Shown one piece after another: positions 1 through 64,000 of a stretch of DNA of 64,000 nt. Made by a program: the position numbers and the translations under genes. How positions within the stretch are numbered: position 1 is the first letter of the stretch; every line of letters starts with the position of its first letter. The DNA lies in assembly GCA_963701015.1 (NCBI GenBank), contig OY969556.1, forward strand, positions 229,186 to 293,185, read 5' to 3'. The notes under the pieces are model-generated. The model worked only from the letters and a program-made list of their open reading frames with translations, had not been told where the DNA came from and did not search any database. Source of the stretch: an uncultured Bacteroidota bacterium. GTDB lineage: Bacteria > Bacteroidota > Bacteroidia > Bacteroidales > DTGW01.

Positions 1-22
1 TTATTGAATTAATTATTTTAGA

Positions 23-838
23 ATGAAAGGTAATTCTTTTTTTCAGTATCTTTTAAGCAGGGACTTTTGGAAACAAATTCGATTGGCTGCAGCTATCTTT
101 TTTGGGATCTTGTTTTTTGTAATAATCTTTCTTTGGTTTTTTACACGTCATAATAGTTCAAGACCTGTACCAGATTTTAAAGGGCTTTCAAAAACTGAAG
201 CAATTGAATTAGCAGATGATAATTCATTAAGAATTCAAATTGCCGATTCAGTTTTTAGCCAGGAACAAAAGCCTGGAACTATTGTTGAACAAGAACCTAA
301 AGCTGGAGTTCATGTTAAAAAGAATCGCCGAATTTTTTTGATAATAAATGCTTTGAACCCTGAAAAAGTTGCAATGCCAAATGTTATTGGCGTTTCAATA
401 CGACAAGCGGTAGCTATTTTAGAATCGAATGGGTTATTTGCGGGCCATTTAAGTTATGCAAGTGATATTGCAACCAATAATGTTTTGAAACAATTGTTTC
501 AGGGCAAGGCAATAAATCCAGGGAAAAAAATTAACAAAGGTTCATACATTAATTTGGTTTTGGGGAAAAACGGAAATTATGATTTTGCAAAAGTTCCAAA
601 CATTAGCGGTTTAACGTTGCGGAAAGCCCAGAGAATTATATCACAAGCAAGCCTTAATACAGGTAAAATTCATTACGATAATTCGGTAAAAAACTCGGCC
701 GATTCATTAAAAGCATTTATTATTAAACAGAAACCAGAGTTTACAGAAAACGAACAAGCTTCGTTAGGAGCGTATGTAGATTTGTGGCTTTCAGTGGATA
801 TGAAAAAAGTAAAAAAGGAGTCGAAAAAGGATGAATAA
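23..838 (+). CDS. PASTA domain-containing membrane protein
   Basis: N-terminal TM helix followed by three PASTA-like repeats (VPDFKG, MPNVIG, VPNISG); usual position upstream of rluD-ddl in Bacteroidota. Confidence 0.9.
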   Translation: MKGNSFFQYLLSRDFWKQIRLAAAIFFGILFFVIIFLWFFTRHNSSRPVPDFKGLSKTEAIELADDNSLRIQIADSVFSQEQKPGTIVEQEPKAGVHVKKNRRIFLIINALNPEKVAMPNVIGVSIRQAVAILESNGLFAGHLSYASDIATNNVLKQLFQGKAINPGKKINKGSYINLVLGKNGNYDFAKVPNISGLTLRKAQRIISQASLNTGKIHYDNSVKNSADSLKAFIIKQKPEFTENEQASLGAYVDLWLSVDMKKVKKESKKDE

Positions 839-3338
839 AATAAAAATTAGCATTTTAGCGCTATTCATTATTCATACTTTTCTAACCTATTCACAGGAAA
901 GTATCCGACCAAGTTTATATAATCCAAATATTAAACCTTATCCCGTTCATGCAAATCAAACAACTTTTAAGGAAAAATTAAAAAGTTCAACCAGTACATA
1001 TCCTTTTTTCGACGATTTTTCTGAATCCGGTAATTTAAATTCAAATTTATGGACAACAGGTTATGTTGATATTCGCGATTCTTCTGGTGACCAACCAAAT
1101 AAAAATTATGCAGTACTCGACAATAAAAAGGGCAATTATTATTATAACTCCACAATTATAGGAGATACATTGACTTCTCAAAATATTGACCTTTCTGGTG
1201 TTCACCAAAGCGACAATATTTATTTGAGCTATTATTTTAAATATTCTCCTTATAGCGATGCCAGCAGCAATACTTCTACATTTGCAGTTGAATTTTATTC
1301 TTCTGTCAATAACAATTGGAAAACAATAAGAACCTTTACTAATGCATTGCTATTTACAAAATATGCTTTTGATACTATTTCAATTAAAGATTCAATTTAT
1401 TTTAGTTCAAATTTTAAAATTCGATTTCGGGTTCAAAACCAATTAAAAAGTAATTCTTTAATGTTGGCTGATTCAACCTATAAACAAGATACGATTAATC
1501 AAAGTTGGAATTTAGATTATATTTATTTAAATAAAAGAAACGGAATACCAAAACAAGATACTTCGTCGGGTGGATTATGCCAACATCCGTATTTATCATT
1601 ACCTTTTTTCGATGATTTTTCTGACTCTATTGGATATGTTAAAAAACGTTTTTGGACCGATAATGATGTTTATATAAATAGTAGTTATGCAGATACTGCG
1701 CCATCTATAGGAGTGGCAACATTTGACGCGCTGAACAACCAGGGACATTTATATCCACAGGCATTAACAAACACCGTATTTTCGGCCGATAAATTTACGT
1801 CGGTTCGATTACCTATGTCATTATATAGTAGCGATAGCGTTTATTTAAGTTTTTATTATGAACCAGGTGGATTAGGTGAAATTCCTGACAAAACCGATTC
1901 TTTGATTTTGGAATTTTTTAATCCTTCTTCATTTACCTGGGATTGGGTTTGGTCAGTGCCTGGCGATTCTGTTAGAAAATTCAAGTTGGCAATGATTCCT
2001 ATAAAACAAAAGAAATATCTTGATTATGGATTTCAGTTCAGGTTCAGGAATTTAGCCAGTATAAATATTCAAAATGCTGATTTAGGAAGAAACGGGAATG
2101 GTGATATTTGGAATCTTGATTATGTTAAACTTGACAAGAACAGGCATTGGAACGATACGATATTTCATGATTTAGCTTTTATGAGCCCTTTGAAATGCCC
2201 TTTGTTAAATTTTACATCAATTCCCCAAAGTCATTTCAGATTACCTTCAACCTATGCTAAGGCAATGGATCAGGGTGTGCTGGCTTTTGCAATACAAAAT
2301 AATGATAATATTTCAAGAGGGGTTCAGGTTTCATGTATGATTAAGGATTTCTTCGATTCCGAAAGTTATCCAGGTGGTGATCCCAGCGCTTTACAAGCCA
2401 GGGCGGATACTATAGTTTCATTCAATAATTATCTTTTAATTGAGAATCCGATACTTTCACAAAACGCTGATTCGGCATACTTTAAAATAACTTTATCGTT
2501 GGATAGTACCTTACAGAATGAGCCACATGCAAACGACACATTGGTATATTATCAACTTTTCAGGAATTTTTATTCGTATGACGATGGATCTGCTGAATGG
2601 GGTTATGGCATTGGAGGCATTAATTCGAAAAATGCCCAGATTGCTTTAAGGTATAAAACTTATTTGGCTGATTCGCTTCAAGCGGTTGATATTTATTTTA
2701 ACCCAACATTGAATAAAATAAGCTCTGACGGATCGACTATTGACACTACTTTTAAACTGATGGTTTGGGCTCTAAATGGATCAAAACCAGGAACAGTTTT
2801 ATATGCTTCAAAAGACACTTCGTATTCACCTTATATTGGGTTTCATAGGTATTTTCTAAATCCACCCATTGCAGTACCTCAGGACTATTTTGTTGGAACC
2901 AAGCAAAATGACAATTATTTTTTAAACATTGGTTTTGATGTAAGCCGGAATAATTCTGACAAGCTATATTATAATACCGACAATATTGATTCAGCATATT
3001 CCTGGATACCTTCTTCGATTAAAGGTACATTAATGATACGCCCGATTGTGGGTAATTGGAAAGATGCTCTTTCAACAGTAAAATCAAATTCATTGAATTC
3101 ACAAGATATTCGCATTTTTCCTAATCCAACTTCCGGAATATTGAATATTGTAATTCCTGAAAACAACTTGAATAATAAAATTATGCTTTTTGATTTAACT
3201 GGTAAACTCCTAAAAAATGAAGAATTATCAACTTCAATAATAAATATAAATGATTTGCATCCAGGAATTTATCTTTTACGCGTTGTTACAGGAAACGGAA
3301 ATATTTATAATGCCAAAGTCGTTAAATATACTTATTAA
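831..3338 (+). CDS. T9SS type A sorting domain-containing protein with an internally duplicated N-terminal domain
   Basis: Signal peptide; C-terminal IFPNPT...GIYLLRV...KVVK T9SS CTD; PFFDDFS...WNLDY block present twice. Confidence 0.85.
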   Translation: MNKIKISILALFIIHTFLTYSQESIRPSLYNPNIKPYPVHANQTTFKEKLKSSTSTYPFFDDFSESGNLNSNLWTTGYVDIRDSSGDQPNKNYAVLDNKKGNYYYNSTIIGDTLTSQNIDLSGVHQSDNIYLSYYFKYSPYSDASSNTSTFAVEFYSSVNNNWKTIRTFTNALLFTKYAFDTISIKDSIYFSSNFKIRFRVQNQLKSNSLMLADSTYKQDTINQSWNLDYIYLNKRNGIPKQDTSSGGLCQHPYLSLPFFDDFSDSIGYVKKRFWTDNDVYINSSYADTAPSIGVATFDALNNQGHLYPQALTNTVFSADKFTSVRLPMSLYSSDSVYLSFYYEPGGLGEIPDKTDSLILEFFNPSSFTWDWVWSVPGDSVRKFKLAMIPIKQKKYLDYGFQFRFRNLASINIQNADLGRNGNGDIWNLDYVKLDKNRHWNDTIFHDLAFMSPLKCPLLNFTSIPQSHFRLPSTYAKAMDQGVLAFAIQNNDNISRGVQVSCMIKDFFDSESYPGGDPSALQARADTIVSFNNYLLIENPILSQNADSAYFKITLSLDSTLQNEPHANDTLVYYQLFRNFYSYDDGSAEWGYGIGGINSKNAQIALRYKTYLADSLQAVDIYFNPTLNKISSDGSTIDTTFKLMVWALNGSKPGTVLYASKDTSYSPYIGFHRYFLNPPIAVPQDYFVGTKQNDNYFLNIGFDVSRNNSDKLYYNTDNIDSAYSWIPSSIKGTLMIRPIVGNWKDALSTVKSNSLNSQDIRIFPNPTSGILNIVIPENNLNNKIMLFDLTGKLLKNEELSTSIININDLHPGIYLLRVVTGNGNIYNAKVVKYTY

Positions 3339-4360
3339 TGATTGATGAAGAAATTCGTGAAAATGCTGATTTATATGAGCATTTCAGAATAATAGTAGAT
3401 AAAGGGCAAAACCTTGTGAGAATTGATAAGTTCCTTCAAAACCGGATTGAAAATGCTTCGCGAACAAAAATTCAAAACGCAGCCGATGCTGGAAATATAG
3501 TTGTAAATGATAAAATAGTTAAATCGAATTATAAAATCAAACCCAATGATATAATATCTGTTGTACTTGCTTTTCCTCCACGTGATACTGAAATTATACC
3601 TGAAAATATTCCTCTGGATGTTGTTTTTGAAGATGATGAAATTGCAATTATTAATAAAAAGGCAGGAATGGTTGTGCACCCGGCACATGGCAATTATACA
3701 GGAACTCTTGTTAATGCTTTATACTGGCGCTATAAAGATTTGCCACTTTTCCAAAGTGGCGATTTACGTCCAGGTTTAGTTCATAGAATTGATAAGGATA
3801 CTTCTGGAATTATGGTTATTGCCAAAAGCGAATTGTCATTGAACCGTTTAGCCAAACAGTTTTTTCATCATACAATTGACAGGCATTATCTGGCGTTGGT
3901 TTGGGGAGCTTTTGATATTGAAGAAGGAACAATAACAGGAAATATCTGGCGTAGCAAATATGATCGTAAAATTATGGCTGTTTATAATGACGAATCGATT
4001 GGCAAACATGCAATAACACATTATAAAGTTGTTGAACGTTTGGGCTATGTAACACTTGTTGACTGTAAACTTGAAACAGGACGTACGCATCAAATCCGTG
4101 TGCATTTCAAGCATATTGGTCATCCATTATTTAATGATAGTGAATATGGTGGCGATAAAATATTGAAAGGCACAACTTTCGCCAAGTACAAACAATTCGT
4201 CGAAAATTGTTTTAAAATTTTGCCACGACAGGCATTACATGCAAAATCGCTGGCATTCGAACATCCGGTTACAAAAAAAAGAATGTTTTTCGATTCTGAA
4301 TTACCTTCAGATATGCAGGAAGTAATTGAAAAATGGAGAATATATACGAATAATCGTTAA
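3338..4360 (+). CDS. rluD: RluA-family 23S rRNA pseudouridine synthase
   Basis: S4 domain, NKKAGMVVHP, HRIDKDTSG catalytic motif, TGRTHQIRVH. Confidence 0.93.
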   Translation: MIDEEIRENADLYEHFRIIVDKGQNLVRIDKFLQNRIENASRTKIQNAADAGNIVVNDKIVKSNYKIKPNDIISVVLAFPPRDTEIIPENIPLDVVFEDDEIAIINKKAGMVVHPAHGNYTGTLVNALYWRYKDLPLFQSGDLRPGLVHRIDKDTSGIMVIAKSELSLNRLAKQFFHHTIDRHYLALVWGAFDIEEGTITGNIWRSKYDRKIMAVYNDESIGKHAITHYKVVERLGYVTLVDCKLETGRTHQIRVHFKHIGHPLFNDSEYGGDKILKGTTFAKYKQFVENCFKILPRQALHAKSLAFEHPVTKKRMFFDSELPSDMQEVIEKWRIYTNNR

Positions 4361-4426
4361 TTGTAAATGGTAGAAACATTTCTTTTAAATCAGAATATTA
4401 TATTTGTCTTGTAAAAAATTAATAAA

Positions 4427-5404
4427 ATGAAAAGAAATATAGCCATAGTTGGAGGTGGAAATTCATCCGAATGGGTTATATCCGTTCAAAGTGCTGATAT
4501 GTTGGCAAATGAATTTAAAAATTCGGATTACAATACTTATGTCGTTCAAATTCGCGGCAATGAATGGAAAGTTAAAATTAATAATGATACACAAGTTGAC
4601 ATTAATAAAGGTGATTTTAGCTTTTATTGGAATGGCGATAATGTAAAATTCAACTGTGCAATAATTGCAATTCATGGTACTCCTGGTGAAGATGGTAAGC
4701 TTCAGGCATACTTTGAATTATTAGATATACCATATACATCTTGTGGAATATTAGCATCTTCATTAACTTTTAATAAAAATGCCTGCAAAGTTTATCTTAA
4801 AAACTATGGTATCCTTTCTGCAAAAGCAGTATTGTTGAAAAAAGGCGATAAAATAGATATAGAGGCAATTGAAAAGGAATTACAATTTCCATGCTTTGTT
4901 AAACCCAATGAATCCGGATCAAGTTTTGGAATTTCAAAAATTGAAAATTCGAATGAATTGTTAAATGCAGTTGAACATGCTAAAACCGAAGGTGAAGATG
5001 TTATAATTGAAGAGTTTATTAAAGGTACAGAAGTTACATGTGGGTTGGTGAAAACCAAAGCAAATACATTTATTTTCCCTATTACCGAAATAGTTTCAAA
5101 AAAAGAATTTTTCGATTATGAAGCTAAATATACGCCGGGAATGTCAGATGAAATTATTCCGGCTAGGATTAATGAAGAAATGGCTGAAAAAGTACGAAAA
5201 ACTTCATCTGCAATTTATGATGCTGTTAATTGTCGCGGTATAGTGAGGATTGATTATATAATTTCAGGAAATAGCCCCTATTTCCTGGAAGTTAACACTG
5301 TACCAGGTATGAGTCCTAATAGTATTGTTCCCAAGCAAATTCGTGAAGCCGGGTTAAATATTACCGAAGTGTACAAATTAATAATAGAAGATGTTTGTAG
5401 TTAG
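4427..5404 (+). CDS. ddl: D-alanine--D-alanine ligase
   Basis: HGTPGEDG, GSSFG, FFDYEAKY and EVNTVPG motifs. Confidence 0.95.
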   Translation: MKRNIAIVGGGNSSEWVISVQSADMLANEFKNSDYNTYVVQIRGNEWKVKINNDTQVDINKGDFSFYWNGDNVKFNCAIIAIHGTPGEDGKLQAYFELLDIPYTSCGILASSLTFNKNACKVYLKNYGILSAKAVLLKKGDKIDIEAIEKELQFPCFVKPNESGSSFGISKIENSNELLNAVEHAKTEGEDVIIEEFIKGTEVTCGLVKTKANTFIFPITEIVSKKEFFDYEAKYTPGMSDEIIPARINEEMAEKVRKTSSAIYDAVNCRGIVRIDYIISGNSPYFLEVNTVPGMSPNSIVPKQIREAGLNITEVYKLIIEDVCS

Positions 5405-5482
5405 TTTTAAAGGTGATGCAAATCACTTGTTAAAATGATGTAGATTATAGTTAAAAATTAAAATAAATCTGAAAACATTATT

Positions 5483-5490
5483 TATCTTTG
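5483..5490 (+). promoter_or_regulatory. Bacteroidota -7 promoter element (TATCTTTG)
   Basis: Matches TAnnTTTG, 4 nt before a hairpin starting at 5495. Confidence 0.5.
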
Positions 5491-5494
5491 TTCC

Positions 5495-5602
5495 ATTGAT
5501 TAAAGCAGGGGTGTTTTAATCAATTTTGGTAATTTAGGTTTTAAGGGTTAAATTTTAGGGTTTAGGTTTGGCAGGTATGTGAAAACATACCTGCTTTTTT
5601 TA
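5495..5602 (+). ncRNA. Candidate small RNA (5' hairpin, UUAGG-rich linker, terminator)
   Basis: Promoter at 5483, hairpin 5495-5524, repeated TTAGG/TAAGG motifs, terminator 5571-5602, no ORF. Confidence 0.45.
5571..5602 (+). terminator. Intrinsic terminator
   Basis: GCAGGTATGT-gaaa-ACATACCTGC perfect 10-bp stem followed by a T-run. Confidence 0.85.
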
Positions 5603-5641
5603 TTATACCTAATTTAAATGATAAATCTGAACTTAAATTTA

Positions 5642-7033
5642 TTATAAGTGTATAACTTCTCCATAAGCTGCAGCCGCAGCTTCCATAATAGCTTCACTCA
5701 TTGTTGGATGCGGATGTATTGATTTCATTATCTCATGTCCTGTAGTTTCAAGGTTTCGGGCAACAACTAATTCGGCAATCATTTCAGTAACATTTAAGCC
5801 AATCATATGTGCGCCTAAAAGTTCGCCATATTTCGAGTCAAAAATTAATTTTACAAATCCATCTTTATTACCAGCAGCGCTTGCCTTTCCAGATGCTGTG
5901 AACGGAAATTTACCGACCTTTACTTCAATGCCTTTTTCTTTTGCTGCCTTTTCTGTCATGCCCACTGACGCAACTTCAGGCGTTGTATAAGTACAACCTG
6001 GAATATTATCATATTTAATAGGTTCTGGATTTAAACCAGCAATTTTTTCAACACAGGTAATGCCTTCAGCTGATGCAACATGCGCCAGTGCCGGGCCATG
6101 AACAATATCACCAATTGCATAAACGCCATTAATATTGGTTTTGTAAAAATCGTCTACTACAATTTTGTTTTTTTCAACTTTTATACCCAATTCTTCAAGA
6201 CCAATGTTTTCGATGTTTGGAGCAATACCTACTGCCGAAAGCACTATGTCAACTTCCTTGGTAATTTCGCCTGAAGGTGTTTTAATTTTTACTGTGCAGG
6301 TTTCACCTTTAATTTCAACAGATTCAACCGATGACGAAACCAAAACTTCCATACCTTCTTTTTTAAAAGAACGTTCCAATTGTTTTGAAACTTCTTCATC
6401 TTCAATGGGTACAATAGTTGGTAAAAATTCCACCAATGTAACCTTTGTTCCAATTGAATTATAAAAACTTGCGAATTCGCTACCAATGGCACCTGAACCT
6501 ATTACAACCATTGATGCTGGTTGCTTAGGTAAGGTCATGGCTTCGCGATAACCAATAATTTTTTTGCCATCTTGTTTTATATTTGGTAATTCGCGTGAAC
6601 GGGCACCGGTAGCAATAATAATATGTTGTGCCGTATGTTCAACTTTTTTCCCATCAGTTTGTGTTACTTCAACCGTAGAAGCATTTTTTAATTTTGCTGT
6701 TCCGGTAATAACTTCAATTTTATTTTTTTTGAATAAAAATTGAATGCCTTTACTCATCCCGTCTGCAACTCCTCGGCTTCGTTTTACCATACCTCCAAAG
6801 TCAGGTTTTACAGTGCCTTCAATTTTAACGCCATAATCAATAGCATGTTTAGTATAATCAAATACCTGTGCGCTTTTAAGTAATGATTTTGTTGGAATAC
6901 AACCCCAATTTAGGCAAATTCCACCTAATTCACTTTTTTCAATTACAGCAACTTTTTTACCAAGTTGTGATGCTCTAATAGCAGCCACATATCCACCGGG
7001 ACCGCTTCCAATAATAATTATATCGTAATTCAT
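5642..7033 (-). CDS. lpdA: Dihydrolipoyl dehydrogenase
   Basis: GSGPGG, GGICLNWGCIP redox disulfide, HPHPTMSE. Confidence 0.96.
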   Translation of the reverse strand: MNYDIIIIGSGPGGYVAAIRASQLGKKVAVIEKSELGGICLNWGCIPTKSLLKSAQVFDYTKHAIDYGVKIEGTVKPDFGGMVKRSRGVADGMSKGIQFLFKKNKIEVITGTAKLKNASTVEVTQTDGKKVEHTAQHIIIATGARSRELPNIKQDGKKIIGYREAMTLPKQPASMVVIGSGAIGSEFASFYNSIGTKVTLVEFLPTIVPIEDEEVSKQLERSFKKEGMEVLVSSSVESVEIKGETCTVKIKTPSGEITKEVDIVLSAVGIAPNIENIGLEELGIKVEKNKIVVDDFYKTNINGVYAIGDIVHGPALAHVASAEGITCVEKIAGLNPEPIKYDNIPGCTYTTPEVASVGMTEKAAKEKGIEVKVGKFPFTASGKASAAGNKDGFVKLIFDSKYGELLGAHMIGLNVTEMIAELVVARNLETTGHEIMKSIHPHPTMSEAIMEAAAAAYGEVIHL

Positions 7034-7065
7034 TTTACTGGTATTATAATAATTTAATAAATACT

Positions 7066-8100
7066 TTATTTCAATATGAATAAACCAATTAATCCAACAA
7101 TTAAACCAATTAAAATGTTTATAGCCTTTGCAAGGAAAAAACTTTTTTTCGATTCGGCCAGTAAAGGCAAAGCTCCATGTCCATCTTGCACTATTGCACT
7201 GGCTAGCAGTGTTGAAAACGGAATACTTCCACTAATAAATAATGTAACGAAAATTAGGTGTGGCCCAGATTCCGGTATAATTCCAATTAAAACTGCAATA
7301 ACTAAAATTGCTACCTGATTCGTCCTTATCCAAGTATCCCAATGCAAATATTTGTTGAAAATTGCTATAAATAAGAATGCACCAAATGTCCATAGGAAAA
7401 TGCGTAAAAAATGTTTTTTTACAAGATGCTTCCATAAGTGATCTTCTAAAAAATGTTCTGAAACAGCCACAATAATGAACAGACCGCATAGCATTAATAC
7501 CAGAAACGAAATTTGTTCCCAGTCCCAACTTTTATTTAAACTTCCTTCATTAAATTCCCCGGCAAGAATTCCAATTATAATAAGTAATATACCTCCCAAT
7601 AACGCACCTCTTGGAAAACTTATATTTCTGATATTCGTGTAAATTTTTTGAAAATCAAACACTTTAACATCAGTTTCTTTTGCATGAATTTCAAAATGCA
7701 AATTTTTAGGTTGTATAAATTTTTTATTTCGAATAAAATAATCAACTAGAAAGCCTGCAATAATTGATATTATAAAAATTATTATACAAAGTTTAAGTGT
7801 GGTTAAAGGGATTAAAGCAAACATTACAAATGCTTCATCGCCAAATGTTGAAATTAAAGCTGTGACAAGTGCTCCAAAACTCACCAAATTATGAATATAC
7901 ATTGAAACTACCCCGAAAGTGCCAGCACAGCCTGGAATAACTCCCATAAATCCAGTTAATAAATATTGTAACCATTGTCTTTTTTCTAAACCTTTAGTCC
8001 AGTTTCCGCTGGTTTGAACATTTATAAATTCAATTAATAACATGATAACCAGTACAAAACTGGTGACCATAATTGTGTTTTTAATAGTTTCAATCAGCAT
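7066..8100 (-). CDS. Putative manganese/metal transporter (multi-pass membrane protein)
   Basis: IPGCAG, TFGDEAF, IPESGPH, QDGHG motifs; many TM segments; divergent from SOD. Confidence 0.65.
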   Translation of the reverse strand: MLIETIKNTIMVTSFVLVIMLLIEFINVQTSGNWTKGLEKRQWLQYLLTGFMGVIPGCAGTFGVVSMYIHNLVSFGALVTALISTFGDEAFVMFALIPLTTLKLCIIIFIISIIAGFLVDYFIRNKKFIQPKNLHFEIHAKETDVKVFDFQKIYTNIRNISFPRGALLGGILLIIIGILAGEFNEGSLNKSWDWEQISFLVLMLCGLFIIVAVSEHFLEDHLWKHLVKKHFLRIFLWTFGAFLFIAIFNKYLHWDTWIRTNQVAILVIAVLIGIIPESGPHLIFVTLFISGSIPFSTLLASAIVQDGHGALPLLAESKKSFFLAKAINILIGLIVGLIGLFILK

Positions 8101-8231
8101 TTTTCAATCAGCATTTCATTAATCAAAGGTATTACATTTTAAAATGTTGAAAAATTGAAAAATTAGCAAAGAAAGTTTTCGGTTTTTTCAATTTTTATGT
8201 AACTTAACAATCCATTTAAAAACTAAACATC

Positions 8232-8807
8232 ATGGCATTTGAATTACCTAAATTAAATTTCGATTTGGACAAACTTGCTCCAAGCATAAGTAAACAAACG
8301 CTTGATTTTCATTATGGAAAACATCATCAGGCATATGTAAATAATCTCAACAATCTTGTAAAAGGTTCGAAATTTGAAAATGCTTCGCTCGAAACCATTA
8401 TTCGCGAAGCGTCTGGTGGTATTTTTAATAATGGAGCTCAAATTTGGAACCATACTTTTTATTTTCAATCGTTCTCTCCGTCAGGTGGGAGTGAACCTAC
8501 CGGGAAACTTGCCGATGCAATAAAAAGTAATTTTGGATCATTTGCTGAGTTCAAAGAAAAGTTTTCAACTGCGTCAATGACATTGTTTGGCTCAGGTTGG
8601 GCTTGGCTGGTTAAAAAGGACGATGGAAAACTTGATATTATGCAAGAATCAAATGCAGGCAATCCTTTAAAAATAGGTTTTACACCAATTTTGACGTGTG
8701 ATGTATGGGAGCATGCCTACTATCTTGATTACCAAAACAAACGTGCAGATTACATTGCAGCATTTTGGAATATAATTGATTGGGAAATTGTTGGTGCAAG
8801 ATTATAG
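8232..8807 (+). CDS. sodB: Fe/Mn superoxide dismutase
   Basis: HYGKHH, WNHTFY, DVWEHAYY metal ligands; metal specificity cannot be fixed from sequence alone. Confidence 0.9.
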   Translation: MAFELPKLNFDLDKLAPSISKQTLDFHYGKHHQAYVNNLNNLVKGSKFENASLETIIREASGGIFNNGAQIWNHTFYFQSFSPSGGSEPTGKLADAIKSNFGSFAEFKEKFSTASMTLFGSGWAWLVKKDDGKLDIMQESNAGNPLKIGFTPILTCDVWEHAYYLDYQNKRADYIAAFWNIIDWEIVGARL

Positions 8808-8863
8808 CAAAAGTCAAAATTGTTATAATTAAATATTTCGATGCTTATATAATTCGCAATACG

Positions 8864-10453
8864 TCAAATTACTTTTATTTTGAGTTGTTGACCTGGCATT
8901 AATGATGTATTGGAATTTAAATTATTCCATTTGCAAATATCATCAAAGGTAATACCTGGATAGCGTTTTGCTATATCCCATAATGAGTCGCCTTCTTTTA
9001 CTGTATAAAATATAAATTTATCCTGTCCTGATAAAGTAGAACTTAAATTATTTGAATTAAAATCTTTTTGAGTGTTCACTTTTTCTGGTTGTTCGTATTG
9101 AGCAACCATCTTTTTTGGAATATATATAATAAGTTTCTGACCATCTCTAATTCTATAGCTATATAAGTCGTTCCAATCCATTAAATCGTTTAAGCGACAG
9201 TTAAAATGTTCGGCAATTAGTCCAAGTGATTCACCTGTTTTTACCCTATAATATATTGCTTTATAATTATTATTCGGCTTATAATTGTTTTTATAAGAAG
9301 TATAATTGGGCGATTTGTTTAATTCTTTTAAATTAAAATAGATGGAATCTTTATAAGCATATATGGAATCCTTTAAATCAATAAATTTCGAAGTGTATTC
9401 AACAGGTAAAGTCAGTGGATAACTCATGCCCCTTGCAGGTATAATATCATGAAGATATTGTGGGTTCAAGTCACGCAATTCGTCAATAGGTATTTTAAGT
9501 AAATCTGAAACCTGCATTAAATGCAATGGTTTATTTACCATAATTGTGTCTGTTTTTAATGGCATTACAGCAGGAATTGGTACAATGTTGTGTTCTTTAT
9601 AATATGTCATTGTATAAACTGCAGCAATAAAGGCCGGAACATATCCACGAGTTTCGCGTGGCAAATAGCGATATATATCCCAAAAGTTGCGTCGTCCTCC
9701 GGCACGTCTAATTGCTTTATTAACATTTCCAGGGCCGCAATTATAAGCAGCAACAACTAATTGCCAATCGCCATAGATTGAATATAAATCTTTAGCATAT
9801 CTTGCCGCAGCCTGTGTTTCTTTAATTGGGTCGCACCTGTCATCAACTAGACTATTCATAGATAATCCATATAACTTTGCTGTTCCATACATAAACTGCC
9901 AAACACCAATTGCACGCGTACGCGAGCGTGCACGTGGATTTAATGCCGATTCAATTATAGAAATATATTTTAATTCATTGGGAACGCCATAATAATCGAA
10001 AATTTCATCAAATTTTGGAAAGTAATAATCCGCCAATCCCAGCATTACCTGTACTCTATCGCGCTTTCGCTGTGTGTACATTTCAATATATTGTCGTACT
10101 ATCGGGTTATAAGTTAATTTAAACACACTTGGGATGCGCAATAAACGATTCATATAAACTGAATCGGGGATATTTGTGAAAGATGAACTGAGGCTAATGG
10201 TATCATTCACTAAATCTTCAACAGCGGGCGAATTTCGTATATACCAAAGGTTCAGCATGCTGTCTAAATTATCTGAATATACTTTTTGATTTTGGTTTAA
10301 ATCGTCAATTTCAGCTGTATCGCCCTGTTTGGCTAATATAGGCATAGAAAAAGAACCTAATATTAAAAATATACTTAAAGTAAAAATTGTATTCACTCGT
10401 GAATGGATATTCAATTTCATTTTCAATCCTCTTTTAATAAGTTCATATAACAC
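8864..10453 (-). CDS. mltD: MltD-like lytic murein transglycosylase with two LysM domains
   Basis: IIES, GVWQFM, AAYNCG and ETRGYV SLT motifs; two C-terminal LysM; true start may be the second Met. Confidence 0.88.
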   Translation of the reverse strand: MLYELIKRGLKMKLNIHSRVNTIFTLSIFLILGSFSMPILAKQGDTAEIDDLNQNQKVYSDNLDSMLNLWYIRNSPAVEDLVNDTISLSSSFTNIPDSVYMNRLLRIPSVFKLTYNPIVRQYIEMYTQRKRDRVQVMLGLADYYFPKFDEIFDYYGVPNELKYISIIESALNPRARSRTRAIGVWQFMYGTAKLYGLSMNSLVDDRCDPIKETQAAARYAKDLYSIYGDWQLVVAAYNCGPGNVNKAIRRAGGRRNFWDIYRYLPRETRGYVPAFIAAVYTMTYYKEHNIVPIPAVMPLKTDTIMVNKPLHLMQVSDLLKIPIDELRDLNPQYLHDIIPARGMSYPLTLPVEYTSKFIDLKDSIYAYKDSIYFNLKELNKSPNYTSYKNNYKPNNNYKAIYYRVKTGESLGLIAEHFNCRLNDLMDWNDLYSYRIRDGQKLIIYIPKKMVAQYEQPEKVNTQKDFNSNNLSSTLSGQDKFIFYTVKEGDSLWDIAKRYPGITFDDICKWNNLNSNTSLMPGQQLKIKVI

Positions 10454-10509
10454 AAAATTAAAAAATATATATACTAAATATATATTTCAAAATTTTATTC
10501 AAATATATA

Positions 10510-11106
10510 CTAAAATCTGAACGTACAACAAATACCAAAGTTATTTGAACCCGGAGTAGTGTTAAATGTAGGGGCAACATGAAGTGATAAATCCTGGTTA
10601 ATGCTGTAATTCATCATATAAGCATCAACAGTGGCGTCAATAATATTGGCTGCATACAAAACAGCCAACCCCATAATACTATAATCACGATTACGACGGT
10701 AAAAATCTATAGATGATTGAAGAAAATCTTCATTATAATCTTGCAAAGGGTAACCTTGGTATGAGCCCATATTGTTCGGATCGTCATTATGCAACTTGAT
10801 AAATGCTAATTTAGCGTCAGAATAATGGCTCTGGTTAAAATTTATAAGATAGGCTAATACTCCCATTCCTGCATATATTATAGGTAACTTCCAATATTTC
10901 TTATTATATATTTGGCCCATCCCTGGTAAAACTGCTGAATAAAAAGAGGCCTTTAATGGAGAATGTACAAAAATTAAACTTGAGTCGCAAGTTTCTACCG
11001 CAGTAGAATCTTCCTGAGCATTACATTTATCTAATGTGAATTGTAATGGGAATAGAATTAATATAATGACAAGTAAATCCTTAATTTTTTTTTTAAACAA
11101 TTGCAA
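10510..11106 (-). CDS. DUF5683-type membrane protein
   Basis: SAVLPGMGQIYNKKYWKLPIIY, NIIDATVDA; conserved position after parB; start moved to TTG 11106 to avoid the parB overlap. Confidence 0.75.
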   Translation of the reverse strand: MQLFKKKIKDLLVIILILFPLQFTLDKCNAQEDSTAVETCDSSLIFVHSPLKASFYSAVLPGMGQIYNKKYWKLPIIYAGMGVLAYLINFNQSHYSDAKLAFIKLHNDDPNNMGSYQGYPLQDYNEDFLQSSIDFYRRNRDYSIMGLAVLYAANIIDATVDAYMMNYSINQDLSLHVAPTFNTTPGSNNFGICCTFRF

Positions 11107-11134
11107 AACAGGCAAGTTTTTCAAGTATGCGGGA

Positions 11135-12028
11135 TTATTTGGAACTATTATCAAGTGTGGCAATAATACGTTCAAGTTCCTCGTCAGATTTAAATGAAAT
11201 AATAATTTTACCTGAACCTTTTTCATTTCTTTTAAAATCAACAGGAACATTAAAATGTTTGGTTAAATGATGCCGTAAATCTTCATATTCCTGACTAAGA
11301 GAGCTTTCGTCTTTTCCCTTTTTTAACGAAACAGAGGATTTTTCAGGTTCATTCAATAATCGTACCAATTCCTCAACTTCACGGACCGATAAATTTTCTA
11401 ATGTAGCCTTATTATAAATTTCAAGTTGTTTGTCAATATCATCGATACTGATTAAAGCACGGGCATGGCCCATAGATAATTTTTCTTCTCTAAGGCCCAA
11501 TTGGATTTCGGCCGGAAGTTTTAAAAGCCTTAAATAATTGGCAATTGTTGCACGTTTTTTGCCAACTCTGTCACTAAGGCTTTCCTGAGTAAGTGCACAT
11601 TCATCAATTAACCTTTGATAACTGATTGCAACTTCAATAGAATTTAAATCGGAACGGTGGATGTTTTCGACCAACGCCATTTCAAGCATTCCCTGATCGT
11701 CGGCACTACGAATAAACGCTGGCACTGTAGTTAGACCTGCAATTTTTGCAGCCCTATACCTACGTTCCCCGGCAATAATTTGAAATTTACCATTGTCGAG
11801 TTTACGCAAAGTGATAGGTTGGATAATACCTATTTGCCTTATTGAAGTGGCTAATTCCTGCAGTTCTTCTTCGTCAAATTTTTTGCGTGGTTGAAAAGGG
11901 TTAACTTCAATTAATGAAATTTCAACTTCGTTATCGGCTTCTATCGCCTGGACAATTTCTCTAGGTAAAGTTGCATCTTCAATCAATGCACCTAAACCTC
12001 TACCCAATGAGTTTTTCTTAGCGTTCAT
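11135..12028 (-). CDS. parB: Chromosome partitioning protein ParB
   Basis: LGRGLGAL, NPFQPR, IAGERRYRA, HTH. Confidence 0.95.
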   Translation of the reverse strand: MNAKKNSLGRGLGALIEDATLPREIVQAIEADNEVEISLIEVNPFQPRKKFDEEELQELATSIRQIGIIQPITLRKLDNGKFQIIAGERRYRAAKIAGLTTVPAFIRSADDQGMLEMALVENIHRSDLNSIEVAISYQRLIDECALTQESLSDRVGKKRATIANYLRLLKLPAEIQLGLREEKLSMGHARALISIDDIDKQLEIYNKATLENLSVREVEELVRLLNEPEKSSVSLKKGKDESSLSQEYEDLRHHLTKHFNVPVDFKRNEKGSGKIIISFKSDEELERIIATLDNSSK

Positions 12029-12047
12029 TTTATTTTTCTTGCAATAA

Positions 12048-12824
12048 CTATTTTACTTTAACATCATTTTTTTGCATGATTTCTCTTGCAAGATTTAAAT
12101 AATTTAAGGTGCCTTTTGATTCGGCATCATAAAGAATACAAGGTTTCCCAAAACTAGGCGATTCGCTAAGCTTTATGTTTCGTTGAACTATTGTTTCGAA
12201 AACCATTTGCTGAAAATGTTTTTTAACTTCATCAACTACCTGGTTCGAAAGCCTTAAGCGTGGATCGTACATAGTAAGCAAAAATCCTTCTATTTCAAGT
12301 TCAGGATTTAAGCGACTTTGAATAATTTTTACTGTTGATAATAGTTTGCCAATACCTTCTAATGCAAAATATTCACATTGAACCGGAATTACTACTGAAT
12401 CAGCAGCAGACAATGCATTTACTGTTATTAGTCCAAGTGATGGAGAACAATCAATCAGAATATAATCATAAGGGCCAGTGATTTTAGCAATTACCTGTTT
12501 CAAAACCTTCTCCCTGTTTGGCATGTTTAACATTTCAATTTCAGAACCAACCAGGTCAATATGTGAAGGGATTAAGTCCAAACCGTTTATTTCGCTATTC
12601 AATATGATAGAATTCGGATCCTGATCGCCAACCAGACATTCATAAATGCTAGTTTTAATGCTTCTTGTGTCAAATCCTGTTCCAGATGTTGCATTTGCTT
12701 GAGGATCGGCATCAATAAGAAGTACTTTCTTTTCCAGAACTGCTAAACTCGCAGCCAGATTAATTGCAGTAGTAGTTTTGCCTACGCCACCTTTTTGATT
12801 GGCAATTGCTATAATTTTAGCCAT
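12048..12824 (-). CDS. parA: Chromosome partitioning ATPase ParA/Soj
   Basis: [11 protein letters not shown] deviant Walker A, DADPQAN, DCSPSLG. Confidence 0.95.
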
Positions 12825-13174
12825 TTAGTAATGTTTTAAATAAAACACAATGATAAAGAATTATTACTTTGGGTTCAAGTATAATGTTTTAAAAAATTAA
12901 TATATAAAATTAAACATTTCCTTTTAACCAAAACAGCCCACAAAAATAATATTAAATTATAGAAAATAAAATACACCAAAAGCAATGGATTTAGGCTTTT
13001 TAAGCAACCAATACGTTAAATTTCAACGCTTTGCTTCTGGCAGGTTTAAAATAAAGTTGTTAATAACTTTATTGCTATCAAATATTGCAATAACTAAAAC
13101 GATGTAATTTAAGCTATTACATCGTTTTAGTTATTTACATACACCGAATAACATCTTGAGTAATGAGTTTTCAA

Positions 13175-14609
13175 TTAAATTATAACTGTAATAATAGAAT
13201 GAGCTGAAATTTTTGATTTGCCAGCCTTACCATCAAGAACTACTTGATATTCTAAATCTTTGTCTGTTGAATTCATTATTACCACAGCTATTTTGCCACT
13301 TATGTTTACAAAAGCAGTTGCAATTAGGTCATCTGTGGTGGAAGAACAGGCAATTCTTTTTGCACCGGGCCTGATAAACTTTGAAAAATGCCCGATATAA
13401 TAATACGAATTCATGTAATGAACCGAACCATCGCGAGTATCTCCAATAATAGGGGATAAGCAATAATTACCAACATGGTTCGGACCACCTTTTTCATCAA
13501 GAATAATATTCCAGTCTGTCCAGCCACAAGCCCAATGATTAAAATCGTTTATCATAGATCGGCCGTAATTTTCACCATGAATCCAGTTGTCTAAGTCTTT
13601 CCAGTCGAATGGATATTCACAAGCTTCAGTATGTATAAGGTTTTTGTCAGGAAATGCATCATGAACTATTCTTACATTTTCAAAATTATTGCCGGCATAC
13701 CAATGAAAAGCCATACCCCAGATATATTTCGAAGCTTCAGTATCGTCATAAGCTGCCTTTGCTCTCTGGTACATTGGGCCACGATTATGGTCCCAAATCA
13801 TTATTTTCACATTGTTTAAATTATTTTTCCAAAGTGTTGCACAAAAAGTTCTTCACGAAATCTTTTTCTTCATCTGCTGAATAAATACACGATTCCCATG
13901 TTTGAGTGGCTAAAGGTTCGTTTTGTACAGTAGTTCCCCAAATATTTATTCCATTTTTTTCATATTCCTGAATAAATTTTACAAAATAGTTTGCCCAAAT
14001 TTGATCACAATTTGGTTTTAGTTTACCTCCGTGTAACATATCATTATTAGTTTTCATCCAAGCGGGAGGACTCCAGGGTGATATATATAACTTTAATTTA
14101 TTATTTGTTGCTTTAAAAGCTTCTTTAATAAGTGGAATCCTATATTTTAAATCATGCTCAATTGAAAACGATTTTAAAGATGAGTCATTATCTTTAGTAT
14201 AAGTATAGCTACTACTTGAGAAATCGCAACTATGAATATTGGTCCGGGCTAAAGTGTATCCAATTCCTTTAATACTATCGTAATAGGCGGTAATTATTTC
14301 ATCTTGTTTATCTTTAGGCAGTTTGTAGAAAGTTTCGGCAGCAGCATCAGTTATTGCTCCACCAATACCTTCAATAGATTGATATGTTTTGGACGGATCA
14401 ATAATAATTGTAGCAAAGTTTTCATCAGTTTGAGTAGCAGATTTAAATGTAATAGTGTCGCGTAAAGTAAGTCTCTCATTGGTATTCTTTGCCGTAACAT
14501 ACTCAAGGGCATTTGAAATGTTAACTTTTTCCGTAATTTGTTTGTCATTGTTTTGATGTTGACAAGCTATAAATGAAAAAGTAATTCCTAGTAACAAATA
14601 TTTTCTCAT
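13175..14609 (-). pseudogene. GH30 glucosylceramidase-like lipoprotein split by a frameshift (or a sequencing indel)
   Basis: 13821-14609 has SPWSPPAWMKTN and QNEP; 13175-13810 has FHWY, HTEAC, WTDWN; removing one A from the A5 run (plus-strand T run at 13824-13828) joins the frames. Confidence 0.85.
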
Positions 14610-14820
14610 GTCAGTTTAAAATTTAATGGTTTCCTTTCGTAAAGACGTTTTATAATTCAAAAGTAACATTGAAAATTGAAGTTATTTTTGATCCAATATT
14701 CTTTAAAATTTTGCTAATTCATTAAAAATAACAATAGTTTAATAACATATTGGATATTTTTTTACATAATATTAAATAAATTTGGCAACTCTAAATAAAT
14801 GATATTCAAACATACGAAAA

Positions 14821-16014
14821 ATGGGGAAAGTACTGATTATAGGAGCAGGCGGAGTAGGAACTGTTGTAGCTCACAAAGTAGCGCAATTGCCTGAAGTATT
14901 TACTGAAATAATGCTGGCAAGTCGCACTCAATCGAAATGTGATGTAATTGCTAAATCAGTAGGTGGCAATAAAATAAAAACCGCTGCAGTAGATGCTGAA
15001 AATGTTCCGCAATTAATAGAGCTTATAAAAAGCTTTCAACCCGAATTAGTTATAAATGTTGCATTGCCTTATCAGGATTTGGCAATTATGGACGCTTGCC
15101 TGGCAACAAAAACAAGTTATTTAGATACCGCTAATTATGAACCAAAGGAAGAGGCTAAATTTGAGTATAGCTGGCAATGGGCTTACCAGGACAGGTTTAA
15201 AGCTGCAGGTATAACTGCAATCTTAGGTTGTGGATTTGATCCGGGTGTAACGAGTGTATATACGGCATATGCAGCAAAACATCATTTTGATTCAATTGAA
15301 TTTTTAGATATAGTTGATTGCAATGCTGGAGACCATGGCAAACCTTTTGCTACAAATTTTAACCCTGAAATTAATATAAGGGAAGTTACACAGAAAGGGA
15401 AATATTGGGAAAATGGAAAGTGGATTGAAACTGCTCCGCATGAAATTCATAAACCTTTGAATTATCCTGAAATTGGACCAAAAGAATCGTATGTAATATA
15501 TCATGAAGAATTGGAATCGTTGGTTAAAAATTTTCCAACATTAAAACGGGCACGTTTTTGGATGACTTTTGGGCAGGAATACCTAACTCATTTACGTGTA
15601 ATTCAGAATATTGGAATGGCACGTATTGATCCTATAATTTATAACGGTGTTGAAATTGTCCCCATTCAATTTTTAAAGGCAGTTTTACCTAATCCGGGCG
15701 ATTTGGGTGAAAATTATAAGGGATGGACTTCAATTGGATGTCGCATAAAAGGTTCAAAAGATGGCAAAGAAAAAACTTATTATGTATATAATAATTGCAG
15801 CCATGAAGCAGCTTACAAGGAAACTGGCACTCAAGGAGTAAGTTATACAACTGGAGTGCCGGCAATGATCGGAGCAATGATGTATTTAAAAGGATTATGG
15901 AAAAAGCCTGGTGTTTTTAATGTTGAAGAATTTGATCCCGATCCGTTTATGGAAGCTTTAAATAAATATGGTTTGCCCTGGCATGAATTACACAATATCA
16001 ATTTGGAACTATAA
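14821..16014 (+). CDS. Saccharopine dehydrogenase family protein (carboxy(nor)spermidine dehydrogenase-like)
   Basis: GAGGVG, YLDTANYE, GCGFDPG, TNFNPEINIRE. Confidence 0.9.
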   Translation: MGKVLIIGAGGVGTVVAHKVAQLPEVFTEIMLASRTQSKCDVIAKSVGGNKIKTAAVDAENVPQLIELIKSFQPELVINVALPYQDLAIMDACLATKTSYLDTANYEPKEEAKFEYSWQWAYQDRFKAAGITAILGCGFDPGVTSVYTAYAAKHHFDSIEFLDIVDCNAGDHGKPFATNFNPEINIREVTQKGKYWENGKWIETAPHEIHKPLNYPEIGPKESYVIYHEELESLVKNFPTLKRARFWMTFGQEYLTHLRVIQNIGMARIDPIIYNGVEIVPIQFLKAVLPNPGDLGENYKGWTSIGCRIKGSKDGKEKTYYVYNNCSHEAAYKETGTQGVSYTTGVPAMIGAMMYLKGLWKKPGVFNVEEFDPDPFMEALNKYGLPWHELHNINLEL

Positions 16015-16016
16015 AT

Positions 16017-16045
16017 AAAAAAACCGCTTTCAATGCGGTTTTTTT
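16017..16045. terminator. Bidirectional intrinsic terminator
   Basis: A-run, AACCGC...GCGGTT stem, T-run between convergent genes. Confidence 0.8.
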
Positions 16046-16060
16046 ATTTATTTAAATATT

Positions 16061-16777
16061 TTATTTTGAAGTATTATTGCTTGAATCAGTATCGGTATCA
16101 ATTATTTTATAATCAGCCGGAAGAACAAATTTTGATGAAGGGATATCAACATTTTCTTCAAGTTTATCGACTACAATTTGAATTCCACCCATATCTGATT
16201 TTAATAAAATATTTTTATAAGTCACCGATGTTATTCTTTGATCAGGTTTTGATTTGTCCATAGCCATTGAAACCTTTTTGCCAACAACACCTGCAACTGT
16301 TTCAGTACCTTCATCTTTAAAATCCATTTGCCTTTTCATTTCATCTCCCATTGCAGCAATTGCTTCAGAACTCATGCCTCCCATCATTGTTTTTTTTCTT
16401 TTTTTAATCTCCTTCACTAAAATATTCTTTCCGTTTTTCATTTTAGATATATCGAAAGTGTATGAATAACCATCCATCGAAATATTTATCTTCTTTTCAT
16501 TCGAAGTGTAGCCCATCATGTTGGTTTCAAGGTCGGTCTCTTTGTATTCTTTATTACCAAAATCATCAAAATACAAGGTTTCAGTAGATTTAACACCACC
16601 AAAATCCATGGTTTTATAATGGACAATTCCTGATTTTATTTGATACTTGCCTTTTGAAGCTTCCTTATTTGCAGTTGAATCGGACTGTTGAGACGAAGAG
16701 TTATTTTGCTTTCCACTTCCACATGAAATAATTGTAAATATTACAATTGGCAAAATTGAAATAATGATTTTTTTCAT
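16061..16777 (-). CDS. Hypothetical lipoprotein
   Basis: Lipobox IISC; long ORF with no recognised motif. Confidence 0.75.
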   Translation of the reverse strand: MKKIIISILPIVIFTIISCGSGKQNNSSSQQSDSTANKEASKGKYQIKSGIVHYKTMDFGGVKSTETLYFDDFGNKEYKETDLETNMMGYTSNEKKINISMDGYSYTFDISKMKNGKNILVKEIKKRKKTMMGGMSSEAIAAMGDEMKRQMDFKDEGTETVAGVVGKKVSMAMDKSKPDQRITSVTYKNILLKSDMGGIQIVVDKLEENVDIPSSKFVLPADYKIIDTDTDSSNNTSK

Positions 16778-16873
16778 AAAATTAAGTTTTAGGTAATTGA
16801 AATAGGAAATTTAAAATTTAGAATTTGAAGTAAGTGAAAATTCACGAATAGACCAAGAAGTTTATTGAATATT

Positions 16874-17872
16874 TTAATTTACCGATTTGCAATTTGTTCC
16901 TATTATTGTAAAGGAATTGTTTGAATTTATTGTTTTTAAGCCAAATGTTAAGTCAATCATTTGCATAACCTCATTGGCATTTAGTTTTTCGTAAGTAGCC
17001 GTTAATTTACATTTATTAATTGCCGGATTTTGAACTTCAATTTTAATGTTGTAAACCTTTTCCAGCGTTGAAAAAACATTGGCTAGTATTGTTTCATTGA
17101 ATATCAGTTTATGCGTTTTCCAAAATAAAAAATTAGGATCGGGATTTAAAGATTTTTCCATTTCTCCTGATTTGGCAATATAATTTATTTTCTCATCCTT
17201 ATGCAATATTACGAGCTTTTTGGTGACATTTGAAGTTACAGAAACGGTGCCAGTTTTAACAATTACTTCAACATCACCATTGTCAACACTATTAACATTA
17301 AATGAAGTTCCGAGTACTTTTATATCTGTTTTTGAAGTGTGTATTATAAACGGTTTTGATGGATTTCGGGCAATTGAAAAAAAAGCTTCGCCTTTTAAAC
17401 TTATTTCACGTGTATTTCCTTTAAAAGCTTTTGGATAAATTATTTGTGTATGTTTGTTCAAATCAATAACTGAACCGTCTGATAATGAAATTTGCTTTAA
17501 ATTATTACCAGAGTTAACAATAACTTTTGAATTATAATTTTTAATAACGAACCATGTGAATATGCCTAGAATAAATATAGCAGCAATTCTTACTAAATAT
17601 TTTATTGAAGACAATTGCTTTAATTTTGAATCTTTAGGAAGGTTTATTCTTTGACTAACATTATTCCAGGCTTGCTTAACATTAATACCATTGGCTTTGG
17701 CATGCTCTAATTGATGCCATAAATTTTCAGCATCATTATATATTTTTGAATCAATTTCGCCTTTATCAATTTGAGCCTTGAAAGAATTATTTTTGTTATC
17801 ATCAAAATTGCCTGAAACGTAAGCTACTATTTGATTCCATTTAATATTGTTTCTATTTTTTATTGCACCCAT
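16874..17872 (-). CDS. FecR-family anti-sigma factor
   Basis: LSDGSVIDLN, GEAFF, VLGTSFNV, central TM helix. Confidence 0.9.
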   Translation of the reverse strand: MGAIKNRNNIKWNQIVAYVSGNFDDNKNNSFKAQIDKGEIDSKIYNDAENLWHQLEHAKANGINVKQAWNNVSQRINLPKDSKLKQLSSIKYLVRIAAIFILGIFTWFVIKNYNSKVIVNSGNNLKQISLSDGSVIDLNKHTQIIYPKAFKGNTREISLKGEAFFSIARNPSKPFIIHTSKTDIKVLGTSFNVNSVDNGDVEVIVKTGTVSVTSNVTKKLVILHKDEKINYIAKSGEMEKSLNPDPNFLFWKTHKLIFNETILANVFSTLEKVYNIKIEVQNPAINKCKLTATYEKLNANEVMQMIDLTFGLKTINSNNSFTIIGTNCKSVN

Positions 17873-18169
17873 TATATCTTACTTCTTCTAACTTAATCAA
17901 CATTTAAATCATTTGTATAACAACTATTAAATACTAAACCCTTATTCATTAATAAAATTCCATCTGTAAAATTAATTTTTTAAGATTTATTGTGCCTTCG
18001 TTTCTATAAATAAAAACACAAATGTTTATTAGCTTCTTTCATGATGTATGAAACGTTTATAGAATAGGGACAATTCACAAATTTAATGTTTGTATTAAAT
18101 TACAAATGATAATTTATCTTTGAATTTTCGAAATTGATATTTTTATGACAAAAATAAACTCCTTTTATT

Positions 18170-19153
18170 ATGATAAAAATTTTAAAAATAATTTTATTGC
18201 TTACAATTTTATCTTTAGTTACTAGCCCAATGTATTCGCAACAAAAAATGAATGATAGTTTGAAAAGTTTTTTTACATCTAACGGAAAATTATTTGATGG
18301 TAAAGGGAACGAATTTATTATAAGAGGAACCAGTAATCCACATATTTGGTTCTATAGAAAGTCATTAAAATCACTTGATAAAATTGCACAAAATAAATGC
18401 AATACAGTACGCGTAGTTTGGCAAACAAAAGGAAGCGCAAAAAGATTAAGGAAAATTTTACAAAAAACAGTTGAATTGAAATTAATAGCTATTCCTGAAA
18501 TTCATGATTTTACAGGTGATGATAAAATTTCGGGGGTTGAAGCAGCTGCAAAATATTGGACGAGAGATGATATAAAAGCCGTTTTAAATGATTTTAAACC
18601 CTATATCCTAATCAATATTGCCAACGAATGGATGGGAAAATGGGATGACAAAAACTGGTTTGAAGGATATAAAAGCGCAATTACCATAATGCGAAATGCA
18701 GGTCTTGATCAATGTTTAGTTATTGATGGTGCTGGTTGGGGACAGGATATAAACCCGATTAAAAACTTTGGACATGAATTAATTCAACTTGACCCTCAGC
18801 ATAACCTGCTTTTTGATGTTCATATGTATGGCTCGTGGAACGATTCGGATAAAATTGTAAAAGAATTAAATTTTATTCATGATAATAAAATCCCATTGAT
18901 TGTAGGAGAGTTTGGATATAACTTTAACGATGGAAAAAATAACCTTACTTGCAAAGTTGATGCACCTTTACTGATTAAAACCTGCCAACAGCTTGGAATT
19001 GGTTATATGCCCTGGTCGTGGTGCGGCAATAACAAAGAAAACCAATGGCTCGATTTGGTTTCACATTGGAATGATTTTACACCCTGGGGAAATTTGGTCT
19101 TTAATAGTGCCGATGGTATTAAAAACACTTCAAAACCTTGTTCTATATTTTAA
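18170..19153 (+). CDS. GH5 glycoside hydrolase (beta-mannanase-like)
   Basis: INIANEW acid/base, DGAGWGQ, HMY, VGEFG nucleophile, WSW. Confidence 0.88.
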   Translation: MIKILKIILLLTILSLVTSPMYSQQKMNDSLKSFFTSNGKLFDGKGNEFIIRGTSNPHIWFYRKSLKSLDKIAQNKCNTVRVVWQTKGSAKRLRKILQKTVELKLIAIPEIHDFTGDDKISGVEAAAKYWTRDDIKAVLNDFKPYILINIANEWMGKWDDKNWFEGYKSAITIMRNAGLDQCLVIDGAGWGQDINPIKNFGHELIQLDPQHNLLFDVHMYGSWNDSDKIVKELNFIHDNKIPLIVGEFGYNFNDGKNNLTCKVDAPLLIKTCQQLGIGYMPWSWCGNNKENQWLDLVSHWNDFTPWGNLVFNSADGIKNTSKPCSIF

Positions 19154-19197
19154 TATAGGACAGAAGTGTAAGGTTGTTGAAAGATGAACGAAAGAAT

Positions 19198-19247
19198 GGA
19201 AACCGGATTTTTAAAATTTACATTTCTATTTATCCGGTTTCCCTTTT
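19198..19247. terminator. Probable terminator between convergent genes
   Basis: GGAAACCGGAT / ATCCGGTTTCC 11-bp inverted repeat with a long loop, short T-run. Confidence 0.5.
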
Positions 19248-19260
19248 TCCCGTTTACCAA

Positions 19261-21747
19261 TTACAAATCAAGCGGTACAGATATTTTAAAACTAATATTT
19301 CTGCCCATATTGTAAATCCCGGTTCCTGGACCGGTTAAATTTACTGGGTTACCAGATTTATTGATGTAAAAATCCATATATTTTAACCTGCTCATGTTCG
19401 ACTGATAGGCAACATTGGTAATATTGCTTGCCAAAACCTGAATATTAAATAGCTTTTTACCATTCTTTCCAAGCACATCGGCTCCAATTCCGGCACCAAA
19501 CAATGTATATCCGGGTGTTACTGTTTCGGTATTATCTTGAAGATAGACCCTGTTTTGAGTTGCATAATGATCCATTTCTACTTTAAAGTAAATTGCTGAA
19601 AATCTGCCAATTTTTTCTTTCACATCAGCACGTAATTCAGAATGAATATGGATAGGAGGTATAAATGGTAAATATTTTGAGCTGTCGGTTATTTGCACAC
19701 CATTTCCGCCCTTGTTTGCAGCATAAACTAAAGAAATTGCATTTTCGAAATGGAGCCAATCCAGAGGATGAGGGTGGATATCTAAATTTGCTTCGCCACC
19801 ATATAAATCAGCATTCGATTGTAGAAATTTATATACCGGAACACTTGTAATTATTGAATCCTGTCCATTTGAATTTAGTAGCTTTTGATTAAAAATATAA
19901 TTTGAAATATTATTATTGAATAAGTCAACATAACCATTTACATGTTCGAAATTAACAAAAAAGCCCAGGTCTTCCTGAAGACTGAATTCAGGTTTATTCA
20001 AATCACCAATTTGATACATATCAGTGCCGGGATGAACCCCGTTTGCTGAAATTTCAGAAATATTGGGTGCTCTAAAACCTCTTGCAATATTGGCTTTAAT
20101 TGAAAAATTTTCGTTGAAATTGTAAGTAAGTCCTGCGCTGCCTGTGATTCCAGAAAATACTTTTGAATATTTCGAAAATCTTTGTGAAGCACTAGTTGTA
20201 TCGGTTGAATTTACCTGCATATCGAAACCTGTAATTGGATTAGTGCCAACATTCATAGCATCGTTATTAAATGAACGCGAATCATATCTTAATCCAGCAC
20301 TTACATCGAGTTTGTTAAAATTCTTTTTAACCAGGGCAAATGGTCCAAAATCGAATTGTCGGTAATCGGGAATAATGAATTCTGTCCCTTTATTCAAATT
20401 GGTTTGGTACATACCGTTTACACCAATAGTAGTTTCCCATTCATTCCATTCCGGCAAATAATATTTTAAATCATAAGTATAGGAATTCAAAACTAGATAT
20501 AAGCCTGCAACATCTGGCGCTAAAGGATGGCTGAATTCGCGACGTACATTTTGCTGAAAACCTAAAATCAACCCAATTTTTCCGGCATTTCCAAGAATAA
20601 AATTGTTTGATGAATAAATCCGGTAGTGCTGAACATGTTGATGTAAAGTTTCAATTTTATAACTATTTAGTTCGGCATTTGAAACTATTGGTCTGATAGT
20701 ATCATCATCTACGTCATAAATTTGTTTAGTAAACTTATTGTTGGTTGCAGAATATCGACTACCATCTGGTATTTCTTGCAAATCATCAAATACTGAAAAG
20801 TTTAAATGCGAATAACCCCAGCTCTTGTTCAAACCAAGCATTCCGGTAAAGTCAGTTTCGTTATATGCTGTACCAAAAACGCGTCCATCATTTTTGTTTT
20901 GATAGTCTTTTGCTTCCTTATGCGAAAGCCTGCCATTCCATACTAGACCATTGCTGTTACCTGCAAGTCCAATAGAACCGCTAAATAGGCCATTATTTGT
21001 TTGGAAGTTGCCTAAAACACTGCCTTTTATAGTTCCATTTGGAACGGTTGGAGCGGGTAATAAGTTTACCACACCTGCAATTGCATCAGAACCGTAAATA
21101 AGACTTGCCGGACCTTTTATTACTTCAATCCGGTTCACATCGTCATCGTCAACTTCAATGCCATGTTCGTCGCCCCATTGTTGTCCTTCCTGACGAACAC
21201 CATCGTAAAGGGTTAAAACTCTGTTGTAACCTAAACCATGAATGAAAGGTTTGGATACATTTGGCCCAGTTGTTACCGCACTTATTCCTGGCATTGTTGC
21301 TATTGCATCAATTATATTTGTACTTGGCACCTGTTCTATTTCTTTGTGGCTTAATGCTATAATTGGTACCGGGTTTCGGCGAATTTCAACTGCCTTCGAC
21401 GAACCTGTTACTACAACTTCATTAAGTTCGGCAACACTTTCTTCTAACTTAAAATCCATTGTTGAGACTGATGACAGGTTTATATTCTCAATTACGGTTT
21501 TATAACCAACATAGCTAATTTCTATACCAACGCTTGTGGCTGGTAAATTATCAATTCTATAATTCCCGGCAGTATCAGTTAGTGTGCCTGTTTTTAAATC
21601 GGGGATATATACGGTTGCACCTATTACAGCCTCGTCAGTGGTTTTGTCGGTGACTTTTCCGGTTAATGTTACTTTTATCGGATTAGCCTCGGAAAATGAT
21701 ATGCTGCAAATAAATATAGATAATATAATTGTATATACTGTTTTCAT
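19261..21747 (-). CDS. TonB-dependent receptor (probable metal uptake)
   Basis: CarboxypepD_reg-like N-terminus, plug RIEVIKGPASLIYGSDAIAGVVN, QQWGDEHG, C-terminal GRNISF. Confidence 0.92.
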   Translation of the reverse strand: MKTVYTIILSIFICSISFSEANPIKVTLTGKVTDKTTDEAVIGATVYIPDLKTGTLTDTAGNYRIDNLPATSVGIEISYVGYKTVIENINLSSVSTMDFKLEESVAELNEVVVTGSSKAVEIRRNPVPIIALSHKEIEQVPSTNIIDAIATMPGISAVTTGPNVSKPFIHGLGYNRVLTLYDGVRQEGQQWGDEHGIEVDDDDVNRIEVIKGPASLIYGSDAIAGVVNLLPAPTVPNGTIKGSVLGNFQTNNGLFSGSIGLAGNSNGLVWNGRLSHKEAKDYQNKNDGRVFGTAYNETDFTGMLGLNKSWGYSHLNFSVFDDLQEIPDGSRYSATNNKFTKQIYDVDDDTIRPIVSNAELNSYKIETLHQHVQHYRIYSSNNFILGNAGKIGLILGFQQNVRREFSHPLAPDVAGLYLVLNSYTYDLKYYLPEWNEWETTIGVNGMYQTNLNKGTEFIIPDYRQFDFGPFALVKKNFNKLDVSAGLRYDSRSFNNDAMNVGTNPITGFDMQVNSTDTTSASQRFSKYSKVFSGITGSAGLTYNFNENFSIKANIARGFRAPNISEISANGVHPGTDMYQIGDLNKPEFSLQEDLGFFVNFEHVNGYVDLFNNNISNYIFNQKLLNSNGQDSIITSVPVYKFLQSNADLYGGEANLDIHPHPLDWLHFENAISLVYAANKGGNGVQITDSSKYLPFIPPIHIHSELRADVKEKIGRFSAIYFKVEMDHYATQNRVYLQDNTETVTPGYTLFGAGIGADVLGKNGKKLFNIQVLASNITNVAYQSNMSRLKYMDFYINKSGNPVNLTGPGTGIYNMGRNISFKISVPLDL

Positions 21748-21876
21748 AATATTGTTTCAAATTTGATTAAATTTCTAGTTAAGCCCTTATATTCAATATA
21801 TTAATAATACATTGGAAATTAAAATTTGCTTTTTATAAGTAAAATTTAATTGGAATTGAATATTTATTTTTGAAGC

Positions 21877-22200
21877 TTAAGCTAAGGCAGGAGGAGCACG
21901 GTGTTGGAAACAACAGAATGATTTTGATGTTATTGAATTGGAAAAATCGAATGTATGAATAAATGTGGCTAACTGATAAGATTTAAATGGTTCGTTATTT
22001 TTTGTAATAACATTAACAAATTCGAACTGGCATATAAGGCAATTCTCATCTGTTTTATGTATCGTTAGCTTATGATTAGTATTTAATGAAAAGTATGTTA
22101 CTAATTTATGGGTATGAACTGTCTTCAACACCATGGGGTTGAGCAGGAGAGCTAAATGAAAAGCTGTTAATAAAATTATATTTAACTTCCTTTTATTCAA
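21877..22200 (-). CDS. DUF2946/CruR-like leader protein with CxxC and C-terminal RAPP motif
   Basis: Hydrophobic N-terminus, HTH, CLIC, ends QHRAPPALA; directly upstream of a TBDR. Confidence 0.7.
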   Translation of the reverse strand: MNKRKLNIILLTAFHLALLLNPMVLKTVHTHKLVTYFSLNTNHKLTIHKTDENCLICQFEFVNVITKNNEPFKSYQLATFIHTFDFSNSITSKSFCCFQHRAPPALA

Positions 22201-22225
22201 ATGGTTTTAAATTTTTTATGAAAAA

Positions 22226-22233
22226 CAAAGTTA
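22226..22233 (-). promoter_or_regulatory. Bacteroidota -7 promoter element for the leader-TBDR operon
   Basis: TAACTTTG on the minus strand, about 25 bp upstream of the leader start. Confidence 0.5.
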
Positions 22234-22280
22234 CAGTGATTTTGTTTATATCAATATTTTTAAGGTAGTTAAAAAAAAAA

Positions 22281-24108
22281 GAGGCCGTCTCAAAAGTAAA
22301 AATGAGATGGTCTTTTTTTGGTTAAAAAACGTAGAATTTTTTTGAACTGATCAAAATGTTTTATGGTAGATTATTTTTTTGTTTGATCGATTTAGATTTT
22401 TTTGATAATAATTTAATAATTACGATATAGGACATTTGTTGCCTTCCTAAGAGGATGGCAAAGCAGCCTATGCTGCTCTTTTTGCTAAATTGTGTGCCAA
22501 CGCTAGTAAGCCCATTTCAATTTCTGTTTTTAACATTCCTTTAAGTCCAAAACGCTTAAATCCTTTATTAAACTTGATATTGGCAAAAACGGGTTCAACA
22601 TCAACCCCTCTTTTACTTCGGTAGTAAAGCCCTTGCTCACTCTTCAAGCGTTCTGATGCTTGGGCCTTTAGTCGGTTTAGATTATGATTAATTTCTATTA
22701 TTTTATTCTTCTTACTTTTATGACAAGCTCCACGCAATGGGCATGTACTGCAATTAATAGCTTGGTAACGAGATATTTGTTGCTCAAAACCGTTTTCTGT
22801 AACTCGTTTGATTGAGCCAATGTAATTCATCGGTTGACCCATTGGACAATAGTAGCAGTTCTTTTCAGAGTTGTAGAATAAATTGCTATTGAGAGAGTTC
22901 TTAATTTTGCGTTGATCTTTGTCAAAATAGTTAAACTTTATATAAGCGTCTATTTTTGCCTTTTCTAACAATGCGTAATTTTCTTCTGAACCATAACCAG
23001 CATCTGCCACAGCTACTTTAGGATAATTGTTATACAGGGTGTGGAACTGTTCCAAATGAGGCCTTAATGTGGTTGTATCGGTTGGATTGGGGTGATGGCT
23101 ATAGTTTACAATATATTGATTATTAGTGCTTATCTGAACATTATATCCTGGTTTCAACTGACCGTTTTTCATGTGATCTTCTTTCATTCGCATGAAGGTT
23201 GCCCCAGGGTCTGTTTTACTATACGAGTTCCGTTTGCCTAATATCTGCTCTTGCTCCTTGTACTTGTTGAGATTTTGTGGCCAATGTTGGCGAGCGTAAT
23301 TTAATTTCTGTCTTACTTTCTTGTCAACCTTTTTATCAGATAATGCTTGATCTATTTGATTAATAGTCCGTTTTACTTTTTCTGCATCTATTTGGGTAAA
23401 GTCAACATTATCTGTATCTTGTAATTCCTCTTTGGCTAACGATTGGGTATAATCCCATAACTCTTTTAGTTGTGCCACCATTTTCTCCTTATTGGTCTTT
23501 ATGGAATTGCCCCAAACGAAAGTATAACGATTAGCCTTGGATTCTATTTTGGTCCCATCAACATAGATTTCCTGAAGGCTTACATGTCCCGATTCCACTA
23601 ATAACATGACTACTTGTGCAAATATTTCTTTTAAAACATTTTTGAGCCTATCACTTCTAAATCGATTAAGTGTATTATGATCAGGGTGGTTCATAGCACT
23701 CAGCCACATAAAATGAATGTTCTCTTTTAAGGCTGTTTCCATTTTACGACTACTATATACATTGTTCAGGTAACTGTATATAAGAACCTTCAGCAACATC
23801 CGAGGATGATAGCTTGAGGTGCCACCTCCTTTATATTGTTTATGCAATGCATCAGCGTTAATACTGTCAATGACTTTGTTTACAACCCGAACTGGATGGT
23901 TTGCATCTATGAACTCCTCCAGTGATGGGGGAAGTAACATGATTTGATTGGGACTGTAGTCTTTAAAAACTACTTTTGATCTTTGGTTATACATGTCTCA
24001 TACTTTTGATAATGAGACAACTAAACAAGATAAATGATTAAATTAATGAGCCTTTTTTATGAACTTTTTATTAACAAAAAAAGGTGCCTCGACTTTTGAG
24101 ACACCTTC
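22281..24108 (-). mobile_element. IS1182-family insertion sequence, copy 1 (1828 bp)
   Basis: Imperfect terminal IRs GAGGCCGTCTCAAAAGT / GAAGGTGTCTCAAAAGT; inverted copy of 49866-51693. Confidence 0.92.
22468..23994 (-). CDS. IS1182-family DDE transposase
   Basis: YHPRMLLK, VDGTKIES, KTDPGATFM, ADAGYGSE, CxxCP zinc motif, VEPVF. Confidence 0.93.
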   Translation of the reverse strand: MYNQRSKVVFKDYSPNQIMLLPPSLEEFIDANHPVRVVNKVIDSINADALHKQYKGGGTSSYHPRMLLKVLIYSYLNNVYSSRKMETALKENIHFMWLSAMNHPDHNTLNRFRSDRLKNVLKEIFAQVVMLLVESGHVSLQEIYVDGTKIESKANRYTFVWGNSIKTNKEKMVAQLKELWDYTQSLAKEELQDTDNVDFTQIDAEKVKRTINQIDQALSDKKVDKKVRQKLNYARQHWPQNLNKYKEQEQILGKRNSYSKTDPGATFMRMKEDHMKNGQLKPGYNVQISTNNQYIVNYSHHPNPTDTTTLRPHLEQFHTLYNNYPKVAVADAGYGSEENYALLEKAKIDAYIKFNYFDKDQRKIKNSLNSNLFYNSEKNCYYCPMGQPMNYIGSIKRVTENGFEQQISRYQAINCSTCPLRGACHKSKKNKIIEINHNLNRLKAQASERLKSEQGLYYRSKRGVDVEPVFANIKFNKGFKRFGLKGMLKTEIEMGLLALAHNLAKRAA

Positions 24109-24124
24109 TTCAATTAATTTTTTT

Positions 24125-24916
24125 TTACTTTTTCTTTTTTGCTGACACAGGATTAACTTCTACCATTCGTATTGTCCAAAAATCGTCTGATAAATTTTCG
24201 TTGGTTAAATAATCGTAAGGCATTGTAAAGTAGCCTTTCATCCCCCAGTCGGTGCCCCAACTGTTCCTAATGAAAAATCTTTTCGAAGCATCATCGTATC
24301 CAACGGCAACAACAGCATGTCCCCCCATTAGTTTTTCATTCTTTTTCGGAAGATTTAAAACACCTGATTTAGCTACCGCCTGACTTTCGAATGATGAATA
24401 TACCGAAAATCCTAAAACAAATGGGAATCCTTCAGCTAAGCAAGCTTTCATATCGTTAATATTTCTATTAACACGATGGTATGAAAGTACCTGATGTTTT
24501 AAAGCTTCGGTATAACAAGTTGTACTAGGTTTTTTCGTAAACACACTTTCATTATAAGGCCAAAGTTTTTCAGGACAAACACCTTGTTTATTAACAGTTT
24601 TAATACCATCGCGGATCATTGCGCCGTTATCAGTTGCAACGGTGTGTTCAATTACCCTTTCGTTATAATAAATGAATAAACGCGATGGCATAAAATCTTT
24701 GGCTTTTTGTTTTATTAATTCAAATTCAAAAGCAGCTCCAATTGCATTTGCCGAACAACTTCCTAAGTTTCCCTGGTCATATGGCGTTGGAAATAATGGG
24801 CGTAAATCAACTTTTGCAGGAGGTTTTGCAAGCATCTTTTTCGAAGCAGTATAAAAAAAGTCGCGATGGTCGGGGAGGTCGGGTTTCCAACCATAATTTT
24901 TTTTAAAATGGCCCAT
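24125..24916 (-). CDS. C1A papain-family cysteine peptidase
   Basis: DQGNLGSC, GGHAV, RNSWG. Confidence 0.92.
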   Translation of the reverse strand: MGHFKKNYGWKPDLPDHRDFFYTASKKMLAKPPAKVDLRPLFPTPYDQGNLGSCSANAIGAAFEFELIKQKAKDFMPSRLFIYYNERVIEHTVATDNGAMIRDGIKTVNKQGVCPEKLWPYNESVFTKKPSTTCYTEALKHQVLSYHRVNRNINDMKACLAEGFPFVLGFSVYSSFESQAVAKSGVLNLPKKNEKLMGGHAVVAVGYDDASKRFFIRNSWGTDWGMKGYFTMPYDYLTNENLSDDFWTIRMVEVNPVSAKKKK

Positions 24917-25123
24917 AAGTATTATTAATTTAGGTTTTGCTTACTCTGTTAACAGCTTTTCAGCAACCGCTGATGATCAATGATTAATAGATGTTTATAA
25001 ATTTCAAACGAATAAAGTAACCTCAATTTTTTATTTTTTTAATAAAATTAGGTCGTATTTTTTCATTTATATAGAATACTGCTTATTTTTATACCTTTTT
25101 GAAAAGCATTAAATTATACTAAC

Positions 25124-26905
25124 ATGACTAAATCAAAAATTATTAAGCCATTGATTGTTGCATCATTTGTATGTTTAATTATTACAAGTTGCACAAACAA
25201 AACTTCTGAGAATAATAATATTGTTTCATCCGAAATTACTGGACAATGCACTGCCCCTCCTGATTTTCCGAAATGGGTCGATCATGCCGTGTTTTATCAA
25301 ATTTATCCGCAATCATTTTACGATTCTAATGGCGATGGAATAGGTGATTTGAAAGGGATTACAGAAAAATTGGATTATATAAAAAGTCTTGGGGTTGATG
25401 CCATTTGGATTAACCCATTCTTTGAATCTCCATTTTGCGATGGCGGTTATGATATTTCGGACTATTATAAAGTAGCTCCACGCTATGGAACTAACGAAGA
25501 CGCTAAAAAGCTTTTTGAAGAGGCTCATAAAAGAGGATTAAGAATATTATTTGATTTTGTTGCAAGTTATACATCAATTGATAATCCTTGGTTCAAGACA
25601 TCGGCTGAACAAAAAAAGAATAAATATTCTAATTGGTACATATGGACAGATAATACCTGGATGAACCCTCCTGATGAATTCAAAAATTTATTTGTTAAGG
25701 GTTTCGGTACGAGAAATGGTCAGTACATGCTTAATTTCTATTATTGTGAACCAGCTTTAAATTATGGATTTGCAAATCCTGATAGCACACAGAAATGGGA
25801 ATTGCCTATCAATAATCCGGATGTATTGGCTATGCGTGCAGAAATGAAAAATGTTGTAAAATTTTGGATGGACCTTGGTGCTGATGGCTTTCGTGCCGAT
25901 ATGGCTGGGGCATTGGTTAAATCGACAAATAGCAAAGGTGATGAACAATTTTTTAATACCCGTGAGGAAGGAACAAAACAGTTCTGGCGCGAAATAAGAT
26001 CGATGTTTAAAAAGGATTATCCTGAAGCTTTTATGATTTCGGAATGGTCGTATCCTTCATCAGCTATCAGTGGCGGTTTTCATGCCGATTTTTTCCATTG
26101 GTTCGATGGCTTTAACGATTTATTTCAAAAAGAAAGCTGGCGAATTTTAAATGGTTATTCCTCAGGCCATAGTTATTTCGACAAGGAAGGAAAGGGAAAT
26201 ATTACTTACTTTTTAAAGAATTATCTACAACAATACAACCAGGTAAAAGGAAAAGGATATATTTCGCTTCCACTTGGGAACCATGATAATGCTCGTTTAG
26301 CAAACCATCGTTCCGATGACGATTTGGAAATAATTTATGCTTTTGGCTTGACGATGCCCGGTGTTACATTCTTATATTATGGAAATGAAATTGGAATGCG
26401 TCAACTTGGTGCAGATTGGCCACAAGTTGAAGGAGCATATCGTCCACGCAATGGAGCCCGCACACCAATGCAATGGAGCAAAGGCAAAAACCTGGGATTT
26501 TCTACTGCTAATGCTGACAAATTATATTTACCTGTTGATACTGAAAAGGATGCTCCAACAGTTGATGTACAGGAAAAAGATACAAACTCATTGCTTAACC
26601 GCACACGAAGGTTAATTGCATTAAAACATAGCGAACCTGCTTTAGCTGCATATGCTGAATTTTCGGTTCTGTATGCAAAAGAAAATTCGTATCCTTTTAT
26701 TTATGCACGTTCTTTAGGCAAAGATGTAGTTATTGTAATTTTAAACCCTGCAGGACAAAATAATTCAGCTGATTTTGATATTAATATTCCATTTAAGGAT
26801 ATGAAATTGCTGGCTGGTTCTAAAATTGATTATTCGCATAATGGAAATAATGTGTCAATAAAAATTCCGGGAAGAAAATATGCAATTTACAGATTAATTG
26901 AGTAG
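25124..26905 (+). CDS. GH13 alpha-amylase/alpha-glucosidase family lipoprotein
   Basis: Lipobox ITSC, YQIYPQSFYDSNGDGIGD, DGFRAD, NHD, RTPMQW. Confidence 0.92.
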   Translation: MTKSKIIKPLIVASFVCLIITSCTNKTSENNNIVSSEITGQCTAPPDFPKWVDHAVFYQIYPQSFYDSNGDGIGDLKGITEKLDYIKSLGVDAIWINPFFESPFCDGGYDISDYYKVAPRYGTNEDAKKLFEEAHKRGLRILFDFVASYTSIDNPWFKTSAEQKKNKYSNWYIWTDNTWMNPPDEFKNLFVKGFGTRNGQYMLNFYYCEPALNYGFANPDSTQKWELPINNPDVLAMRAEMKNVVKFWMDLGADGFRADMAGALVKSTNSKGDEQFFNTREEGTKQFWREIRSMFKKDYPEAFMISEWSYPSSAISGGFHADFFHWFDGFNDLFQKESWRILNGYSSGHSYFDKEGKGNITYFLKNYLQQYNQVKGKGYISLPLGNHDNARLANHRSDDDLEIIYAFGLTMPGVTFLYYGNEIGMRQLGADWPQVEGAYRPRNGARTPMQWSKGKNLGFSTANADKLYLPVDTEKDAPTVDVQEKDTNSLLNRTRRLIALKHSEPALAAYAEFSVLYAKENSYPFIYARSLGKDVVIVILNPAGQNNSADFDINIPFKDMKLLAGSKIDYSHNGNNVSIKIPGRKYAIYRLIE

Positions 26906-27089
26906 TAAATTGTTATATTTTTTGAATATTTGAACCTTTCTTTTGGTTTTCAATTTCAAAATAAATTGTAGTTTTAAATAAAATATACAATTATTAACAC
27001 TTTGCTGAAAGTTATTTTATAAAATTTATTTTATTTTGGTGCTTTTAATTTTCAAAGGAATAAAATCCGATATTAATACTAAATTATAA

Positions 27090-30000
27090 ATGAAACAATA
27101 CAAAATCCTAAACAGTATTTTCGGCTGGGTTACATTTGCAATTGCTGCAGTTGTTTACTTATCGACATTGGAACCCACAGTGAGTTTTTGGGATTGTGGC
27201 GAATTTATTGCTACAGCGTTTAAACTTCAAGTGAACCATCCCCCGGGAAACTCATTTTTTGAGCTTTTGGGTCATTTCTTCACCATGTTTGCCGGACATA
27301 ACCTTAAAAATGTCCCTATAACTATGAATGTAATGTCTTCTTTGGCAAGTGCTTTTACTATTCTTTTGCTTTTTTGGAGCATTACACACATGGCCCGAAA
27401 AATTATTGTTAAGAATAATGAATATACTCTTGGGAACACCATAGCAATTATCGGATCAGGTTTAGTAGGTGCTTTAGCATTTACATTTTCCGATTCATTC
27501 TGGTTCTCAGCAGTTGAAGGTATTGTTTGGTCAACATCATCGTTATTTACGGCTATAGTATTCTGGTCAATTCTGAAATGGGAAGAACATTCAGATGAAA
27601 AACATGCAAACCGATGGCTTATTTTCCTGGCTTATATGGTTGGCCTCTCAATTGGTGTTCATTTATTGAATTTATTGGCTATTCCAGCAATTGTGTTTAT
27701 ATATTATTTCAAAAAATATCCATTTACACGCAAAGGAATAATATTTGCATCCCTTATTTCTATTTTGCTAATTGCAACAGTAATGTTCGGAGTTGTCCGC
27801 GGTTTAATATATGGCGCCGCATACATGGACTTGCTATTTGTAAATGGTTTTGGTCTTCCATTTTATTCAGGTGTAATTTTTTATATAATTGCAATTGTCG
27901 TTTTTGTAGTTTGGGGATTGAATTATACATACAAAAAGCGAAAAGTTCTTTGGAATACAATTTTACTTGTATTTACAATGCTTTTACTTGGCTATTCATC
28001 TGTTACGGTTATTGTAATTCGCTCCATGGCTCATACTCCGCTTAATGAAAATGACCCGGAAAATATGTTTAGCTTACTGTATTATTTAAATCGTGAACAA
28101 TATGGCGACAATCCATTGATTTATGGCCCGGTTTATAATGCTCCGGTTACTGAATATAAAGATGATGGTAGTCCTACTTATACTCCAATTAATGGCAGGT
28201 ATGAAATAACCAACCATAAACCCGATTATGTTTATGACGACCGTTTTGAAATGTTTTTTCCAAGAATGTGGAGTCAGGAAGCAGATCATGTTAGTATGTA
28301 CAAATATTGGGGTAAAGTTAAAGGTATACCTATTGATATACCTGATGGAAAAGGAGGCACACAAACAGTATATAAACCAACATTTGGTGAAAATCTGCTA
28401 TACTTTTTCCGTTATCAGATAAACCATATGTACATTCGCTATTTTATGTGGAATTTTGCGGGGCGCCAAAATGATATTCAAGGTAATGGTGAGATAACAA
28501 AGGGTAATTGGCTTACTGGTATAAAATTTTTCGATGAATGGCGTTTGGGGCCACAGGATAAATTACCAGAATCTATGGCAAAGAATAAGGGTTTGCATAA
28601 ATATTATATGCTTCCTTTTTTCCTTGGTTTGATTGGTTTGTTTTTTCAGTATAGGCGTGAGAAGAAGGACTTTACAGTTTTGGTTTTGTTTTTCTTTTTT
28701 ACGGGTTTGGCAATTATTATCTATCTTAATCAATATCCTTACCAACCGAGGGAAAGGGATTATTCCTACGTAGCGTCATTTTATGTTTTTGCAATGTGGA
28801 TAGGCCTGGGCGTTTTGGGCTTATATGAAAAAGTTCTGAAAAAAATGAAAACCCCGGCAAAGGCTATACTTATAACTTTGGTATGCTTGGGGTTGGTTCC
28901 AACACTAATGGCAAAAGAAAATTGGGCTGACCATGACAGATCACATAGATATACTGCAAGAGATTTTGCATATGACTATTTAATATCGTGTGATAAAGAT
29001 GCCTATATTTTTACTAATGGCGACAATGATACTTTCCCGCTTTGGTATATTCAGGAAGTTGAAGGTGTGCGAACAGATGTACGGGTTATTAACCTGAGTT
29101 ATTTGAGTGCATACTGGTATATCGATCAGATGGAAAGAAAATCATATGATTCTGACCCGGTTCCTTTTTCATTAAAGAAGAATCAGGTATTGGAGGGCAG
29201 ACGCGATATTATCTATTTGATTGACAGGATTAAAGATAATGTAAATGTTAAAGATGCAGTTGATTTTGTTGCCAGTGATGATCCGCAAACCAAGACTTTA
29301 CAGGGTTATAACGAGCACATTGATTATATTCCTTCAAAGAAATTTAAAATTGTTGTAGATACTGCTGAAGTTTTCAAAAATGGGTATCTTCCTCGTTCAA
29401 TGGCAAATAAAGTTGTTCCCGAAATGGATTGGACAATTAATAGGAATTATATAACCAAAGCCGACTTAATGATCCTTGATCTACTAGCTTATAATAATTG
29501 GAAACGACCGATATATTTTGCTATAACAGTATCGCGTGAAAATTATTTGAATCTCGATCCGTATATGCAAATGTGCGGGCTTACTTATAAGGTTGTGCCT
29601 GTTAAAACAGATGCTCCCAGAGGTGAAATCAGTAATTTGGATACAAAAGTTGTATATGACAACCTGATGAATAATTTTAAATGGGGAGGGATCAATAATC
29701 CAAAGGTTTATTTGGATGAAAATAACATGCGTATGTTGTCGAATTTCAGGAACGATTTTGCAAAATTAGCAGGAACGCTTATCAATGAAGGGCATCGTGA
29801 CTCTGCTTTATTGGTATTAAATAAATGTTTGGAAGTATTACCAGATAATTGTGTACCCTATAATTATTTTAGTTTACCAATTATCGATTTGTATTATAAA
29901 CTAAATAAAACTGATCAAGCCGGGGCAATTACAAGACGGCTTGCAGAATTAACCGAACAGGAATTGGATTATTATTTCAGGTTTAATACTGAGCAACGTA

Positions 30001-30149
30001 TGTTAATTGATAATGATATTCGTATGGATTTGCAGATAATGCAGCAGTTATCTGTAATTGCTAATCAATATAAGCAAACTGAAATGGCTCATAAATTTGA
30101 GGATGTATTCAAGCAATATTATACACTTTATAGTAACAGTGGGTCATAA
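27090..30149 (+). CDS. DUF2723 membrane protein (TMEM260-like glycosyltransferase fold)
   Basis: SFWDCGEFI, HPPG, RERDYSY, GDNDTFPLWY. Confidence 0.85.
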   Translation: MKQYKILNSIFGWVTFAIAAVVYLSTLEPTVSFWDCGEFIATAFKLQVNHPPGNSFFELLGHFFTMFAGHNLKNVPITMNVMSSLASAFTILLLFWSITHMARKIIVKNNEYTLGNTIAIIGSGLVGALAFTFSDSFWFSAVEGIVWSTSSLFTAIVFWSILKWEEHSDEKHANRWLIFLAYMVGLSIGVHLLNLLAIPAIVFIYYFKKYPFTRKGIIFASLISILLIATVMFGVVRGLIYGAAYMDLLFVNGFGLPFYSGVIFYIIAIVVFVVWGLNYTYKKRKVLWNTILLVFTMLLLGYSSVTVIVIRSMAHTPLNENDPENMFSLLYYLNREQYGDNPLIYGPVYNAPVTEYKDDGSPTYTPINGRYEITNHKPDYVYDDRFEMFFPRMWSQEADHVSMYKYWGKVKGIPIDIPDGKGGTQTVYKPTFGENLLYFFRYQINHMYIRYFMWNFAGRQNDIQGNGEITKGNWLTGIKFFDEWRLGPQDKLPESMAKNKGLHKYYMLPFFLGLIGLFFQYRREKKDFTVLVLFFFFTGLAIIIYLNQYPYQPRERDYSYVASFYVFAMWIGLGVLGLYEKVLKKMKTPAKAILITLVCLGLVPTLMAKENWADHDRSHRYTARDFAYDYLISCDKDAYIFTNGDNDTFPLWYIQEVEGVRTDVRVINLSYLSAYWYIDQMERKSYDSDPVPFSLKKNQVLEGRRDIIYLIDRIKDNVNVKDAVDFVASDDPQTKTLQGYNEHIDYIPSKKFKIVVDTAEVFKNGYLPRSMANKVVPEMDWTINRNYITKADLMILDLLAYNNWKRPIYFAITVSRENYLNLDPYMQMCGLTYKVVPVKTDAPRGEISNLDTKVVYDNLMNNFKWGGINNPKVYLDENNMRMLSNFRNDFAKLAGTLINEGHRDSALLVLNKCLEVLPDNCVPYNYFSLPIIDLYYKLNKTDQAGAITRRLAELTEQELDYYFRFNTEQRMLIDNDIRMDLQIMQQLSVIANQYKQTEMAHKFEDVFKQYYTLYSNSGS

Positions 30150-30182
30150 AATAAAATAGTATAATTAAATAATAATTTTAAT

Positions 30183-30217
30183 AGAGGGTGTTGTGATTTT
30201 GCAACATCCTCTTTTTT
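30183..30217 (+). terminator. Intrinsic terminator
   Basis: AGAGGGTGTTG...CAACATCCTCT stem followed by a T-run. Confidence 0.8.
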
Positions 30218-30522
30218 ATTGGCTTTTATTTACATTTATTGGTTTCTAGAAAAAGTATTTTAAACACTTAAATCAATACAAGTTATGAAACAATTTTATT
30301 TTAAGCCGATTTGCAACTTTATATAGTATATTCCATAATTGGCGCATTATTTATGAGGTTTTCAATTATTGTGCTTTTTAATTATATTTGATTATAATTT
30401 TTCAAATGCTGAATTGAAATATAATTTAATTCGTTTTAGTAAGTAGCTGATTTTTATTTGATTTTCTATTATAAAATATAAGTATTTATTTAAATTACAG
30501 CAAAAAAATACAATTTAAACAA

Positions 30523-32118
30523 ATGAAAAAGAGATCGAATGTTCCGTCAATTCTGATATTTATTTTTCTTTTATGTATAAATTCATGTCAGATGGTTCAG
30601 CATAAATCAACCTTGGGAATAAATGATAATAAAGCATTGGAGGAAATTACTATTTCCCAATTGCAACAAGATTATAAACAGGGGAAATATAAAGTTCATG
30701 ATGTTGTAGCATGGTATTTAAGCCGGATAGATTCACTCGATAAACATGGACCAAAATTAAATGCAATTATAAATATAAATCCTGATGCCTTGAAGATTGC
30801 TGACCAGTTGGATAAAGAGTTGGCTACAGGAAAAATAAGAGGTTCTTTGTTTGGAATCCCGGTGATTTTAAAAGACAATATTGATACTCATGACAGAATG
30901 CCAACTACTGCCGGCGCTACAGTTTTGAAAAACTCTTTTCCTGAAGTCGATAGTTGGGTTGCAAAAAAGCTGAGAGAAGCCGGAGCAGTAATAATTGCAA
31001 AATCAAATTTAAGTGAATGGGCAAATTTCCGTTCTAATGTTTCATCCAGCGGCTGGAGCGGAGTGGGAGGTCAGACAAAAAACCCCTATGTGCTAGATCG
31101 TAATCCGTGTGGTTCCAGTTCCGGATCGGGAGTTGCAGTTTCCGCAAACTTGTGTATGATTGCCATTGGAACTGAAACCAATGGATCAATAGTATGTCCA
31201 TCAAACAATAATGGTATTGTTGGAATTAAACCAACTGTAGGCTTAATAAGCCGTTCAGGAATCATACCTATTTCTTTTACACAAGATACACCTGGGCCAA
31301 TGGGCCGTACGGTTGAGGATGTAGCCATTTGTCTTGGCTCATTAACCGGGGTCGATTCATCTGATAGTAAAACTTTTAACTCGAAAAGTAATTCACATTT
31401 GAATTATACCAAATATCTAAAAAAAGATGGATTGAAAGGCAAGCGTATTGGCTTGATGAAGGAATATATGGGATTTAGTGATAAAGTAGATACACTTATT
31501 CATCAAACGGTTATTTTACTTGAACAACAAGGTGCGGAAATTATTGAAGTAGATCCACTAAAAGATCATAGTTTTGAAGATGCCTCATTTCAAGTAATGT
31601 TATTTGAATTTAAAGACGGACTTAACCATTACTTTGCTGGTTTGGGTAAAAATGCGCCGGTGAGAAGCCTGAAGGAGCTTATAGCCTTTAATTTAAAAGA
31701 TTCAATAGAGTTGAATTATTTTGACCAGAAAATACTCGAACAAGCCGAAAAAAAAAGTAGCCTAACCTCACCTGAATATAAAAGCGCACTTTCGAAAATG
31801 ATGAAAAGTACGAGAAAGGATGGAATTGATTACCTTTTAAATAAATACAAACTTGATGCACTAATGGCTCCTACTGGATCGCCAGCTTGGAAGACAGACT
31901 TGATAAATGGAGATCATTTTATTGGAGGAAGTTCATCTTTAGCAGCAATTTCAGGTTATCCAAGTATTACTGTACCTATGGGTTTTATTAAGGAATTGCC
32001 TGTAGGTGTCTCATTTTTTGGGAAAGCCTGGAGTGAACCAGTTTTGTTTGAAATTGCTTATGGTTATGAACAAGTATCAAAAGTAAGAAAAGCTCCGCGA
32101 TTTATTGTAACCGATTAA
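30523..32118 (+). CDS. Amidase signature family enzyme
   Basis: LKDNID, NPCGSSSGS, GTETNGSIVCP. Confidence 0.92.
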   Translation: MKKRSNVPSILIFIFLLCINSCQMVQHKSTLGINDNKALEEITISQLQQDYKQGKYKVHDVVAWYLSRIDSLDKHGPKLNAIININPDALKIADQLDKELATGKIRGSLFGIPVILKDNIDTHDRMPTTAGATVLKNSFPEVDSWVAKKLREAGAVIIAKSNLSEWANFRSNVSSSGWSGVGGQTKNPYVLDRNPCGSSSGSGVAVSANLCMIAIGTETNGSIVCPSNNNGIVGIKPTVGLISRSGIIPISFTQDTPGPMGRTVEDVAICLGSLTGVDSSDSKTFNSKSNSHLNYTKYLKKDGLKGKRIGLMKEYMGFSDKVDTLIHQTVILLEQQGAEIIEVDPLKDHSFEDASFQVMLFEFKDGLNHYFAGLGKNAPVRSLKELIAFNLKDSIELNYFDQKILEQAEKKSSLTSPEYKSALSKMMKSTRKDGIDYLLNKYKLDALMAPTGSPAWKTDLINGDHFIGGSSSLAAISGYPSITVPMGFIKELPVGVSFFGKAWSEPVLFEIAYGYEQVSKVRKAPRFIVTD

Positions 32119-32171
32119 GAATAAAGCGAAACCGATGGTTGGATGCTAACTTTACTTGAATAACAACGACA

Positions 32172-32860
32172 ATGATTAAAAAACTTATAGAAAAAATATT
32201 AGTTCCTGTCTATAGTTTTGCGAATCTTCTGGGATTATTGCCAGATGAATTTATGGAATATTCTAATGGTATTTCCTTTGGGTAAACGTCTTGATAATTA
32301 TAATGTTAATTTGTTGGAAAATTCCCCATCATTGGAATTTTTAAATCATTATAAAAATGTTAAAGAATAATAAACAGAACTCACTTTAAACATATGCAAT
32401 GAACTTAAAAAAAGAATATTAATTGTATAAATATACTAAACAGTACATATAACAAGTAATGAATTAAGCCATATTTAAAACGTTCTGGTATTAAATTTCC
32501 CATAAAATAATCACATCTCGATCGGGTTTAGGTTGGATAGGTAAAACAGATTTATTTTTTCTGAAGATTTTGGACCTCGTGTTAGGTTATAAGTATTTTA
32601 ATTTACAGATTAATAGAATTAACAAGACAAACAATAAGCCAAAGTAAATGTGGAACCTGTGATATATGTGTTAAGAGATGTCTGGCACAAGCTGCAATTG
32701 GGACGTTATGGGATATAAATATTGAAAGAGATATTTATCGATGCTTATAAATGCAAAAAAAATGTAGTGAATATGCTAAATTGTTATTAAAAATCGATTC
32801 TCGTATTTGTGATATTTGTGTATCAGTTAGTCCGAATGGTAAAAAAGCAATAATAATAGG
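32172..32860 (+). pseudogene. Decayed epoxyqueuosine-reductase-like 4Fe-4S protein
   Basis: Manual translation gives HKIITSRSGLGWIGKTDLF..FGPRVRL, CGTCDICVKRC and RICDICVSVSP across several stops and frameshifts; end approximate. Confidence 0.7.
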
Positions 32861-32975
32861 AACTAAAAAATATAAGAATACCTGGATGTTAAAGTGAAAA
32901 ATTTTCTTGATGGATTCTTATATTTGTTCCAGCATCTATTCTAAGCTTATTTTTTAAAATTAAACGTGAACAAAG

Positions 32976-33356
32976 ATGAAAGATGTAATTAAAAAATTAA
33001 AGTTTAAAGCTAATGGAGTTGTTATAAATGCTCCATCAGCAATTGAAAATGAATTTGTAAAGCTTGGGTTCTCTACTTCTTTTGACAAAAATTCATTAAG
33101 TGAAAATACCCTATTGTTTGTAAATAATAAAAAGGAGTTTCTTGACTTTTTAACTAACCAATTAAAAAATATTTTACCCGATAGTATATTTTGGATAGCT
33201 TATCCTAAAGGTGGTTCTAAAATAAAGGTAGATATTAACCGGGATACAATTCGGGTAACCGCTGAAGGATTTGGTATTGCAACTGTGACAGCAATTTCTA
33301 TTGATGAAACTTGGAGTGCATTACGTTTCAGACCTATTGAAAAAGTCGGGAAATAG
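32976..33356 (+). CDS. Hypothetical protein (WIAYPK...INRD...WSALRF family)
   Basis: Motif pattern seen in DUF3052/YdeI-associated proteins. Confidence 0.65.
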   Translation: MKDVIKKLKFKANGVVINAPSAIENEFVKLGFSTSFDKNSLSENTLLFVNNKKEFLDFLTNQLKNILPDSIFWIAYPKGGSKIKVDINRDTIRVTAEGFGIATVTAISIDETWSALRFRPIEKVGK

Positions 33357-33382
33357 TAATTGATAAAAAACAAAACAACTAC

Positions 33383-33517
33383 TACCAACAGGTGCATTGT
33401 TGTTTAGTCTGTGCACTGAACAAAAGTGTTCTGATTTAGTTTATGATTTTGCCCAACAATAAATAGACAATACATATTTTTAAATTCCACCATAACAAAA
33501 TTGCCTGAACGTAAAGT
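33383..33517 (+). repeat. Degenerate attC-like site (divergent type)
   Basis: TACCAAC-aggtgcattgttg ... cataacaaaattgcct-gaac-GTAAAGT; 135 bp; arms partly complementary. Confidence 0.35.
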
Positions 33518-33540
33518 TAACAATCAATCAACAATAAGTT

Positions 33541-34098
33541 ATGACAACAGACGAATTTAAAGTGACAATCCATATGGTTTCAAGTATCGACGGAATTATT
33601 GCCAAAAAAGACAATGATGTTTCGTGGTTTGAAACATCAAGCAATTATGAAAAAGGAATCACCGAACAAAACCCTGAAGAATTTCTTAAACCAATTGAAT
33701 GTTATATAATGGGGTCTCGGACTTATGAACTTGCTTTGGAACTCTCAAAGTCTTATGGATGGGCTTATGGAGAGAAACCAACAGTAGTATTAACTAATAG
33801 AATTCTTCCAAAAAATCGAAAAAATATTGAGTTTTATTCGGGCGACTTGACCAAACTTGTAAACGAACAATTGAAACCAAAATATAAAAATGTATGGGTT
33901 GTTGGTGGTTCTATCCTTGCCAAAGATTTTATTCAACAAAAATTAGTTGACGAAATTAGAATAAGTATTTTGCCGATTATTTTAGGTGATGGGCTTTTAT
34001 ATTTTGACCACATAGGACAAGAACAAGTATTACATCTTAAAAACACTACAGCTTATAAAAATGGAATGATAGAATTGCTTTACGAAATAAAAAAATAA
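33541..34098 (+). CDS. Dihydrofolate reductase-like (RibD C-terminal) protein
   Basis: SSIDGIIA, MGSRTY, WVVGG, LVDEI...PIILGDG. Confidence 0.85.
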   Translation: MTTDEFKVTIHMVSSIDGIIAKKDNDVSWFETSSNYEKGITEQNPEEFLKPIECYIMGSRTYELALELSKSYGWAYGEKPTVVLTNRILPKNRKNIEFYSGDLTKLVNEQLKPKYKNVWVVGGSILAKDFIQQKLVDEIRISILPIILGDGLLYFDHIGQEQVLHLKNTTAYKNGMIELLYEIKK

Positions 34099-34120
34099 GA
34101 ATGACAGAAGTAAATACTGC

Positions 34121-34251
34121 CTGTATCTTCGACTCAAACTCAATACGTGTTATAGATGTTTCACAAGTTCAGTGTTTTCAAATTATATTAGTGTAGCAGT
34201 ATTTATTCTGCAAGTTATTCTCACACTTTGCATTGCAGAGGAACGATTGCG
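34121..34251 (+). repeat. Degenerate attC-like site
   Basis: Shares caagttcagtg...aattata...tag...tgcaagt core with 43572/47002/54194; ends CTGTATC and GATTGCG are mutated. Confidence 0.6.
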
Positions 34252-34280
34252 AATATTATTTAGATGACATCAATTTCAAT

Positions 34281-36164
34281 ATGAAAAAAATTAATTTATT
34301 AAACAATGGGATTCCGATTTCTCCTTCATTAAGCCCAACTTTAGAGGCAGAAGATTTTGAACCAAGAATAGGAGAAAACAAAAAAAGACTTCTGATAGTT
34401 TCATTTGTTGCTTTTTTAATTGCAGCATCCATGAGTTTTATTGCAAAGTTTTTGGTTCTACTTATTGATTTATTCACCAATATATCATTTCATGGAATTT
34501 TTTCATTTTCACATTCAACTCCTGTCACAAATTCACTCGGAATTTTTGTAGTAATAATTCCTGTTATTGGAGGAATTATAGTTGGTTTGATGGCGCTCTA
34601 TGGCTCAAAAGCGATACGTGGACATGGTATTCCAGAAGCAATGGAGCAGATTCTAACCAATGAAAGCAAAATAAAACCTACAATAACTTATTTAAAGCCA
34701 CTTTCCTCTGCAATAGCAATAGGAACAGGTGAGCCATTCGGAGCAGAAGGCCCTATCATTGCCACAGGCGGAGCCCTGGGTTCTACCATCGGACAGCTAT
34801 TAAAAATATCTCATAATGAACGAAAAATATTATTGGCTGCTGGAGCAACAGCAGGAATGGCTGCAATTTTTGGGAGTCCGGTTGCAGCAATTTTCTTAGC
34901 AATCGAATTATTATTATTTGAATTTTCGCCACGTTCACTTATTCCTGTTGCAATTGCATGTATTGTTGGTGCTGCTGGTCATCATCTGTTATTCGGGCAA
35001 GAACCTGTTTTTAGGATGAATTCAATATCAATACCATCAAACAAATCTCTTTTAGTTTATAGTATAATGGGTGTTATTATAGGAGTTCTTTCTGTCGGGG
35101 TTAGCAAATCAGTTTATTTTGTTGAAGAAGTATTTGAAAAAATTCCTGTTCACTGGATGTGGTGGCCTGCTATAGGTGGACTATTGGTTGGAATGGTCGG
35201 TTATTTAGCTCCTCGTACTCTCGGAGTTGGATACGAAAACATTACGGATGTTCTTTCTGGTAGCTTAACAATGCAGGTAATTTTATCATTGTTTCTTTTA
35301 AAATTTATTTCTTGGGCAATTGCATTGGGTAGTGGAACTTCCGGAGGAACTTTAGCTCCATTACTTACAATTGGCGGTGCGGCAGGAGCATTATTGGGAA
35401 TTGAGATAATTAAATTCTTTCCTCAATTTGGTATTACAATTCCACTTGCAGCCTTGGTAGGTATGGCTTCTATGTTTGCTGGCGCATCAAGAGCATTATT
35501 GACTTCAATTATTTTTGCTTTGGAAACAACTTCTCAGTCTAACGCTTTACTTCCTCTCCTTGGTGCCTGTCTTGGATCTTATTTAGTTTCTTTTTTTCTA
35601 ATGGAGAACACAATTATGACAGAAAAAATTGCTCGAAGGGGTGTTAAAACTCCACACTCATATGAACCCGATATATTGGAAAGACTAACAGTTGACCAGG
35701 TTATCAATGATTTTGAAATAGTATTTAATGAAGATGATAGCATAAAGAAAGTAATAGAATGGTTAAGTCAAGAAATAAACTATCAGTCAAATTATTTTGT
35801 TATTTCAAATATTGATGGAGAATATAAGGGAATACTGAGTTCTTCAATTTTATTTAACAACCAGAATTTTTTGGAAAATAAAATCGGAACATTATTAAAG
35901 AGCAATAACGCATCTGTAAGGTTAAAAGACACACTCCGAATTGCTGCTGAAATTATGGCGAAAGAAAATATTGATGTTTTGCCGGTTGTTGAAGAAAACA
36001 ATATCGTTGGCATTGTGTCCTATCGTGACATTCTTGCATCATACAAACATAGGACTGACAATCATGAAATGAAAAAGCCTCACATTTCATTTAAACGGGA
36101 AGGCTTAAAAATATTAATACGTGGAAAGAAAATGGTTTCTGTCATGAAACGAAAAGACAAATAG
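34281..36164 (+). CDS. ClC chloride channel family protein with CBS domains
   Basis: GHGIPE, GAEGP, GTSGG motifs; C-terminal CBS pair; start set to ATG 34281. Confidence 0.9.
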   Translation: MKKINLLNNGIPISPSLSPTLEAEDFEPRIGENKKRLLIVSFVAFLIAASMSFIAKFLVLLIDLFTNISFHGIFSFSHSTPVTNSLGIFVVIIPVIGGIIVGLMALYGSKAIRGHGIPEAMEQILTNESKIKPTITYLKPLSSAIAIGTGEPFGAEGPIIATGGALGSTIGQLLKISHNERKILLAAGATAGMAAIFGSPVAAIFLAIELLLFEFSPRSLIPVAIACIVGAAGHHLLFGQEPVFRMNSISIPSNKSLLVYSIMGVIIGVLSVGVSKSVYFVEEVFEKIPVHWMWWPAIGGLLVGMVGYLAPRTLGVGYENITDVLSGSLTMQVILSLFLLKFISWAIALGSGTSGGTLAPLLTIGGAAGALLGIEIIKFFPQFGITIPLAALVGMASMFAGASRALLTSIIFALETTSQSNALLPLLGACLGSYLVSFFLMENTIMTEKIARRGVKTPHSYEPDILERLTVDQVINDFEIVFNEDDSIKKVIEWLSQEINYQSNYFVISNIDGEYKGILSSSILFNNQNFLENKIGTLLKSNNASVRLKDTLRIAAEIMAKENIDVLPVVEENNIVGIVSYRDILASYKHRTDNHEMKKPHISFKREGLKILIRGKKMVSVMKRKDK

Positions 36165-36202
36165 TAGGGTTTCAAGAAGAGGATACCGCTGCAAAGTACT
36201 AA

Positions 36203-36301
36203 AAATTGAATGAAATTGAATGAAATTGAATGAAATTGAATGAAATTGAATGAAATTGAATGAAATTGAATGAAATTGAATGAAATTGAATGAAATTGAA
36301 T
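36203..36301 (+). repeat. Perfect tandem repeat (TGAAATTGAA)x9 plus a partial unit
   Basis: Directly visible at 36211-36300; overlaps the GNAT start codon. Confidence 0.97.
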
Positions 36302-36796
36302 AATAAAAAAATACTGATTCGACTAGCAAAACTGAACGACCTTACTGCATTACAAGAGCTTTTTGTTGATACAATTGAAGCTGTTTGCCGTAACCATTAT
36401 TCGCCGGAACAAATTGCAGTTTGGACTTCATCAATTGAAAATACACAACGTTGGACTGATAAATTGGTGAAACAATATTTCATTATTGCAGAAATCGACA
36501 ACAAGATAGTTGGATTTGCTTCGTTAGAAAATAATGAATATTTAGACTTTATGTATGTTCACAAAGATTATCAAAGACAAGGTATTGCAGATAATCTTTA
36601 CTCGGAAATATTAGCCAAAGCAATTAAACACGGTACAACATTATTGACATCTGATGTTAGTATTACGGCCAGGCCATTTTTTGAGAAAAAAGGATTTAAA
36701 CTAATAGCAGAACAAAAAATTAACATCAAAGGTGTTGAAGTTATTAACTTTAAAATGACTTTAGAATTGAAATTAGAAAAAACAAAGAATTCCTAA
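36290..36796 (+). CDS. GNAT-family N-acetyltransferase (YafP-like)
   Basis: YVHKDYQRQGIA acetyl-CoA motif, SITARPFFEKKGF; stop codon lies inside a TCCTAAC R''-like box. Confidence 0.88.
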   Translation: MKLNNKKILIRLAKLNDLTALQELFVDTIEAVCRNHYSPEQIAVWTSSIENTQRWTDKLVKQYFIIAEIDNKIVGFASLENNEYLDFMYVHKDYQRQGIADNLYSEILAKAIKHGTTLLTSDVSITARPFFEKKGFKLIAEQKINIKGVEVINFKMTLELKLEKTKNS

Positions 36797-36966
36797 CACT
36801 GTATTTATTGGTTTCAGAGGCAAACCGAGCCCACCGCTCGCTTTTTTCTCAGATGGGTCTCTCTAAGAAGACCCTGATGCAAGGCAATATAGCTTAGGAA
36901 AGTGCTGCTTAACAAATGTGCATCAGTCATGGATTGTGCTGTAAAGCTTGCCTATAATCTTATACT

Positions 36967-37422
36967 TTATTTTCCTGTATTGGCATTATTTGGGAAACTT
37001 ACTCCTGGCCCAAAGAAACATTCATTTTCTATTATTTTACCATCTTTAAATTTAAAACGCTCGGTGTTCCGAAATAATTTGTTGTCTGTAGTCCAGCCAT
37101 TGTATGTAACATAGGCACAATCTCCGTCAATTATAACCTTTTCAAGGTCAAACTTTTTGGTTTTATAGGCATTGGGCCAACACCTTTCCTTGTATAGCTT
37201 TAAACCAATGTGATTATCACCTGCCGGACTGCTGAACGTAAACCCTTTTGCAAGAATAGGTTCCATTAAACCCCAATCCTTCTGCTCATATGCCCTGTAA
37301 TAATCATTAATCATTTGCCGGGCAGAGGTATTCTTATTCAAACTGGTACAATTGCTGCAAAGCAATACCAAGCTGATTGATAAAAAGAATATAGTTCCGT
37401 TTTTTATAAATACATTTTTCAT
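36967..37422 (-). CDS. SnoaL/NTF2-like lipoprotein
   Basis: Signal peptide with Cys; YYRAYEQKDW, FTFSSP, FRNTERFKFKDGKI. Confidence 0.75.
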   Translation of the reverse strand: MKNVFIKNGTIFFLSISLVLLCSNCTSLNKNTSARQMINDYYRAYEQKDWGLMEPILAKGFTFSSPAGDNHIGLKLYKERCWPNAYKTKKFDLEKVIIDGDCAYVTYNGWTTDNKLFRNTERFKFKDGKIIENECFFGPGVSFPNNANTGK

Positions 37423-37763
37423 TTTTTATAGTATTATATTTTGCCATCAAAAAATGTTAGTGAATTATATCATTTCAATAACTTTAATTTAGGACAATAT
37501 AGTTTTAATTTCCCCTTATACTCAATTTGATATTTTATAGAATAGTAATTAGGAGTAATAACTATTGAATGTCTGCTTATATCTATTCTATTGTTTTCGG
37601 TTGCCATACACTTATTTTTATCCATTCCTGTGAGTGCCATTAAGTGAAATTGCATGGTTATGTCCAGTTATTAATTCAAGATAACAATTTTTTAATCAAA
37701 TAATGCAGTGTAAAAAACATCGTGTAACTTTGATAGCGTTTTAATTCATAAAAATAAAATGCA

Positions 37764-40430
37764 GTGAAATCAGGCAAGCGAATATCTACTATATCCCATG
37801 GGAAAAAATCATCAACAAAATTGAATAGTAATATTTTTCCTATAGTCGGAATTGGTGCTTCAGCGGGTGGGTTGGAAGCTTTGGAACAATTTTTCGAAAA
37901 TATGCCTTCTAACAATGGAATGGCTTTTGTAGTAATCCAGCACCTCGATCCTAAATATCCCGGTATTTTGCCAGAGCTTTTGCAACGTATAACACCTATG
38001 AAAGTGCAACAAGTGACCGATCTTCTTAAAGTAAAACCCGATTGTGTATATGTAATTCCTCCTAACAAAAGCCTTTCTATACTTAATGGAGCGCTGCATT
38101 TGTTTGCCCCGGTTGAAACACATGGTTTACGTTTGCCAATTGATACATTTTTAAGATCTCTGGCAGATGACAGGCACGAAAAAAGTGTAGCTATTATTCT
38201 CTCTGGTATGGGCTCTGATGGTTTTTTAGGAGTTAAAGCTATTAAAGAAAAAAATGGCACAGTGTTGGTGCAGGAACCTTCCACGGCCAAATTCAATGGA
38301 ATGCCAAACAGTGTTATTGAAGCTGTATTTCCCGATATTATTGCTCCTGCTAACGAATTAGCCATTAAACTTGTCGATTATATGAAATTTGTTCCCTCTA
38401 TTAAAATAAGCAGGGAATTAAATAATAAACATAAAAGCAATATTGATAAAATTATTATTTTGCTCCGCCAACAAACGGGTCACGACTTTTCATTGTATAA
38501 GAAAACTACCTTATTTCGCCGCATAGAACGACGCAAAGGCATTCACCAATTAGATAAGATACAGAATTACGTCCGCTTTTTACAGGAAAATCCTAAGGAA
38601 ACCGAGATACTTTTCAAAGAATTGCTCATTGGTGTTACCAGTTTTTTCCGCGATACTATTGTTTGGCAAACGCTCCGGAATGACATTTTACCTGCACTAA
38701 TAAACCAAATGCCCGACGGCAAAGTTATGCGGGCATGGGTGGCGGCTTGTTCTACCGGTGAAGAAGCATACTCCTTGGCAATTGTTTTTAAGGAGGCATT
38801 GGAAAAAGTTAAAAAGTATAAAAATATATCGTTGCAGATATTCGCAACCGATCTTGATCAGGATTCAATTGATAAGGCGCGTAAAGGTGTATTTCATCCA
38901 AACATTATTGCTGATGTGTCGTCCGAACGCCTTAACCGTTTTTTCATCAAAGAAGCGCATGGATATAGGGTGAATAATGCCATACGTGAAATGATAGTGT
39001 TTGCTCCACATGATATTATTAAGGACCCGCCTTTTACGAAACTCAATATACTAACATGCCGTAATATGCTCATATATATGGAGCCTGAATTACAGAATAA
39101 ACTCATTAGCATGTTTAATTACAGCCTTCTGCCAAATGGTATATTAACGATAGGCACTGCTGAATCACTTGGTACAAAAAAACTAGGATTCATTGAAATT
39201 GATAACAAATTGAAAATTTATAAACGTACTGCAAATATTGATTCACCAGCTCTGATTGATTTTCCCAGCACCTTCAATCGACAAAAAATAAAGAGCAATC
39301 AAAAGAAAGCACCCATGAAAATAGTTGATAATATCCAGAACATTGCCGACCAGATTTTGCTTCAACGCTTTTCACCTGCCAGTGTATTGGTTAACGACAA
39401 AGGCGACATTATATATATAACAGGACGTACCGGAAAGTACCTCGAACCGGTTGCCGGAAAAGCCAACTGGAACATTTTTGCCATGGCACGTGAAGGCTTG
39501 CGTGAGGAGTTACCCGGAGCTTTTCGAAAAGCTATGCAAAACTTCGACCCAGTAATTGTGCATAATATAAAAGTTGAAGATAACGGGGAAATACAATTTA
39601 TTGATTTGAAAATACAACGTATAGAAGCCCCCGATGCTATCAAAGGAATGATTATGTTAGTATTTACAGATATCTCCGCTCCTGCTAAACTTCAGGCAAC
39701 CATATCCAAATCAGGAAAAAGAGGATCAACTTTAGCAATGAAAGAATTAGAAAATGAGCTACAACGGAATCACGAAGAACTTCAAATTACACGTGAGGAG
39801 ATGCAGACATCGCAGGAGGAATTGAAATCGACTAACGAGGAATTACAATCAACCAATGAAGAATTGCAATCGACCAACGAGGAATTGCAATCAGCCAATG
39901 AAGAATTGCAATCGACCAACGAAGAACTCATTACCTCAAAGGACGAAATGAAACGGTTAAACGAAGAATTGCACACAGTTAATTTAGAGCTACAAAGCAA
40001 AGTGAGTGATTTTACATTAGCTAGCAGCGATATGAAAAACTTACTCAACAGTACCGAAATTGGAATTCTATTTCTAGATAAGAATTTGAATATTCGCAGG
40101 TTCACAAATCCAATTACCAAAATATTTAAAATCCGCTGTACCGATATTGGCCGACCATTTACCGAACTGGTGAGCGTTCTGAAGTACCCCCATATTGATA
40201 ATCATGCCCTTCAGGTACTCAAAACACTAATACCCATTGAAACTTCAATAGCAACTGACAATGGTAATTGGTTTACTATTCGTATTTTGCCCTACCGAAC
40301 GGTTGATGATCGAATCGATGGACTCGTTATTACATTTAACGATATAACAGTTGCGAAAAAATTGGAAATTGAACTTAAAAAAGCAAGTATTGAAATACAG
40401 AACCTGGGAAAAGTTAACAGAAAAAAATAA
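37764..40430 (+). CDS. CheB/CheR fusion protein with PAS and coiled-coil regions
   Basis: GIGASAGG and ILSGMGSDG (CheB); VTSFFRD, CSTGEEAYS, CRNMLIY (CheR); EELQSTN heptads. Confidence 0.92.
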   Translation: MKSGKRISTISHGKKSSTKLNSNIFPIVGIGASAGGLEALEQFFENMPSNNGMAFVVIQHLDPKYPGILPELLQRITPMKVQQVTDLLKVKPDCVYVIPPNKSLSILNGALHLFAPVETHGLRLPIDTFLRSLADDRHEKSVAIILSGMGSDGFLGVKAIKEKNGTVLVQEPSTAKFNGMPNSVIEAVFPDIIAPANELAIKLVDYMKFVPSIKISRELNNKHKSNIDKIIILLRQQTGHDFSLYKKTTLFRRIERRKGIHQLDKIQNYVRFLQENPKETEILFKELLIGVTSFFRDTIVWQTLRNDILPALINQMPDGKVMRAWVAACSTGEEAYSLAIVFKEALEKVKKYKNISLQIFATDLDQDSIDKARKGVFHPNIIADVSSERLNRFFIKEAHGYRVNNAIREMIVFAPHDIIKDPPFTKLNILTCRNMLIYMEPELQNKLISMFNYSLLPNGILTIGTAESLGTKKLGFIEIDNKLKIYKRTANIDSPALIDFPSTFNRQKIKSNQKKAPMKIVDNIQNIADQILLQRFSPASVLVNDKGDIIYITGRTGKYLEPVAGKANWNIFAMAREGLREELPGAFRKAMQNFDPVIVHNIKVEDNGEIQFIDLKIQRIEAPDAIKGMIMLVFTDISAPAKLQATISKSGKRGSTLAMKELENELQRNHEELQITREEMQTSQEELKSTNEELQSTNEELQSTNEELQSANEELQSTNEELITSKDEMKRLNEELHTVNLELQSKVSDFTLASSDMKNLLNSTEIGILFLDKNLNIRRFTNPITKIFKIRCTDIGRPFTELVSVLKYPHIDNHALQVLKTLIPIETSIATDNGNWFTIRILPYRTVDDRIDGLVITFNDITVAKKLEIELKKASIEIQNLGKVNRKK

Positions 40431-40559
40431 TTATTATAAGTCAAATACTATGAACAATTAATAAAGTTAACAGTTTAGATAAATGCAAATGCGATAGGAT
40501 ATATTCATAGGAAAATAATTTTCTATAGATTGGGTTTCGGTTTTTAATTAGGTTATGCA

Positions 40560-41822
40560 ATGAAAAAAATCAAAGCACAATTAGGCATCCCAATCTTACG
40601 CACACAAGCGGAACTGATTCTTACAAAGAACCCAATAATGATTTCTTCAGAACTTTCAGAAGTTGGTGAACTCAAACTTATTCACGAACTTGAGGTTCAC
40701 CAGATTGAACTGGAATTACAAAATGAAGAACTCATTCGGGCGAAGGAAGCTGAAAAGGACGCGATTGAATTGTATGATTTTGCTCCCACGGGTTATTTTA
40801 CACTTTCACCAAATGGTGATATTATTGGGTTAAACCTCAATGCCGCATATATGCTTGGTATGGAACGGTCAGCTTTAATTCATAGCAGGTTTCTGCTTTT
40901 CCTATCAATTGATACAAAAGAAATATTCAATCATTTTCTCGAAAGTATTTTTCTCAAAAGGGTTAAAGAGTCTTGTGAAGTAACCATTTCAATTTCAGAC
41001 AAACCGCCAATTTTTGTTAGTCTTACCGGAATTGCTGATTATAACCATGAAAAATGTTTTATTACTGCAACTGATATTACTGAGCGTGAACTCGCTGAGG
41101 AAATTATCAAAATCAGAAACCATCAGCTAGTATTGGCCGATGCCCAAAAAGATCGTTTCATATCTATTCTCGCGCACGATTTAAAAAATCCGTTTGCTTC
41201 AATTCTTGGTTTTTTAGATTTATTGATCGAAAACATTAATGAATATCCTCAGGATAAAATTGAAGAACAACTTTCCATCATTTACCAATCGTCTCAAAAT
41301 GTATTTAAACTTCTCGAAAATTTATTACAATGGTCGCAGACGCAAAGGGGCAAATTAATTTGCGATCCACAAAGCATAAATTTTACTACTATTTGTGATG
41401 AAGTTATTAATAACCTAAGCCTTAATGCAAAGAACAAAAGCATAAATATTGATTATTCCGAAACAAATAATTTAACCGTTTTTGCAGATGCAAATCTTTT
41501 AAAAACTGTGATGCGAAACCTGGTATCAAATGCAATAAAATTTACCAATACCGGTGGAACAATCAATATTTCAGGTATAAGCGACTCCTCAAATGTAACA
41601 ATATCTGTTGCAGATAATGGAATAGGAATAGCTGCTGAAAATATACCTAAATTGTTTGACGCATCGCTAACACATTTAAAAATAGGCACAGCTAATGAAA
41701 AGGGAACAGGTTTGGGATTGTTTCTTTGTAAAAAATTTATAGAGAAACATTGTGGTAAAATATGGGTTGAAAGCGAATTAAATATAGGGACTACGTTCAG
41801 GTTTACGTTACCAGTGGAATAA
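40560..41822 (+). CDS. PAS-domain sensor histidine kinase
   Basis: AHDLKNP H-box, NLVSNAIKF, DNGIG, GTGLGL. Confidence 0.92.
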   Translation: MKKIKAQLGIPILRTQAELILTKNPIMISSELSEVGELKLIHELEVHQIELELQNEELIRAKEAEKDAIELYDFAPTGYFTLSPNGDIIGLNLNAAYMLGMERSALIHSRFLLFLSIDTKEIFNHFLESIFLKRVKESCEVTISISDKPPIFVSLTGIADYNHEKCFITATDITERELAEEIIKIRNHQLVLADAQKDRFISILAHDLKNPFASILGFLDLLIENINEYPQDKIEEQLSIIYQSSQNVFKLLENLLQWSQTQRGKLICDPQSINFTTICDEVINNLSLNAKNKSINIDYSETNNLTVFADANLLKTVMRNLVSNAIKFTNTGGTINISGISDSSNVTISVADNGIGIAAENIPKLFDASLTHLKIGTANEKGTGLGLFLCKKFIEKHCGKIWVESELNIGTTFRFTLPVE

Positions 41823-41846
41823 AATTGCTTTAAAATAATAAGAGCA

Positions 41847-43553
41847 ATGAGAAAAACGAAAGTTAAAGAAACCGAAACAATAACCCTTCGAAATAAAGCT
41901 GAACAAATGCTTAAAGAAGGGCCTTTAAGAATAGCCTCGGAGTATTCCCAATTTGATATATTGAAACTCATTCATGAGTTACAGGTTTACCATATTGAAT
42001 TGCAATTACAGAACGAAGAACTGTTGCTGGCCCATGAACAGGGTATGGTTGCAATTCAAAAATATACCGATTTATACGAATTTGCTCCTATAGGTTATTT
42101 TACTATTTCCTCTGATGGTAAAATAAATGAGCTTAATAAGAGTGGCTCTCAAATGCTCGGAAAAGAGCGATCACAGATAATTGATGCAAGGTTTGACTCA
42201 TTTGTATCATACAATTCAAAATCTACCTTTTCCATGTTTCTTGAAAATGTATTTAGTAGCAATACTATGGAAACTTGCGAATTAAGTTTAACCACTTCGG
42301 GGAAAATACCAATTTATGTTTACGTTACAGCCCTGGCAGAAGAAAATAAAAATTTTTGTCGCCTCACAATGGCAGATATCACCCAGCGCAGGCAAACAGA
42401 AATTGAGCTGATAAAAGCCAAAGAACATGCTGAAGAAAGTGACCGCTTAAAATCTGCATTCCTTCAAAATATAAGTCACGAAATTAGAACGCCTATGAAT
42501 GGTATCATGGGTTTTTCCAAATTAATAACCAAAAATTACAACAACAAGCAGAAACTCGAACAATTCGCTCATATAATAGACCAGCGATGCACTGATTTGC
42601 TCGATATAATAACTGACATACTCGATATTGCCAAAATAGAATCGGGGCAAATAAGTGTTCACATACAGGAATGTAACTTAAACGATTTATTTGATGAATT
42701 AGGTTCCTTTTTTAAAGAATACCAGAAACGCATTGACAAACACCATATAGAATTCAAACTTCAAGTTCATTGCAATGTTTCAAATAAAATTATATTAACC
42801 GATAAAGTTAAGTTGCGGCAAATATTCATCAACTTAATTACAAATGCATTTAAATTTACCGATAAAGGTACAATCGAAGGTGGCTGCACAATTGATGACC
42901 AAAATAAACTTGTATTTTATTTATCCGACACGGGTATAGGCATTCCACCTGACAAACACGAACAAATTTTCAAACGATTCGCACAATTGAGCCAAGGTCA
43001 AAGTCGTTTATTTGGCGGCACAGGTTTGGGTCTGTCAATTGTTAATGGATTGGTGAACTTATTAGGTGGGAAAATATGGCTCGAATCGGAACTCGGTAAG
43101 GGAACTAAATTTTCATTTACTATTCCCGTTCAAACAATGCATCAAATATTGGCTGAACCTATAATTAGTGATGTACCCAGGTATTTCGAATTTAGTGATA
43201 AAACTATTCTTCTTGTGGAGGACGAAGACTACAATGCTGCCTTTATGAAGGAAATACTTTCCGATTCAGAAATAAATATTATATATGCTGAATTAGGTGC
43301 CGATGCTATTCAAATAGCCAAAACGCAATTCCTCGATTTAATTTTAATGGACATTCGTTTACCTGATATGGATGGATTTGAAGTTATGCGGCAAATAAAA
43401 CAACATAATCCGGAAATAAAAATTATTGTCCAATCAGCATATGCCGCCGCTGAAGATATACAAAAGGCATCTGATGCCGGATCGGTTGACTATATATGTA
43501 AACCCATTGATCCCGATATACTATTAACTATGCTAAATAAACATTTAGCATAA
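41847..43553 (+). CDS. PAS-domain hybrid histidine kinase/response regulator
   Basis: SHEIRTPMN, GTGLGL, C-terminal receiver LMDIRLPDMDG...KP. Confidence 0.92.
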   Translation: MRKTKVKETETITLRNKAEQMLKEGPLRIASEYSQFDILKLIHELQVYHIELQLQNEELLLAHEQGMVAIQKYTDLYEFAPIGYFTISSDGKINELNKSGSQMLGKERSQIIDARFDSFVSYNSKSTFSMFLENVFSSNTMETCELSLTTSGKIPIYVYVTALAEENKNFCRLTMADITQRRQTEIELIKAKEHAEESDRLKSAFLQNISHEIRTPMNGIMGFSKLITKNYNNKQKLEQFAHIIDQRCTDLLDIITDILDIAKIESGQISVHIQECNLNDLFDELGSFFKEYQKRIDKHHIEFKLQVHCNVSNKIILTDKVKLRQIFINLITNAFKFTDKGTIEGGCTIDDQNKLVFYLSDTGIGIPPDKHEQIFKRFAQLSQGQSRLFGGTGLGLSIVNGLVNLLGGKIWLESELGKGTKFSFTIPVQTMHQILAEPIISDVPRYFEFSDKTILLVEDEDYNAAFMKEILSDSEINIIYAELGADAIQIAKTQFLDLILMDIRLPDMDGFEVMRQIKQHNPEIKIIVQSAYAAAEDIQKASDAGSVDYICKPIDPDILLTMLNKHLA

Positions 43554-43571
43554 ATTATAAACAATAAGAGG

Positions 43572-43701
43572 CTGTTTCATCGGCTCATATAAAATGCGGG
43601 TTATAGCGGTTTGCAAGTTCAGTGCTTTCTAATTATATTTGTTTAGTGGTATTTTTCTGCAAATAAATCACGCACGCACGTGAAGCCGCAAACTTTTAGT
43701 G
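43572..43701 (+). repeat. attC-like site (both ends mutated)
   Basis: CTGTTTC-atcggctcatataaaaTGCGGG ... CACGCA...gaagccgcaaact-TTTAGTG; 130 bp. Confidence 0.7.
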
Positions 43702-43772
43702 GTCATTGTAACAGACAACCAAGTAGACATGAAAAACAACAATAAATAATCACAATTTAAAAATCAAGCAGT

Positions 43773-44366
43773 ATGAGAAAAATTATCGTATTAGAGTTTA
43801 TTTCGTTAGATGGAGTTATGCAAGCACCCGGTGAGCCAGAGGAAGATACATCAAACGGTTTCAAATATGGCGGTTGGTCAGCACCGTATTCTGACGAAGT
43901 TGGTGGTAAAGTAATGCAAAAACAGATGAAGCCTGCCGACCTTCTTTTAGGCAGGAAAACGTTTGATATTTTTGCTTCCTACTGGCCTAAACATGCTGAC
44001 TATTGGCCAGGTATCAATGATGTCACAAAATATGTCATGTCCAAGACTATGAAAAAGTCAGATTGGAAAAATACAGTTTTTCTCAAAAGCTTAGCAGATA
44101 TTAAAAAGCTCAAAAATTCAAAAGGTTCTGAGATTAAAGTTTGGGGCAGTAGTGAGCTTTCTCAGCTACTATTTAAGAATGATTTAGTGGACGAACTCTG
44201 GCTCAAAATTTATCCAGTGACACTTGGTAAAGGAAAAAAGTTGTTTGACAATGGAACTGTACCGGCAGCATTTACATTAACAGAGAGTTCGGTTACACCA
44301 ACAGGAGTGATTGTGGCAAATTACAAACGAGCAGGAGAAGTCAAGACAGGAACTATGGGAGCTTAG
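43773..44366 (+). CDS. Dihydrofolate reductase-like (RibD C-terminal) protein
   Basis: ISLDGVMQAPG, LLGRKT, WGS, LVDELWL..YPVTLGKG. Confidence 0.88.
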   Translation: MRKIIVLEFISLDGVMQAPGEPEEDTSNGFKYGGWSAPYSDEVGGKVMQKQMKPADLLLGRKTFDIFASYWPKHADYWPGINDVTKYVMSKTMKKSDWKNTVFLKSLADIKKLKNSKGSEIKVWGSSELSQLLFKNDLVDELWLKIYPVTLGKGKKLFDNGTVPAAFTLTESSVTPTGVIVANYKRAGEVKTGTMGA

Positions 44367-44483
44367 ACAATGACAAATATAGGAAAGCAACTCTTATCCC
44401 GACAGCTTCTCGCCAGACAGAAACAGGACAGCGACAACAACGAAAGACAAAACAACGAACCGCCAACAACACATTAAAACATT

Positions 44484-44873
44484 ATGGAAACTAAAGACGA
44501 TATAACACATTTTGCTCCAGAACTGCACATTCCTAACGGGACATTTAACATTGATTTTTACACAAAATTTGGTGCAACCGAACATTTTTGTTTACGGAAC
44601 GATGACGGGAGTATTCATGTTGCTGAATTAGAAATCAACGGTGGAATTTTTCATGTACACGAAACCATGCGTGATGCTCTTGAACCAATAAGTGCAAAAG
44701 GAGTGACTTGTGTTATAGGTTTGTTTGCTCCTAATGTTGACGACATAATGTATAAAGCTATTTTGGCAGGTGCAACAGAAATTAATCCTGCAACTGACCA
44801 CGATTATGGTTACCGACAAGGAATGTTCAAAGACCCATTTGGACATTATTGGCAAATACAAAAAAAAATCTAA
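44484..44873 (+). CDS. VOC/glyoxalase family protein
   Basis: HVAEL, YGYRQG..KDPFGHYW. Confidence 0.85.
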   Translation: METKDDITHFAPELHIPNGTFNIDFYTKFGATEHFCLRNDDGSIHVAELEINGGIFHVHETMRDALEPISAKGVTCVIGLFAPNVDDIMYKAILAGATEINPATDHDYGYRQGMFKDPFGHYWQIQKKI

Positions 44874-44895
44874 ATAGACTTACACAAAATACTAA

Positions 44896-44955
44896 TTGTA
44901 ACTTCGATTATATTATACGGGTTTCCTCTGCTAGTGCAAGCGTCCGCTTGTGTTA
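44896..44955 (+). repeat. Left arm of an attC-like site truncated by a REP-like hairpin
   Basis: TTGTAAC-ttcgattatattatACGGGtt, then cctctgctagtgcaagcgtccgcttgtgtta. Confidence 0.55.
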
Positions 44956-45073
44956 TTATTCCCAGGTGGGTTTTCTGGGAGAGGATCCGCTGAGATGCAC
45001 TTACTTGAATAGTGAGTTTAAACAATATTTATCTTGGAACTGTTTAAGTTTTAGTTACTTTAAATAGAAGAAC

Positions 45074-45490
45074 ATGTTAAATAGTATGCCATTTATTTTA
45101 TTCGATGGAAATTGTGCCGAAGCAATGTCGTTTTATCAAAAGTGCTTTGGTGGAGAGTTAACAATCATAAGACTTGGCGACACATTAATGAAAGACCAGA
45201 TTCCAAAGGAACAGCATCATAAGGTTACATATGCATATTTAAAAAGTGGTGTTATAGAATTATCTGCCACTGATTGGCTACATTCCACCAGAAAACCAAA
45301 GCAAGGAAACACAGTAGCAATATACATTACTGGTGATTCATATAATGAACTAAAAGACATTTTCAATAAGTTATCAGAAGGAGCTGACAAAGATTTACTA
45401 GATGAATTAAAAGATGTGCCATTTGGTATATATGGACATTTTGCTGATAAATATAGTGTTCATTGGTTCTTCAGGGGAGAGAAACGATAA
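45074..45490 (+). CDS. PhnB-like VOC family protein
   Basis: FDGNCAEAMSFYQKCFGG, PFGIYG..DKYSVHW. Confidence 0.85.
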   Translation: MLNSMPFILFDGNCAEAMSFYQKCFGGELTIIRLGDTLMKDQIPKEQHHKVTYAYLKSGVIELSATDWLHSTRKPKQGNTVAIYITGDSYNELKDIFNKLSEGADKDLLDELKDVPFGIYGHFADKYSVHWFFRGEKR

Positions 45491-45495
45491 TATGA

Positions 45496-45596
45496 ATAGC
45501 AGTTTGCGTAGTTCATTAAGTTTTTTTTATAATTGAGCAAATTAACTAATAATGCAAGTAAGTCCCGCATCAATGATTAGCTGGGAAACCTTGGCG
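45496..45596 (+). repeat. Right portion of an attC-like site
   Basis: tgcaagtaagtCCCGCA...attagctgggaaac-CTTGGCG; left arm missing. Confidence 0.6.
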
Positions 45597-45618
45597 GTAA
45601 TTTTAACGAAATTACAAT

Positions 45619-46212
45619 ATGAGAGTTGGTATATTGCTTTTTGAAGATTTTGAAACTTTAGATGTTTTTGGACCTGTTGAGATTCTCGGCAGACTTAAGG
45701 AACATTTTCAAATTGATTTTTATTCAGAATTGGGTGAGACCGTAAATAATTCTCATGGAGTTTCCATTGATACAAAAAAGCTTGAACTCATTTCTGAAGG
45801 TTTAGATATTTTCCTTATTCCTGGAGGATTGGGAACAAGAAAAGAGGTAAACAACAAATATCTTATTGATTTAATTAAGCAAATTGCAGGATTAAGCAAA
45901 TATGTTCTGACAGTTTGTACCGGGAGTGCATTGCTTGCAAAAACCGGACTATTAGACAATCGTATTGCCACATCTAATAAAAGAGCATTTGATTGGGTTA
46001 TTACAAATGGAGCAAAAGTTAAATGGATAAGAAAAGCGCGTTGGACAATTGACGATAAATTCTACACATCGTCCGGGGTAAGTGCTGGAATTGATATGAC
46101 CTTGGGATTTTTAGCAGATATACATGGACTTGAATTTGCCAGAAAAGTAGCTTTTCAAATAGAATATGACTGGCAGGAAGATAAAAGTGAAGATAAATTT
46201 AGCAAACAATAA
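45619..46212 (+). CDS. DJ-1/PfpI family protein
   Basis: LDVFGP, IPGG, VCTGS, TSSGVSAGID. Confidence 0.9.
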   Translation: MRVGILLFEDFETLDVFGPVEILGRLKEHFQIDFYSELGETVNNSHGVSIDTKKLELISEGLDIFLIPGGLGTRKEVNNKYLIDLIKQIAGLSKYVLTVCTGSALLAKTGLLDNRIATSNKRAFDWVITNGAKVKWIRKARWTIDDKFYTSSGVSAGIDMTLGFLADIHGLEFARKVAFQIEYDWQEDKSEDKFSKQ

Positions 46213-46215
46213 AAA

Positions 46216-46995
46216 ATGAGAAATCTATCTAATGTTGGTCGTATTTTTTATGGCATCTCTATTGTCGTAATAGGGTTGCTTACCATTTATTATCGTGATT
46301 ATCCTTATATGTTAATACCTCAAGAACATCTCTGGATTCCCAATCTTGTATTGTTCGCTTATATTTCCGGAGCTCTGCTTATTTTGGCCGGGGCTTGTAT
46401 TGTTTTTGAAATGAAAATAATTCCAATTTCGTTTGTTTTAGGAAGTGCGCTTCTATTGATATTTTGCTTTTACTTTATTCCATATCAATTTATGGTAAGC
46501 TCGAATTATTTGCATTTTGGTGACTGGGAGAATGCAGCAAAAGAATTAGCATTAGCTGGCGGTGCATTTGTAATTGCCGGCTGCTCCTTAGAAAAAAATA
46601 AAAATACGCTTATAGGGTTTTTGAATAAACTAATGCCTTTTGGATCTGTTTTATTTGCGATAACAATTCTCAGTTTTGGAATTGATCATTTTTTATATGC
46701 CAAAGAGGCATCAGATTATGTTCCATCATGGATACCCTACCATCTGTTCTGGATGTATTTTACCGGCACAGCGCTAATTGGTTCAAGCCTTGCGATTATT
46801 TTGAAAATAAAGGCAGGACTAGCTGCCACTCTTTTAGGTACAATGATTTTAACCTGGTTTATTATTCTTCATATACCCAGGGTGATTACTTCTCCGGTGA
46901 TTTATATTGGAAGTGAAGTTACCAGTGCATTTATAGCGCTTGCATATTGTGGAGTTGCCTTTGTTATTGCCGCAACAGATAAAAGACGACAATAA
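46216..46995 (+). CDS. DoxX-like membrane protein
   Basis: About eight TM segments in two repeats; FGIDHF, VPSWIPYHLFW. Confidence 0.7.
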   Translation: MRNLSNVGRIFYGISIVVIGLLTIYYRDYPYMLIPQEHLWIPNLVLFAYISGALLILAGACIVFEMKIIPISFVLGSALLLIFCFYFIPYQFMVSSNYLHFGDWENAAKELALAGGAFVIAGCSLEKNKNTLIGFLNKLMPFGSVLFAITILSFGIDHFLYAKEASDYVPSWIPYHLFWMYFTGTALIGSSLAIILKIKAGLAATLLGTMILTWFIILHIPRVITSPVIYIGSEVTSAFIALAYCGVAFVIAATDKRRQ

Positions 46996-47001
46996 AACTG
47001 T

Positions 47002-47132
47002 CTGTAACATTAGCGCATATAAAATAAGGGTTTCAGCGGGTTTGCAAGTTCAATGCTATCTAATTACATTTGTGTAGTTGGATTTATATTGCAAGTAAAT
47101 CCCGCAAGGCATTTTAGTCGCGAACGTTGGGC
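47002..47132 (+). repeat. attC-like site (complete)
   Basis: CTGTAAC ... CCCGCA ... cgaac-GTTGGGC (perfect GTTRRRY); 131 bp; starts 6 bp after a stop codon. Confidence 0.8.
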
Positions 47133-47173
47133 GTAATTGAAGAACTTATTGACAGTAAAGTAATTTTATAAGC

Positions 47174-47668
47174 ATGAAAAAGATAATGACTTTATTAGGA
47201 ATTGGACCAAAATTAGTTTTATTCACTTTATTATATTCATTTTTACTAGAAACAGAAATTGAACATTATCATTTTGACATTGCAATAAAGATAGTGCCAT
47301 ACAATTTTTTAGATATAATAGGATTATTATTAATTGTAATAGGATTATTGTTTTTAATTCCATCTTTTATAGCAATAAGTAAATTACGTAAAACGGATAG
47401 ATTATATACAAAAAGGATTTATTCAGTATGTCGTCATCCTTTATACGCAGCATGGATAGTTTTTATTGTTCCGGGAATAATTCTATTATTAAATTCATTA
47501 ATATTATTGACAATTCCATTGGCAATGTATTTTATATTTAGACTATTAATAAAAAATGAAGAGACTATTTTGCTAAATAAGTACAGTGACAAATATCGTG
47601 AATATAAAAATCAAGTAGGATTATTATTTCCTAAGTTTTGGAGATATAAAAATGACAAAGAACAATAG
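47174..47668 (+). CDS. Isoprenylcysteine carboxyl methyltransferase / PEMT family membrane protein
   Basis: IYSVCRHPLY, EE..L..KY...YREYK motifs. Confidence 0.85.
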   Translation: MKKIMTLLGIGPKLVLFTLLYSFLLETEIEHYHFDIAIKIVPYNFLDIIGLLLIVIGLLFLIPSFIAISKLRKTDRLYTKRIYSVCRHPLYAAWIVFIVPGIILLLNSLILLTIPLAMYFIFRLLIKNEETILLNKYSDKYREYKNQVGLLFPKFWRYKNDKEQ

Positions 47669-47683
47669 AATAAATCAACATAT

Positions 47684-48138
47684 GCTCAACTTAAGCTCAT
47701 GCAACACACTCCACCGTTAAGCGTAGTTTGCATCTACGCTTTTTTTATCCTTAGTTTTTAATTAGCGCCTGTCTTTAATATTAACAAACCCTGACAGGCT
47801 TATGCTTAATCAAAGTTCAACAATTATTGAATTCCCTTACAACAAGTTTTGTGAAAAACCCTGTCAGGGTTAATTATCAATGGCTACAGCCTGTTTTATA
47901 AATTAACCGTTATTTATAACCATTCTAAGACATTTATATCAAATAACTTTTTACTTTTAAGGTGAAAATCAGGGGAATTTGTGGGCAGGGTTATTTTAAT
48001 TGTAAAATGAAATGAATTTTATTTTATGACTGTAAAGAATTTATTGAACAAAATAAATAATGCGCCCTATAATGGCAATTATCTGTACATAATTGGAAAG
48101 ACAAGCGCTATGTCATGGTGTGTATTAATAAGTTGTGT
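47684..48138 (+). repeat. Long inter-cassette module, copy A
   Basis: GCTCAAC, REP-like hairpin, AACCCTGACAGG/CCTGTCAGGGTT IR (47787/47860), palindrome 48076-48095, GTTGTGT at 48132. Confidence 0.85.
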
Positions 48139-48159
48139 ACAATACAAATACAAATTAAA

Positions 48160-48726
48160 ATGAGATCGATAATAGTAACTTTAGTAATACTAATTTCTAT
48201 TAAATCATTTAATCAGGAAGGAAAAAAATATGAATATAAAGAAATTGACTGTAAAGATGAGCAAGGAAAGCAGTATGATTTTATTGAAACAAATTTTAAC
48301 GTTGATGGGAGTGTATTAAGTAAAAAAGACTTACATATTGTAAATTATAGAGGTGTAATAGATATTTACTTTTATGCAAAAAAATTTCATTCTTTATTAC
48401 TTCCAGATAAGTTAGTTGACAATAGATACCACAATGATACTATTTTGATCTGGAATTATAAAGGCGATAAAGCGCAAGAATCAAAAAAATCTTTTGCCTA
48501 TGATTCTCTTTCTAGGTTAGTATTGTTTTCTTATTCAGGATGCCAAGTTTGTTCTCAATCTAAATATGATTATAAATTAGAATATGACTTCAAAAATAGA
48601 CCTAAGAACATAATCAATTTAAATGGTAATGACAGATATGAGATAATTTATGACAAAAATGGAGAAGTTACAGAACTTAGAAGTTATTCCTTTAATAAGT
48701 TATATCAAAAAGTAAAATTGAAATAA
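48160..48726 (+). CDS. Hypothetical secreted protein
   Basis: Signal-like N-terminus from ATG 48160; YD-like motifs near the C-terminus. Confidence 0.65.
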   Translation: MRSIIVTLVILISIKSFNQEGKKYEYKEIDCKDEQGKQYDFIETNFNVDGSVLSKKDLHIVNYRGVIDIYFYAKKFHSLLLPDKLVDNRYHNDTILIWNYKGDKAQESKKSFAYDSLSRLVLFSYSGCQVCSQSKYDYKLEYDFKNRPKNIINLNGNDRYEIIYDKNGEVTELRSYSFNKLYQKVKLK

Positions 48727-48735
48727 AAGTACTGT

Positions 48736-48855
48736 GTACAACAACAACTCAAATTCCATGCGGGCTTCAGAATGTTTGCAAGTTCAGAGTTTTCTGTGCA
48801 ACTGGATTTATATTGCAATTAAAACCCGCGCACTAATTAGCCGTAAACGTTGGCG
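48736..48855 (+). repeat. attC-like site (complete, short internal deletion)
   Basis: GTACAAC...TGCGGG...CCCGCG...aattagccgtaaac-GTTGGCG; 120 bp. Confidence 0.8.
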
Positions 48856-48898
48856 GCCAGCAATAAGAACATTATTATTAACTAAATACTAATTTACT

Positions 48899-49771
48899 AT
48901 GAAAAAAATTTCGTTTATTTTCTTATCATGTATATGTACATGTTTGCTTTTTAGTCAAGAAAAAGAGATAAAAGTAAAGAAAGACATTGTTTATCTTGAT
49001 GGAACTCCAGTAGTTAAAATGATTGGGAAATGTGGCGTTTTTACTAGGCTTAATTACACATTCATATCCTTAAAGGGAGATACATTATTTACTATGAAAG
49101 ATAATTTTTATAAATATTCCAACCCTTATTATGGTACAACAACTTGGTTTGACATAAATTTTTTAAAATTAAAGAAGCAATTAATGTTAATCAGAGAACA
49201 TACACTTGTAAACGATAAGCAAGTTGTAAAATATGTATTACTAACATTAAATCCTTTTATTATAAAAGATGGGGAATTAGACACATCAGCAGTTGCCCAA
49301 GTAATACAAAAGCAAGATTATCGGAATACATTTATAGCTGATACGACCTATAAGTTAGGATTTGACAGAAAAAAGAATATGATATTAGACAAATCATATA
49401 TAAAAAGAGACATAAATAAACCCATAATTGTTGCAGATGCAACCATACATCCAGAATTAAAAGGATTTAATAATTATAAATTATATGAAATACAACAGGA
49501 TAAAGTTTTGATTGGATTAATAGTAGAAGTAAATGGAATGGAAACTACATCAAGAAAAATATCATATTACTTTTTACGAAAGTTAAATGAGCCAATGGAA
49601 TATCAAGGAGAGCATTATCCATTTGTAATGGTAGCATTAATAGATGATAGTTTTCAGGGATTTTTAGTTAGTACCTATAAAAAGGAATCTATGTTTTATA
49701 CTGCTCCACAAAACTCTACTAATAAATTTTTAGATTATGCAAAACATTTAGTAGATATTAAAGATTTGTAA
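48899..49771 (+). CDS. Hypothetical secreted protein
   Basis: Signal peptide; 290-aa ORF; flanked by GTTGGCGGCC and GGCCGCCAAC. Confidence 0.75.
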   Translation: MKKISFIFLSCICTCLLFSQEKEIKVKKDIVYLDGTPVVKMIGKCGVFTRLNYTFISLKGDTLFTMKDNFYKYSNPYYGTTTWFDINFLKLKKQLMLIREHTLVNDKQVVKYVLLTLNPFIIKDGELDTSAVAQVIQKQDYRNTFIADTTYKLGFDRKKNMILDKSYIKRDINKPIIVADATIHPELKGFNNYKLYEIQQDKVLIGLIVEVNGMETTSRKISYYFLRKLNEPMEYQGEHYPFVMVALIDDSFQGFLVSTYKKESMFYTAPQNSTNKFLDYAKHLVDIKDL

Positions 49772-49865
49772 TTTTATTAAAAACATTAATTAGCCGGCCG
49801 CCAACATTGGCACAAGCAACATGTACCCCACGCTAATCGTAATATATGAATAAATGAAAAGGTTA

Positions 49866-51693
49866 GAAGGTGTCTCAAAAGTCGAGGCACCTTTTTTTGT
49901 TAATAAAAAGTTCATAAAAAAGGCTCATTAATTTAATCATTTATCTTGTTTAGTTGTCTCATTATCAAAAGTATGAGACATGTATAACCAAAGATCAAAA
50001 GTAGTTTTTAAAGACTACAGTCCCAATCAAATCATGTTACTTCCCCCATCACTGGAGGAGTTCATAGATGCAAACCATCCAGTTCGGGTTGTAAACAAAG
50101 TCATTGACAGTATTAACGCTGATGCATTGCATAAACAATATAAAGGAGGTGGCACCTCAAGCTATCATCCTCGGATGTTGCTGAAGGTTCTTATATACAG
50201 TTACCTGAACAATGTATATAGTAGTCGTAAAATGGAAACAGCCTTAAAAGAGAACATTCATTTTATGTGGCTGAGTGCTATGAACCACCCTGATCATAAT
50301 ACACTTAATCGATTTAGAAGTGATAGGCTCAAAAATGTTTTAAAAGAAATATTTGCACAAGTAGTCATGTTATTAGTGGAATCGGGACATGTAAGCCTTC
50401 AGGAAATCTATGTTGATGGGACCAAAATAGAATCCAAGGCTAATCGTTATACTTTCGTTTGGGGCAATTCCATAAAGACCAATAAGGAGAAAATGGTGGC
50501 ACAACTAAAAGAGTTATGGGATTATACCCAATCGTTAGCCAAAGAGGAATTACAAGATACAGATAATGTTGACTTTACCCAAATAGATGCAGAAAAAGTA
50601 AAACGGACTATTAATCAAATAGATCAAGCATTATCTGATAAAAAGGTTGACAAGAAAGTAAGACAGAAATTAAATTACGCTCGCCAACATTGGCCACAAA
50701 ATCTCAACAAGTACAAGGAGCAAGAGCAGATATTAGGCAAACGGAACTCGTATAGTAAAACAGACCCTGGGGCAACCTTCATGCGAATGAAAGAAGATCA
50801 CATGAAAAACGGTCAGTTGAAACCAGGATATAATGTTCAGATAAGCACTAATAATCAATATATTGTAAACTATAGCCATCACCCCAATCCAACCGATACA
50901 ACCACATTAAGGCCTCATTTGGAACAGTTCCACACCCTGTATAACAATTATCCTAAAGTAGCTGTGGCAGATGCTGGTTATGGTTCAGAAGAAAATTACG
51001 CATTGTTAGAAAAGGCAAAAATAGACGCTTATATAAAGTTTAACTATTTTGACAAAGATCAACGCAAAATTAAGAACTCTCTCAATAGCAATTTATTCTA
51101 CAACTCTGAAAAGAACTGCTACTATTGTCCAATGGGTCAACCGATGAATTACATTGGCTCAATCAAACGAGTTACAGAAAACGGTTTTGAGCAACAAATA
51201 TCTCGTTACCAAGCTATTAATTGCAGTACATGCCCATTGCGTGGAGCTTGTCATAAAAGTAAGAAGAATAAAATAATAGAAATTAATCATAATCTAAACC
51301 GACTAAAGGCCCAAGCATCAGAACGCTTGAAGAGTGAGCAAGGGCTTTACTACCGAAGTAAAAGAGGGGTTGATGTTGAACCCGTTTTTGCCAATATCAA
51401 GTTTAATAAAGGATTTAAGCGTTTTGGACTTAAAGGAATGTTAAAAACAGAAATTGAAATGGGCTTACTAGCGTTGGCACACAATTTAGCAAAAAGAGCA
51501 GCATAGGCTGCTTTGCCATCCTCTTAGGAAGGCAACAAATGTCCTATATCGTAATTATTAAATTATTATCAAAAAAATCTAAATCGATCAAACAAAAAAA
51601 TAATCTACCATAAAACATTTTGATCAGTTCAAAAAAATTCTACGTTTTTTAACCAAAAAAAGACCATCTCATTTTTACTTTTGAGACGGCCTC
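49866..51693 (+). mobile_element. IS1182-family insertion sequence, copy 2 (1828 bp)
   Basis: Same ends and identical 508-aa transposase as copy 1. Confidence 0.92.
49980..51506 (+). CDS. IS1182-family DDE transposase
   Basis: Protein identical to that of 22468-23994. Confidence 0.93.
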   Translation: MYNQRSKVVFKDYSPNQIMLLPPSLEEFIDANHPVRVVNKVIDSINADALHKQYKGGGTSSYHPRMLLKVLIYSYLNNVYSSRKMETALKENIHFMWLSAMNHPDHNTLNRFRSDRLKNVLKEIFAQVVMLLVESGHVSLQEIYVDGTKIESKANRYTFVWGNSIKTNKEKMVAQLKELWDYTQSLAKEELQDTDNVDFTQIDAEKVKRTINQIDQALSDKKVDKKVRQKLNYARQHWPQNLNKYKEQEQILGKRNSYSKTDPGATFMRMKEDHMKNGQLKPGYNVQISTNNQYIVNYSHHPNPTDTTTLRPHLEQFHTLYNNYPKVAVADAGYGSEENYALLEKAKIDAYIKFNYFDKDQRKIKNSLNSNLFYNSEKNCYYCPMGQPMNYIGSIKRVTENGFEQQISRYQAINCSTCPLRGACHKSKKNKIIEINHNLNRLKAQASERLKSEQGLYYRSKRGVDVEPVFANIKFNKGFKRFGLKGMLKTEIEMGLLALAHNLAKRAA

Positions 51694-52105
51694 TTTTTTT
51701 ATCCTTAATTTTTAATTAGCGCATGTCTTTAATATTAACAAACCCTGACAGGCTTATGCTTAATCAAAGCTCAACAATTATTAAATTCCCTTACAATCTG
51801 TTTTGTAAAAAACCCTGTCAGGGTTATTTGTCAATAACTACAGCTTATTTTAAAAATTAACCGTTATTTATACCCATTCTAAGGCATTTATATCAAATAA
51901 CTTTTTACTTTTAAAGTGAAAATCAGGGGAATTTGTGGGCAGGGATATTTTAATTGTAAAATGAAATGAAAATTCACCCTATAATGGCAATTATCTGTAC
52001 ATAATTGGAAATAAAAACACCATGGCATTGTGCTTATATGCAAGTTTTACAAAATAAATCATTAGTCATATATTAAAATTTTAATTATTTTAACACAAAT
52101 TTATT

Positions 52106-52960
52106 ATGAAAAAAATTAGTTTATTTTTAACCTTTATTTTCTTATTTTCAATTGGTTTTTCACAACAAGACTCCCTCTTAAAAAGTAAAAGCGGTAAAAT
52201 AATTTTACCGCAACAAGGTGATTATGCTATTGGATTATCCGTTAATTCAATATTTAATTATTTAGGGAATATGTTTAGTAGTTCTGGGAATAATCAATTT
52301 AATATAAACCTTTTAAATGGGAATCAAATATTCGGAAAATATTTTCTTTCTAGTCAAAGTGCAATCCGTGTAAAATTTTCGATAAACAAAAATTCACAAA
52401 ATTATGAAAACAACGTAGTCGATGATTATAATAATAATAATATGGTAACAGATAAATTAAATTATACGAATACAAGTTTAGATATGACGGTTGGTTTTGA
52501 AAAACGCAAAGGATCAGGTCGCCTCCAGGTTTCATATGGCGCCGAATTTACTTTTGGATATTCTGGTTATGATAATAAATATACTTATGGTAATTCATTT
52601 TCATTCAATAATACCGTTCCTACTTCAACATTTAATTTCTATAACTATAATGGTAATAACACAAATAGTAATCGCACATCAAATCGTATTCTTGAAACTA
52701 AACAAGATAATGGAATAGGAATAGGGATTAGGGCTTTTACCGGCATTGAATATTTTATATTTCCCAAAATATCGGTAGGAGGTGAAATAGGACTAAGTTA
52801 TTTCAATGATTTTAATGGGAAGAGTTCAAATACTTATCAATATTGGGATTATGTGAATAACAATGTTTCAACTAACAACAATGAAATTAAAAATAATTCT
52901 TATAATATTAACACTGACATTTTGAATGGACAGGTTTTTTTACTATTTCATTTTAGATAA
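52106..52960 (+). CDS. Outer-membrane beta-barrel protein
   Basis: Signal peptide, alternating beta strands, GIEYFIFPKISVGGE, terminal FHFR. Confidence 0.75.
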   Translation: MKKISLFLTFIFLFSIGFSQQDSLLKSKSGKIILPQQGDYAIGLSVNSIFNYLGNMFSSSGNNQFNINLLNGNQIFGKYFLSSQSAIRVKFSINKNSQNYENNVVDDYNNNNMVTDKLNYTNTSLDMTVGFEKRKGSGRLQVSYGAEFTFGYSGYDNKYTYGNSFSFNNTVPTSTFNFYNYNGNNTNSNRTSNRILETKQDNGIGIGIRAFTGIEYFIFPKISVGGEIGLSYFNDFNGKSSNTYQYWDYVNNNVSTNNNEIKNNSYNINTDILNGQVFLLFHFR

Positions 52961-52973
52961 AATAAAAGCCAGC

Positions 52974-53382
52974 CTATAACATTAGCTCATACAACACACT
53001 CCCCCGCTATGCGTAGTTTGCATCTACGCTTTTTTTATCTTTAATTTTTAATTAGCGCATTTCTTTAATTTCAACAAACCCTGACAGGCTTATGCTTAAT
53101 CAAAGCTCAACAATTATTAAATTCCTTACAATCTGTTTTGTGAAAAGCCCTGTCAGGGTTATGTGTCAATAGCTACAGCCTGTTTTAAAAATTAACCGTT
53201 ATTTATACCCATTCTAAGGCAATTATATCAAATATCTTTTTACTTTTAAGGTGAAAATCAAGGGAATTTGTGGGTAGGGATAATTTAATTGTAAACTGAA
53301 ATAAAAAATTAAACCTATATTGGCAATTATCTGTACATAATTGGAAAGATAAATTTCATGTTATTTCGCATATAAGTTATTA
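52974..53382 (+). repeat. Long inter-cassette module, copy C
   Basis: CTATAAC, REP-like hairpin 53001-53031, CCCTGACAGG IR, palindrome 53324-53343, GTT at 53376. Confidence 0.85.
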
Positions 53383-53462
53383 GCAACAATTATAGCGTGA
53401 ATCGTAATTAATAATTATTTTGAACAAATATTTTTAATACGACAAATAAACAAAAATAAACT

Positions 53463-54137
53463 ATGGCTCATCAACATCATTATGTAATAATCAAAGGTGA
53501 AAATGGCAATCCAAGTCAGCATCCTCTTAAGACTTGGGTAAGACAAAACTTAAATTTTTTACCTCAAGGACTTGACCCCGACTTTCAAACATCTCATAAA
53601 GTTAGACGAATACTATCACAAAACGGGTGGCATTTAGAATTCACAGACACCGAAGTATTTGTTATTAGGCCGGATGACAATGGAAATTTTGATTATACGA
53701 ATAATTATGTTGCAGAAATTCAAAAAGAAGAAGATGATGAAATAATGGAGAATGAAGACGCATATGAAATTACTTTTGGTCTTGAAAAAGATTTACAATC
53801 TGCACTTCGTAAAAATATTGAATCATTAGAAAAAGGACTGACAATTATCGATGATGGGAAAGAGAGAACTACAATAGCTGGCAGAATTGATATTACAGCA
53901 AAAGACAATGCCAATCGGACTGTTATTATAGAACTAAAAGCTGTTGATGCAAAACCAGATGTAATTGCACAAACTTTGGCTTATATGGAAGCGGTAAAAG
54001 CGGAAGACAAAGTTGAAGTACGTGGAATAATTATAACAAGCGGTTTCCCTGACAGGGTTAAATTAGCAGCAAGACAAATTAGTAATTTAAAACTTGTAAA
54101 ATATTCTTTTCAATTTACTTTTAACATTATTGAATAA
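53463..54137 (+). CDS. Protein with C-terminal NucS/EndoMS-like PD-(D/E)xK nuclease domain
   Basis: LEKDLQ..L...GRIDITAKD...VIIELK...Q...Y motif; unknown N-terminal domain. Confidence 0.8.
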   Translation: MAHQHHYVIIKGENGNPSQHPLKTWVRQNLNFLPQGLDPDFQTSHKVRRILSQNGWHLEFTDTEVFVIRPDDNGNFDYTNNYVAEIQKEEDDEIMENEDAYEITFGLEKDLQSALRKNIESLEKGLTIIDDGKERTTIAGRIDITAKDNANRTVIIELKAVDAKPDVIAQTLAYMEAVKAEDKVEVRGIIITSGFPDRVKLAARQISNLKLVKYSFQFTFNIIE

Positions 54138-54193
54138 AATATAACATTACGAATAATGAAAAGAATAGTGTCTCAGATGAAAATTATAAATGC

Positions 54194-54322
54194 CACCAAC
54201 ATCGTCATATAAAATGCGGGTTATAGAGCGGTTCAAGTCTATTGCTTTATAATTATATTTGTTTAGTTGGTTTTATTTTGCAAGTAAATCCCGCACTAAG
54301 TTGTAGTCGGGGAAAGTTATGT
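54194..54322 (+). repeat. attC-like site (complete)
   Basis: CACCAAC-atcgtcatataaaaTGCGGG ... CCCGCA...tagtcggggaaa-GTTATGT; 129 bp. Confidence 0.8.
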
Positions 54323-54349
54323 CGCATTAATAATAAAAATACTGTTACA

Positions 54350-55939
54350 ATGATACAAGATAGATTAATTATGCAGGCTGTTTCAAAAATTCATCAGCGT
54401 GCAGATAGACAAGAAAAAATTGAAAAGATAGTAAATACCTATGTTGAGATAGGTATTTTGCCACAACTATTGAATAAAAATAATCAAATAATTTATGGCA
54501 GACGAGGAACTGGAAAGACTCATATATTAAGAAAACTTGAGGATGATTTAATTAAATCAAAGGATGAGAAAAATCTTGTAACATATATAGATGCAAGATA
54601 TTTGGGAAGTAGCCCCCAATATACTGATACAGCTTCATCTCTTAGAGTTCGCTGTCAATCATTGTTTAATGATGTTCTAAAGGAAATATACTATACAATT
54701 CTTCAACATTTAATTGAATTTCCTAACGAAAACGCAAATCGAGCATTTGATGCACTTGAAAATTTTAATAAATCAAGCAATGTTGAGATTTATTCTTCAA
54801 AATCTATTTCACAAAAAGAACAAATTGCTAATAAGGATAGTTCGAATGCTGGTATAGATATATCTCCAAATACTATTGCAATAAAGTTTGGTGCATCTTC
54901 AATTGAAGAATTAAATAAAGAGCGAACAATTACTTATAGCATAGAAGATGAACAAAAGATTTTATTTCCTGACATTAATTTCTTTCTAAAAAGTGTTCTT
55001 GAATTATCAGATACTAATTTATTCCTTTTATTTGATGAATGGGCTACTATTCCTTTTGATATCCAACCTTATTTGGCTGAATTTTTTAAACGTAGCTTTT
55101 TGCCAAACCAAAGAATTACATTAAAAATTGCATCATTGGAATATAGGTCAAACTTTACAATCCCCAAAGAGAAACATAATTATATAGGTTTTGAATTGGG
55201 TAGTGACATAGCAACTAATTTAGATGTTGATGATTACTATGTTTATGATAGAAATCCAAAGCATATTTCAGATGTATTCGCTGAAATATTATTTAAACAT
55301 ATTGAAAGTGAACTTCCAGAAAATTACTTAATCTCAAATTATAATATCTCAAATTCTAAAAAGTTTATTCAAACTATTTTTACCAATATAAATGTTTTTA
55401 ATGAACTTGTTAGAGCAGCAGAGGGTGTAATTAGAGATTTAATAATTATTTTTTCAATTTCGTTTTTTGATTCTCAAAGATTCAGTCGTAAGAATATTGA
55501 TAAAAAAACAATTATTGAGTCAGCAAGACAATGGTTTGAAAAGGATAAAGCTAAAAATCTCGATGAAAATTTACAAGATATACTAAGAAGAATAGTTGAT
55601 GAAGTTATTGGAACACGCAGAGCTCGTTCTTTTATGATTCCTCGTGATTTAGAGAAACATGATATAATACAAAAATTATTTGATTCAAGGGTTTTGCACT
55701 TAATAAAAAGAGGCTATGCTGATAAAATAAATCCGGGTATAAGATATAATGTTTATACTTTAGATTTTGGTACTTATGTTGACCTTATACAGACAAGTAA
55801 AGAGCCGGAAATTGACTTTACTAATTCAGAAATTAGTGAAAGTGAAGAATTTATTGTACCATTTGATGATAAGAGAAGTATTAGAAGAATAATTCTGACA
55901 GAACAAATTTTTAACGCCCATACTGGCACGAGTTTATAA
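54350..55939 (+). CDS. P-loop ATPase (ORC/CDC6- or STAND-like) of unknown function
   Basis: Walker A GRRGTGKT, Walker B LFLLFDE; start set to ATG 54350. Confidence 0.8.
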   Translation: MIQDRLIMQAVSKIHQRADRQEKIEKIVNTYVEIGILPQLLNKNNQIIYGRRGTGKTHILRKLEDDLIKSKDEKNLVTYIDARYLGSSPQYTDTASSLRVRCQSLFNDVLKEIYYTILQHLIEFPNENANRAFDALENFNKSSNVEIYSSKSISQKEQIANKDSSNAGIDISPNTIAIKFGASSIEELNKERTITYSIEDEQKILFPDINFFLKSVLELSDTNLFLLFDEWATIPFDIQPYLAEFFKRSFLPNQRITLKIASLEYRSNFTIPKEKHNYIGFELGSDIATNLDVDDYYVYDRNPKHISDVFAEILFKHIESELPENYLISNYNISNSKKFIQTIFTNINVFNELVRAAEGVIRDLIIIFSISFFDSQRFSRKNIDKKTIIESARQWFEKDKAKNLDENLQDILRRIVDEVIGTRRARSFMIPRDLEKHDIIQKLFDSRVLHLIKRGYADKINPGIRYNVYTLDFGTYVDLIQTSKEPEIDFTNSEISESEEFIVPFDDKRSIRRIILTEQIFNAHTGTSL

Positions 55940-56087
55940 CACGTGCCCCCGCTGACGCTCACTTGCTAGCGCAAGTGTCCGATTGTGCTAAATATGCTTT
56001 TGAAAAATTCAATAGTTTATTAAAATAAGATAGTACAGGTTAAAAGCTTGAACAGACCCCCGCTGGCGCGAGTTTGTAACGCGTGCC
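55925..56087. repeat. Cluster of three REP-like GC-rich hairpins
   Basis: ggcacgagtttataacacgtgcc (55925), tagcgcaagtgtccgattgtgcta (55967), ccccgctggcgcgagtttgtaacgcgtgcc (~56058). Confidence 0.7.
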
Positions 56088-56225
56088 TCTCTAATCTGCA
56101 TTTATAAATTTATCCATGCTCTTGTAAAATACTAAGTAATTTTTTGAGTAATTCAATTTATATAAGGCTAAACCAACAAAGCCTTTTTTAAATTGTTAAA
56201 ACAGATAATTTAAAACCAAATGCTT

Positions 56226-56969
56226 ATGTGTTACGATGCAAAAGCGCTAATAAGCACCCAGTTAAAAAGGGCAAAAAGGTTTCACAATGTAGAAGCCATT
56301 AAAGAAATTGTAGAAAAACGAAAGGGTTATAATTACTATCATGTTTCGGGCTTTGCACATCCCCGCCTGGTTATTTATACCAATGCCGAACCAACTAAAC
56401 CCACGGCAAGTGTTTGGGGTTTATTGCCAACATGGTCGAAGGATAAGGAGATTTGGAACAATACACTAAATGCCCGGGTTGAAACTATATTCGAAAAATC
56501 ATCCTTTAAAGAGTCGGCAAAGAACAAACGTTGCCTTATTTACCTCGACGGTTTTTACGAACACCAGCATGTGAAAGGTAAAGCATATCCTTATTATATT
56601 CACCGGAACGATAGCGATCATTTGGTTGTTGCAGGTTTATGGAACGATTGGACTGATAAACAAACTGGCGAAATACTAAATACTTTCAGTATAGTTACCA
56701 CAAAGGCAAATAAACTCATGTCAGTTATTCACAACAATCCTAAATTGCCTGAACCACGTATGCCTTTAATTTTGGATGAAAGTTTGGAAGATGTCTGGCT
56801 AAATTTGACAGGTGAATCGGAATTGAAAGATTTAGCCATTTCTATCTCCGACGATAAAATGGAAGCGCATACAGTTCAAAAATTAAAAGGGGCAACCGCA
56901 GTTGGAAATGTGGAGCAGGCAACCGATAAGTTTTTATATCCTGAATTAAGTCCGCCTACATTGTTTTAA
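56226..56969 (+). CDS. SOS response-associated peptidase (SRAP/YedK/HMCES family)
   Basis: N-terminal Met-Cys at 56226, WGLLP, NARVET, GFYE, IH...RMP. Confidence 0.9.
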   Translation: MCYDAKALISTQLKRAKRFHNVEAIKEIVEKRKGYNYYHVSGFAHPRLVIYTNAEPTKPTASVWGLLPTWSKDKEIWNNTLNARVETIFEKSSFKESAKNKRCLIYLDGFYEHQHVKGKAYPYYIHRNDSDHLVVAGLWNDWTDKQTGEILNTFSIVTTKANKLMSVIHNNPKLPEPRMPLILDESLEDVWLNLTGESELKDLAISISDDKMEAHTVQKLKGATAVGNVEQATDKFLYPELSPPTLF

Positions 56970-56985
56970 TGAATTTGCTAATGTG

Positions 56986-57294
56986 TTGAGGCTATTAGCT
57001 ACTCCATCGAAGCTATTAGCTACTGTGTCGAGGCTTTTTGCTACTCCATCGAAGCTATTAGCTACTCTGTCGAAGCTATTAGCTGCTCCATCGAGGCTAT
57101 TAGCTGCTCCATCGAGGCTATTAGCTGCTCCATCGAGGCTATTAGCTACTCCGTCGAGGCTATTAGCTACTCCATCGAGGCTATTAGCTACTCCATCGAG
57201 GCTATTAGCTACTCCATCGAAGCTATTAGTTACTGTGTCGAGGCTTTTTGCTACTCCATCGAAGCTATTAGCTACTCCATCGAAGCTTTTTGCT
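56986..57294. repeat. 21-bp tandem array, about 14.7 units (TCGAGGCTATTAGCTACTCCA)
   Basis: Directly visible; translates as 7-aa repeats. Confidence 0.95.
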
Positions 57295-57339
57295 AAATAT
57301 CCATTTCCAGGAAACTATTTGTCAATTTCTTATTAAAAT

Positions 57340-57545
57340 GATTCGTCCGCATTCCAATATTAGTCGTCCGCACTCAACTAATTCATGTTCCGGTTCAATG
57401 AATACATATTCCTGTTCAATAATTCCTTGTCCCGGTTTGATAATTACATGTTCCGGTTTAATAATTCCTTGTTCCGGTTCAATAAATTCATGTTCCGGTT
57501 TAATAATTACATGTTCCGGTTTAATGTTGAGGTGTCCGCACTGAT
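57340..57545. repeat. Second, more degenerate 21-bp tandem array (ATGTTCCGGTTTAATAATTAC-like)
   Basis: TGTTCCGGTT recurs with a 21-bp period; minus-strand ORF 57322-57552 reads IKPEHVI heptads. Confidence 0.85.
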
Positions 57546-57656
57546 TCATCACATATCCCGGCCAATAAAATTAGAGAGTGTCGAGAGTGTCCGAGAGTGT
57601 CCAAAAAAGTGTGTAAATGATAATATTTTCTATGATTACAAAAAGCCATGATAATT

Positions 57657-57753
57657 ACTACTTTTAGTTGTTGAATACAACTAAAAGTAGTGTAATTACA
57701 ACTGTAAGTAGCTGATTTTTTTTTGATTCAGCACATGCTTCAAAATATCTTTG
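57657..57753 (+). promoter_or_regulatory. Candidate operator (15-bp perfect IR plus a third half-site) and -33/-7 promoter
   Basis: ACTACTTTTAGTTGT-tgaat-ACAACTAAAAGTAGT; ACAACTGTAAGTAG at 57698; TTTG at 57722 and TATCTTTG at 57746 (20-nt spacing). Confidence 0.65.
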
Positions 57754-57781
57754 TTGCATCAAATTTTTAAAAAATGTACTT

Positions 57782-58684
57782 ATGTTAGAAACAAAAAATA
57801 TTGGCAATAAAATTGCCGAAGCACGAAAAAGAATAAATATTTCCCAGGCTGAGCTTGCCCAGCGTTTATTCATCAGTTCTCAGGCTGTAGGTAAATGGGA
57901 GCGGGGCGAATCAATGCCCGACATCACAACTTTTAATCGTCTTGCTGAAATTCTGGGTGTTGACCTTAATTACTTTTCAAATAACTTCCAAACCACGGTT
58001 AATGAAACTACAAGCCTTGAACCGGGTGAAGCTCATTCCACTGAATTGCCAACCGCAAAGCTGAAAAAAAAGATGAGTTGGGATATGTCAGAAGGAAATT
58101 GGGTGGATGCCGACTTTTCCGGTTTAAAAAACCTACATGAAAAGTTCAGTTCATCAAACATGCAGCGCTGCCAGTTTATTGGTTCTGAAATGGCGGGTCT
58201 TCTTCTTAAAAACAATAATGTTATCAGTTGTGACTTTTCAAGCTCCAACATCAGTAGCAGTCATATTCAGAATTCGAACTTAACCAAAAATCAATTTAAA
58301 AACTGTTCGCTAAAAGAAACAGAATTTACAGGAAGCTATATGAACGACTGCGACTTCACAGCTGCCGATTTTACCGGAGCCATATTTAAATCAGGAGGTT
58401 TAGAGAAATGCATAATTGCAAATGCTGTTTGGCGCAGTACCTCATTTATTGATACTTATTTTGGCGACATTATTTTCGAAGGCATAATTGAAGATTGCGC
58501 CTTTGAAAACTGTGGATTTAGAAAGGTTAAATTTCAAAACGCCACACTTATGAATACCTTTTTTAAAAACAATAAGAAGCTGAAACAAGTTGAGTTTATT
58601 AACTGCAAAGTGGATAAAATAACCTATGCTTTTTTACAAAATGGCAATGCCGGTTTAACCGGAGTAACATTACTAACTGAATAA
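57782..58684 (+). CDS. XRE-family HTH regulator fused to a pentapeptide-repeat domain
   Basis: SQAELAQRL..SSQAVGKWERGESMPD; C-terminal DADFS/CDFS/ADFTGAIF five-residue repeats. Confidence 0.88.
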   Translation: MLETKNIGNKIAEARKRINISQAELAQRLFISSQAVGKWERGESMPDITTFNRLAEILGVDLNYFSNNFQTTVNETTSLEPGEAHSTELPTAKLKKKMSWDMSEGNWVDADFSGLKNLHEKFSSSNMQRCQFIGSEMAGLLLKNNNVISCDFSSSNISSSHIQNSNLTKNQFKNCSLKETEFTGSYMNDCDFTAADFTGAIFKSGGLEKCIIANAVWRSTSFIDTYFGDIIFEGIIEDCAFENCGFRKVKFQNATLMNTFFKNNKKLKQVEFINCKVDKITYAFLQNGNAGLTGVTLLTE

Positions 58685-58692
58685 AGGAGGAA

Positions 58693-59469
58693 ATGAATAT
58701 GTTACAAAATGAAATCGCCATTTCGGTTCAGGGTTTGAAAAAATCATTTAAAAACCTTGCTGTGTTGACAGGTGTTGATTTTGAAGTAAAAACAGGAAGT
58801 ATTTTCGCGCTGCTCGGCTCCAACGGTGCAGGCAAAACAACAATTATAAGGATACTTTCAACCTTGTTGAAACACGACAGCGGAAACGCTACCATAAATG
58901 GATTCGATGTTTCGTCGAAACCCGCCAATGTGAGGCAGTCTATCAGTCTTACAGGGCAATTTGCTGCCGTGGATGAAATACTGACCGGGCGTGAAAATAT
59001 TATTTTAATTGCCAAACTACGGCACCTTAACAATCCGCGTCAGCTGGCGAACGATTTGCTTAATCGCTTTAGTTTAACCGAGGCAGCTGACCGCAGGGTG
59101 TCAACTTATTCGGGAGGTATGCGCCGCAGACTTGACATTGCAATGAGCCTTGTGGGAAAACCACCAATTATTTTCCTCGATGAGCCAACCACCGGGCTTG
59201 ACCCCGAGGGGCGCATCGAAGTCTGGACGATGGTAAAAGAGCTTGCTAACAGTGGTACAACTGTATTCCTTACTACCCAGGTTTTGGATGAAGCTGAACA
59301 GCTTGCTGATAGAATTGCAATACTTCACGAGGGAAAAATTATCGTGAACGGCACACTCGCGGAGCTTAAAAAGCTGTTCCCTCCCGCAAAGGTGGAATAT
59401 ATTGAAAAACAGCCAACGTTGGAAGATATATTTCTTGCAATCATTGGCAAAAAAATGGAGGAAAAGTAA
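58693..59469 (+). CDS. ABC exporter ATP-binding protein (DrrA-like)
   Basis: GSNGAGKT, YSGGMRRRLD, FLDEPTTGLD. Confidence 0.93.
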   Translation: MNMLQNEIAISVQGLKKSFKNLAVLTGVDFEVKTGSIFALLGSNGAGKTTIIRILSTLLKHDSGNATINGFDVSSKPANVRQSISLTGQFAAVDEILTGRENIILIAKLRHLNNPRQLANDLLNRFSLTEAADRRVSTYSGGMRRRLDIAMSLVGKPPIIFLDEPTTGLDPEGRIEVWTMVKELANSGTTVFLTTQVLDEAEQLADRIAILHEGKIIVNGTLAELKKLFPPAKVEYIEKQPTLEDIFLAIIGKKMEEK

Positions 59470-60237
59470 ATGGAAACGATAAAAAACTATTTTTTCAGAG
59501 ATTTGGGTGTTATGCTGGGTCGATCCATGCGCCATATTTTTCGAAGTTTGGATACCATTATAACTGTTACCATAACGCCAATTACAATGATGCTGTTATT
59601 CGTTTATGTATTTGGCGGTGCCATTAAAACAGGCACAAGTAACTATGTAAATTATCTGCTTCCCGGAATACTGTTGATAGCGATTGGAAGCGGTATATCC
59701 TATACGGCTTACCGCCTGTTTATTGATATGCAACGTGGCATATTGGAGCGGTTCCACTCTATGCCGATTGCACGTTCAACTGTGCTTTGGGGTCATGTGC
59801 TGACTTCGCTGGTATCAAATGCTATTTCAGTTGTTGTTATAATTCTTGTAGCATTAATTATGGGTTTTCGTTCGTCGGCAGATGTACTCTCATGGCTTGC
59901 TGTGGCTGGTATTCTTACGCTTTTCACACTAGCCTTGACCTGGATAGCTGTGATTGCAGGTCTTTCTGCTAAATCGGTGGACGGAGTAAGCGTCTTTTCC
60001 TATCCATTAATATTCCTGCCGTTTATTAGCTCGGCGTTTGTGCCAACCAAATCGATGCCGTCGGGCGTTCGCGCTTTTGCCGAAAATCAACCGGTGTCCT
60101 CTATAGTAGATACTATACGCGCGTTGCTTTCAAACCAACCTGCCGGTAACGAAATATGGATTGCTCTTGCATGGTGCGTAGTTATTATGCTTGTTGCTTA
60201 TATATTTGCGATGCGCTTATATAAAAGTCGGGTGTAA
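59470..60237 (+). CDS. ABC-2 type exporter permease (DrrB-like)
   Basis: Six TM helices, YLLPGI, ERFHSMPI, SSAFVP, ENQP. Confidence 0.9.
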   Translation: METIKNYFFRDLGVMLGRSMRHIFRSLDTIITVTITPITMMLLFVYVFGGAIKTGTSNYVNYLLPGILLIAIGSGISYTAYRLFIDMQRGILERFHSMPIARSTVLWGHVLTSLVSNAISVVVIILVALIMGFRSSADVLSWLAVAGILTLFTLALTWIAVIAGLSAKSVDGVSVFSYPLIFLPFISSAFVPTKSMPSGVRAFAENQPVSSIVDTIRALLSNQPAGNEIWIALAWCVVIMLVAYIFAMRLYKSRV

Positions 60238-60496
60238 ATATTGTTTCGTTGCTAATATTTGGCTCAATAGCGAATGCGTTTGTTTGTGCTAAAATGCGTT
60301 TGCAGACATCAATAGAATATTTAAATAAGGCCGAAAGAGCTAATAGCCTGAACTGGTAATTTAAAACCTACTTTGGTGCATATATTTCGCTTATGTTTAC
60401 AAGTATTTCAACCTATCTTTTTTATAAAAACAAAATGTCCTTTTTAGCAAGGATATTTTGTTAATTTCAAAGAAACAATTCATTTATACCAGTTTC

Positions 60497-60718
60497 TTAC
60501 ATCATTTTTTTCTTCATCATTGTCGTGTCCTTTTTCATTTTCATGTCATTGTGTTTCATGTCTTTTTTGGAATTATGCATCATGCCCTTTTTCATTTTTG
60601 TGGTGTCGTTCATGCTTTTCATATCATCCTTTTTCATGGTAGATTGGCTATAAACGGAGTTGGCAAATGCAATTAATCCAATGATAAGGATTGCGGTGAT
60701 CATTTGTTTTGTTTTCAT
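60497..60718 (-). CDS. Small secreted Met/Lys-rich (MxKDx-like) peptide
   Basis: Signal peptide, then 13 Met in about 49 residues; co-oriented after msrAB. Confidence 0.75.
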   Translation of the reverse strand: MKTKQMITAILIIGLIAFANSVYSQSTMKKDDMKSMNDTTKMKKGMMHNSKKDMKHNDMKMKKDTTMMKKKMM

Positions 60719-60774
60719 GTAAATAAATTTTAAGCGTTAATAATTAGGAATGTTTAAATGAAAATTATTTTATA

Positions 60775-61731
60775 TTAAAACCTTTTTGTATATCCGTGAC
60801 AATAAGGTGTCTGCCCTTCTTTTTCATAATATTGCTGATGGTATTCCTCTGCTTTCCAAAAGGTAGTTGCAGGGTCAACCCGGGTAGCAATTTTGTAACC
60901 TTTTTGCTGTAAAATGGATATAAGGTTTTCTGCAATTTCTTTCTGTGAGTCGTTCCGATAAAAAACTTCCGACCTATACTGCTCTCCAATATCGGGTCCC
61001 TGGCCATCAACCTGTGTTGGGTCGTGAATTTCGAAAAACATTTTAGCTACCTTTTCATAGTCGGTTTTTTGGGTATCGAAAACAACCATAACAGCCTCAG
61101 CATGGCCTGTTGTGTGGGTGCAAACATCTTTGTAAGTCGGGTGTTCGGTATGACCTCCGGTATAACCAACTTCTGTTGAAATAACGCCATTAATTTTGTG
61201 CATATAATATTCAACACCCCAAAAACAGCCACCGGCAAAAATTGCAGTGTCGTTAGTTGAAGCCTTGTTATAATTAAAAGGTATGAAATCAAGAGAAATT
61301 GAATTTACACAATGGCGCGTGTTCTTGGGTGTAAACCCTTCGCCCATGAAAACATGGCCCAGGTGTGCACCACATCTTGCACATACAATTTCAGTTCGCA
61401 TTCCATCGGGGTCAGGTATTCGTTTTATTGCCCCTTTTATTTCATCATCAAAAGCCGGCCATCCACAACCTGCATTGAATTTATCTTTCGACCTGTATAG
61501 CTCTGCACCGCAGCGTCTACAAACGTAGGTACCATCTTCGTAAAAATTATCATATTTACCGGTAAAAGGTGTCTCGGTTTGTTTGTAAACAATTACATCT
61601 TCTTCCTCTTTAGTAAGTGTTCTGTAATTTGGATTGGTCTGCTCATTTGTATTTTGTGCTATTTTTTGCTTGCTTTGCGCGCACCCTGATACTGTTACCA
61701 TCAGAAATGCCAGTAAAATTAAATTTTTCAT
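60775..61731 (-). CDS. msrAB: Bifunctional peptide-methionine sulfoxide reductase MsrB/MsrA (exported)
   Basis: Lipobox VSGC; GCGWPAF, HLGHVF, RHCVNS (MsrB); GGCFWG, EEYHQQY (MsrA). Confidence 0.93.
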
Positions 61732-61748
61732 TGCTTTAATTATTATTT

Positions 61749-62687
61749 TTATTTCTTAACCCATACAACCGGGCAATTTACAATAGCTGCACTTGGAGCC
61801 AATATTTGAGATGCTTGTGCCGTTGATAAATTATTCACCATATCGAAATTGTCATTGTTATATACGATTACATTCCATAAAGGGGAGTACCCAGCATCGC
61901 TGGGAAGTGCTGCAGGTATGTTGTGTGTTTGACCTGTCGCAGTTCCGTCTTCTGTTTTAAATCCCGAGGATGGTCCACCATTGGTTTGATCGGGATTGAT
62001 ATTAAAACATACATAAATATCTGCAACTGGGACTTTTCCGTTCACGGCCATCAATTCCTTTTCGAAAAAATTAAAATAATAAACTACCTTATTTTTATAC
62101 CATCCCCTGGTAAGAGCAGCACTTTCTGAGGCGCCATATCGCTTACGAGCCACTGATCCTTTGGGAACAATTGGGCAGTTTACAATGGTAGTGGTGGGTG
62201 TTATGGTATATTTATTCTGCATAATTTCCGTATAACTTGTAATTGTATTAGCCACATAATTGCTAGGAACAGTTACTTTATTTACAAGCCAAAAATCATT
62301 ATAGCCACTATCACCAGGTACAACGTTTACAATATTTATTTGTCCAAGAACAGATGAAGTTTCTCCCGAACGGTATAAAACATATATTGGAGCAGGAGTT
62401 ATAGGTAAAACATCGAAATTATAATAAATCGACATTTCTCCATTTGGCCCTAATCCACGTGTATTAAAGGCAGGTATGGAATCAAAATCAATAGCCTGAT
62501 TGGCAGCAGGAAATTTATTATCAGCATTGCGCAAAAATAAATGAGCAAAAGCACTGCTAAACCTGTCTATTTGAACATCACCCGCTGTGTCGGGGTTAAG
62601 GGGAGTTACTTCTGTGGTATTATCCTTTTTGCATGATGCAACTATGGCTATAAGCATTAAGGCAAGTACAACTAATTTCGTTTTCAT
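61749..62687 (-). CDS. Hypothetical lipoprotein with an internal duplication
   Basis: Lipobox VASC; repeated PxDxGY..W.V and IVNCP blocks. Confidence 0.75.
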
Positions 62688-62733
62688 TGTAATGTAGTTT
62701 TAAATTATACATTACCAAAATTCGCCTTTAAGT

Positions 62734-62752
62734 ATCACAGATTCATCACAGA
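62734..62752 (-). promoter_or_regulatory. Candidate OmpR-family response-regulator binding site
   Basis: ATCACAGA direct repeat with an 11-bp period upstream of the lipoprotein-msrAB genes, next to a HAMP kinase gene. Confidence 0.55.
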
Positions 62753-62775
62753 AAATTCAAGTTTTTATAACATTT

Positions 62776-64000
62776 TTAAGCGGCTTGTATAACGGGCAAT
62801 GAAAATGAAAAAGATGTTCCTTTGCCGGATTGGCTGAAAACATGTATATGGGAATTATGCAAATCGATTATTTTCTTAACTATGGCTAAACCCAAACCTG
62901 TACTTTCGCTATATTTCTTGCCTTTATAGTAACGTTCAAAAATATAAGGCAATTCATCCTGATGAATACCTTCACCTGAATCAGATATTTTAATTTCAAC
63001 TTCTGCCGTATCTAAACGATGAATATCAATATTAATATAATCGCCTTCGCGACAAAATTTAATTGCATTGTCAATAATGTTTTGCAAAACACGGTCGATA
63101 AGTATTATATCGGCTTTCACTATTGGGTTGTCTTTTGGTATAAAAGTGTTTATACTGATTCCTTTTTTCTGCGAAATAATACGGAATTTGTTTGCTATGT
63201 CCGATACCAACTCGGCAATTGAAAAGGGTTCGGGATTTAATTTTACCTGGTTGGTTTGCAATTTTGAAAGCTCAAAAAGTTCCCCTACAAGTTTTTTAAG
63301 CCGTTCACAACTCGAATATATAATCTCCAAATATTTTATTTGTTCCTTTGAATCAATGTTATCCTTTTTAATCAAAAGGGTTTCAGCATAGCCTTGAATG
63401 GATGCTATTGGTGTCCGCAGGTCATGGGAAACATTGCTTATAAGTTCTTTACGGAATTCATCAGTATCTTTCAATTCTTGTATATTATTTGATATAGTTG
63501 CAGCCATTTCATTAAAAACCAGTCCTATTTTATCAAGCTCATTATTGCTTTTAACGGGAATACGTGAACTTAAATTCCCAGATTGAAATTGTTGAATACC
63601 ATGTATTATAACATTGAGTTTTCGTGTAATAAACCAAATTAATAGAAGCCCAACAACTGCCGATACCAGCAATATAGCAACAATGGAACGTATAGAAAGG
63701 CCCAGGATATAACTGCCAATAACCATTTGGGCAGCCGAAACATATTCCTGACTGGCTAAAACAATATAAATATACCCGGTGGTCTTTCCTTTTTCAATTA
63801 CTTCAGCAGCGGAAAAGGTTTTCTTTTCACCCGGATTACGTGGATCATCGCCATAAATTATATTATGCCTGTTATCTTTTAAAAAATTATGAATCGGCAA
63901 CAATGAAACCTTTTTTAGCTTTACTACCTTTTCCGGGGCTACATAAATTAAAATATCACCTTGCGGATTTAATAAATAAATTTCAACGCTGGGGTTAATT
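62776..64000 (-). CDS. HAMP-domain sensor histidine kinase (5' end outside the window)
   Basis: HAMP, SHDLRTP, NAIKF, DSGEG, TGLGL; frame stays open to the window edge. Confidence 0.92.
   Translation of the reverse strand, partial: INPSVEIYLLNPQGDILIYVAPEKVVKLKKVSLLPIHNFLKDNRHNIIYGDDPRNPGEKKTFSAAEVIEKGKTTGYIYIVLASQEYVSAAQMVIGSYILGLSIRSIVAILLVSAVVGLLLIWFITRKLNVIIHGIQQFQSGNLSSRIPVKSNNELDKIGLVFNEMAATISNNIQELKDTDEFRKELISNVSHDLRTPIASIQGYAETLLIKKDNIDSKEQIKYLEIIYSSCERLKKLVGELFELSKLQTNQVKLNPEPFSIAELVSDIANKFRIISQKKGISINTFIPKDNPIVKADIILIDRVLQNIIDNAIKFCREGDYINIDIHRLDTAEVEIKISDSGEGIHQDELPYIFERYYKGKKYSESTGLGLAIVKKIIDLHNSHIHVFSQSGKGTSFSFSLPVIQAA

Follow-up and report, generated by a model that had tools for sequence, protein, structure and literature searches.

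A run of attC-like imperfect palindromes that alternate with small genes, with no integrase among them, raises the question of whether a Bacteroidota chromosome carries gene cassettes and, if so, which enzyme moves them. We studied this question in a window of 64,000 nucleotides (the whole stretch of DNA that was analysed) from an uncultured Bacteroidota bacterium, in the complete 4.47 Mb genome of that bacterium, and in other Bacteroidota. A sequence-only reading of the window had proposed cassette capture by attC-like sites, with the recombinase encoded elsewhere. Our analysis supports this proposal through the cross-site complementarity of R'' and R', covarying stems, and duplicates bounded by AACGTT. 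Judged from these sequence signatures, the repeats are very probably the recombination sites of an integron-like gene-cassette system, whose enzyme would be Xer-like rather than a canonical IntI.

The features of the window are listed in Table 1. Profile and covariance models recovered six of the eight repeat copies that had been listed. With filters off, the covariance model R1 detected five full-length sites (102-123 bits, E 3e-27 to 2e-33). R1 was built from 27 sequences; because all five window sites are in this training set, their R1 matches hold by construction, and independent support comes from the nhmmer profile made from them, which detects many further copies in the genome. A weaker R1 match at 45465-45609 (38.8 bits, E 9e-9) lies outside the training set and is the partial copy previously noticed at 45496; nhmmer matched it only in part (model positions 79-146). 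The copies proposed at 44896 and 33383 gave no R1 match at E<=1 and no nhmmer match. By eye, the left arm alone remains at the former, and the latter is a divergent site at best.

As the earlier reading had described, each full site begins 3-53 nt past a stop codon and finishes before the next ORF; for example, the ORF at 33541..34098 stops 19 nt ahead of site 34117. Because the listed TTG start of the ATPase ORF 54242..55939 overlaps site 54190..54336, the true start of this ORF probably lies later. The suspected loss of AAC or GTT is also real: both AAC and CGTT are kept only at 46998 and 48732 (two of the five full window sites), compared with 122 of 141 sites genome-wide. In the alignment, site 48732..48869 has a 10-nt deletion in the loop. 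Adjacent sites of the window lack the cross-site complementarity described below, with one possible exception, from 48732 to 54190, in which 5 of the first 6 bases after GTT are complementary by our own reading. The window array is a small, partly decayed outlier of the system.

Pfam confirmed most of the gene types that had been named, namely two RibD_C ('DHFR-like'), two glyoxalase/VOC, DJ-1/PfpI, ICMT, and GNAT proteins, the NucS-like nuclease, and the ORC/CDC6-like ATPase. The 'DoxX-like' gene did not hold up: Pfam found none, and the 259-aa ORF at 46216-46995 had no match at all. The 9.3-kb stretch 34265-43568, on which the earlier reading was silent, is not cassette-like and is an exception to the proposed array. 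It encodes a ClC channel, a GNAT protein, a SnoaL protein (minus strand), a 229-aa minus-strand ORF, a CheB/CheR-PAS fusion, and two histidine kinases. An IS transposase had likewise gone unmentioned. A second repeat family (about 390-430 nt) has copies genome-wide in or near arrays.

Table 1. Features of the window, with the evidence for each (positions are those of the whole stretch)
Feature	Position	Strand	Evidence
Possible divergent/degenerate site (from the sequence-only reading)	33383..33520	+	By eye, ..CAAC left, ..AACGT right; unconfirmed
Cassette ORF, RibD_C (dihydrofolate-reductase-like)	33541..34098	+	Pfam PF01872, E 4.7e-17
attC-like site, decayed (AAC to ATC; CGTT to CGAT)	34117..34265	+	R1 117.6 bits, training-set member
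Non-cassette block	34266..43567	.	Pfam and ORF list; no R1 site inside
attC-like site, decayed (AAC to TTC; without GTT)	43568..43715	+	R1 111.9 bits, training-set member
Cassette ORF, RibD_C	43773..44366	+	Pfam PF01872, E 1.6e-16
Cassette ORF, glyoxalase/VOC family	44484..44873	+	Pfam PF00903, E 2.1e-6
Left-arm site remnant	44896..44930	+	By eye only, resembles R''-L'' arm; no model match
Cassette ORF, VOC-like (3-dmu-9_3-mt / Glyoxalase)	45074..45490	+	Pfam PF06983, E 8.6e-7
Weak attC-like site, right arm conserved, CGTT to CCTT	45465..45609	+	R1 38.8 bits, E 9.1e-9
Cassette ORF, DJ-1/PfpI	45619..46212	+	Pfam PF01965, E 4.3e-20
Cassette ORF, 259 aa, without family	46216..46995	+	No Pfam match
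Intact attC-like site (AAC + CGTT)	46998..47146	+	R1 123.2 bits, training-set member
Cassette ORF, ICMT/PEMT methyltransferase	47174..47668	+	Pfam PF04140, E 7.3e-8
Second repeat family, copy 1	47739..48168	+	Repeat search, alignment
Cassette ORF, 203 aa, without family	48115..48726	+	No Pfam match
Intact attC-like site (AAC + CGTT)	48732..48869	+	R1 101.9 bits, training-set member
ORF, 290 aa, without family	48899..49771	+	No Pfam match
IS transposase (DDE_Tnp_1_6 / DUF772)	49980..51506	+	Pfam PF13751, E 9.1e-30
Second repeat family, copy 2	51693..52080	+	Repeat search, alignment
ORF, 284 aa, without family	52106..52960	+	No Pfam match
Second repeat family, copy 3	53028..53416	+	Repeat search, alignment
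Cassette ORF, NucS-like endonuclease domain	53463..54137	+	Pfam PF01939, E 7.7e-11
attC-like site (AAC kept; CGTT to AGTT)	54190..54336	+	R1 122.7 bits, training-set member
ORF, ORC/CDC6-like ATPase domain	54242..55939	+	Pfam PF24389, E 1.5e-12

In the complete genome, the nhmmer profile of the five window copies gave 204 matches, 187 of them at E<1e-3. The element is 130-150 bp long, and the arrays are co-oriented with a spacing of about 0.8-1.1 kb. The 187 copies form 18 clusters, each on one strand, and median spacing is 808-1970 bp in the seven clusters with at least six copies. The copies follow ORFs.

Each site is an imperfect palindrome whose left outer box ends in AAC and whose right outer box begins with GTT. 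Inside these boxes lies the L''/L' stem of 6 bp, whose left arm has one additional C (column 29; found in 105 of the 141 full copies). Next come a variable stem that shows covariation, a conserved stem of TGCGGG/CCCGCA, and the loop, which spans about 70 nt. The spacer from outer to inner box is asymmetric, with more bases in the right arm. The consensus and the extra C first read from the window agree with the 141 full genome copies, and the wider family has both the covarying stems and the conserved AAC and CGTT. Folding of single copies as ssDNA gave no stability above that of shuffled sequence (z +1.1 to -1.3), and wobble-pair asymmetry gave no consistent answer as to the folding strand. 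Of the 141 sites, 128 contain the promoter motif TAnnTTTG and 86 contain its full form, TTTG-N19-21-TAnnTTTG (Bacteroidetes-type consensus as given in PMC7366714); in other taxa, only 22 of 84 sites have the motif. Within the loop, in the family of this genome, the motif points toward the next cassette, from which position it may drive transcription of each cassette.

The relation between neighbouring sites bears directly on recombination. Across 111 pairs of adjacent sites, the 7 nt that precede AAC paired with the 7 nt that follow GTT in the preceding site at 66-85% per position; a site's own tail gave 29-52%, and random pairs gave 29-55%. Over 7-10 nt, the bases ahead of AAC are complementary to the preceding site's post-GTT bases, not to those of their own site. 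Ranked by cross-site mutual information, the top nine pairs coincide exactly with an antiparallel pairing of columns 9-18 and 142-151, where all four Watson-Crick pair types are present. For 52 adjacent pairs in other taxa, the paired fraction was 0.85-0.94 at seven of nine positions, compared with 0.29-0.76 within own sites.

Within sites, columns 31/126, 33/124, 34/123, and 36/121 are paired in 79-91% of sites (31-61% at random), with 3-4 pair types each. Because own-site linkage stops at column 133 and cross-site linkage begins at column 142, the crossover is placed in columns 134-141, which hold AACGTT. An alignment of 27 sequences from four genomes and three genera showed two-sided changes in 10 of 21 pairs, with 86% of cells paired compared with 27-41% when the partner was slid. 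Among 500 shuffles, none reached the observed value on four of five measures, and one did so on the fifth (further pair types). Sites of other taxa differ in sequence, yet their stems covary.

Cassettes of 99-100% identity were found in different arrays. Both boundaries lie at (AA)CGTT in five of the nine cassette pairs examined, identity starting at (AA)CGTT upstream and stopping at ..AACGTT downstream; in two further pairs, the right boundary does. The duplicated units finish exactly at AACGTT, their neighbours are unrelated, and in one case an extra cassette is inserted between two conserved neighbours. These signatures suggest that a cassette would be the DNA from just past one GTT, via one or two ORFs, to the next AACGTT, and that it would be excised and inserted by site-specific recombination with a crossover within AACGTT.

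Which enzyme could do this? The absence of an integrase holds for the window, and no canonical IntI exceeded the TIGR02249 cut-off (265 bits) in 15 genomes, namely 10 of this genome's family (G000, the present genome, being complete) and five genomes of the order that bear arrays; apart from G000, two of the array-bearing genomes searched are complete. No serine recombinase was found in G000. The likely enzyme, on comparative grounds, is a 372-aa Xer/IntI-like tyrosine recombinase encoded at 3.28 Mb (G000:C1:3281295-3282410). It scores 221.4 bits with the XerA model NF040815 (cut-off 220) and 214.7 bits with TIGR02249, and its top structural matches are XerA (5hxy) and IntI (2a3v). In the alignment to VchIntIA (2a3v), IntI residues 184-241 are skipped, compared with 16 residues in the query; the protein is without the IntI-specific insertion and carries an additional domain at its N-terminus. 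The catalytic residues R, K, H-x-x-R, H, and Y do not vary across 35 homologues. No R1 site was found within about 15 kb downstream of this gene (best E 0.35), nor any clear attI-like context. The genome has three other Xer-like genes (about 300 aa).

Elsewhere in Bacteroidota, homologues of this putative enzyme lie directly upstream of arrays. Around homologues of 47-72% identity from named Bacteroidota (80 loci; 626 kb upstream and 287 kb downstream searched), all 87 R1 matches were downstream of the gene and on its strand. An R1 match was present in 33 of the 46 loci having at least 1.5 kb downstream; the other 34 contigs stop less than 1.5 kb past the gene. When R'' of the first detected site was reverse-complemented, it mapped in 24 of 36 loci to a GTT lying 71-109 nt past the stop codon (in one locus, 169 nt), where a hairpin and then a TATA-rich stretch adjoining GTT form a conserved context. 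In G114 and G044, the gene precedes the first site by 1-2.3 kb, and in G082 the copy upstream is a pseudogene. Sites and recombinase co-occur among 151 genomes of the order (44 with both, 15 with sites only, 32 with recombinase only, and 60 with neither; odds ratio 5.5, Fisher p 2e-6); the unmatched genomes may reflect draft assemblies and the restricted range of R1. G001 and G009 carry homologues of 39-41% identity, yet R1 finds no site in the former and only two in the latter. The proposed enzyme would be a 345-390-aa tyrosine recombinase of the Xer/IntI clade whose N-terminal beta/alpha domain spans about 75-100 aa. Its gene stands just upstream of an array, on the same strand, in most of the Bacteroidota examined, with an attI-like GTT site about 70-110 nt past the stop codon; in G000, where the gene lies at 3.28 Mb apart from all arrays, the enzyme would act in trans.

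Other explanations must be weighed against this one. The system might be real but extinct in G000, leaving fossil arrays and a 372-aa gene re-used, for example, in Xer-type dimer resolution; the gene adjoins no array, the window array is decayed, and the arrays are scattered and broken by IMEs and IS elements. We consider this unlikely, as AAC and CGTT persist in most sites, the catalytic residues are intact, three other Xer-like genes are present, and several cassette copies are 99.7-100% identical between arrays, which indicates recent movement. The attC-like architecture (AAC/GTT boxes, L stems, an extra base, 130-150 bp, and cassette structure) and the nearly equal IntI and XerA scores would also suit ordinary CALINs made by a canonical IntI, since lost or on another replicon, with the Xer-like neighbour as a bystander. 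This reading is improbable: IntI reached the cut-off in none of the 15 genomes, and a bystander is hard to reconcile with a gene that has all 87 sites downstream of it and a conserved attI-like GTT behind it. Least probable is a reading of the repeats as non-mobile intergenic elements (promoter/terminator modules, or REP/MITE-like elements spread via a transposase) and of the arrays as products of gene duplication. The conserved loop with its promoter-like motif, the MITE-like terminal inverted repeats and high copy number, and eight Y1-transposase matches in the genome would fit. However, single-strand clusters that follow ORFs, complementarity in a cassette pattern, duplicates ending exactly at AACGTT beside unrelated neighbours, and stems that covary in other taxa despite differing sequence do not.

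It is very improbable that the cassettes are moved by a 404-aa CTnDOT-type integrase (Arm-DNA-bind_5, SAM_5, and catalytic domain) at the head of two arrays in G000. This integrase adjoins repeats in all four loci (G000 twice, G002 C121, and G004 C21), and orthologues (63-94% identity) occur in three of four genomes of the family with many sites and in none of six others. It belongs, however, to integrated elements of 22-24 kb with an HTH_17 excisionase-like gene and a large ORF that, by our own reading, may be primase-like. The elements are inserted inside a repeat; their junction core is the inner-stem/L' part (columns about 113-130), which differs from the cassettes' AACGTT, and paired GGTACAAC arm-type repeats stand at both ends. 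G003, with 93 sites but a genome only 86% complete, yielded no orthologue. The two IMEs sit at one fixed repeat position. Canonical integrons are targeted at attC by group IIC-attC introns and IS1111-attC insertion sequences. Other mobile elements likewise home into the sites described here, but the IMEs do so with a CTnDOT-type integrase and arm-type sites, and this kind of element is not known to have been reported as targeting attC. A plasmid-borne Chryseobacterium array contains an IS110-family transposase and a group II intron reverse transcriptase in the opposite orientation.

The cassette system proposed here resembles sedentary chromosomal integrons, exemplified by the Vibrio cholerae superintegron with its homogeneous VCR attC sites. 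As in that superintegron, small co-oriented cassettes number in the hundreds, and sites of about 120-150 bp are very similar within the genome. Shared with sedentary integrons are the AAC/GTT outer boxes, inner stems, and extra unpaired base, the crossover at GTT with a cassette beginning with the preceding site's tail, the attI-like site beside a tyrosine recombinase gene, and a cargo of small accessory enzymes. The differences are a recombinase without the IntI-specific insertion and with an added N-terminal domain, its gene co-oriented with the cassettes, the asymmetric spacer with the longer right arm, the conserved unpaired loop of about 70 nt with a promoter-like motif (canonical attC being mostly paired), and, in G000, arrays over many loci unlinked from the recombinase. 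In the 'inverted integrase' integrons of Spirochaetes, Chlorobi, Planctomycetes, and Cyanobacteria, the integrase is also on the cassette strand, but it still bears the IntI additional domain, which the present protein lacks. By sequence and structure, its closest relatives are archaeal XerA (5hxy; 141.6 bits, Foldseek E 5.7e-16) and the bacterial dif recombinases XerC and XerD. Those enzymes act on a single chromosomal dif site, unlike the present protein, with its added domain and tens of sites arrayed after its gene.

As an attC-like cluster without a nearby integrase, the window array resembles a CALIN; that class is defined by matches to the standard attC model, whereas the window sites are known from R1 and nhmmer. 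For Bacteroidetes, one passage in the IntegronFinder 2.0 preprint gives only In0 elements and one complete integron. We found no description of the present system in the searchable literature. The cassette system is widespread in Bacteroidota, a phylum in which integrons were thought to be rare.

The five full repeats that the sequence-only reading had listed in the window could be aligned over about 150 nt, and all five were placed by R1, a covariance model built from 27 site sequences from four genomes in three genera (see the table). Their high R1 scores were expected because all five belong to the training set of the model; independent support for them comes from the many copies that a profile trained on these five found across G000, the window's own genome. 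A weaker site was also detected by R1. Two further listed copies, at 44896 and 33383, matched none of the models; by eye, the former is a remnant of a left arm and the latter a divergent site at best. The gene calls stood for the most part in the Pfam search (RibD_C twice, VOC twice, DJ-1, ICMT, GNAT, a NucS-like nuclease, and an ORC/CDC6-like ATPase), but the 'DoxX-like' gene was not found in the window. Pfam also showed an IS transposase at 49980-51506 and, at 34265-43568, a non-cassette block in which large genes for signalling and transport stand together with minus-strand ORFs. Both AAC and CGTT were kept in two of the five full window sites, compared with 122 of 141 across G000. The window array is a minor, decayed portion of the system and also holds an IS and a non-cassette block.

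Several other features of the window were recorded. A second repeat family of about 390-430 nt occurs at 47739-48168, 51693-52080, and 53028-53416, and includes an inverted repeat (AACCCTGACAGG / CCTGTCAGGGTT) as well as a hairpin resembling a terminator. BLAST gave 25 pieces of it in G000, mostly in or near cassette arrays and on the array strand, and two of the window copies are preceded by an apparent shortened site (a left arm, then ..CCGTT or ..CCGCT). Between the ClC channel and GNAT genes, at 36183-36321, a 10-bp unit (AAATTGAATG) is repeated perfectly in tandem, in about 10 copies. Long arrays of a 21-bp tandem repeat (13 and 5 registers reported) lie at 56931-57336 and 57363-57500, downstream of an SRAP (SOS-response-associated peptidase) gene, and an 888-aa CheB-CheR-PAS fusion (37764-40430) contains 21-bp (7-residue) repeats in an internal stretch at 39795-39928. 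The Rfam scan of the window gave nothing at the repeats; its sole match was the DUF805b RNA motif at 24938-24973 on the minus strand (38.9 bits; gathering score, 35.6).

Coordinates of the attC-like sites of the window, the arrays of G000, and the integrated elements (IMEs)
Feature	Position	Strand	Copies	Basis
Full site	window 34117-34265	+ (array)		R1
Full site	window 43568-43715	+ (array)		R1
Full site	window 46998-47146	+ (array)		R1
Full site	window 48732-48869	+ (array)		R1
Full site	window 54190-54336	+ (array)		R1
Weaker site, absent from R1 training set	window 45465-45609			R1
Window array	G000, within 229186-293185	+	6	
Array	G000 1724615-1770250	-	37	
Array	G000 1795029-1808051	-	15	
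Array	G000 1851363-1861568	-	8	
Array	G000 1966950-2017565	-	34	
Array	G000 2040019-2098089	-	34	
Array	G000 2690689-2752324	+	27	
IME, 22-24 kb class, inserted inside a repeat	G000:C1 1770843 to ~1795030			junction sequences
IME, 22-24 kb class, inserted inside a repeat	G000:C1 2018164 to ~2040020			junction sequences

G000 is a complete, single-contig genome of 4.47 Mb with 32% G+C. The nhmmer profile of the five window copies gave 204 matches in it, 187 of them at E<1e-3; the latter number is an undercount of the cassettes because the profile misses short, divergent upstream sites ending in ..ACCGTT. The sites fall into 18 clusters, each on one strand, and the median spacing was 808-1970 bp in the seven clusters of at least six copies. 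The cumulative GC skew places the origin near 4.07 Mb and the terminus near 1.47 Mb, and the arrays would be co-oriented with replication; both statements are tentative because the curve is irregular. A search of sequencing runs listed four soil-metagenome runs of two studies, all with small shares (0.05-0.14) and none with RNA.

We drew the consensus of the site from 141 full G000 copies, whose alignment also supplies the column numbers used below. The left arm consists of a variable stretch of 7-10 nt, C-Y-AAC, A-Y, CGGYT(C)A, a variable stretch of 6 nt, and A-TGCGGG; after a loop of about 70 nt, the right arm follows with CCCGCA-C, a variable stretch of 6 nt, TAGCCG, 2-3 nt, AAACGTT, R-G, and a further variable stretch. 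The extra, unpaired C of the left arm, which the sequence-only reading had pointed out, is present in 105 of the 141 copies. The consensus has the R''/R' boxes, the L''/L' boxes, and the unpaired extra base of an attC site, on stems that are paired and covary. In G000, columns 31/126, 33/124, 34/123, and 36/121 are paired in 79-91% of sites, compared with 31-61% in random combinations, with three or four pair types each, a signal partly due to two or three sequence subfamilies. In the alignment of the 27 training sequences, 86% of the cells are paired, and 10 of the 21 pairs vary on both sides, which bears out the covarying stem that had been predicted; none of 500 shuffles of this alignment reached the observed values on four of five measures, and one of the 500 did so on the fifth. 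Sliding the partner by 1-3 columns lowered the pairing to 27-41%. In distant taxa, the stem sequences are completely different yet still paired. This covariation shows that pairing of the stems is under selection. Single copies folded alone as single-stranded DNA did no better than shuffled sequence, so that fold energy was given no weight, and counts of wobble pairs, used as a test of the strand, gave opposite trends in the two helices. Folded single-stranded DNA is the presumed substrate.

In integrons, the crossover takes place in the GTT of R', so that a cassette starts with the tail of the preceding site, and this tail matches the R'' of the cassette's own site. We looked at 111 adjacent pairs of sites in G000. 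The 7 nt before the downstream AAC pair with the 7 nt after the upstream GTT at 66-85% per position; with a site's own tail the figure is 29-52%, with the order reversed 29-61%, and with randomly paired sites 29-55%. By mutual information, the nine cross-site couplings that rank highest join exactly the antiparallel columns 9-18 and 142-151 and include all four Watson-Crick types. For 52 adjacent pairs from Flavobacterium and other loci, the cross-site score was 0.85-0.94 at seven of nine positions, compared with 0.29-0.76 within a site. Since linkage holds within a site up to column 133 and across sites from column 142, the crossover is placed in AACGTT.

An all-against-all comparison of 118 inter-site segments in G000 revealed several that occur twice, in different arrays, at 99-100% identity. 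We inspected the boundaries of nine such pairs. In five, both boundaries lie at the site core, with identity running from the upstream (AA)CGTT to the downstream ..AACGTT between unrelated flanks; in two others, the right boundary does so, and in the remaining two the boundaries lie elsewhere. Two cassettes that are neighbours at 1.80 Mb are parted by an extra cassette at 2.07 Mb. Complementarity, mutual information, the duplicates, and the other taxa agree in placing the boundary where integrons have it, at G/TT of R' with R'' matching the start of its own cassette. At the level of sequence, these comparisons establish a repeat family with an array organisation, paired stems, and cassette boundaries at AACGTT, and they indicate clearly that cassettes have recently been duplicated or have moved in G000.

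The loop contains TAnnTTTG in 128 of the 141 G000 sites, and TTTG-N19-21-TAnnTTTG in 86; among 84 sites of other taxa, the motif was present in 22 in the forward and 4 in the reverse orientation, with a background of 9%. A motif of this type is the promoter consensus of the Bacteroidetes primary sigma factor in the available part of PMC7366714, so that the loop may be a working promoter and each site may drive the cassette that follows it. The loop of the site may have originated from a promoter module, or may spread as one. We also noted an isolated, weak R1 match at 30357-30420 of the window (20.1 bits, E 0.0028), covering the loop part only (model positions 42-103), upstream of an amidase gene and outside any array.

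The best IntI-like gene of G000 encodes a Xer/IntI-like tyrosine recombinase of 372 aa (3281295-3282410, minus strand). Where the sequence-only reading had suggested looking, beside other copies of the repeat, we found its homologues directly before arrays. The first hint came from three genomes of other families: in two (G114 and G044), a homologue on the strand of the array precedes its first site by 1-2.3 kb, and in the third (G082) a recombinase pseudogene occupies the corresponding place. We then searched with R1 80 loci around homologues (47-72% identity) from named genomes, including Flavobacterium species (F. psychrophilum DSM 3660 among them), Pedobacter, Algoriphagus, Kaistella, and MAGs of Chitinophagales, Crocinitomicaceae, and Ignavibacteria. 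All 87 R1 matches lay downstream of the recombinase gene and on its strand, with 626 kb covered upstream and 287 kb downstream, and 33 of the 46 loci with at least 1.5 kb downstream had at least one match. The contig ended within 1.5 kb after the gene in 34 of the 80, as expected if repeats break assemblies. Judged from these loci, the arrays of other genomes are tightly linked, in a fixed orientation, to one recombinase family.

We searched for an attI site by looking for the reverse complement of the R'' of the first detected site between the gene and that site, since such a match locates the start of the first cassette. In 24 of 36 loci, the best match was a GTT that follows the stop codon at a distance of 71-169 nt (71-109 nt in 23) and lies in a common context of a short hairpin followed by a TATA-rich stretch adjoining the GTT. 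In most of the other 12, the match comes after a typical right arm of an undetected site. By its position and context, the GTT of the 24 loci is a putative attI-like site. In G000, R1 found no site within about 15 kb downstream of the recombinase gene (best E 0.35), and neither an array nor a clear attI-like context is present beside it; if the recombinase is active there at all, it would act in trans on scattered arrays.

The 372-aa protein marginally passes the NF040815 (XerA-type) profile (221.4 bits; cut-off 220) and stays below the cut-off of TIGR02249 (214.7 bits; cut-off 265). According to the available part of the archaeal-integron preprint (10.1101/2022.02.06.479319), an additional domain around patch III defines IntI. 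In the alignment with VchIntIA (IntI4, 2a3v), IntI residues 184-241 are unmatched against 16 query residues, and the protein therefore has no such IntI-specific insertion. This insertion is described as 'not fully conserved' in an integron-like subgroup of tyrosine recombinases in the available part of a survey (PMC8138268). The catalytic residues are invariant in 35 homologues, and the AlphaFold model (pLDDT 88.5) best matched XerA (5hxy) and IntI (2a3v). About 100 extra N-terminal residues lie outside the NF040815 profile and include a domain that is confidently modelled as a small beta/alpha fold (pLDDT about 95 for residues 1-70). Among solved structures, this domain best matched the N-terminal domains of UvsW (Z 7.3, rmsd 2.0, 62 aligned) and XPB (Z 7.0, rmsd 1.7, 57 aligned), which we regard as a lead only, Z values under 8 being common among unrelated models. 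We infer that the family of the 372-aa recombinase catalyses the cassette reaction; its N-terminal domain would stand in for the IntI insertion in site recognition. Relatives without this domain were also seen. G123, a complete genome of the order, has a single full-length copy and, in 12 further copies, a 300-aa relative (E ~1e-64), at 13 places in all (e.g. 1867055-1983115). Others (49-53% identity), one annotated as TnpF, were seen on plasmids of Acinetobacter, Klebsiella, and Aeromonas; the shared catalytic core seems to be put to a separate, mobile use here, in multiple copies.

Other explanations of the repeats and other enzymes have to be weighed against this reading. MITEs or REP elements would lie in either orientation and regardless of genes, as would copies scattered at random, which the sequence-only reading had named as an outcome against it; instead, all 18 clusters keep to one strand, with sites following ORFs at a regular spacing of 0.8-2 kb. 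G000 has 10 tyrosine recombinase genes and eight Y1 transposase matches, and no serine recombinase was found in it. Two 404-aa integrases, placed divergently at the heads of two arrays, were first considered to be the array enzyme because of this arrangement. They are of the CTnDOT type (Arm-DNA-bind_5, SAM_5, and Phage_integrase domains in Pfam), and the junctions, which place them on IMEs inserted inside a repeat, rule them out. The two IMEs are related and inserted at the identical position of the attC-like repeat. Their junctions have a core in common that covers everything between the CCCGCA stem and the TAGC of L', both included, and both ends of each IME have paired GGTACAAC arm-type repeats. 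Besides the integrase, each carries an excisionase-like HTH_17 gene and two ORFs, one of 315 aa and one of 662-680 aa with a primase-like appearance. The arm-binding, SAM-like, and catalytic domains, arm repeats, and shared att core of a CTnDOT-type IME or ICE are thus features of these two elements and not of the cassette system. Orthologues of the 404-aa integrase also adjoin repeats in G002 and G004, two other genomes of the family. The IMEs target the sites, with a crossover position different from that of the cassettes, and have split formerly single arrays. ORFs upstream of array starts in G003 and G004, also of the family, were rejected as recombinases of this kind; transposases of the IS1 and rve types and a PfkB kinase are among them.

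A canonical integron would need IntI. No TIGR02249 match exceeded the 265-bit cut-off in G000, the 10 genomes of the family, or five array-bearing genomes of the order (15 genomes), and by this profile canonical IntI is absent from the genomes searched. The sites and cassettes of the Bacteroidota system agree with those of canonical integrons, whereas the integrase does not, and the system is therefore not filed with that family. It works like an integron, and we count it as a variant, withholding canonical membership.

The scan of other Bacteroidota that had been proposed covered a sample of 151 genomes from 149 genera of the order and found R1 sites (E<=1e-5) in 59 of them; the recombinase profile matched 76 (E<=1e-60). 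Both were present in 44, sites only in 15, the recombinase only in 32, and neither in 60 (odds ratio 5.5, Fisher p 2e-6). Sites are present in 8 of the 10 genomes of the window's family: at least 150 in G000, 130 in G002, 93 in G003, 31 in G004, 3 in G006, 2 in G009, and 1 each in G005 and G007, with none in G001 and G008. Elsewhere, the system stands beside recombinase homologues in records from Flavobacterium, Pedobacter, Algoriphagus, Chitinophagales, and Ignavibacteria. On the Chryseobacterium plasmid NZ_CP041688.1, small genes on the same strand and two R1 sites come after a homologue (55% identity; locus L139, positions 11974-22113). Two genes within this array point the other way, one for an IS110-family transposase and one for a group II intron reverse transcriptase; they resemble the elements by which attC sites of canonical integrons are targeted.

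Integrons, which are defined by one integrase family and regarded as rare in Bacteroidota, are the textbook system for gene capture and shuffling. In the available part of the IntegronFinder 2.0 preprint (10.1101/2022.02.28.482270), nothing beyond In0 elements and a single complete integron is reported for Bacteroidetes. We found no description of the present system in the literature covered, mainly open full text, nor in the available parts of PMC8618304, 10.1101/2024.07.02.601686, 10.1101/2022.02.28.482270, PMC8138268, PMC13616975, PMC7366714, and 10.1101/2022.02.06.479319; a prior description is possible. On balance, we lean slightly towards an unrecognised, phylum-wide class of Bacteroidota integrons, with an attI-like site, up to about 190 attC-like cassettes, and an Xer-like recombinase in which the IntI insertion was never present or has been lost, a novel and possibly structured-DNA-binding N-terminal domain handling the folded sites instead. 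In some lineages, a promoter in each site would allow the whole array to be expressed and not the first cassettes only; plasmid copies, as in Chryseobacterium, would be a route of gene exchange in the phylum. Standard integron detection would miss such a class because it requires the IntI-specific domain.

The recombinase that apparently runs the Bacteroidota system lacks the defining feature of integron integrases. If this is confirmed, the additional domain would be dispensable for cassette recombination at hairpin-like sites, and the frequent assembly breaks after the recombinase gene (34/80 contigs within 1.5 kb) would be accounted for. Confirmation would also bring into view a large cassette-gene pool in Bacteroidota of the environment and of hosts, and would provide a second, independent set of structure-specific recombination sites to study.

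What the first reader, a model, noticed from the sequence alone, without database searches (positions are those of the whole stretch)
47126..54200. Each gene unit has self-complementary ends, the signature of excisable circular cassettes
Seen: the bases after the upstream GTT match the reverse complement of the bases before the downstream AAC of the same gene unit. GTTGGCGGCC (48849) / GGCCGCCAAC (49796) match 10/10. GTTGGGCGTA (47126) / TATGCTCAAC (47681) match 8/10, transitions only. GTTGTGTACA (48132) / TGTGTACAAC (48733) match 8/10. GTTATTAGCA (53376) / TGCCACCAAC (54191) match 7/10. The two ends of a single linear site match each other less well. Established: recombination at G|TT puts the end of a cassette's own attC at its 5' end. 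Inference: these units were inserted as circles at G|TT, and the pairing appears to run about 10 bp, longer than the 7-bp canonical R box. The match is poor for the units at 45619-46995 and 52106-52960.
Basis: partly seen in the sequence, partly recalled or inferred. Interest (0 to 1): 0.85.

Follow-up and report, generated by a model that had tools for sequence, protein, structure and literature searches.

The report
Bacteroidota integron cassettes, non-canonical integrase
The matching ends are real and are the expected scar of gene cassettes inserted as circles, but they belong to a very large integron-like system in a Bacteroidota-type genome whose likely integrase lacks the domain that defines all known integron integrases.

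Summary
All four quoted end pairs are at the stated coordinates, and both "poor" units are poor. The window alone gives only modest support. The whole genome gives strong support. It holds 197 attC-like sites. Over 102 adjacent site pairs, the 7 variable bases after GTT complement those before the cognate AAC at 5.56 of 7, against 2.89 for non-cognate pairs (0 of 10,000 permutations).

Pairing runs 15 bases, with a conserved C·A mismatch at position 11. That mismatch is a G·T wobble on the bottom strand. As a principle this is textbook integron biology.

The context is not ordinary. The complete genome has no canonical IntI. A widespread Bacteroidota recombinase, annotated "XerD", lacks the IntI additional domain. 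In other genomes its gene is followed by an attI-like site about 100 nt after its end and by co-oriented attC arrays. All 52 model hits were downstream and on the same strand.

The window's array is a decaying array far from that gene, cut by an IS and carrying 400-450-nt attC-like sites. I found no published description in six literature searches, which does not exclude one.

The parts
34121..34251 (+). attC-like site. It is the most upstream clear one in the window.
   Evidence: Covariance model R1, 75.7 bits, E 5.8e-15. Member of repeat families D6/D8.
43572..43701 (+). Degenerate attC-like site. R'' reads TTC instead of AAC, and R' reads TTT instead of GTT.
   Evidence: R1, 79.1 bits. Alignment with G007, where the equivalent junction reads cGTTagcgg.
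43695..44467 (+). Cassette with a RibD_C-domain ORF (43773-44366). Its R'' (ccgccAAC) is followed by no attC; the next ATG is at 44484.
   Evidence: Pfam. A copy at 96% identity in G007:C82 lies between two intact attC sites, and homology ends at window 44468. Ends match 4/7.
44484..45490 (+). Two small glyoxalase-fold ORFs (44484-44873 and 45074-45490) without a standard attC between them.
   Evidence: Pfam PF00903 and PF06983. No R1 hit between them.
45496..45592 (+). Truncated attC-like site. Only the 3' part remains, and it ends aaacCTTggcgg.
   Evidence: Partial R1 hit, model positions 32-99, 32.4 bits. nhmmer hit 45497-45591.
45590..47008 (+). Unit with two ORFs: DJ-1/PfpI (45619-46212) and a membrane protein (46216-46995). 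Its ends are not complementary.
   Evidence: Pfam. Ends match 2/7.
47002..47132 (+). Standard attC-like site (AAC at 47006-47008, GTT at 47126-47128).
   Evidence: R1, 100.7 bits. nhmmer, 100.3 bits.
47126..47690 (+). Cassette with an ICMT/PEMT-family methyltransferase ORF (47174-47668).
   Evidence: Pfam. Ends 8/10. A copy at 87% identity in G004:C287 is bounded at window 47132 and 47694.
47688..48134 (+). Long (447-nt) attC-like site. It consists of AAC, an L''-like start, a terminator-like hairpin, a conserved module of about 350 nt, and GTT.
   Evidence: Repeat families D2/D5. Its first 30 and last 40 nt form 15-17 pairs in the DNA MFE fold.
48132..48742 (+). Cassette with an ORF of unknown family that ends at 48726.
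   Evidence: No Pfam hit. Ends 8/10, and C/A at position 11.
48736..48855 (+). Standard attC-like site (AAC at 48740-48742, GTT at 48849-48851).
   Evidence: R1, 94.6 bits.
48849..49805 (+). Cassette with a 290-aa ORF of unknown family (48899-49771).
   Evidence: No Pfam hit. Ends 10/10, and 13/15 with C/A at position 11.
49803..52046 (+). Long attC-like site interrupted by an insertion sequence. The 5' part is 49803-49864 and the 3' part is 51699-52046.
   Evidence: Homology of 51693-52046 to the other long sites. End sequences printed.
49865..51698 (+). IS1182-family insertion sequence (transposase 49980-51506).
   Evidence: NCBIfam NF033551, 430.4 bits. There are 21 further copies at 99.5% identity or more in the genome.
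52044..52980 (+). Unit with a 284-aa ORF of unknown family (52106-52960). Its ends are not complementary.
   Evidence: No Pfam hit. Ends match 2/7.
52978..53378 (+). Long (401-nt) attC-like site whose ends hardly pair.
   Evidence: Repeat families D2/D5. Zero to 5 end-to-end pairs in the MFE fold.
53376..54200 (+). Cassette with a NucS_C-like nuclease-domain ORF (53463-54137).
   Evidence: Pfam PF01939. Ends 7/10.
54194..54322 (+). Standard attC-like site (AAC at 54198-54200, GTT at 54316-54318).
   Evidence: R1, 103.5 bits.
54316..55941 (+). Last recognisable unit, an ORC/CDC6-like P-loop ATPase ORF ending at 55939. No standard attC follows it.
   Evidence: Pfam PF24389. NCBIfam NF047389 below its cut-off. 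No R1 hit after 54322.

Best explanation
Window 34-56 kb is one of several integron-type gene-cassette arrays in a low-GC, Bacteroidota-like chromosome.

Anatomy, shown directly. Each unit is a promoter-less, co-oriented ORF bounded by ...G|TT at its 5' end and by R''-AAC plus an attC-like hairpin site at its 3' end. The site has the consensus AAC-ATCGGCTCATATAAAATGCGGG...CCCGCACTTTACATAGCCGAGGAAC-GTT, about 123 nt.

Why the ends match, from recalled textbook knowledge. Recombination cuts between G and TT. The bases after the G at a cassette's start were therefore once contiguous with that cassette's own attC, and they pair with the bases before its AAC.

What differs in this family, shown directly. 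The outer stem is 15 bp rather than 7 bp. Position 11 carries a conserved C·A mismatch on the top strand, which is a G·T wobble on the bottom strand.

Inference. That wobble would favour folding of the bottom strand, the recombinogenic strand in classical integrons.

The enzyme, inferred at about 0.7. It is most likely not a canonical IntI. The candidate is a 370-aa XerA/IntI-like tyrosine recombinase with three properties:
- it lacks the IntI additional domain;
- it carries an extra N-terminal domain of about 95 aa;
- in other Bacteroidota its gene is followed by an attI-like site about 100 nt after the end of the protein match and then by the cassette array in the same orientation.

In this genome the single intact copy lies about 3 Mb from the window, so it would have to act in trans.

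The window's array, inferred to be old and decaying. It has mutated R boxes, a lost attC, a truncated attC, an IS insertion and three 400-450-nt attC-like sites.
For: Cassette array.
- The genome holds 197 attC-like sites in arrays. AAC and GTT are each present in 129 of 132 full-length sites.
- Cognate ends score 5.56/7 against 2.89/7, with 0 of 10,000 permutations reaching the observed value.
- Circularised sites fold 6.9 kcal/mol better than linear or shuffled ones.
- Seven of 15 predicted stem pairs show compensatory changes among 43 sites.
- Position 11 is C/A in 92 of 102 pairs, and it pairs as T·G in 72 of 102 bottom-strand folds.
- Homology breakpoints fall at the R boxes both within the genome and between genomes.
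- ORFs are small, diverse and all on the + strand.

No canonical IntI.
- TIGR02249 finds nothing over its cut-off in the 98.3%-complete, single-contig genome.
- tblastn with a true IntI fragment from G033 finds no additional domain.

Candidate recombinase.
- Aligned to VchIntIA (2a3v), it has 16 residues where IntI4 has 58.
- Foldseek's top hit is 2a3v, followed by XerA.
- R229, K254, H319, R322, H345 and Y354 are invariant in 37 homologues including this genome's copy. That these are the catalytic residues of tyrosine recombinases is my recall.
- In 80 public loci holding a homologue, all 52 R1 hits lie downstream of the gene on its own strand. There are none in about 602 kb of upstream sequence and none on the opposite strand. 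Of 37 loci with at least 1.5 kb of downstream sequence, 26 have a hit.
- For the first attC after the gene, the cognate GTT+12 lies 89-134 nt after the end of the protein match in 17 of 24 loci with at most 2 mismatches, and in 3 more with 3-4 mismatches.
- That region contains three copies of a box (direct, inverted, direct) whose sequence co-varies between lineages, ending in TATAAACAA|GTT.
- In Flavobacterium cheonanense (L060) the layout is gene, attI, then one ORF per cassette, with end matches of 14/15, 14/15 and 13/15.
- Among 61 relatives, 24 of 26 genomes with the recombinase have attC hits, against 15 of 35 without it.
Against: - No experiment supports any step. Nothing shows that this recombinase cuts at G|TT.
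- In this genome the recombinase gene has no attC within 10 kb and no GTT at the attI-equivalent place. No attI-like motif was found at the array ends.
- Fifteen of 35 relatives without a detected recombinase still have attC hits. Many of these are drafts, and related genomes are not independent samples.
- Eleven of 37 loci with enough downstream sequence have no R1 hit. The model was built from one genome's own sites, so it may miss divergent ones.
- Three of the 7 window units have ends no better than chance.
- In G004 and in one low-depth soil contig the homology stops at the AAC and the attC is not shared. Several junctions have no attC at all. The classical model does not predict either.
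- The 401-447-nt sites exceed the attC size range as I recall it, and only one of the two folded has pairing ends.
- The genome could have lost a canonical IntI recently.
Confidence: 0.8

Rival explanations
1. The arrays are relics of a classical integron whose canonical IntI (with the additional domain) was lost. They are frozen, and the XerA/IntI-like recombinase found beside similar arrays elsewhere has another role or merely lands there.
For: - There is no IntI in the genome.
- The window array shows decay: mutated R boxes, a missing attC and a truncated attC.
- One genome of the same order (G033) does encode a true IntI at 325.8 bits.
- CALINs in genomes without IntI are known (PMC4889954, passages read).
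Against: - The same attC family occurs with near-consensus scores (at least 146 bits) in three other genomes, from two genera, of the family. None of them has a match over the IntI cut-off.
- Cassette copies at 99.5-100% identity sit in different arrays.
- The gene-attI-array linkage is strictly oriented.
- The first cassette's cognate end lies in the attI-like site.
Confidence: 0.13
2. Each unit is a small transposon or MITE-like element whose complementary ends are terminal inverted repeats. The 123-nt repeat would then be its preferred target.
For: Complementary ends of 10-15 nt look like terminal inverted repeats. An active IS family is present in the region.
Against: - The end sequences differ from unit to unit, while the sequence between units is the conserved repeat.
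- The ends always abut AAC...GTT of a hairpin site that shows covariation.
- I saw no target-site duplications by eye; no dedicated search was run.
- The units carry unrelated genes and no transposase.
Confidence: 0.03
3. The repeats are REP- or terminator-like intergenic palindromes, and the end complementarity is a by-product of composition.
For: The sites lie after stop codons and are hairpins. The long sites contain a terminator-like hairpin followed by a run of T.
Against: - Non-cognate and same-site controls of the same composition score 2.76-2.89/7 against 5.56/7 for cognate pairs.
- Units recur in other genomes with breaks at the R boxes.
- The sites are linked in a fixed orientation to a recombinase gene.
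- There is no Rfam match in 30000-58000 at E up to 1.
Confidence: 0.02

Closest known systems
Sedentary chromosomal integrons (for example the Vibrio cholerae superintegron, with VchIntIA and VCR-type attC sites)
   Same: - Long arrays of co-oriented, promoter-less cassettes.
- Highly similar attC sites within one genome.
- AAC...GTT boundaries and cognate-end complementarity implying a G|TT crossover.
- A hairpin site with an L-box stem and a single bulged base on the bottom strand.
- The nearest solved structure to the candidate enzyme is VchIntIA.
   Different: - The candidate integrase lacks the IntI additional domain (16 residues against 58) and has an extra N-terminal domain.
- Its gene is co-oriented with the cassettes, with the attI-like site downstream of it.
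- The outer stem is 15 bp with a conserved C·A / G·T position.
- The arrays in this genome are scattered and detached from the gene.
Integrons with an 'inverted' integrase gene
   Same: The integrase gene is transcribed in the same direction as the cassettes.
   Different: As I recall, those integrases keep the IntI additional domain. This family does not.
[quoted passage not shown] 2016, PMC4889954; Néron et al. 2022, PMC9024848; passages read)
   Same: The window's array has at least 2 attC-like sites and no IntI nearby. About half of CALINs were reported in genomes without IntI, and some are very large (up to 114 sites).
   Different: CALINs are treated as degraded or orphan arrays. Here a specific non-canonical recombinase family is physically linked to the same kind of site in other genomes. 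Whether IntegronFinder's attC model calls these sites was not testable with the tools I had.
Xer-dependent modules
   Same: Discrete gene units are moved by a Xer-type tyrosine recombinase. The candidate enzyme scores as well against XerA as against IntI.
   Different: As I recall, pdif sites are 28-bp double-stranded XerC/XerD sites in alternating orientation. They are not about 120-nt hairpin sites with AAC/GTT ends and cognate R boxes.

Membership tests
Integron gene cassette / attC site | R'' ending in AAC and R' starting with GTT (RYYYAAC / GTTRRRY) at the two ends of the site. | tested here: met
   Of 132 full-length sites, 129 begin with AAC and 129 end with GTT. The first base after GTT is A or G in 100% of sites, and the base before AAC is C or T in 99%.
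Integron gene cassette / attC site | Imperfect hairpin with an inner (L-box) stem kept by structure rather than by sequence, with bulged bases. | tested here: met
   Seven of 15 consensus pairs have compensatory changes among 43 sites. The bottom-strand folds shown have a single bulged base in one arm and a 4-5-nt bulge in the other. How this compares in detail with canonical extrahelical bases rests on my recall.
Integron gene cassette / attC site | Crossover at G|TT, so that a cassette's 5' end is complementary to its own R''. | tested here: met
   Cognate 5.56/7, same linear site 2.76/7, non-cognate 2.89/7; 0 of 10,000 permutations reached the observed value. The same rule holds in other genera.
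Integron gene cassette / attC site | Site length within the known attC range (about 57-141 nt, recalled). | tested here: inconclusive
   Standard sites are about 123 nt. Three sites in the window are 401-447 nt or are interrupted by an IS.
Integron gene cassette / attC site | The attC travels with the upstream ORF as one mobile unit. | tested here: inconclusive
   Paralogous copies within the genome share the downstream site. However, the ICMT cassette in G004 and one soil contig lose homology right after the AAC.
Integron (complete): IntI + attI + array | A tyrosine recombinase carrying the IntI-specific additional domain. | tested here: not met
   There is no TIGR02249 match over its cut-off in the genome. 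tblastn with the additional domain of G033's IntI finds nothing. The candidate has 16 residues where VchIntIA has 58.
Integron (complete): IntI + attI + array | The integrase gene is adjacent to the array, with an attI site at the junction. | tested here: not met
   For this window and genome the feature is not met. The window holds no integrase, and the gene lies about 3 Mb away with no attC near it. In other Bacteroidota it is met for the non-canonical recombinase.
CALIN | At least 2 attC sites clustered without an integron integrase nearby. | tested here: met
   R1 finds five full-length sites and one partial site (E at most 7.3e-05) in the window, and the window holds no recombinase ORF. 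This was tested with my own model, not with IntegronFinder's.
Xer (XerC/XerD/XerA) chromosome-dimer resolvases | Equivalog-level similarity and a role at dif. | tested here: inconclusive
   NF040815 (XerA) scores 221.4 bits against a cut-off of 220. XerD scores 196 against 329.6, and XerC 183 against 335. The genome has separate XerC/D-sized genes of about 298-300 aa. A dif site was not sought.

The most novel reading that the evidence does not exclude
Bacteroidota carry their own widespread class of integrons that has gone unrecognised because its integrase fails the IntI definition. The proposed features are these.

- The integrase is a roughly 370-aa XerA/IntI-like tyrosine recombinase annotated as XerD. 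At least 7,995 proteins match it at E of 1e-40 or better. It has no additional domain, and it has an N-terminal domain with a weak resemblance to the structure-specific DNA-binding HARP and XPB damage-recognition folds.
- The attI site lies downstream of the gene and is built from three co-varying boxes.
- The cassettes are co-oriented with the gene.
- The attC sites have a 15-bp outer stem containing a G·T wobble that exists only on the bottom strand.

If this is right, it would explain both large 'CALIN' arrays in genomes without IntI and the reported scarcity of integrons in this phylum.
Probability: 0.4. Interest if true: 0.88.

Novelty: new variant of a known kind. Interest (0 to 1): 0.72.

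Why it matters
Complementary cassette ends are the textbook footprint of integron recombination. On its own the finding only says "this is a cassette array".

It matters because of where it sits.
- Surveys that define integrons by the IntI additional domain reported only In0 elements in Bacteroidetes, plus one complete integron in Salinibacter ruber (PMC9024848, passage read).
- A 2024 preprint counts Bacteroidota among the clades where earlier work found no integrons (10.1101/2024.07.02.601686, passage read).
- The additional domain is held to be necessary for integron recombination (PMC9668308, passage read).

Here one genome has about 200 attC-like sites. Related sites in many genera sit directly behind a recombinase that lacks that domain.

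If this enzyme performs the recombination, three things follow.
1. The additional domain is not a universal requirement for hairpin-site cassette recombination.
2. A large reservoir of mobile genes in soil and water Bacteroidota becomes visible to annotation.
3. The origin of many "orphan" attC clusters becomes directly testable.

The conserved C·A / G·T position also offers a simple, testable mechanism for choosing which strand folds.

Tried and rejected
- **Rfam.** Window 30000-58000 gave no match at E up to 1. Seven recombinase loci gave only one tRNA. The recombinase genes therefore do not sit at contig ends because of rRNA operons.
- **Possible IntI remnant.** The only near hit of the additional-domain query (C1:580725-580778, E 0.074) lies in a long unrelated reading frame without recombinase motifs. 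I rejected it.
- **The 404-aa tyrosine integrases inside the big arrays**. I considered them as the array recombinase and set them aside. They are Arm-DNA-bind_5-type integrases sitting inside 22-25-kb insertions (gaps).
- **Gene next to the array ends.** ORFs at three array ends in this genome and at two ends in G001 show no recombinase.
- **attI-like motif at array ends in this genome.** No convincing site was found.
- **Downstream of this genome's own recombinase.** There is no attC (best E 0.36 with filters off) and no GTT at the expected place.
- **N-terminal domain fold search.** No match at E of 0.001 or better. The best match was the SMARCAL1 HARP domain (E 0.055, probability 0.92), and XPB N-terminal domains gave probabilities of 0.63-0.75. 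I treat this as a lead only.
- **Long sites.** One of the two that I folded has pairing ends. I could not decide whether they are true long attC sites or attC sites with an inserted element.
- **Sequencing runs.** Four soil-metagenome runs from one study hold 0.09-0.29 of the sampled words, mostly the IS, and are kept as contigs. No RNA holder is listed. No joints were seen, and large parts of the stretch have no cover. This says nothing about excision or expression.
- **Literature.** Six full-text searches found no description of this recombinase-array system in Bacteroidota. Passages of PMC13616975, 10.1101/2025.09.30.679653 and 10.1101/2024.05.13.594038 were irrelevant.
- **Coordinates.** Those were partly off by 1-8 nt. 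One search is the corrected count.

Full report
**1. What is in the window**

Between about 34 kb and 56 kb nearly all ORFs of 50 aa or more that look real lie on the + strand. They are short and functionally unrelated:
- RibD_C, two glyoxalase-fold proteins, DJ-1/PfpI, a membrane protein and an ICMT-type methyltransferase;
- three proteins of no known family;
- a NucS_C-like nuclease domain and an ORC/CDC6-like ATPase.

Between the ORFs lie two repeat families. One is about 120 nt long and always starts with AAC and ends with GTT. The other is 400-450 nt long and occupies the same position between an AAC and a GTT. An IS1182-family element (49865-51698) interrupts one long site. It has 21 further copies at 99.5% identity or more in the genome. 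The window holds no recombinase gene.

**2. The observation**

I counted only the 7 positions that are free to vary, because GTT and AAC are fixed.
- The four good units score 7, 5, 5 and 4 of 7.
- A seventh unit (RibD_C) scores 4 of 7.

Inside the window this is suggestive rather than compelling. The cognate mean is 4.14 against 2.67 for non-cognate pairs, and 118 of 5040 permutations do as well.

**3. The larger set**

The window is positions 229186-293185 of a single 4.47-Mb contig that is 98.3% complete.
- blastn with the window's repeats finds 161 merged sites in 17 clusters. The big arrays lie at 1.72-1.81 Mb, 1.97-2.10 Mb and 2.69-2.75 Mb.
- An nhmmer profile finds 197 sites, 132 of them full length.
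- Of those 132, 129 start with AAC, 129 end with GTT and 127 do both. These give 102 adjacent pairs no more than 3 kb apart.

Cognate ends match at 5.56 of 7. Fifty pairs are perfect and 24 have one mismatch. The two ends of one linear site match at 2.76, and non-cognate pairs at 2.89. None of 10,000 permutations reaches the observed mean.

I joined each cassette's start to its own attC inside a script and folded the bottom strand with DNA parameters. This gave -28.1 kcal/mol, against -21.2 for the site as it lies in the genome and -21.1 with a random partner.

**4. The pairing is longer than the R box**

Cognate-specific complementarity continues to position 15 from the G. Position 11 is the exception. 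It is C on the 5' side (87% of sites) opposite A on the 3' side (100% of sites), and this is so in 92 of 102 cognate pairs.
- On the bottom strand this is a G·T wobble, and MFE folds pair it as T·G in 72 of 102 cases.
- In 73 of 102 folds at least 13 pairs form in the outer 19 nt.
- The inner stem shows covariation between site subfamilies: 7 of 15 consensus pairs have compensatory changes.

The same 15-nt rule with the same single mismatch appears in Flavobacterium, Pedobacter, Litoribacter and other genera. Of 19 adjacent pairs there, 8 match at 13 or 14 of 15. The 11 units of up to 1.2 kb average 13.1 of 15. Longer "units" score lower and probably contain sites that my model missed.

**5. 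Homology breakpoints**

Within the genome, cassette copies lie in different arrays. Two comparisons are at 99.7% identity and one at 67%. In all three the homology begins 4-11 nt before the G, inside the ...GAAC that every site shares.

Between genomes I found three comparisons.
- *ICMT unit.* It recurs at 87% identity in G004, a different genus of the same family. Homology is confined to window 47132-47694. The G004 copy's R'' is the exact complement of the window's 5' end, so the window's two mismatches are later transitions.
- *RibD_C unit.* It recurs at 96% identity in G007 between two intact sites. The comparison shows that in the window the G of its R' has mutated to T and that its own attC has been lost.
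- *Soil contig.* One low-depth contig carries the 3' end of the 48132-48742 unit and diverges right after the AAC.

The breakpoints therefore coincide with the R boxes. In two of these comparisons, however, the downstream attC is not shared. G004 and the window also contain junctions in which R''-AAC is followed directly by the next unit. I cannot explain these junctions.

**6. Which enzyme?**

The integron-integrase model TIGR02249 finds nothing over its cut-off in this genome. Among 61 related genomes only one, G033, has a match over the cut-off. A tblastn search with that true IntI, or with its additional domain alone, finds no such domain here.

The best partial match is a 372-aa protein at C1:3281213-3282331.
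- Its domains are Phage_int_SAM_4 plus Phage_integrase.
- NF040815 (XerA) scores 221.4 bits against a cut-off of 220, and TIGR02249 scores 214.7 against 265.
- Aligned to VchIntIA (2a3v), it has 16 residues where IntI4 has 58, so the additional domain is absent.
- Its AlphaFold model (pLDDT 79) is closest to 2a3v and then to XerA.
- The first roughly 80 residues form a separate β-β-α-β-β-α-β-α domain. That domain has only weak fold matches, to the HARP domain and to the XPB N-terminal domain.

**7. Linkage of that recombinase to attC arrays**

The attC covariance model R1 hits 39 of 61 relatives. Three other genomes of the family give 41 to 56 or more near-consensus hits each.

A scan of public genomes for homologues of the recombinase returned 80 loci from many Bacteroidota genera at 47-62% identity. 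In 32 of them the contig ends less than 700 nt after the gene.

I searched all 80 loci (942 kb, both strands) with R1. All 52 hits are on the gene's strand and downstream of it. There are none in about 602 kb of upstream sequence. Of 37 loci with at least 1.5 kb of downstream sequence, 26 have a hit. Further examples come from G044, G005, G012 and G016.

For the first attC behind the gene I looked for the sequence that its R'' predicts as the cassette's start. With at most 2 mismatches it lies 89-134 nt after the end of the protein match in 17 of 24 loci. Three more loci have it there with 3-4 mismatches. In three of the remaining four it follows what looks like an undetected site.

Aligned, this region shows three copies of a box: one direct, one inverted about 18 nt further on, and one direct again. 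The last runs into TATAAACAA|GTT. The boxes differ between lineages but agree within a locus. This is what an attI site with integrase-binding repeats would look like.

In Flavobacterium cheonanense the order is gene, attI-like site, then one + strand ORF per cassette.

Across the 61 relatives, 24 of 26 genomes with the recombinase (profile A2, E of 1e-60 or better) have attC hits, against 15 of 35 without it. Related genomes are not independent samples, and many of these are drafts.

**8. Reading**

The window holds an integron-type array. That the complementary ends are the scar of G|TT recombination follows from established knowledge, which I recall rather than read here.

The system as a whole works like an integron but fails the defining test for one, because its integrase has no additional domain. 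In this genome the recombinase is intact: the residues I take to be catalytic are invariant. It stands alone about 3 Mb from the window and has no recognisable attI GTT. The arrays are therefore CALIN-like and would have to be served in trans, if they are served at all.

The window's array looks old. It has two mutated R boxes, one lost attC, one truncated attC, an IS insertion and three over-long sites.

**9. Known or new?**

- The IntegronFinder papers report only In0 elements in Bacteroidetes, later one complete integron in Salinibacter ruber, and many CALINs in genomes without IntI.
- A review lists Bacteroidota among the phyla in which integrons have been detected.
- A 2024 preprint counts the phylum among clades previously found to lack integrons.
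- Sources name this recombinase XerD or "site-specific integrase".
- Six full-text searches found no description of the linkage shown here.

That is not proof of novelty. Subscription journals and supplementary tables were out of reach.

**10. Verdict**

The finding is true, and its interpretation is right. As a principle it is ordinary. What lies behind it is a probable non-canonical integron class, which I rate as a new variant of a known kind.

Noticed in passing
G000:C1:1770252-1795013 and 2017579-2040003 (outside the window): Two insertions of 22-25 kb interrupt the big arrays. Each carries a near-identical 404-aa Arm-DNA-bind_5-type tyrosine integrase. The attC on the far side of each is altered at the same point (...CCCGCACT|GACCATAGC...). 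This suggests an integrative element that uses an attC as its attachment site.
   Followed up: partly
window 44465-44484; L123 (G004:C287) 1493-1500 and 2055-2060: These are junctions in which a cassette's R''-AAC is followed directly by the next unit, with no attC between them. I have no explanation for them.
   Followed up: partly
window 47688-48134, 51699-52046 and 52978-53378: A conserved module of about 350 nt sits inside attC-like ends. It has a terminator-like hairpin with a run of T, then an inverted CCCTGACAGG / CCCTGTCAGGG pair. Parts of it recur at 15 or more other places in the genome. It has no Rfam match.
   Followed up: partly
window 49865-51698 and 22274-24109: An IS1182-family element is present in 22 copies at 99.5% identity or more, so it is probably active. 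This copy is inserted at the T-run of a long site.
   Followed up: yes
window 56931-57336 and 57344-57574; 36183-36321: There are tandem repeats of 21 nt (13 and 8 copies), inside or next to ORFs, and a tandem repeat of 10 nt (10 copies, AAATTGAATG) just before the GNAT gene.
   Followed up: no
window 55900-56100: Two copies of a different hairpin motif (ggcacgagtttataacacgtgcc and ggcgcgagtttgtaacgcgtgcc) follow the last cassette.
   Followed up: no
window 37764-43553: A CheB-CheR-PAS fusion and two PAS histidine kinases, three large genes, lie between two attC-like sites (34121-34251 and 43572-43701). They are far larger than ordinary cassettes.
   Followed up: no
L036 (G044:C3) 4613-6259: Some homologues of the recombinase are 450-700 aa long and carry two copies of the N-terminal domain.
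   Followed up: no

Follow-up and report, generated by a model that had tools for sequence, protein, structure and literature searches.

Three similar modules of about 400 bp, copies A, B, and C, separate gene cassettes in the window (i.e., the whole stretch of 64,000 nucleotides that was analysed), and each is a composite of three joined parts that have their own distributions in the genome: a truncated attC left arm (with a terminator-like hairpin in A and C), a MITE-like repeat designated S1, and a unit designated the P-module. With a probability of roughly 55%, we read these modules as an attI-like docking platform, perhaps together with a promoter, that has been copied into the interior of arrays, and it seems that one array has many entry points for new genes rather than one. 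The initial annotation had proposed an attI-like site or a multiplied, integrase-less platform; this is supported for the 3' part that ends at GTT, but not for the 400-bp module as a whole. The 3' part is read as attI-like because of its homology to array heads, its nature as a recombination partner without a hairpin, and a split-site rule that applies downstream of GTT.

Results

Sequence comparison showed ~90% mutual identity among A, B, and C, and the repeats are far beyond chance, with nhmmer E-values for these copies ranging from 5e-42 to 5e-66. The anatomy described initially was reproduced: the elements follow a common order, with B split by a 1.8-kb insertion sequence (IS); each copy opens with a genuine R''-type box of an attC-like left arm; the arms of a 12-bp inverted repeat can be read 60 bp apart; and, when A, B (right of the IS), and C are aligned, the core from the T-run through the palindrome is nearly unchanged, with the palindrome CAATTATCTGTACATAATTG invariant in all three and its end located 37, 37, and 33 nt from the G of GTT in A, B, and C, respectively. 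The features are as follows.

47682-47715, + strand: A, R'' box ATGCTCAAC (47682-47690) and short attC left arm of the upstream ICMT-like cassette
47721-47746, + strand: A, terminator-like hairpin GCGTAG-N7-CTACGC and T7 run
47763-47880, + strand: A, S1 MITE-like repeat, right side truncated
47903-48134, + strand: A, P-module, long form with AT hairpin (nhmmer E 4.7e-66; S3 profile E 1.6e-22)
49797-49865, + strand: B, R'' box GCCGCCAAC and left arm as far as the IS
49866-51693, + strand: IS in B, not part of the module, IS1182-type by Pfam domains
51706-51856, + strand: B, S1 repeat and linker
51857-52046, + strand: B, P-module, AT hairpin deleted (nhmmer E 1.9e-47; S3 profile E 1.9e-19)
52972-53036, + strand: C, R'' box GCCTATAAC, left arm, hairpin (53011-53029), and T-run
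53052-53191, + strand: C, S1 repeat and linker
53192-53378, + strand: C, P-module (nhmmer E 5.4e-42; S3 profile E 1.4e-15)

Within the P-module of A, a promoter-like block (TTTTTACTTTTAA...GGGGAATTTGTGGGCAGGG) occupies 47948-47990, a first direct repeat with the palindrome occupies 48066-48097, and a second direct repeat ends in the crossover G|TT, with the G at 48132; the palindromes of B and C lie at 51988-52007 and 53324-53343, and the respective G residues at 52044 and 53376. Direct repeat 2 of C is degenerate and 4 nt shorter, which counts against the platform reading. The AT hairpin represents ~42 bp that are extra in A relative to B and C; since most other family members also have this hairpin, the difference is attributed to deletion in B and C. 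The hairpin GCGTAG...CTACGC with its T7 run is found in A and C, while the IS occupies that spot in B. This IS encodes a transposase of 508 aa (DDE_Tnp_1_6, DUF772, DDE_Tnp_1), is delimited by metagenome contigs of 1838 and 1828 nt spanning 49865/6-51696/3, and also interrupts an array head at genome position 1809864. Behind the GTT of each window copy, a co-oriented ORF starts at a distance of 26-87 nt.

A single 400-bp element is not supported, as the inverted repeat, the left arm, and the hairpin each belong to something else. The 12-bp inverted repeat corresponds to two AACCCTG(A/T)CAGG(G/C)TT palindromes of S1, solo copies of which sit away from cassettes in ordinary intergenic DNA (genome positions 819409, 1935361, 1952630(-), and 3114224) and have terminal inverted repeats (GAGYMTGTC...GACAAACTC) and TA flanks, judged by eye in 3-4 copies. 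Taken by itself, S1 shows, or likely shows, the terminal inverted repeats, target duplication, and dispersal of a MITE; it would be a passenger, inserted once in an ancestor of A, B, C, c3108, and c2723. As for the hairpin, it resembles a terminator and is likewise repeated elsewhere; that of A recurs at genome positions 3108626, 3111318, and 4034819. Finally, the left arm is a remnant of the attC of the upstream cassette; that of A resembles the consensus left arm of standard attC sites (AACATCGGCTCAT), and that of B has its homologue in the left part of the genome copy c3108. The R'' box of B (49797-49805) is a 9/9 complement of the start of its own cassette (GTTGGCGGC), the box of A complements the upstream cassette start GTTGGGCGT at 7/9 positions, and that of C reaches only 5/9 in a by-eye count. 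Overall, 5 of the 12 junctions examined show a fit of at least 7/9 (B and c2730, 9/9; c3826, 8/9; A and c3108, 7/9).

These R'' matches favor a different explanation, i.e., that the entire R''-to-GTT junction (300-460 bp, or ~100 bp where compact) represents a giant attC site of a second class, part of the upstream cassette and mobile together with it. As R'' matches the upstream cassette start, the repeat unit would therefore run exactly from R'' to GTT in an attC-like manner; homology between copies indeed begins at R'' and ends at GTT, a compact junction of ~100 bp exists at genome positions 2731541-2731631, and the unit stands behind unrelated genes, as attC sites do. We nevertheless regard this explanation as unlikely. 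While junctions have R''/R' inverse core sites at both ends like attC sites, their L''/L' arms do not pair into a hairpin: duplexes between left arm and right end reached -4.5 to -10.3 kcal/mol (z +0.7 to -2.1) and the arms were unpaired in all eight junctions, versus a median of -16.9 kcal/mol (z -4.7) and z<-2 in 88% of 171 standard attC sites. The compact form folds only locally, with its z of -2.2 arising from small palindromes and not from pairing of the ends; left arms are cut at varying lengths of 12-30 nt, and the fillers behind them are of at least five unrelated kinds; and the site occurs without a left arm behind non-cassette DNA at three array heads, in G003 (a related genus), and at c4330, which is located 327 bp past tRNA-Ser. 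The lack of arm pairing and the heads without left arms suggest a site of the double-strand type rather than a folded imperfect palindrome.

Genome-wide, 222 attC matches were found along with 14 full and 3 partial P-modules. The P-module measures 200-255 bp, and its 3' end lies exactly at G|TT; 12 of the 14 full copies end in GTT, which is replaced by ATT or TTT in the other two. Its last ~95 bp consist of two direct repeats 45 bp apart, each composed of a CCATN3ATGG box and ~13 nt; repeat 1 contains a 7-6-7 palindrome (CAATTAT-N6-ATAATTG), and repeat 2 continues into the crossover. Internal copies, heads, and G003 alike have 13 nt between box 2 and the crossover and 31-32 nt between the two boxes, although the sequence between the boxes differs; similarly, the palindrome keeps its arms with a variable spacer (nine long-form copies). 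The most conserved block is an AT-rich/G-box region, which is kept in G002 too. The module was found in one family only (3 of 10 genomes). At the G002 locus (L041), a P-module lies 290 nt behind a complete attC, the order that would be expected if a platform-bearing circle had inserted into attC.

All 17 P-modules lie inside arrays, interleaved and co-oriented with attC sites, and the S3 profile at E<0.01 detected nothing outside arrays or array heads. This distribution bears on another proposal, by which the module would be mobile but non-autonomous (a MITE or an IS derivative) and would target attC sites and displace their right halves. Elements that target attC are known from the IS1111-attC group. 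Group IIC introns have also been described as integron-associated in one source (PMC7923331), S1 is itself MITE-like in its terminal inverted repeats, TA flanks, and solo copies, and two platforms have been struck by an IS. The P-module, however, has no terminal inverted repeats, no target duplications, and no copies outside arrays; its orientation is always that of the attC sites, its end falls at the G|TT crossover, an attC right half never follows it, and the genome has no larger element of which it forms a part, so that we consider a mobile-element origin very improbable. The search for a longer version of the module with a tyrosine recombinase gene, as suggested initially, likewise found none.

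The same design heads the three largest arrays, at genome positions 2689886(+), 2104869(-), and 1809864(-), and it is this head site that the final 100-250 bases of the window modules copy. A profile built from 12 internal copies only finds the head at 2689886 with E 6.8e-6 (positions 4-99), and this head and that at 2104869 are near-identical over ~190 bp up to GTT and unrelated beyond. No attC was found within 15 kb beyond the site at 2104869 and 1809864; two weak attC-like matches 1.7 and 3.1 kb upstream of the head at 2689886 speak against the platform reading. In G003 (locus L040), a homologous array-head site lies behind a divergent gene. The head position typical of attI is thus taken by homologous sites, the three window copies themselves being internal; and, instead of one site per integron, the count is 14 full and 3 partial copies within arrays in addition to 3 heads.

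As for attI, joining occurs at the G|TT of a GTTRRRY-type core with a cassette start that complements the cassette's own R''. The downstream cassette's R'' fitted at GTT with at least 8/9 in 8 of 19 sites, and perfectly in 4: matches were 9/9 for c4333 and for the heads at 2689886 and 1809864, 10/10 for the cassette at the G003 head, and 8/9 for c2733, c3826, c2753, and p3107. Downstream of A, the match was 7/9, and at 10 of the 19 sites no complementary downstream R'' of 7/9 or better was found, which counts against the platform reading. By our own arithmetic, the chance per site of at least five matches among six free positions is ~0.005.

An alternative reading of the P-module is that of a mere transcription unit boundary (terminator plus promoter or leader) copied by homologous recombination, with cassettes having entered a favorable GTT by chance, as may be likened to the genomic secondary sites treated in bioRxiv 10.1101/2022.09.11.507474, in the part of that source used here. 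A terminator-like hairpin does precede the P-module in A, C, and c3108, the co-oriented ORFs of the window copies start shortly past GTT, and the AT-rich/G-box region is the part conserved best, including in G002. Bacteroidota sigma-A promoters carry a -33 TTTG and a -7 TAnnTTTG element at proper spacing. The promoter-like block does not fit this -7 consensus, and by eye the promoter elements are partial matches only (GGAATTTG; TACTTTTA); G003 has TATATTTG ~120 bp ahead of GTT. The block TTTTTACTTTTAA-N16-AATTTGTGGG is perhaps an outward promoter for whatever follows GTT. The boundary reading is set against j2731, j2732, and the G003 head, which bound cassettes with the last ~95 bp only and lack the conserved block; against the 13-nt spacing from box to crossover, constant across genera; and against head-to-head identity that ends exactly at GTT. 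In addition, Rfam gave no match in the region, and RNAalifold on 12 P-module copies yielded a consensus of -8.06 kcal/mol with double changes in 2 of 28 predicted pairs, i.e., no RNA structure or covariation; a riboswitch or other structured leader was rejected on the same grounds. A mere boundary is thus, in our judgment, rather improbable.

With regard to the recombinase, a search with TIGR02249 identified no IntI above the cut-off (265 bits; best score here, 214.7 bits) in this genome or in five genomes sharing the attC family. A 372-aa Xer-like protein was considered and rejected as IntI; it gave this best score, below the cut-off, is missing the IntI insert, and lies next to neither an attC nor a P-module site. 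Its gene is 1.2 Mb from the nearest head, and no Xer-like gene lies beside any array. Beside the heads, no recombinase gene was found, nor a divergent intI as attI would have; their flanking ORFs are mutually unrelated, and none is among the recombinase-like matches of the TIGR02249 search. The lack of an integron integrase counts against the platform reading.

Discussion

Under the favored platform reading, each module would be a junction at which a cassette that retains only the left arm of its attC meets the array-head platform in an internal copy, i.e., the P-module, which would end in an attI-like docking site. A recombinase encoded elsewhere may bind the two repeats on double-stranded DNA; strand exchange at G|TT would involve a free cassette through its folded attC, such that new cassettes would enter directly behind each platform. 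Platforms may have spread as attI-bearing circles and persisted only where the upstream attC had lost its crossover point. An attC left arm without a right arm is not something that site-specific recombination can produce, which counts against the platform reading, as the truncation step is one that we infer. We tentatively extend this reading to a model of multi-headed arrays, possible though doubtful, in which a mobile "platform cassette" made up of the attI-like site and a promoter enters attC as a circle, is fixed once the upstream attC loses its crossover half, and from then on provides a further point of entry and expression deep in the array, run by a distantly encoded recombinase other than IntI.

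This single complete genome offers ~20 natural variants of a candidate docking site, from heads through long and short internal forms to decayed copies, along with ~220 attC sites, and the variants represent a ready mutational series for recombinase recognition. If internal platforms work, distal cassettes would not necessarily be silent and cassettes could enter beyond the array head; models of expression and turnover in large chromosomal arrays would change.

The attI1 site of class 1 integrons (~65 bp) comprises a simple site and direct repeats DR1 and DR2, with the Pc and P2 promoters nearby. The P-module site resembles it in being non-palindromic, of the double-strand type, and at the array head, in its upstream direct repeats as candidate recombinase-binding sites, and probably in a promoter, which would be directed into the cassettes; as in attI, the crossover G|TT lies in a GTTRRRY-like box. 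Unlike attI1, it has no intI adjoining it or elsewhere in the genome (at the TIGR02249 cut-off), no sequence similarity to attI1, palindromic CCATN3ATGG boxes 45 bp apart as repeats, a longer conserved unit (about 190-250 bp), and at least 14 additional module copies within arrays instead of one per integron. With attC sites and the VCR-type repeats of sedentary chromosomal integrons, the module shares a position between cassettes, the G|TT end, a preceding R'' box complementing the cassette start, and membership in a family whose similar copies stand behind unrelated genes; it differs in its non-complementary ends, a length three to four times greater, and sites at array heads that lack a left arm.

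Integrons are described as rare in Bacteroidetes, and attI sites as poorly described beyond class 1 integrons, in the parts of the IntegronFinder 2.0 paper (PMC9024848) drawn on here, which also define CALINs as attC clusters without an integron integrase. By that definition the present arrays, with attC sites and without IntI, are CALINs; however, while a CALIN has almost 6 attC sites according to the survey in the same source, the attC matches in this genome number 222, with arrays of up to 46 + 38 sites. Because the 9/9 split-site complementarity is perfect, a view of these arrays as old debris is disfavored, and, unlike CALINs, they retain a recognisable head site.

Results

Cassette arrays and their attC sites

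The complete 4.47-Mb source genome, which contains the window, carries 222 matches to a profile of the attC-like repeat in 19 clusters, including arrays of 42+15, 46+38 and 35 sites as well as seven sites in the window (coordinates below 64,000 refer to the window, larger ones to contig C1 of the source genome, G000):

about 1.72-1.81 Mb: array
about 1.97-2.10 Mb: array
about 2.69-2.75 Mb: array
30355-54332: array in the window

AAC and GTT occupy the expected columns in 171 of the 186 near full-length sites, and neighbouring sites follow the split-site rule, by which the start of a cassette complements that cassette's own R'' end box, with up to 9/9 positions (e.g., R' GTTAGGCCA followed by R'' TGGCCTAAC of the next site). 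By these sequence features, the array units are real integron-type cassettes. Between the attC sites at 34164 and 43572, a 6-kb unit of three genes in cassette position (37764-43553) encodes a CheB-CheR fusion with a PAS domain and two histidine kinases. The sole Rfam match in the window is a DUF805b RNA at 24938-24973 on the minus strand (38.9 bits; gathering score, 35.6).

Composite structure of the repeated module

The initial annotation described three copies of a non-coding module of about 400 bp at cassette junctions:

47682-48134: copy A
49797-52046: copy B, with an insertion sequence (IS) inside at 49866-51693
52972-53378: copy C

Alignment confirmed that the copies are near-identical from the T-run to the palindrome and that the palindrome (CAATTATCTGTACATAATTG) is invariant among them; reading of the sequence likewise bore out palindrome-to-GTT distances of 37, 37 and 33 nt in A, B and C, inverted-repeat arms of 12 bp spaced 60 bp apart, and the interruption of copy B by an IS that codes for a 508-aa DDE transposase. 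Copy A is longer than B and C by an AT-rich hairpin of about 42 bp, and because most other family members keep this hairpin, B and C are taken to carry a deletion. Metagenome contigs of 1838 and 1828 nt span the IS (49865/6-51696/3); across 46900-54400, metagenome contigs revealed the IS ends and no joints, at a cover too thin for alternative cassette orders. Judged by a recurring identical weak match, this IS apparently has about 25 copies in the genome.

While the copies thus stand, the view of the module as one element does not, as its parts proved to be distributed differently in BLAST and profile searches. The left arm consists of the R'' box and a stretch of standard attC left arm 12-30 nt long. 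The hairpin GCGTAG...CTACGC with its T7 run was found at three further places in the genome. The inverted repeat noted previously corresponds to two 15-bp palindromes, AACCCTG(A/T)CAGGGTT, which lie about 75 bp apart within a repeat of about 175 bp, S1, that also occurs alone in ordinary intergenic DNA:

819409: solo copy of S1
1935361: solo copy of S1
1952630, minus strand: solo copy of S1
3114224: solo copy of S1

By-eye reading of these solo copies revealed terminal inverted repeats (GAGYMTGTC...GACAAACTC) and TA flanks, which suggests that S1 is a MITE-like passenger of the module; the explanation that the whole module is a MITE targeting attC sites holds for S1 alone.

The P-module family

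The part of the module that ends at the crossover point G|TT, here called the P-module, measures 200-255 bp and was found by an nhmmer-type profile search of the genome in 14 full and 3 partial copies, interleaved and co-oriented with attC sites in all 17 cases. GTT terminates 12 of the 14 full copies, and the DNA behind it is unrelated between copies. The last ~95 bp are made up of two direct repeats at 45-bp spacing, each formed by a CCATN3ATGG box with about 13 nt behind it; repeat 2 reaches G|TT, and in nearly all copies its box lies 13 nt from the crossover. A single repeat is present in short forms and both in long forms, with repeat 1 including the 20-bp palindrome, whose arms are conserved around a variable 6-nt spacer in nine long-form copies and whose right half (ATAATTGG) mirrors the junction (CTAGTTGG). 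One copy, c4330 (copies are named by genome position in kb), lies 327 bp behind a tRNA-Ser gene. A 498-aa ORF at 1856049-1857546 on the minus strand, with a C-terminus that looks IMP-dehydrogenase-like by eye, occupies a cassette position between an attC site and P-module c1855.

The best-conserved part is an upstream block, TTTTTACTTTTAA...AATTTGTGGG, which is also retained in G002, a relative in the family; G003, another relative, has TATATTTG at a comparable place. The block gave no RNA structure signal, RNAalifold found no convincing structure across 12 P-modules, and a gathering-threshold Rfam search of the entire window found no match within the modules. The block could, tentatively, be a promoter. 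An explanation of the module as a plain terminator-promoter boundary is opposed by the fixed spacing, by the sharp end of identity at GTT, and by junctions reduced to the last ~95 bp (one at 2731541, compact and about 100 bp long, and one at 2732494 whose hairpin filler differs), which still bound cassettes.

The junction is not an attC site

A second class of giant attC site would account for a unit that spans R'' to GTT and for an R'' that matches a cassette start: among 12 junctions examined, R'' and the start of the upstream cassette are complementary at 9/9 positions in B and c2730, 8/9 in the short-form copy c3826 and 7/9 in A and c3108. The arms of such a site do not pair, however. When the left arm (AAC plus 32 nt) was paired with the right end (32 nt plus GTT), eight module junctions yielded -4.5 to -10.3 kcal/mol, not better than shuffled or non-cognate arms, as compared to a median of -16.9 kcal/mol and a z of -4.7 for 171 standard attC sites (z<-2 in 88%). 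On this count folding as giant attC sites was rejected, and the compact junctions, folded whole, formed only local hairpins. The P-module junction is not an attC, and sites of the same design at array heads, moreover, lack the left arm:

2689886, plus strand: array-head site (head 2689)
2104869, minus strand: array-head site (head 2104)
1809864, minus strand: array-head site (head 1809)

Heads 2689 and 2104 are near-identical over about 190 bp and diverge exactly past GTT. A profile derived solely from internal copies detected head 2689 at E 6.8e-6 and the other two only at E 0.12-0.15; head 1809 is interrupted by the IS also present in copy B (here at about 1809.9-1811.7 kb), which removed repeat 1. 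Beyond heads 2104 and 1809, no attC was found within 15 kb, and two weak attC-like matches lie upstream of head 2689. The same site lies behind a divergent gene at locus L040 of G003, a member of a different genus in the family, where the two-gene cassette has a terminal R'' complementary at 10/10 positions. At GTT, the split-site rule holds at 8/9 positions or better in 8 of 19 sites and at 7/9 in A, with nothing reaching 7/9 in 10 of the 19.

Recombinase candidates

No protein of the source genome, and none of five genomes sharing the attC family, reached the TIGR02249 cut-off for the integron integrase IntI. IntI is present in 3 of 201 genomes of the order, where the DNA flanking intI gave no match to the attC or P-module profiles. 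The best-scoring Xer-like protein (372 aa, encoded at about 3281 kb) scores 214.7 bits vs a cut-off of 265 and is devoid of the IntI insert; neither an attC nor a P-site was found beside the Xer-like genes examined, including this one. Two recombinases of 404 aa interrupt the two largest arrays:

1771040-1772254: 404-aa recombinase
2018361-2019575: 404-aa recombinase

Their domains (Arm-DNA-bind_5/SAM_5/Phage_integrase) rule them out as IntI. Each opens an insertion of about 22-24 kb with similar genes after it, directly beside an attC site; the insertion could represent an integrative element with attC sites as its target.

Distribution in other genomes

BLAST detected the P-module, weakly, in three of nine other family genomes, and a sequence-only covariance model (R1) run on 10 relatives gave a match in G003 and weak ones in G004. 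Matches of R1 on contig C60 of G003, located in a large inverted duplication beside an ECF-sigma-like gene, were unconvincing. This duplication (locus L118, 1100-4060) involves an ECF-sigma-like and YceI-like region, named by reading the sequence, bears at either end an outward-facing palindrome weakly resembling a P-site, and may be an assembly artefact. A scan for the P-module core pattern gave no matches in genome contigs or metagenome contigs, and a narrow P-site pattern found only four of the source genome's own copies and G003. Within the searches made, the P-module thus appears confined to this family; the attC family also occurs in several Bacteroidota MAG records.

Discussion

We propose that each P-module duplicates, inside an array, the platform of the array heads, an attI-like docking site. 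Its two repeats would be bound as duplex DNA by a recombinase that also handles attC, and new cassettes would come to lie behind the P-module through strand exchange at G|TT. The weak point of this platform model is the orphan left arms, since they cannot arise by site-specific recombination. attC sites reduced to the left arm also occur at array ends or ahead of a head (2756027, 2635630, 2688219 and about 3111.3 kb, the last with the GCGTAG hairpin and no P-module behind), and in G002 a complete attC precedes a P-module at a distance of 290 nt. From these arrangements we infer that platforms may enter attC sites as circles via their own site. Unless the crossover half of the upstream attC is gone, they would be excised again and thus not survive. 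No paralogous cassettes were found in which a junction is "empty" or intact. A GC-rich hairpin (CAGGGTCTCCCGAAGAAGACCCTG) lies directly behind truncated attC left arms, ahead of platforms, at 2688219, 2732440, 4330600 and 4333870.

The IntegronFinder 2.0 paper (PMC9024848) describes integrons as rare in Bacteroidetes and CALIN elements as averaging almost 6 attC sites; for a Bacteroidota genome, 222 attC-type matches with no IntI above the cut-off amount to an unusually large cassette complement lacking an integrase. The same paper describes attI sites, the class that the proposed platform would resemble, as poorly described outside class 1.
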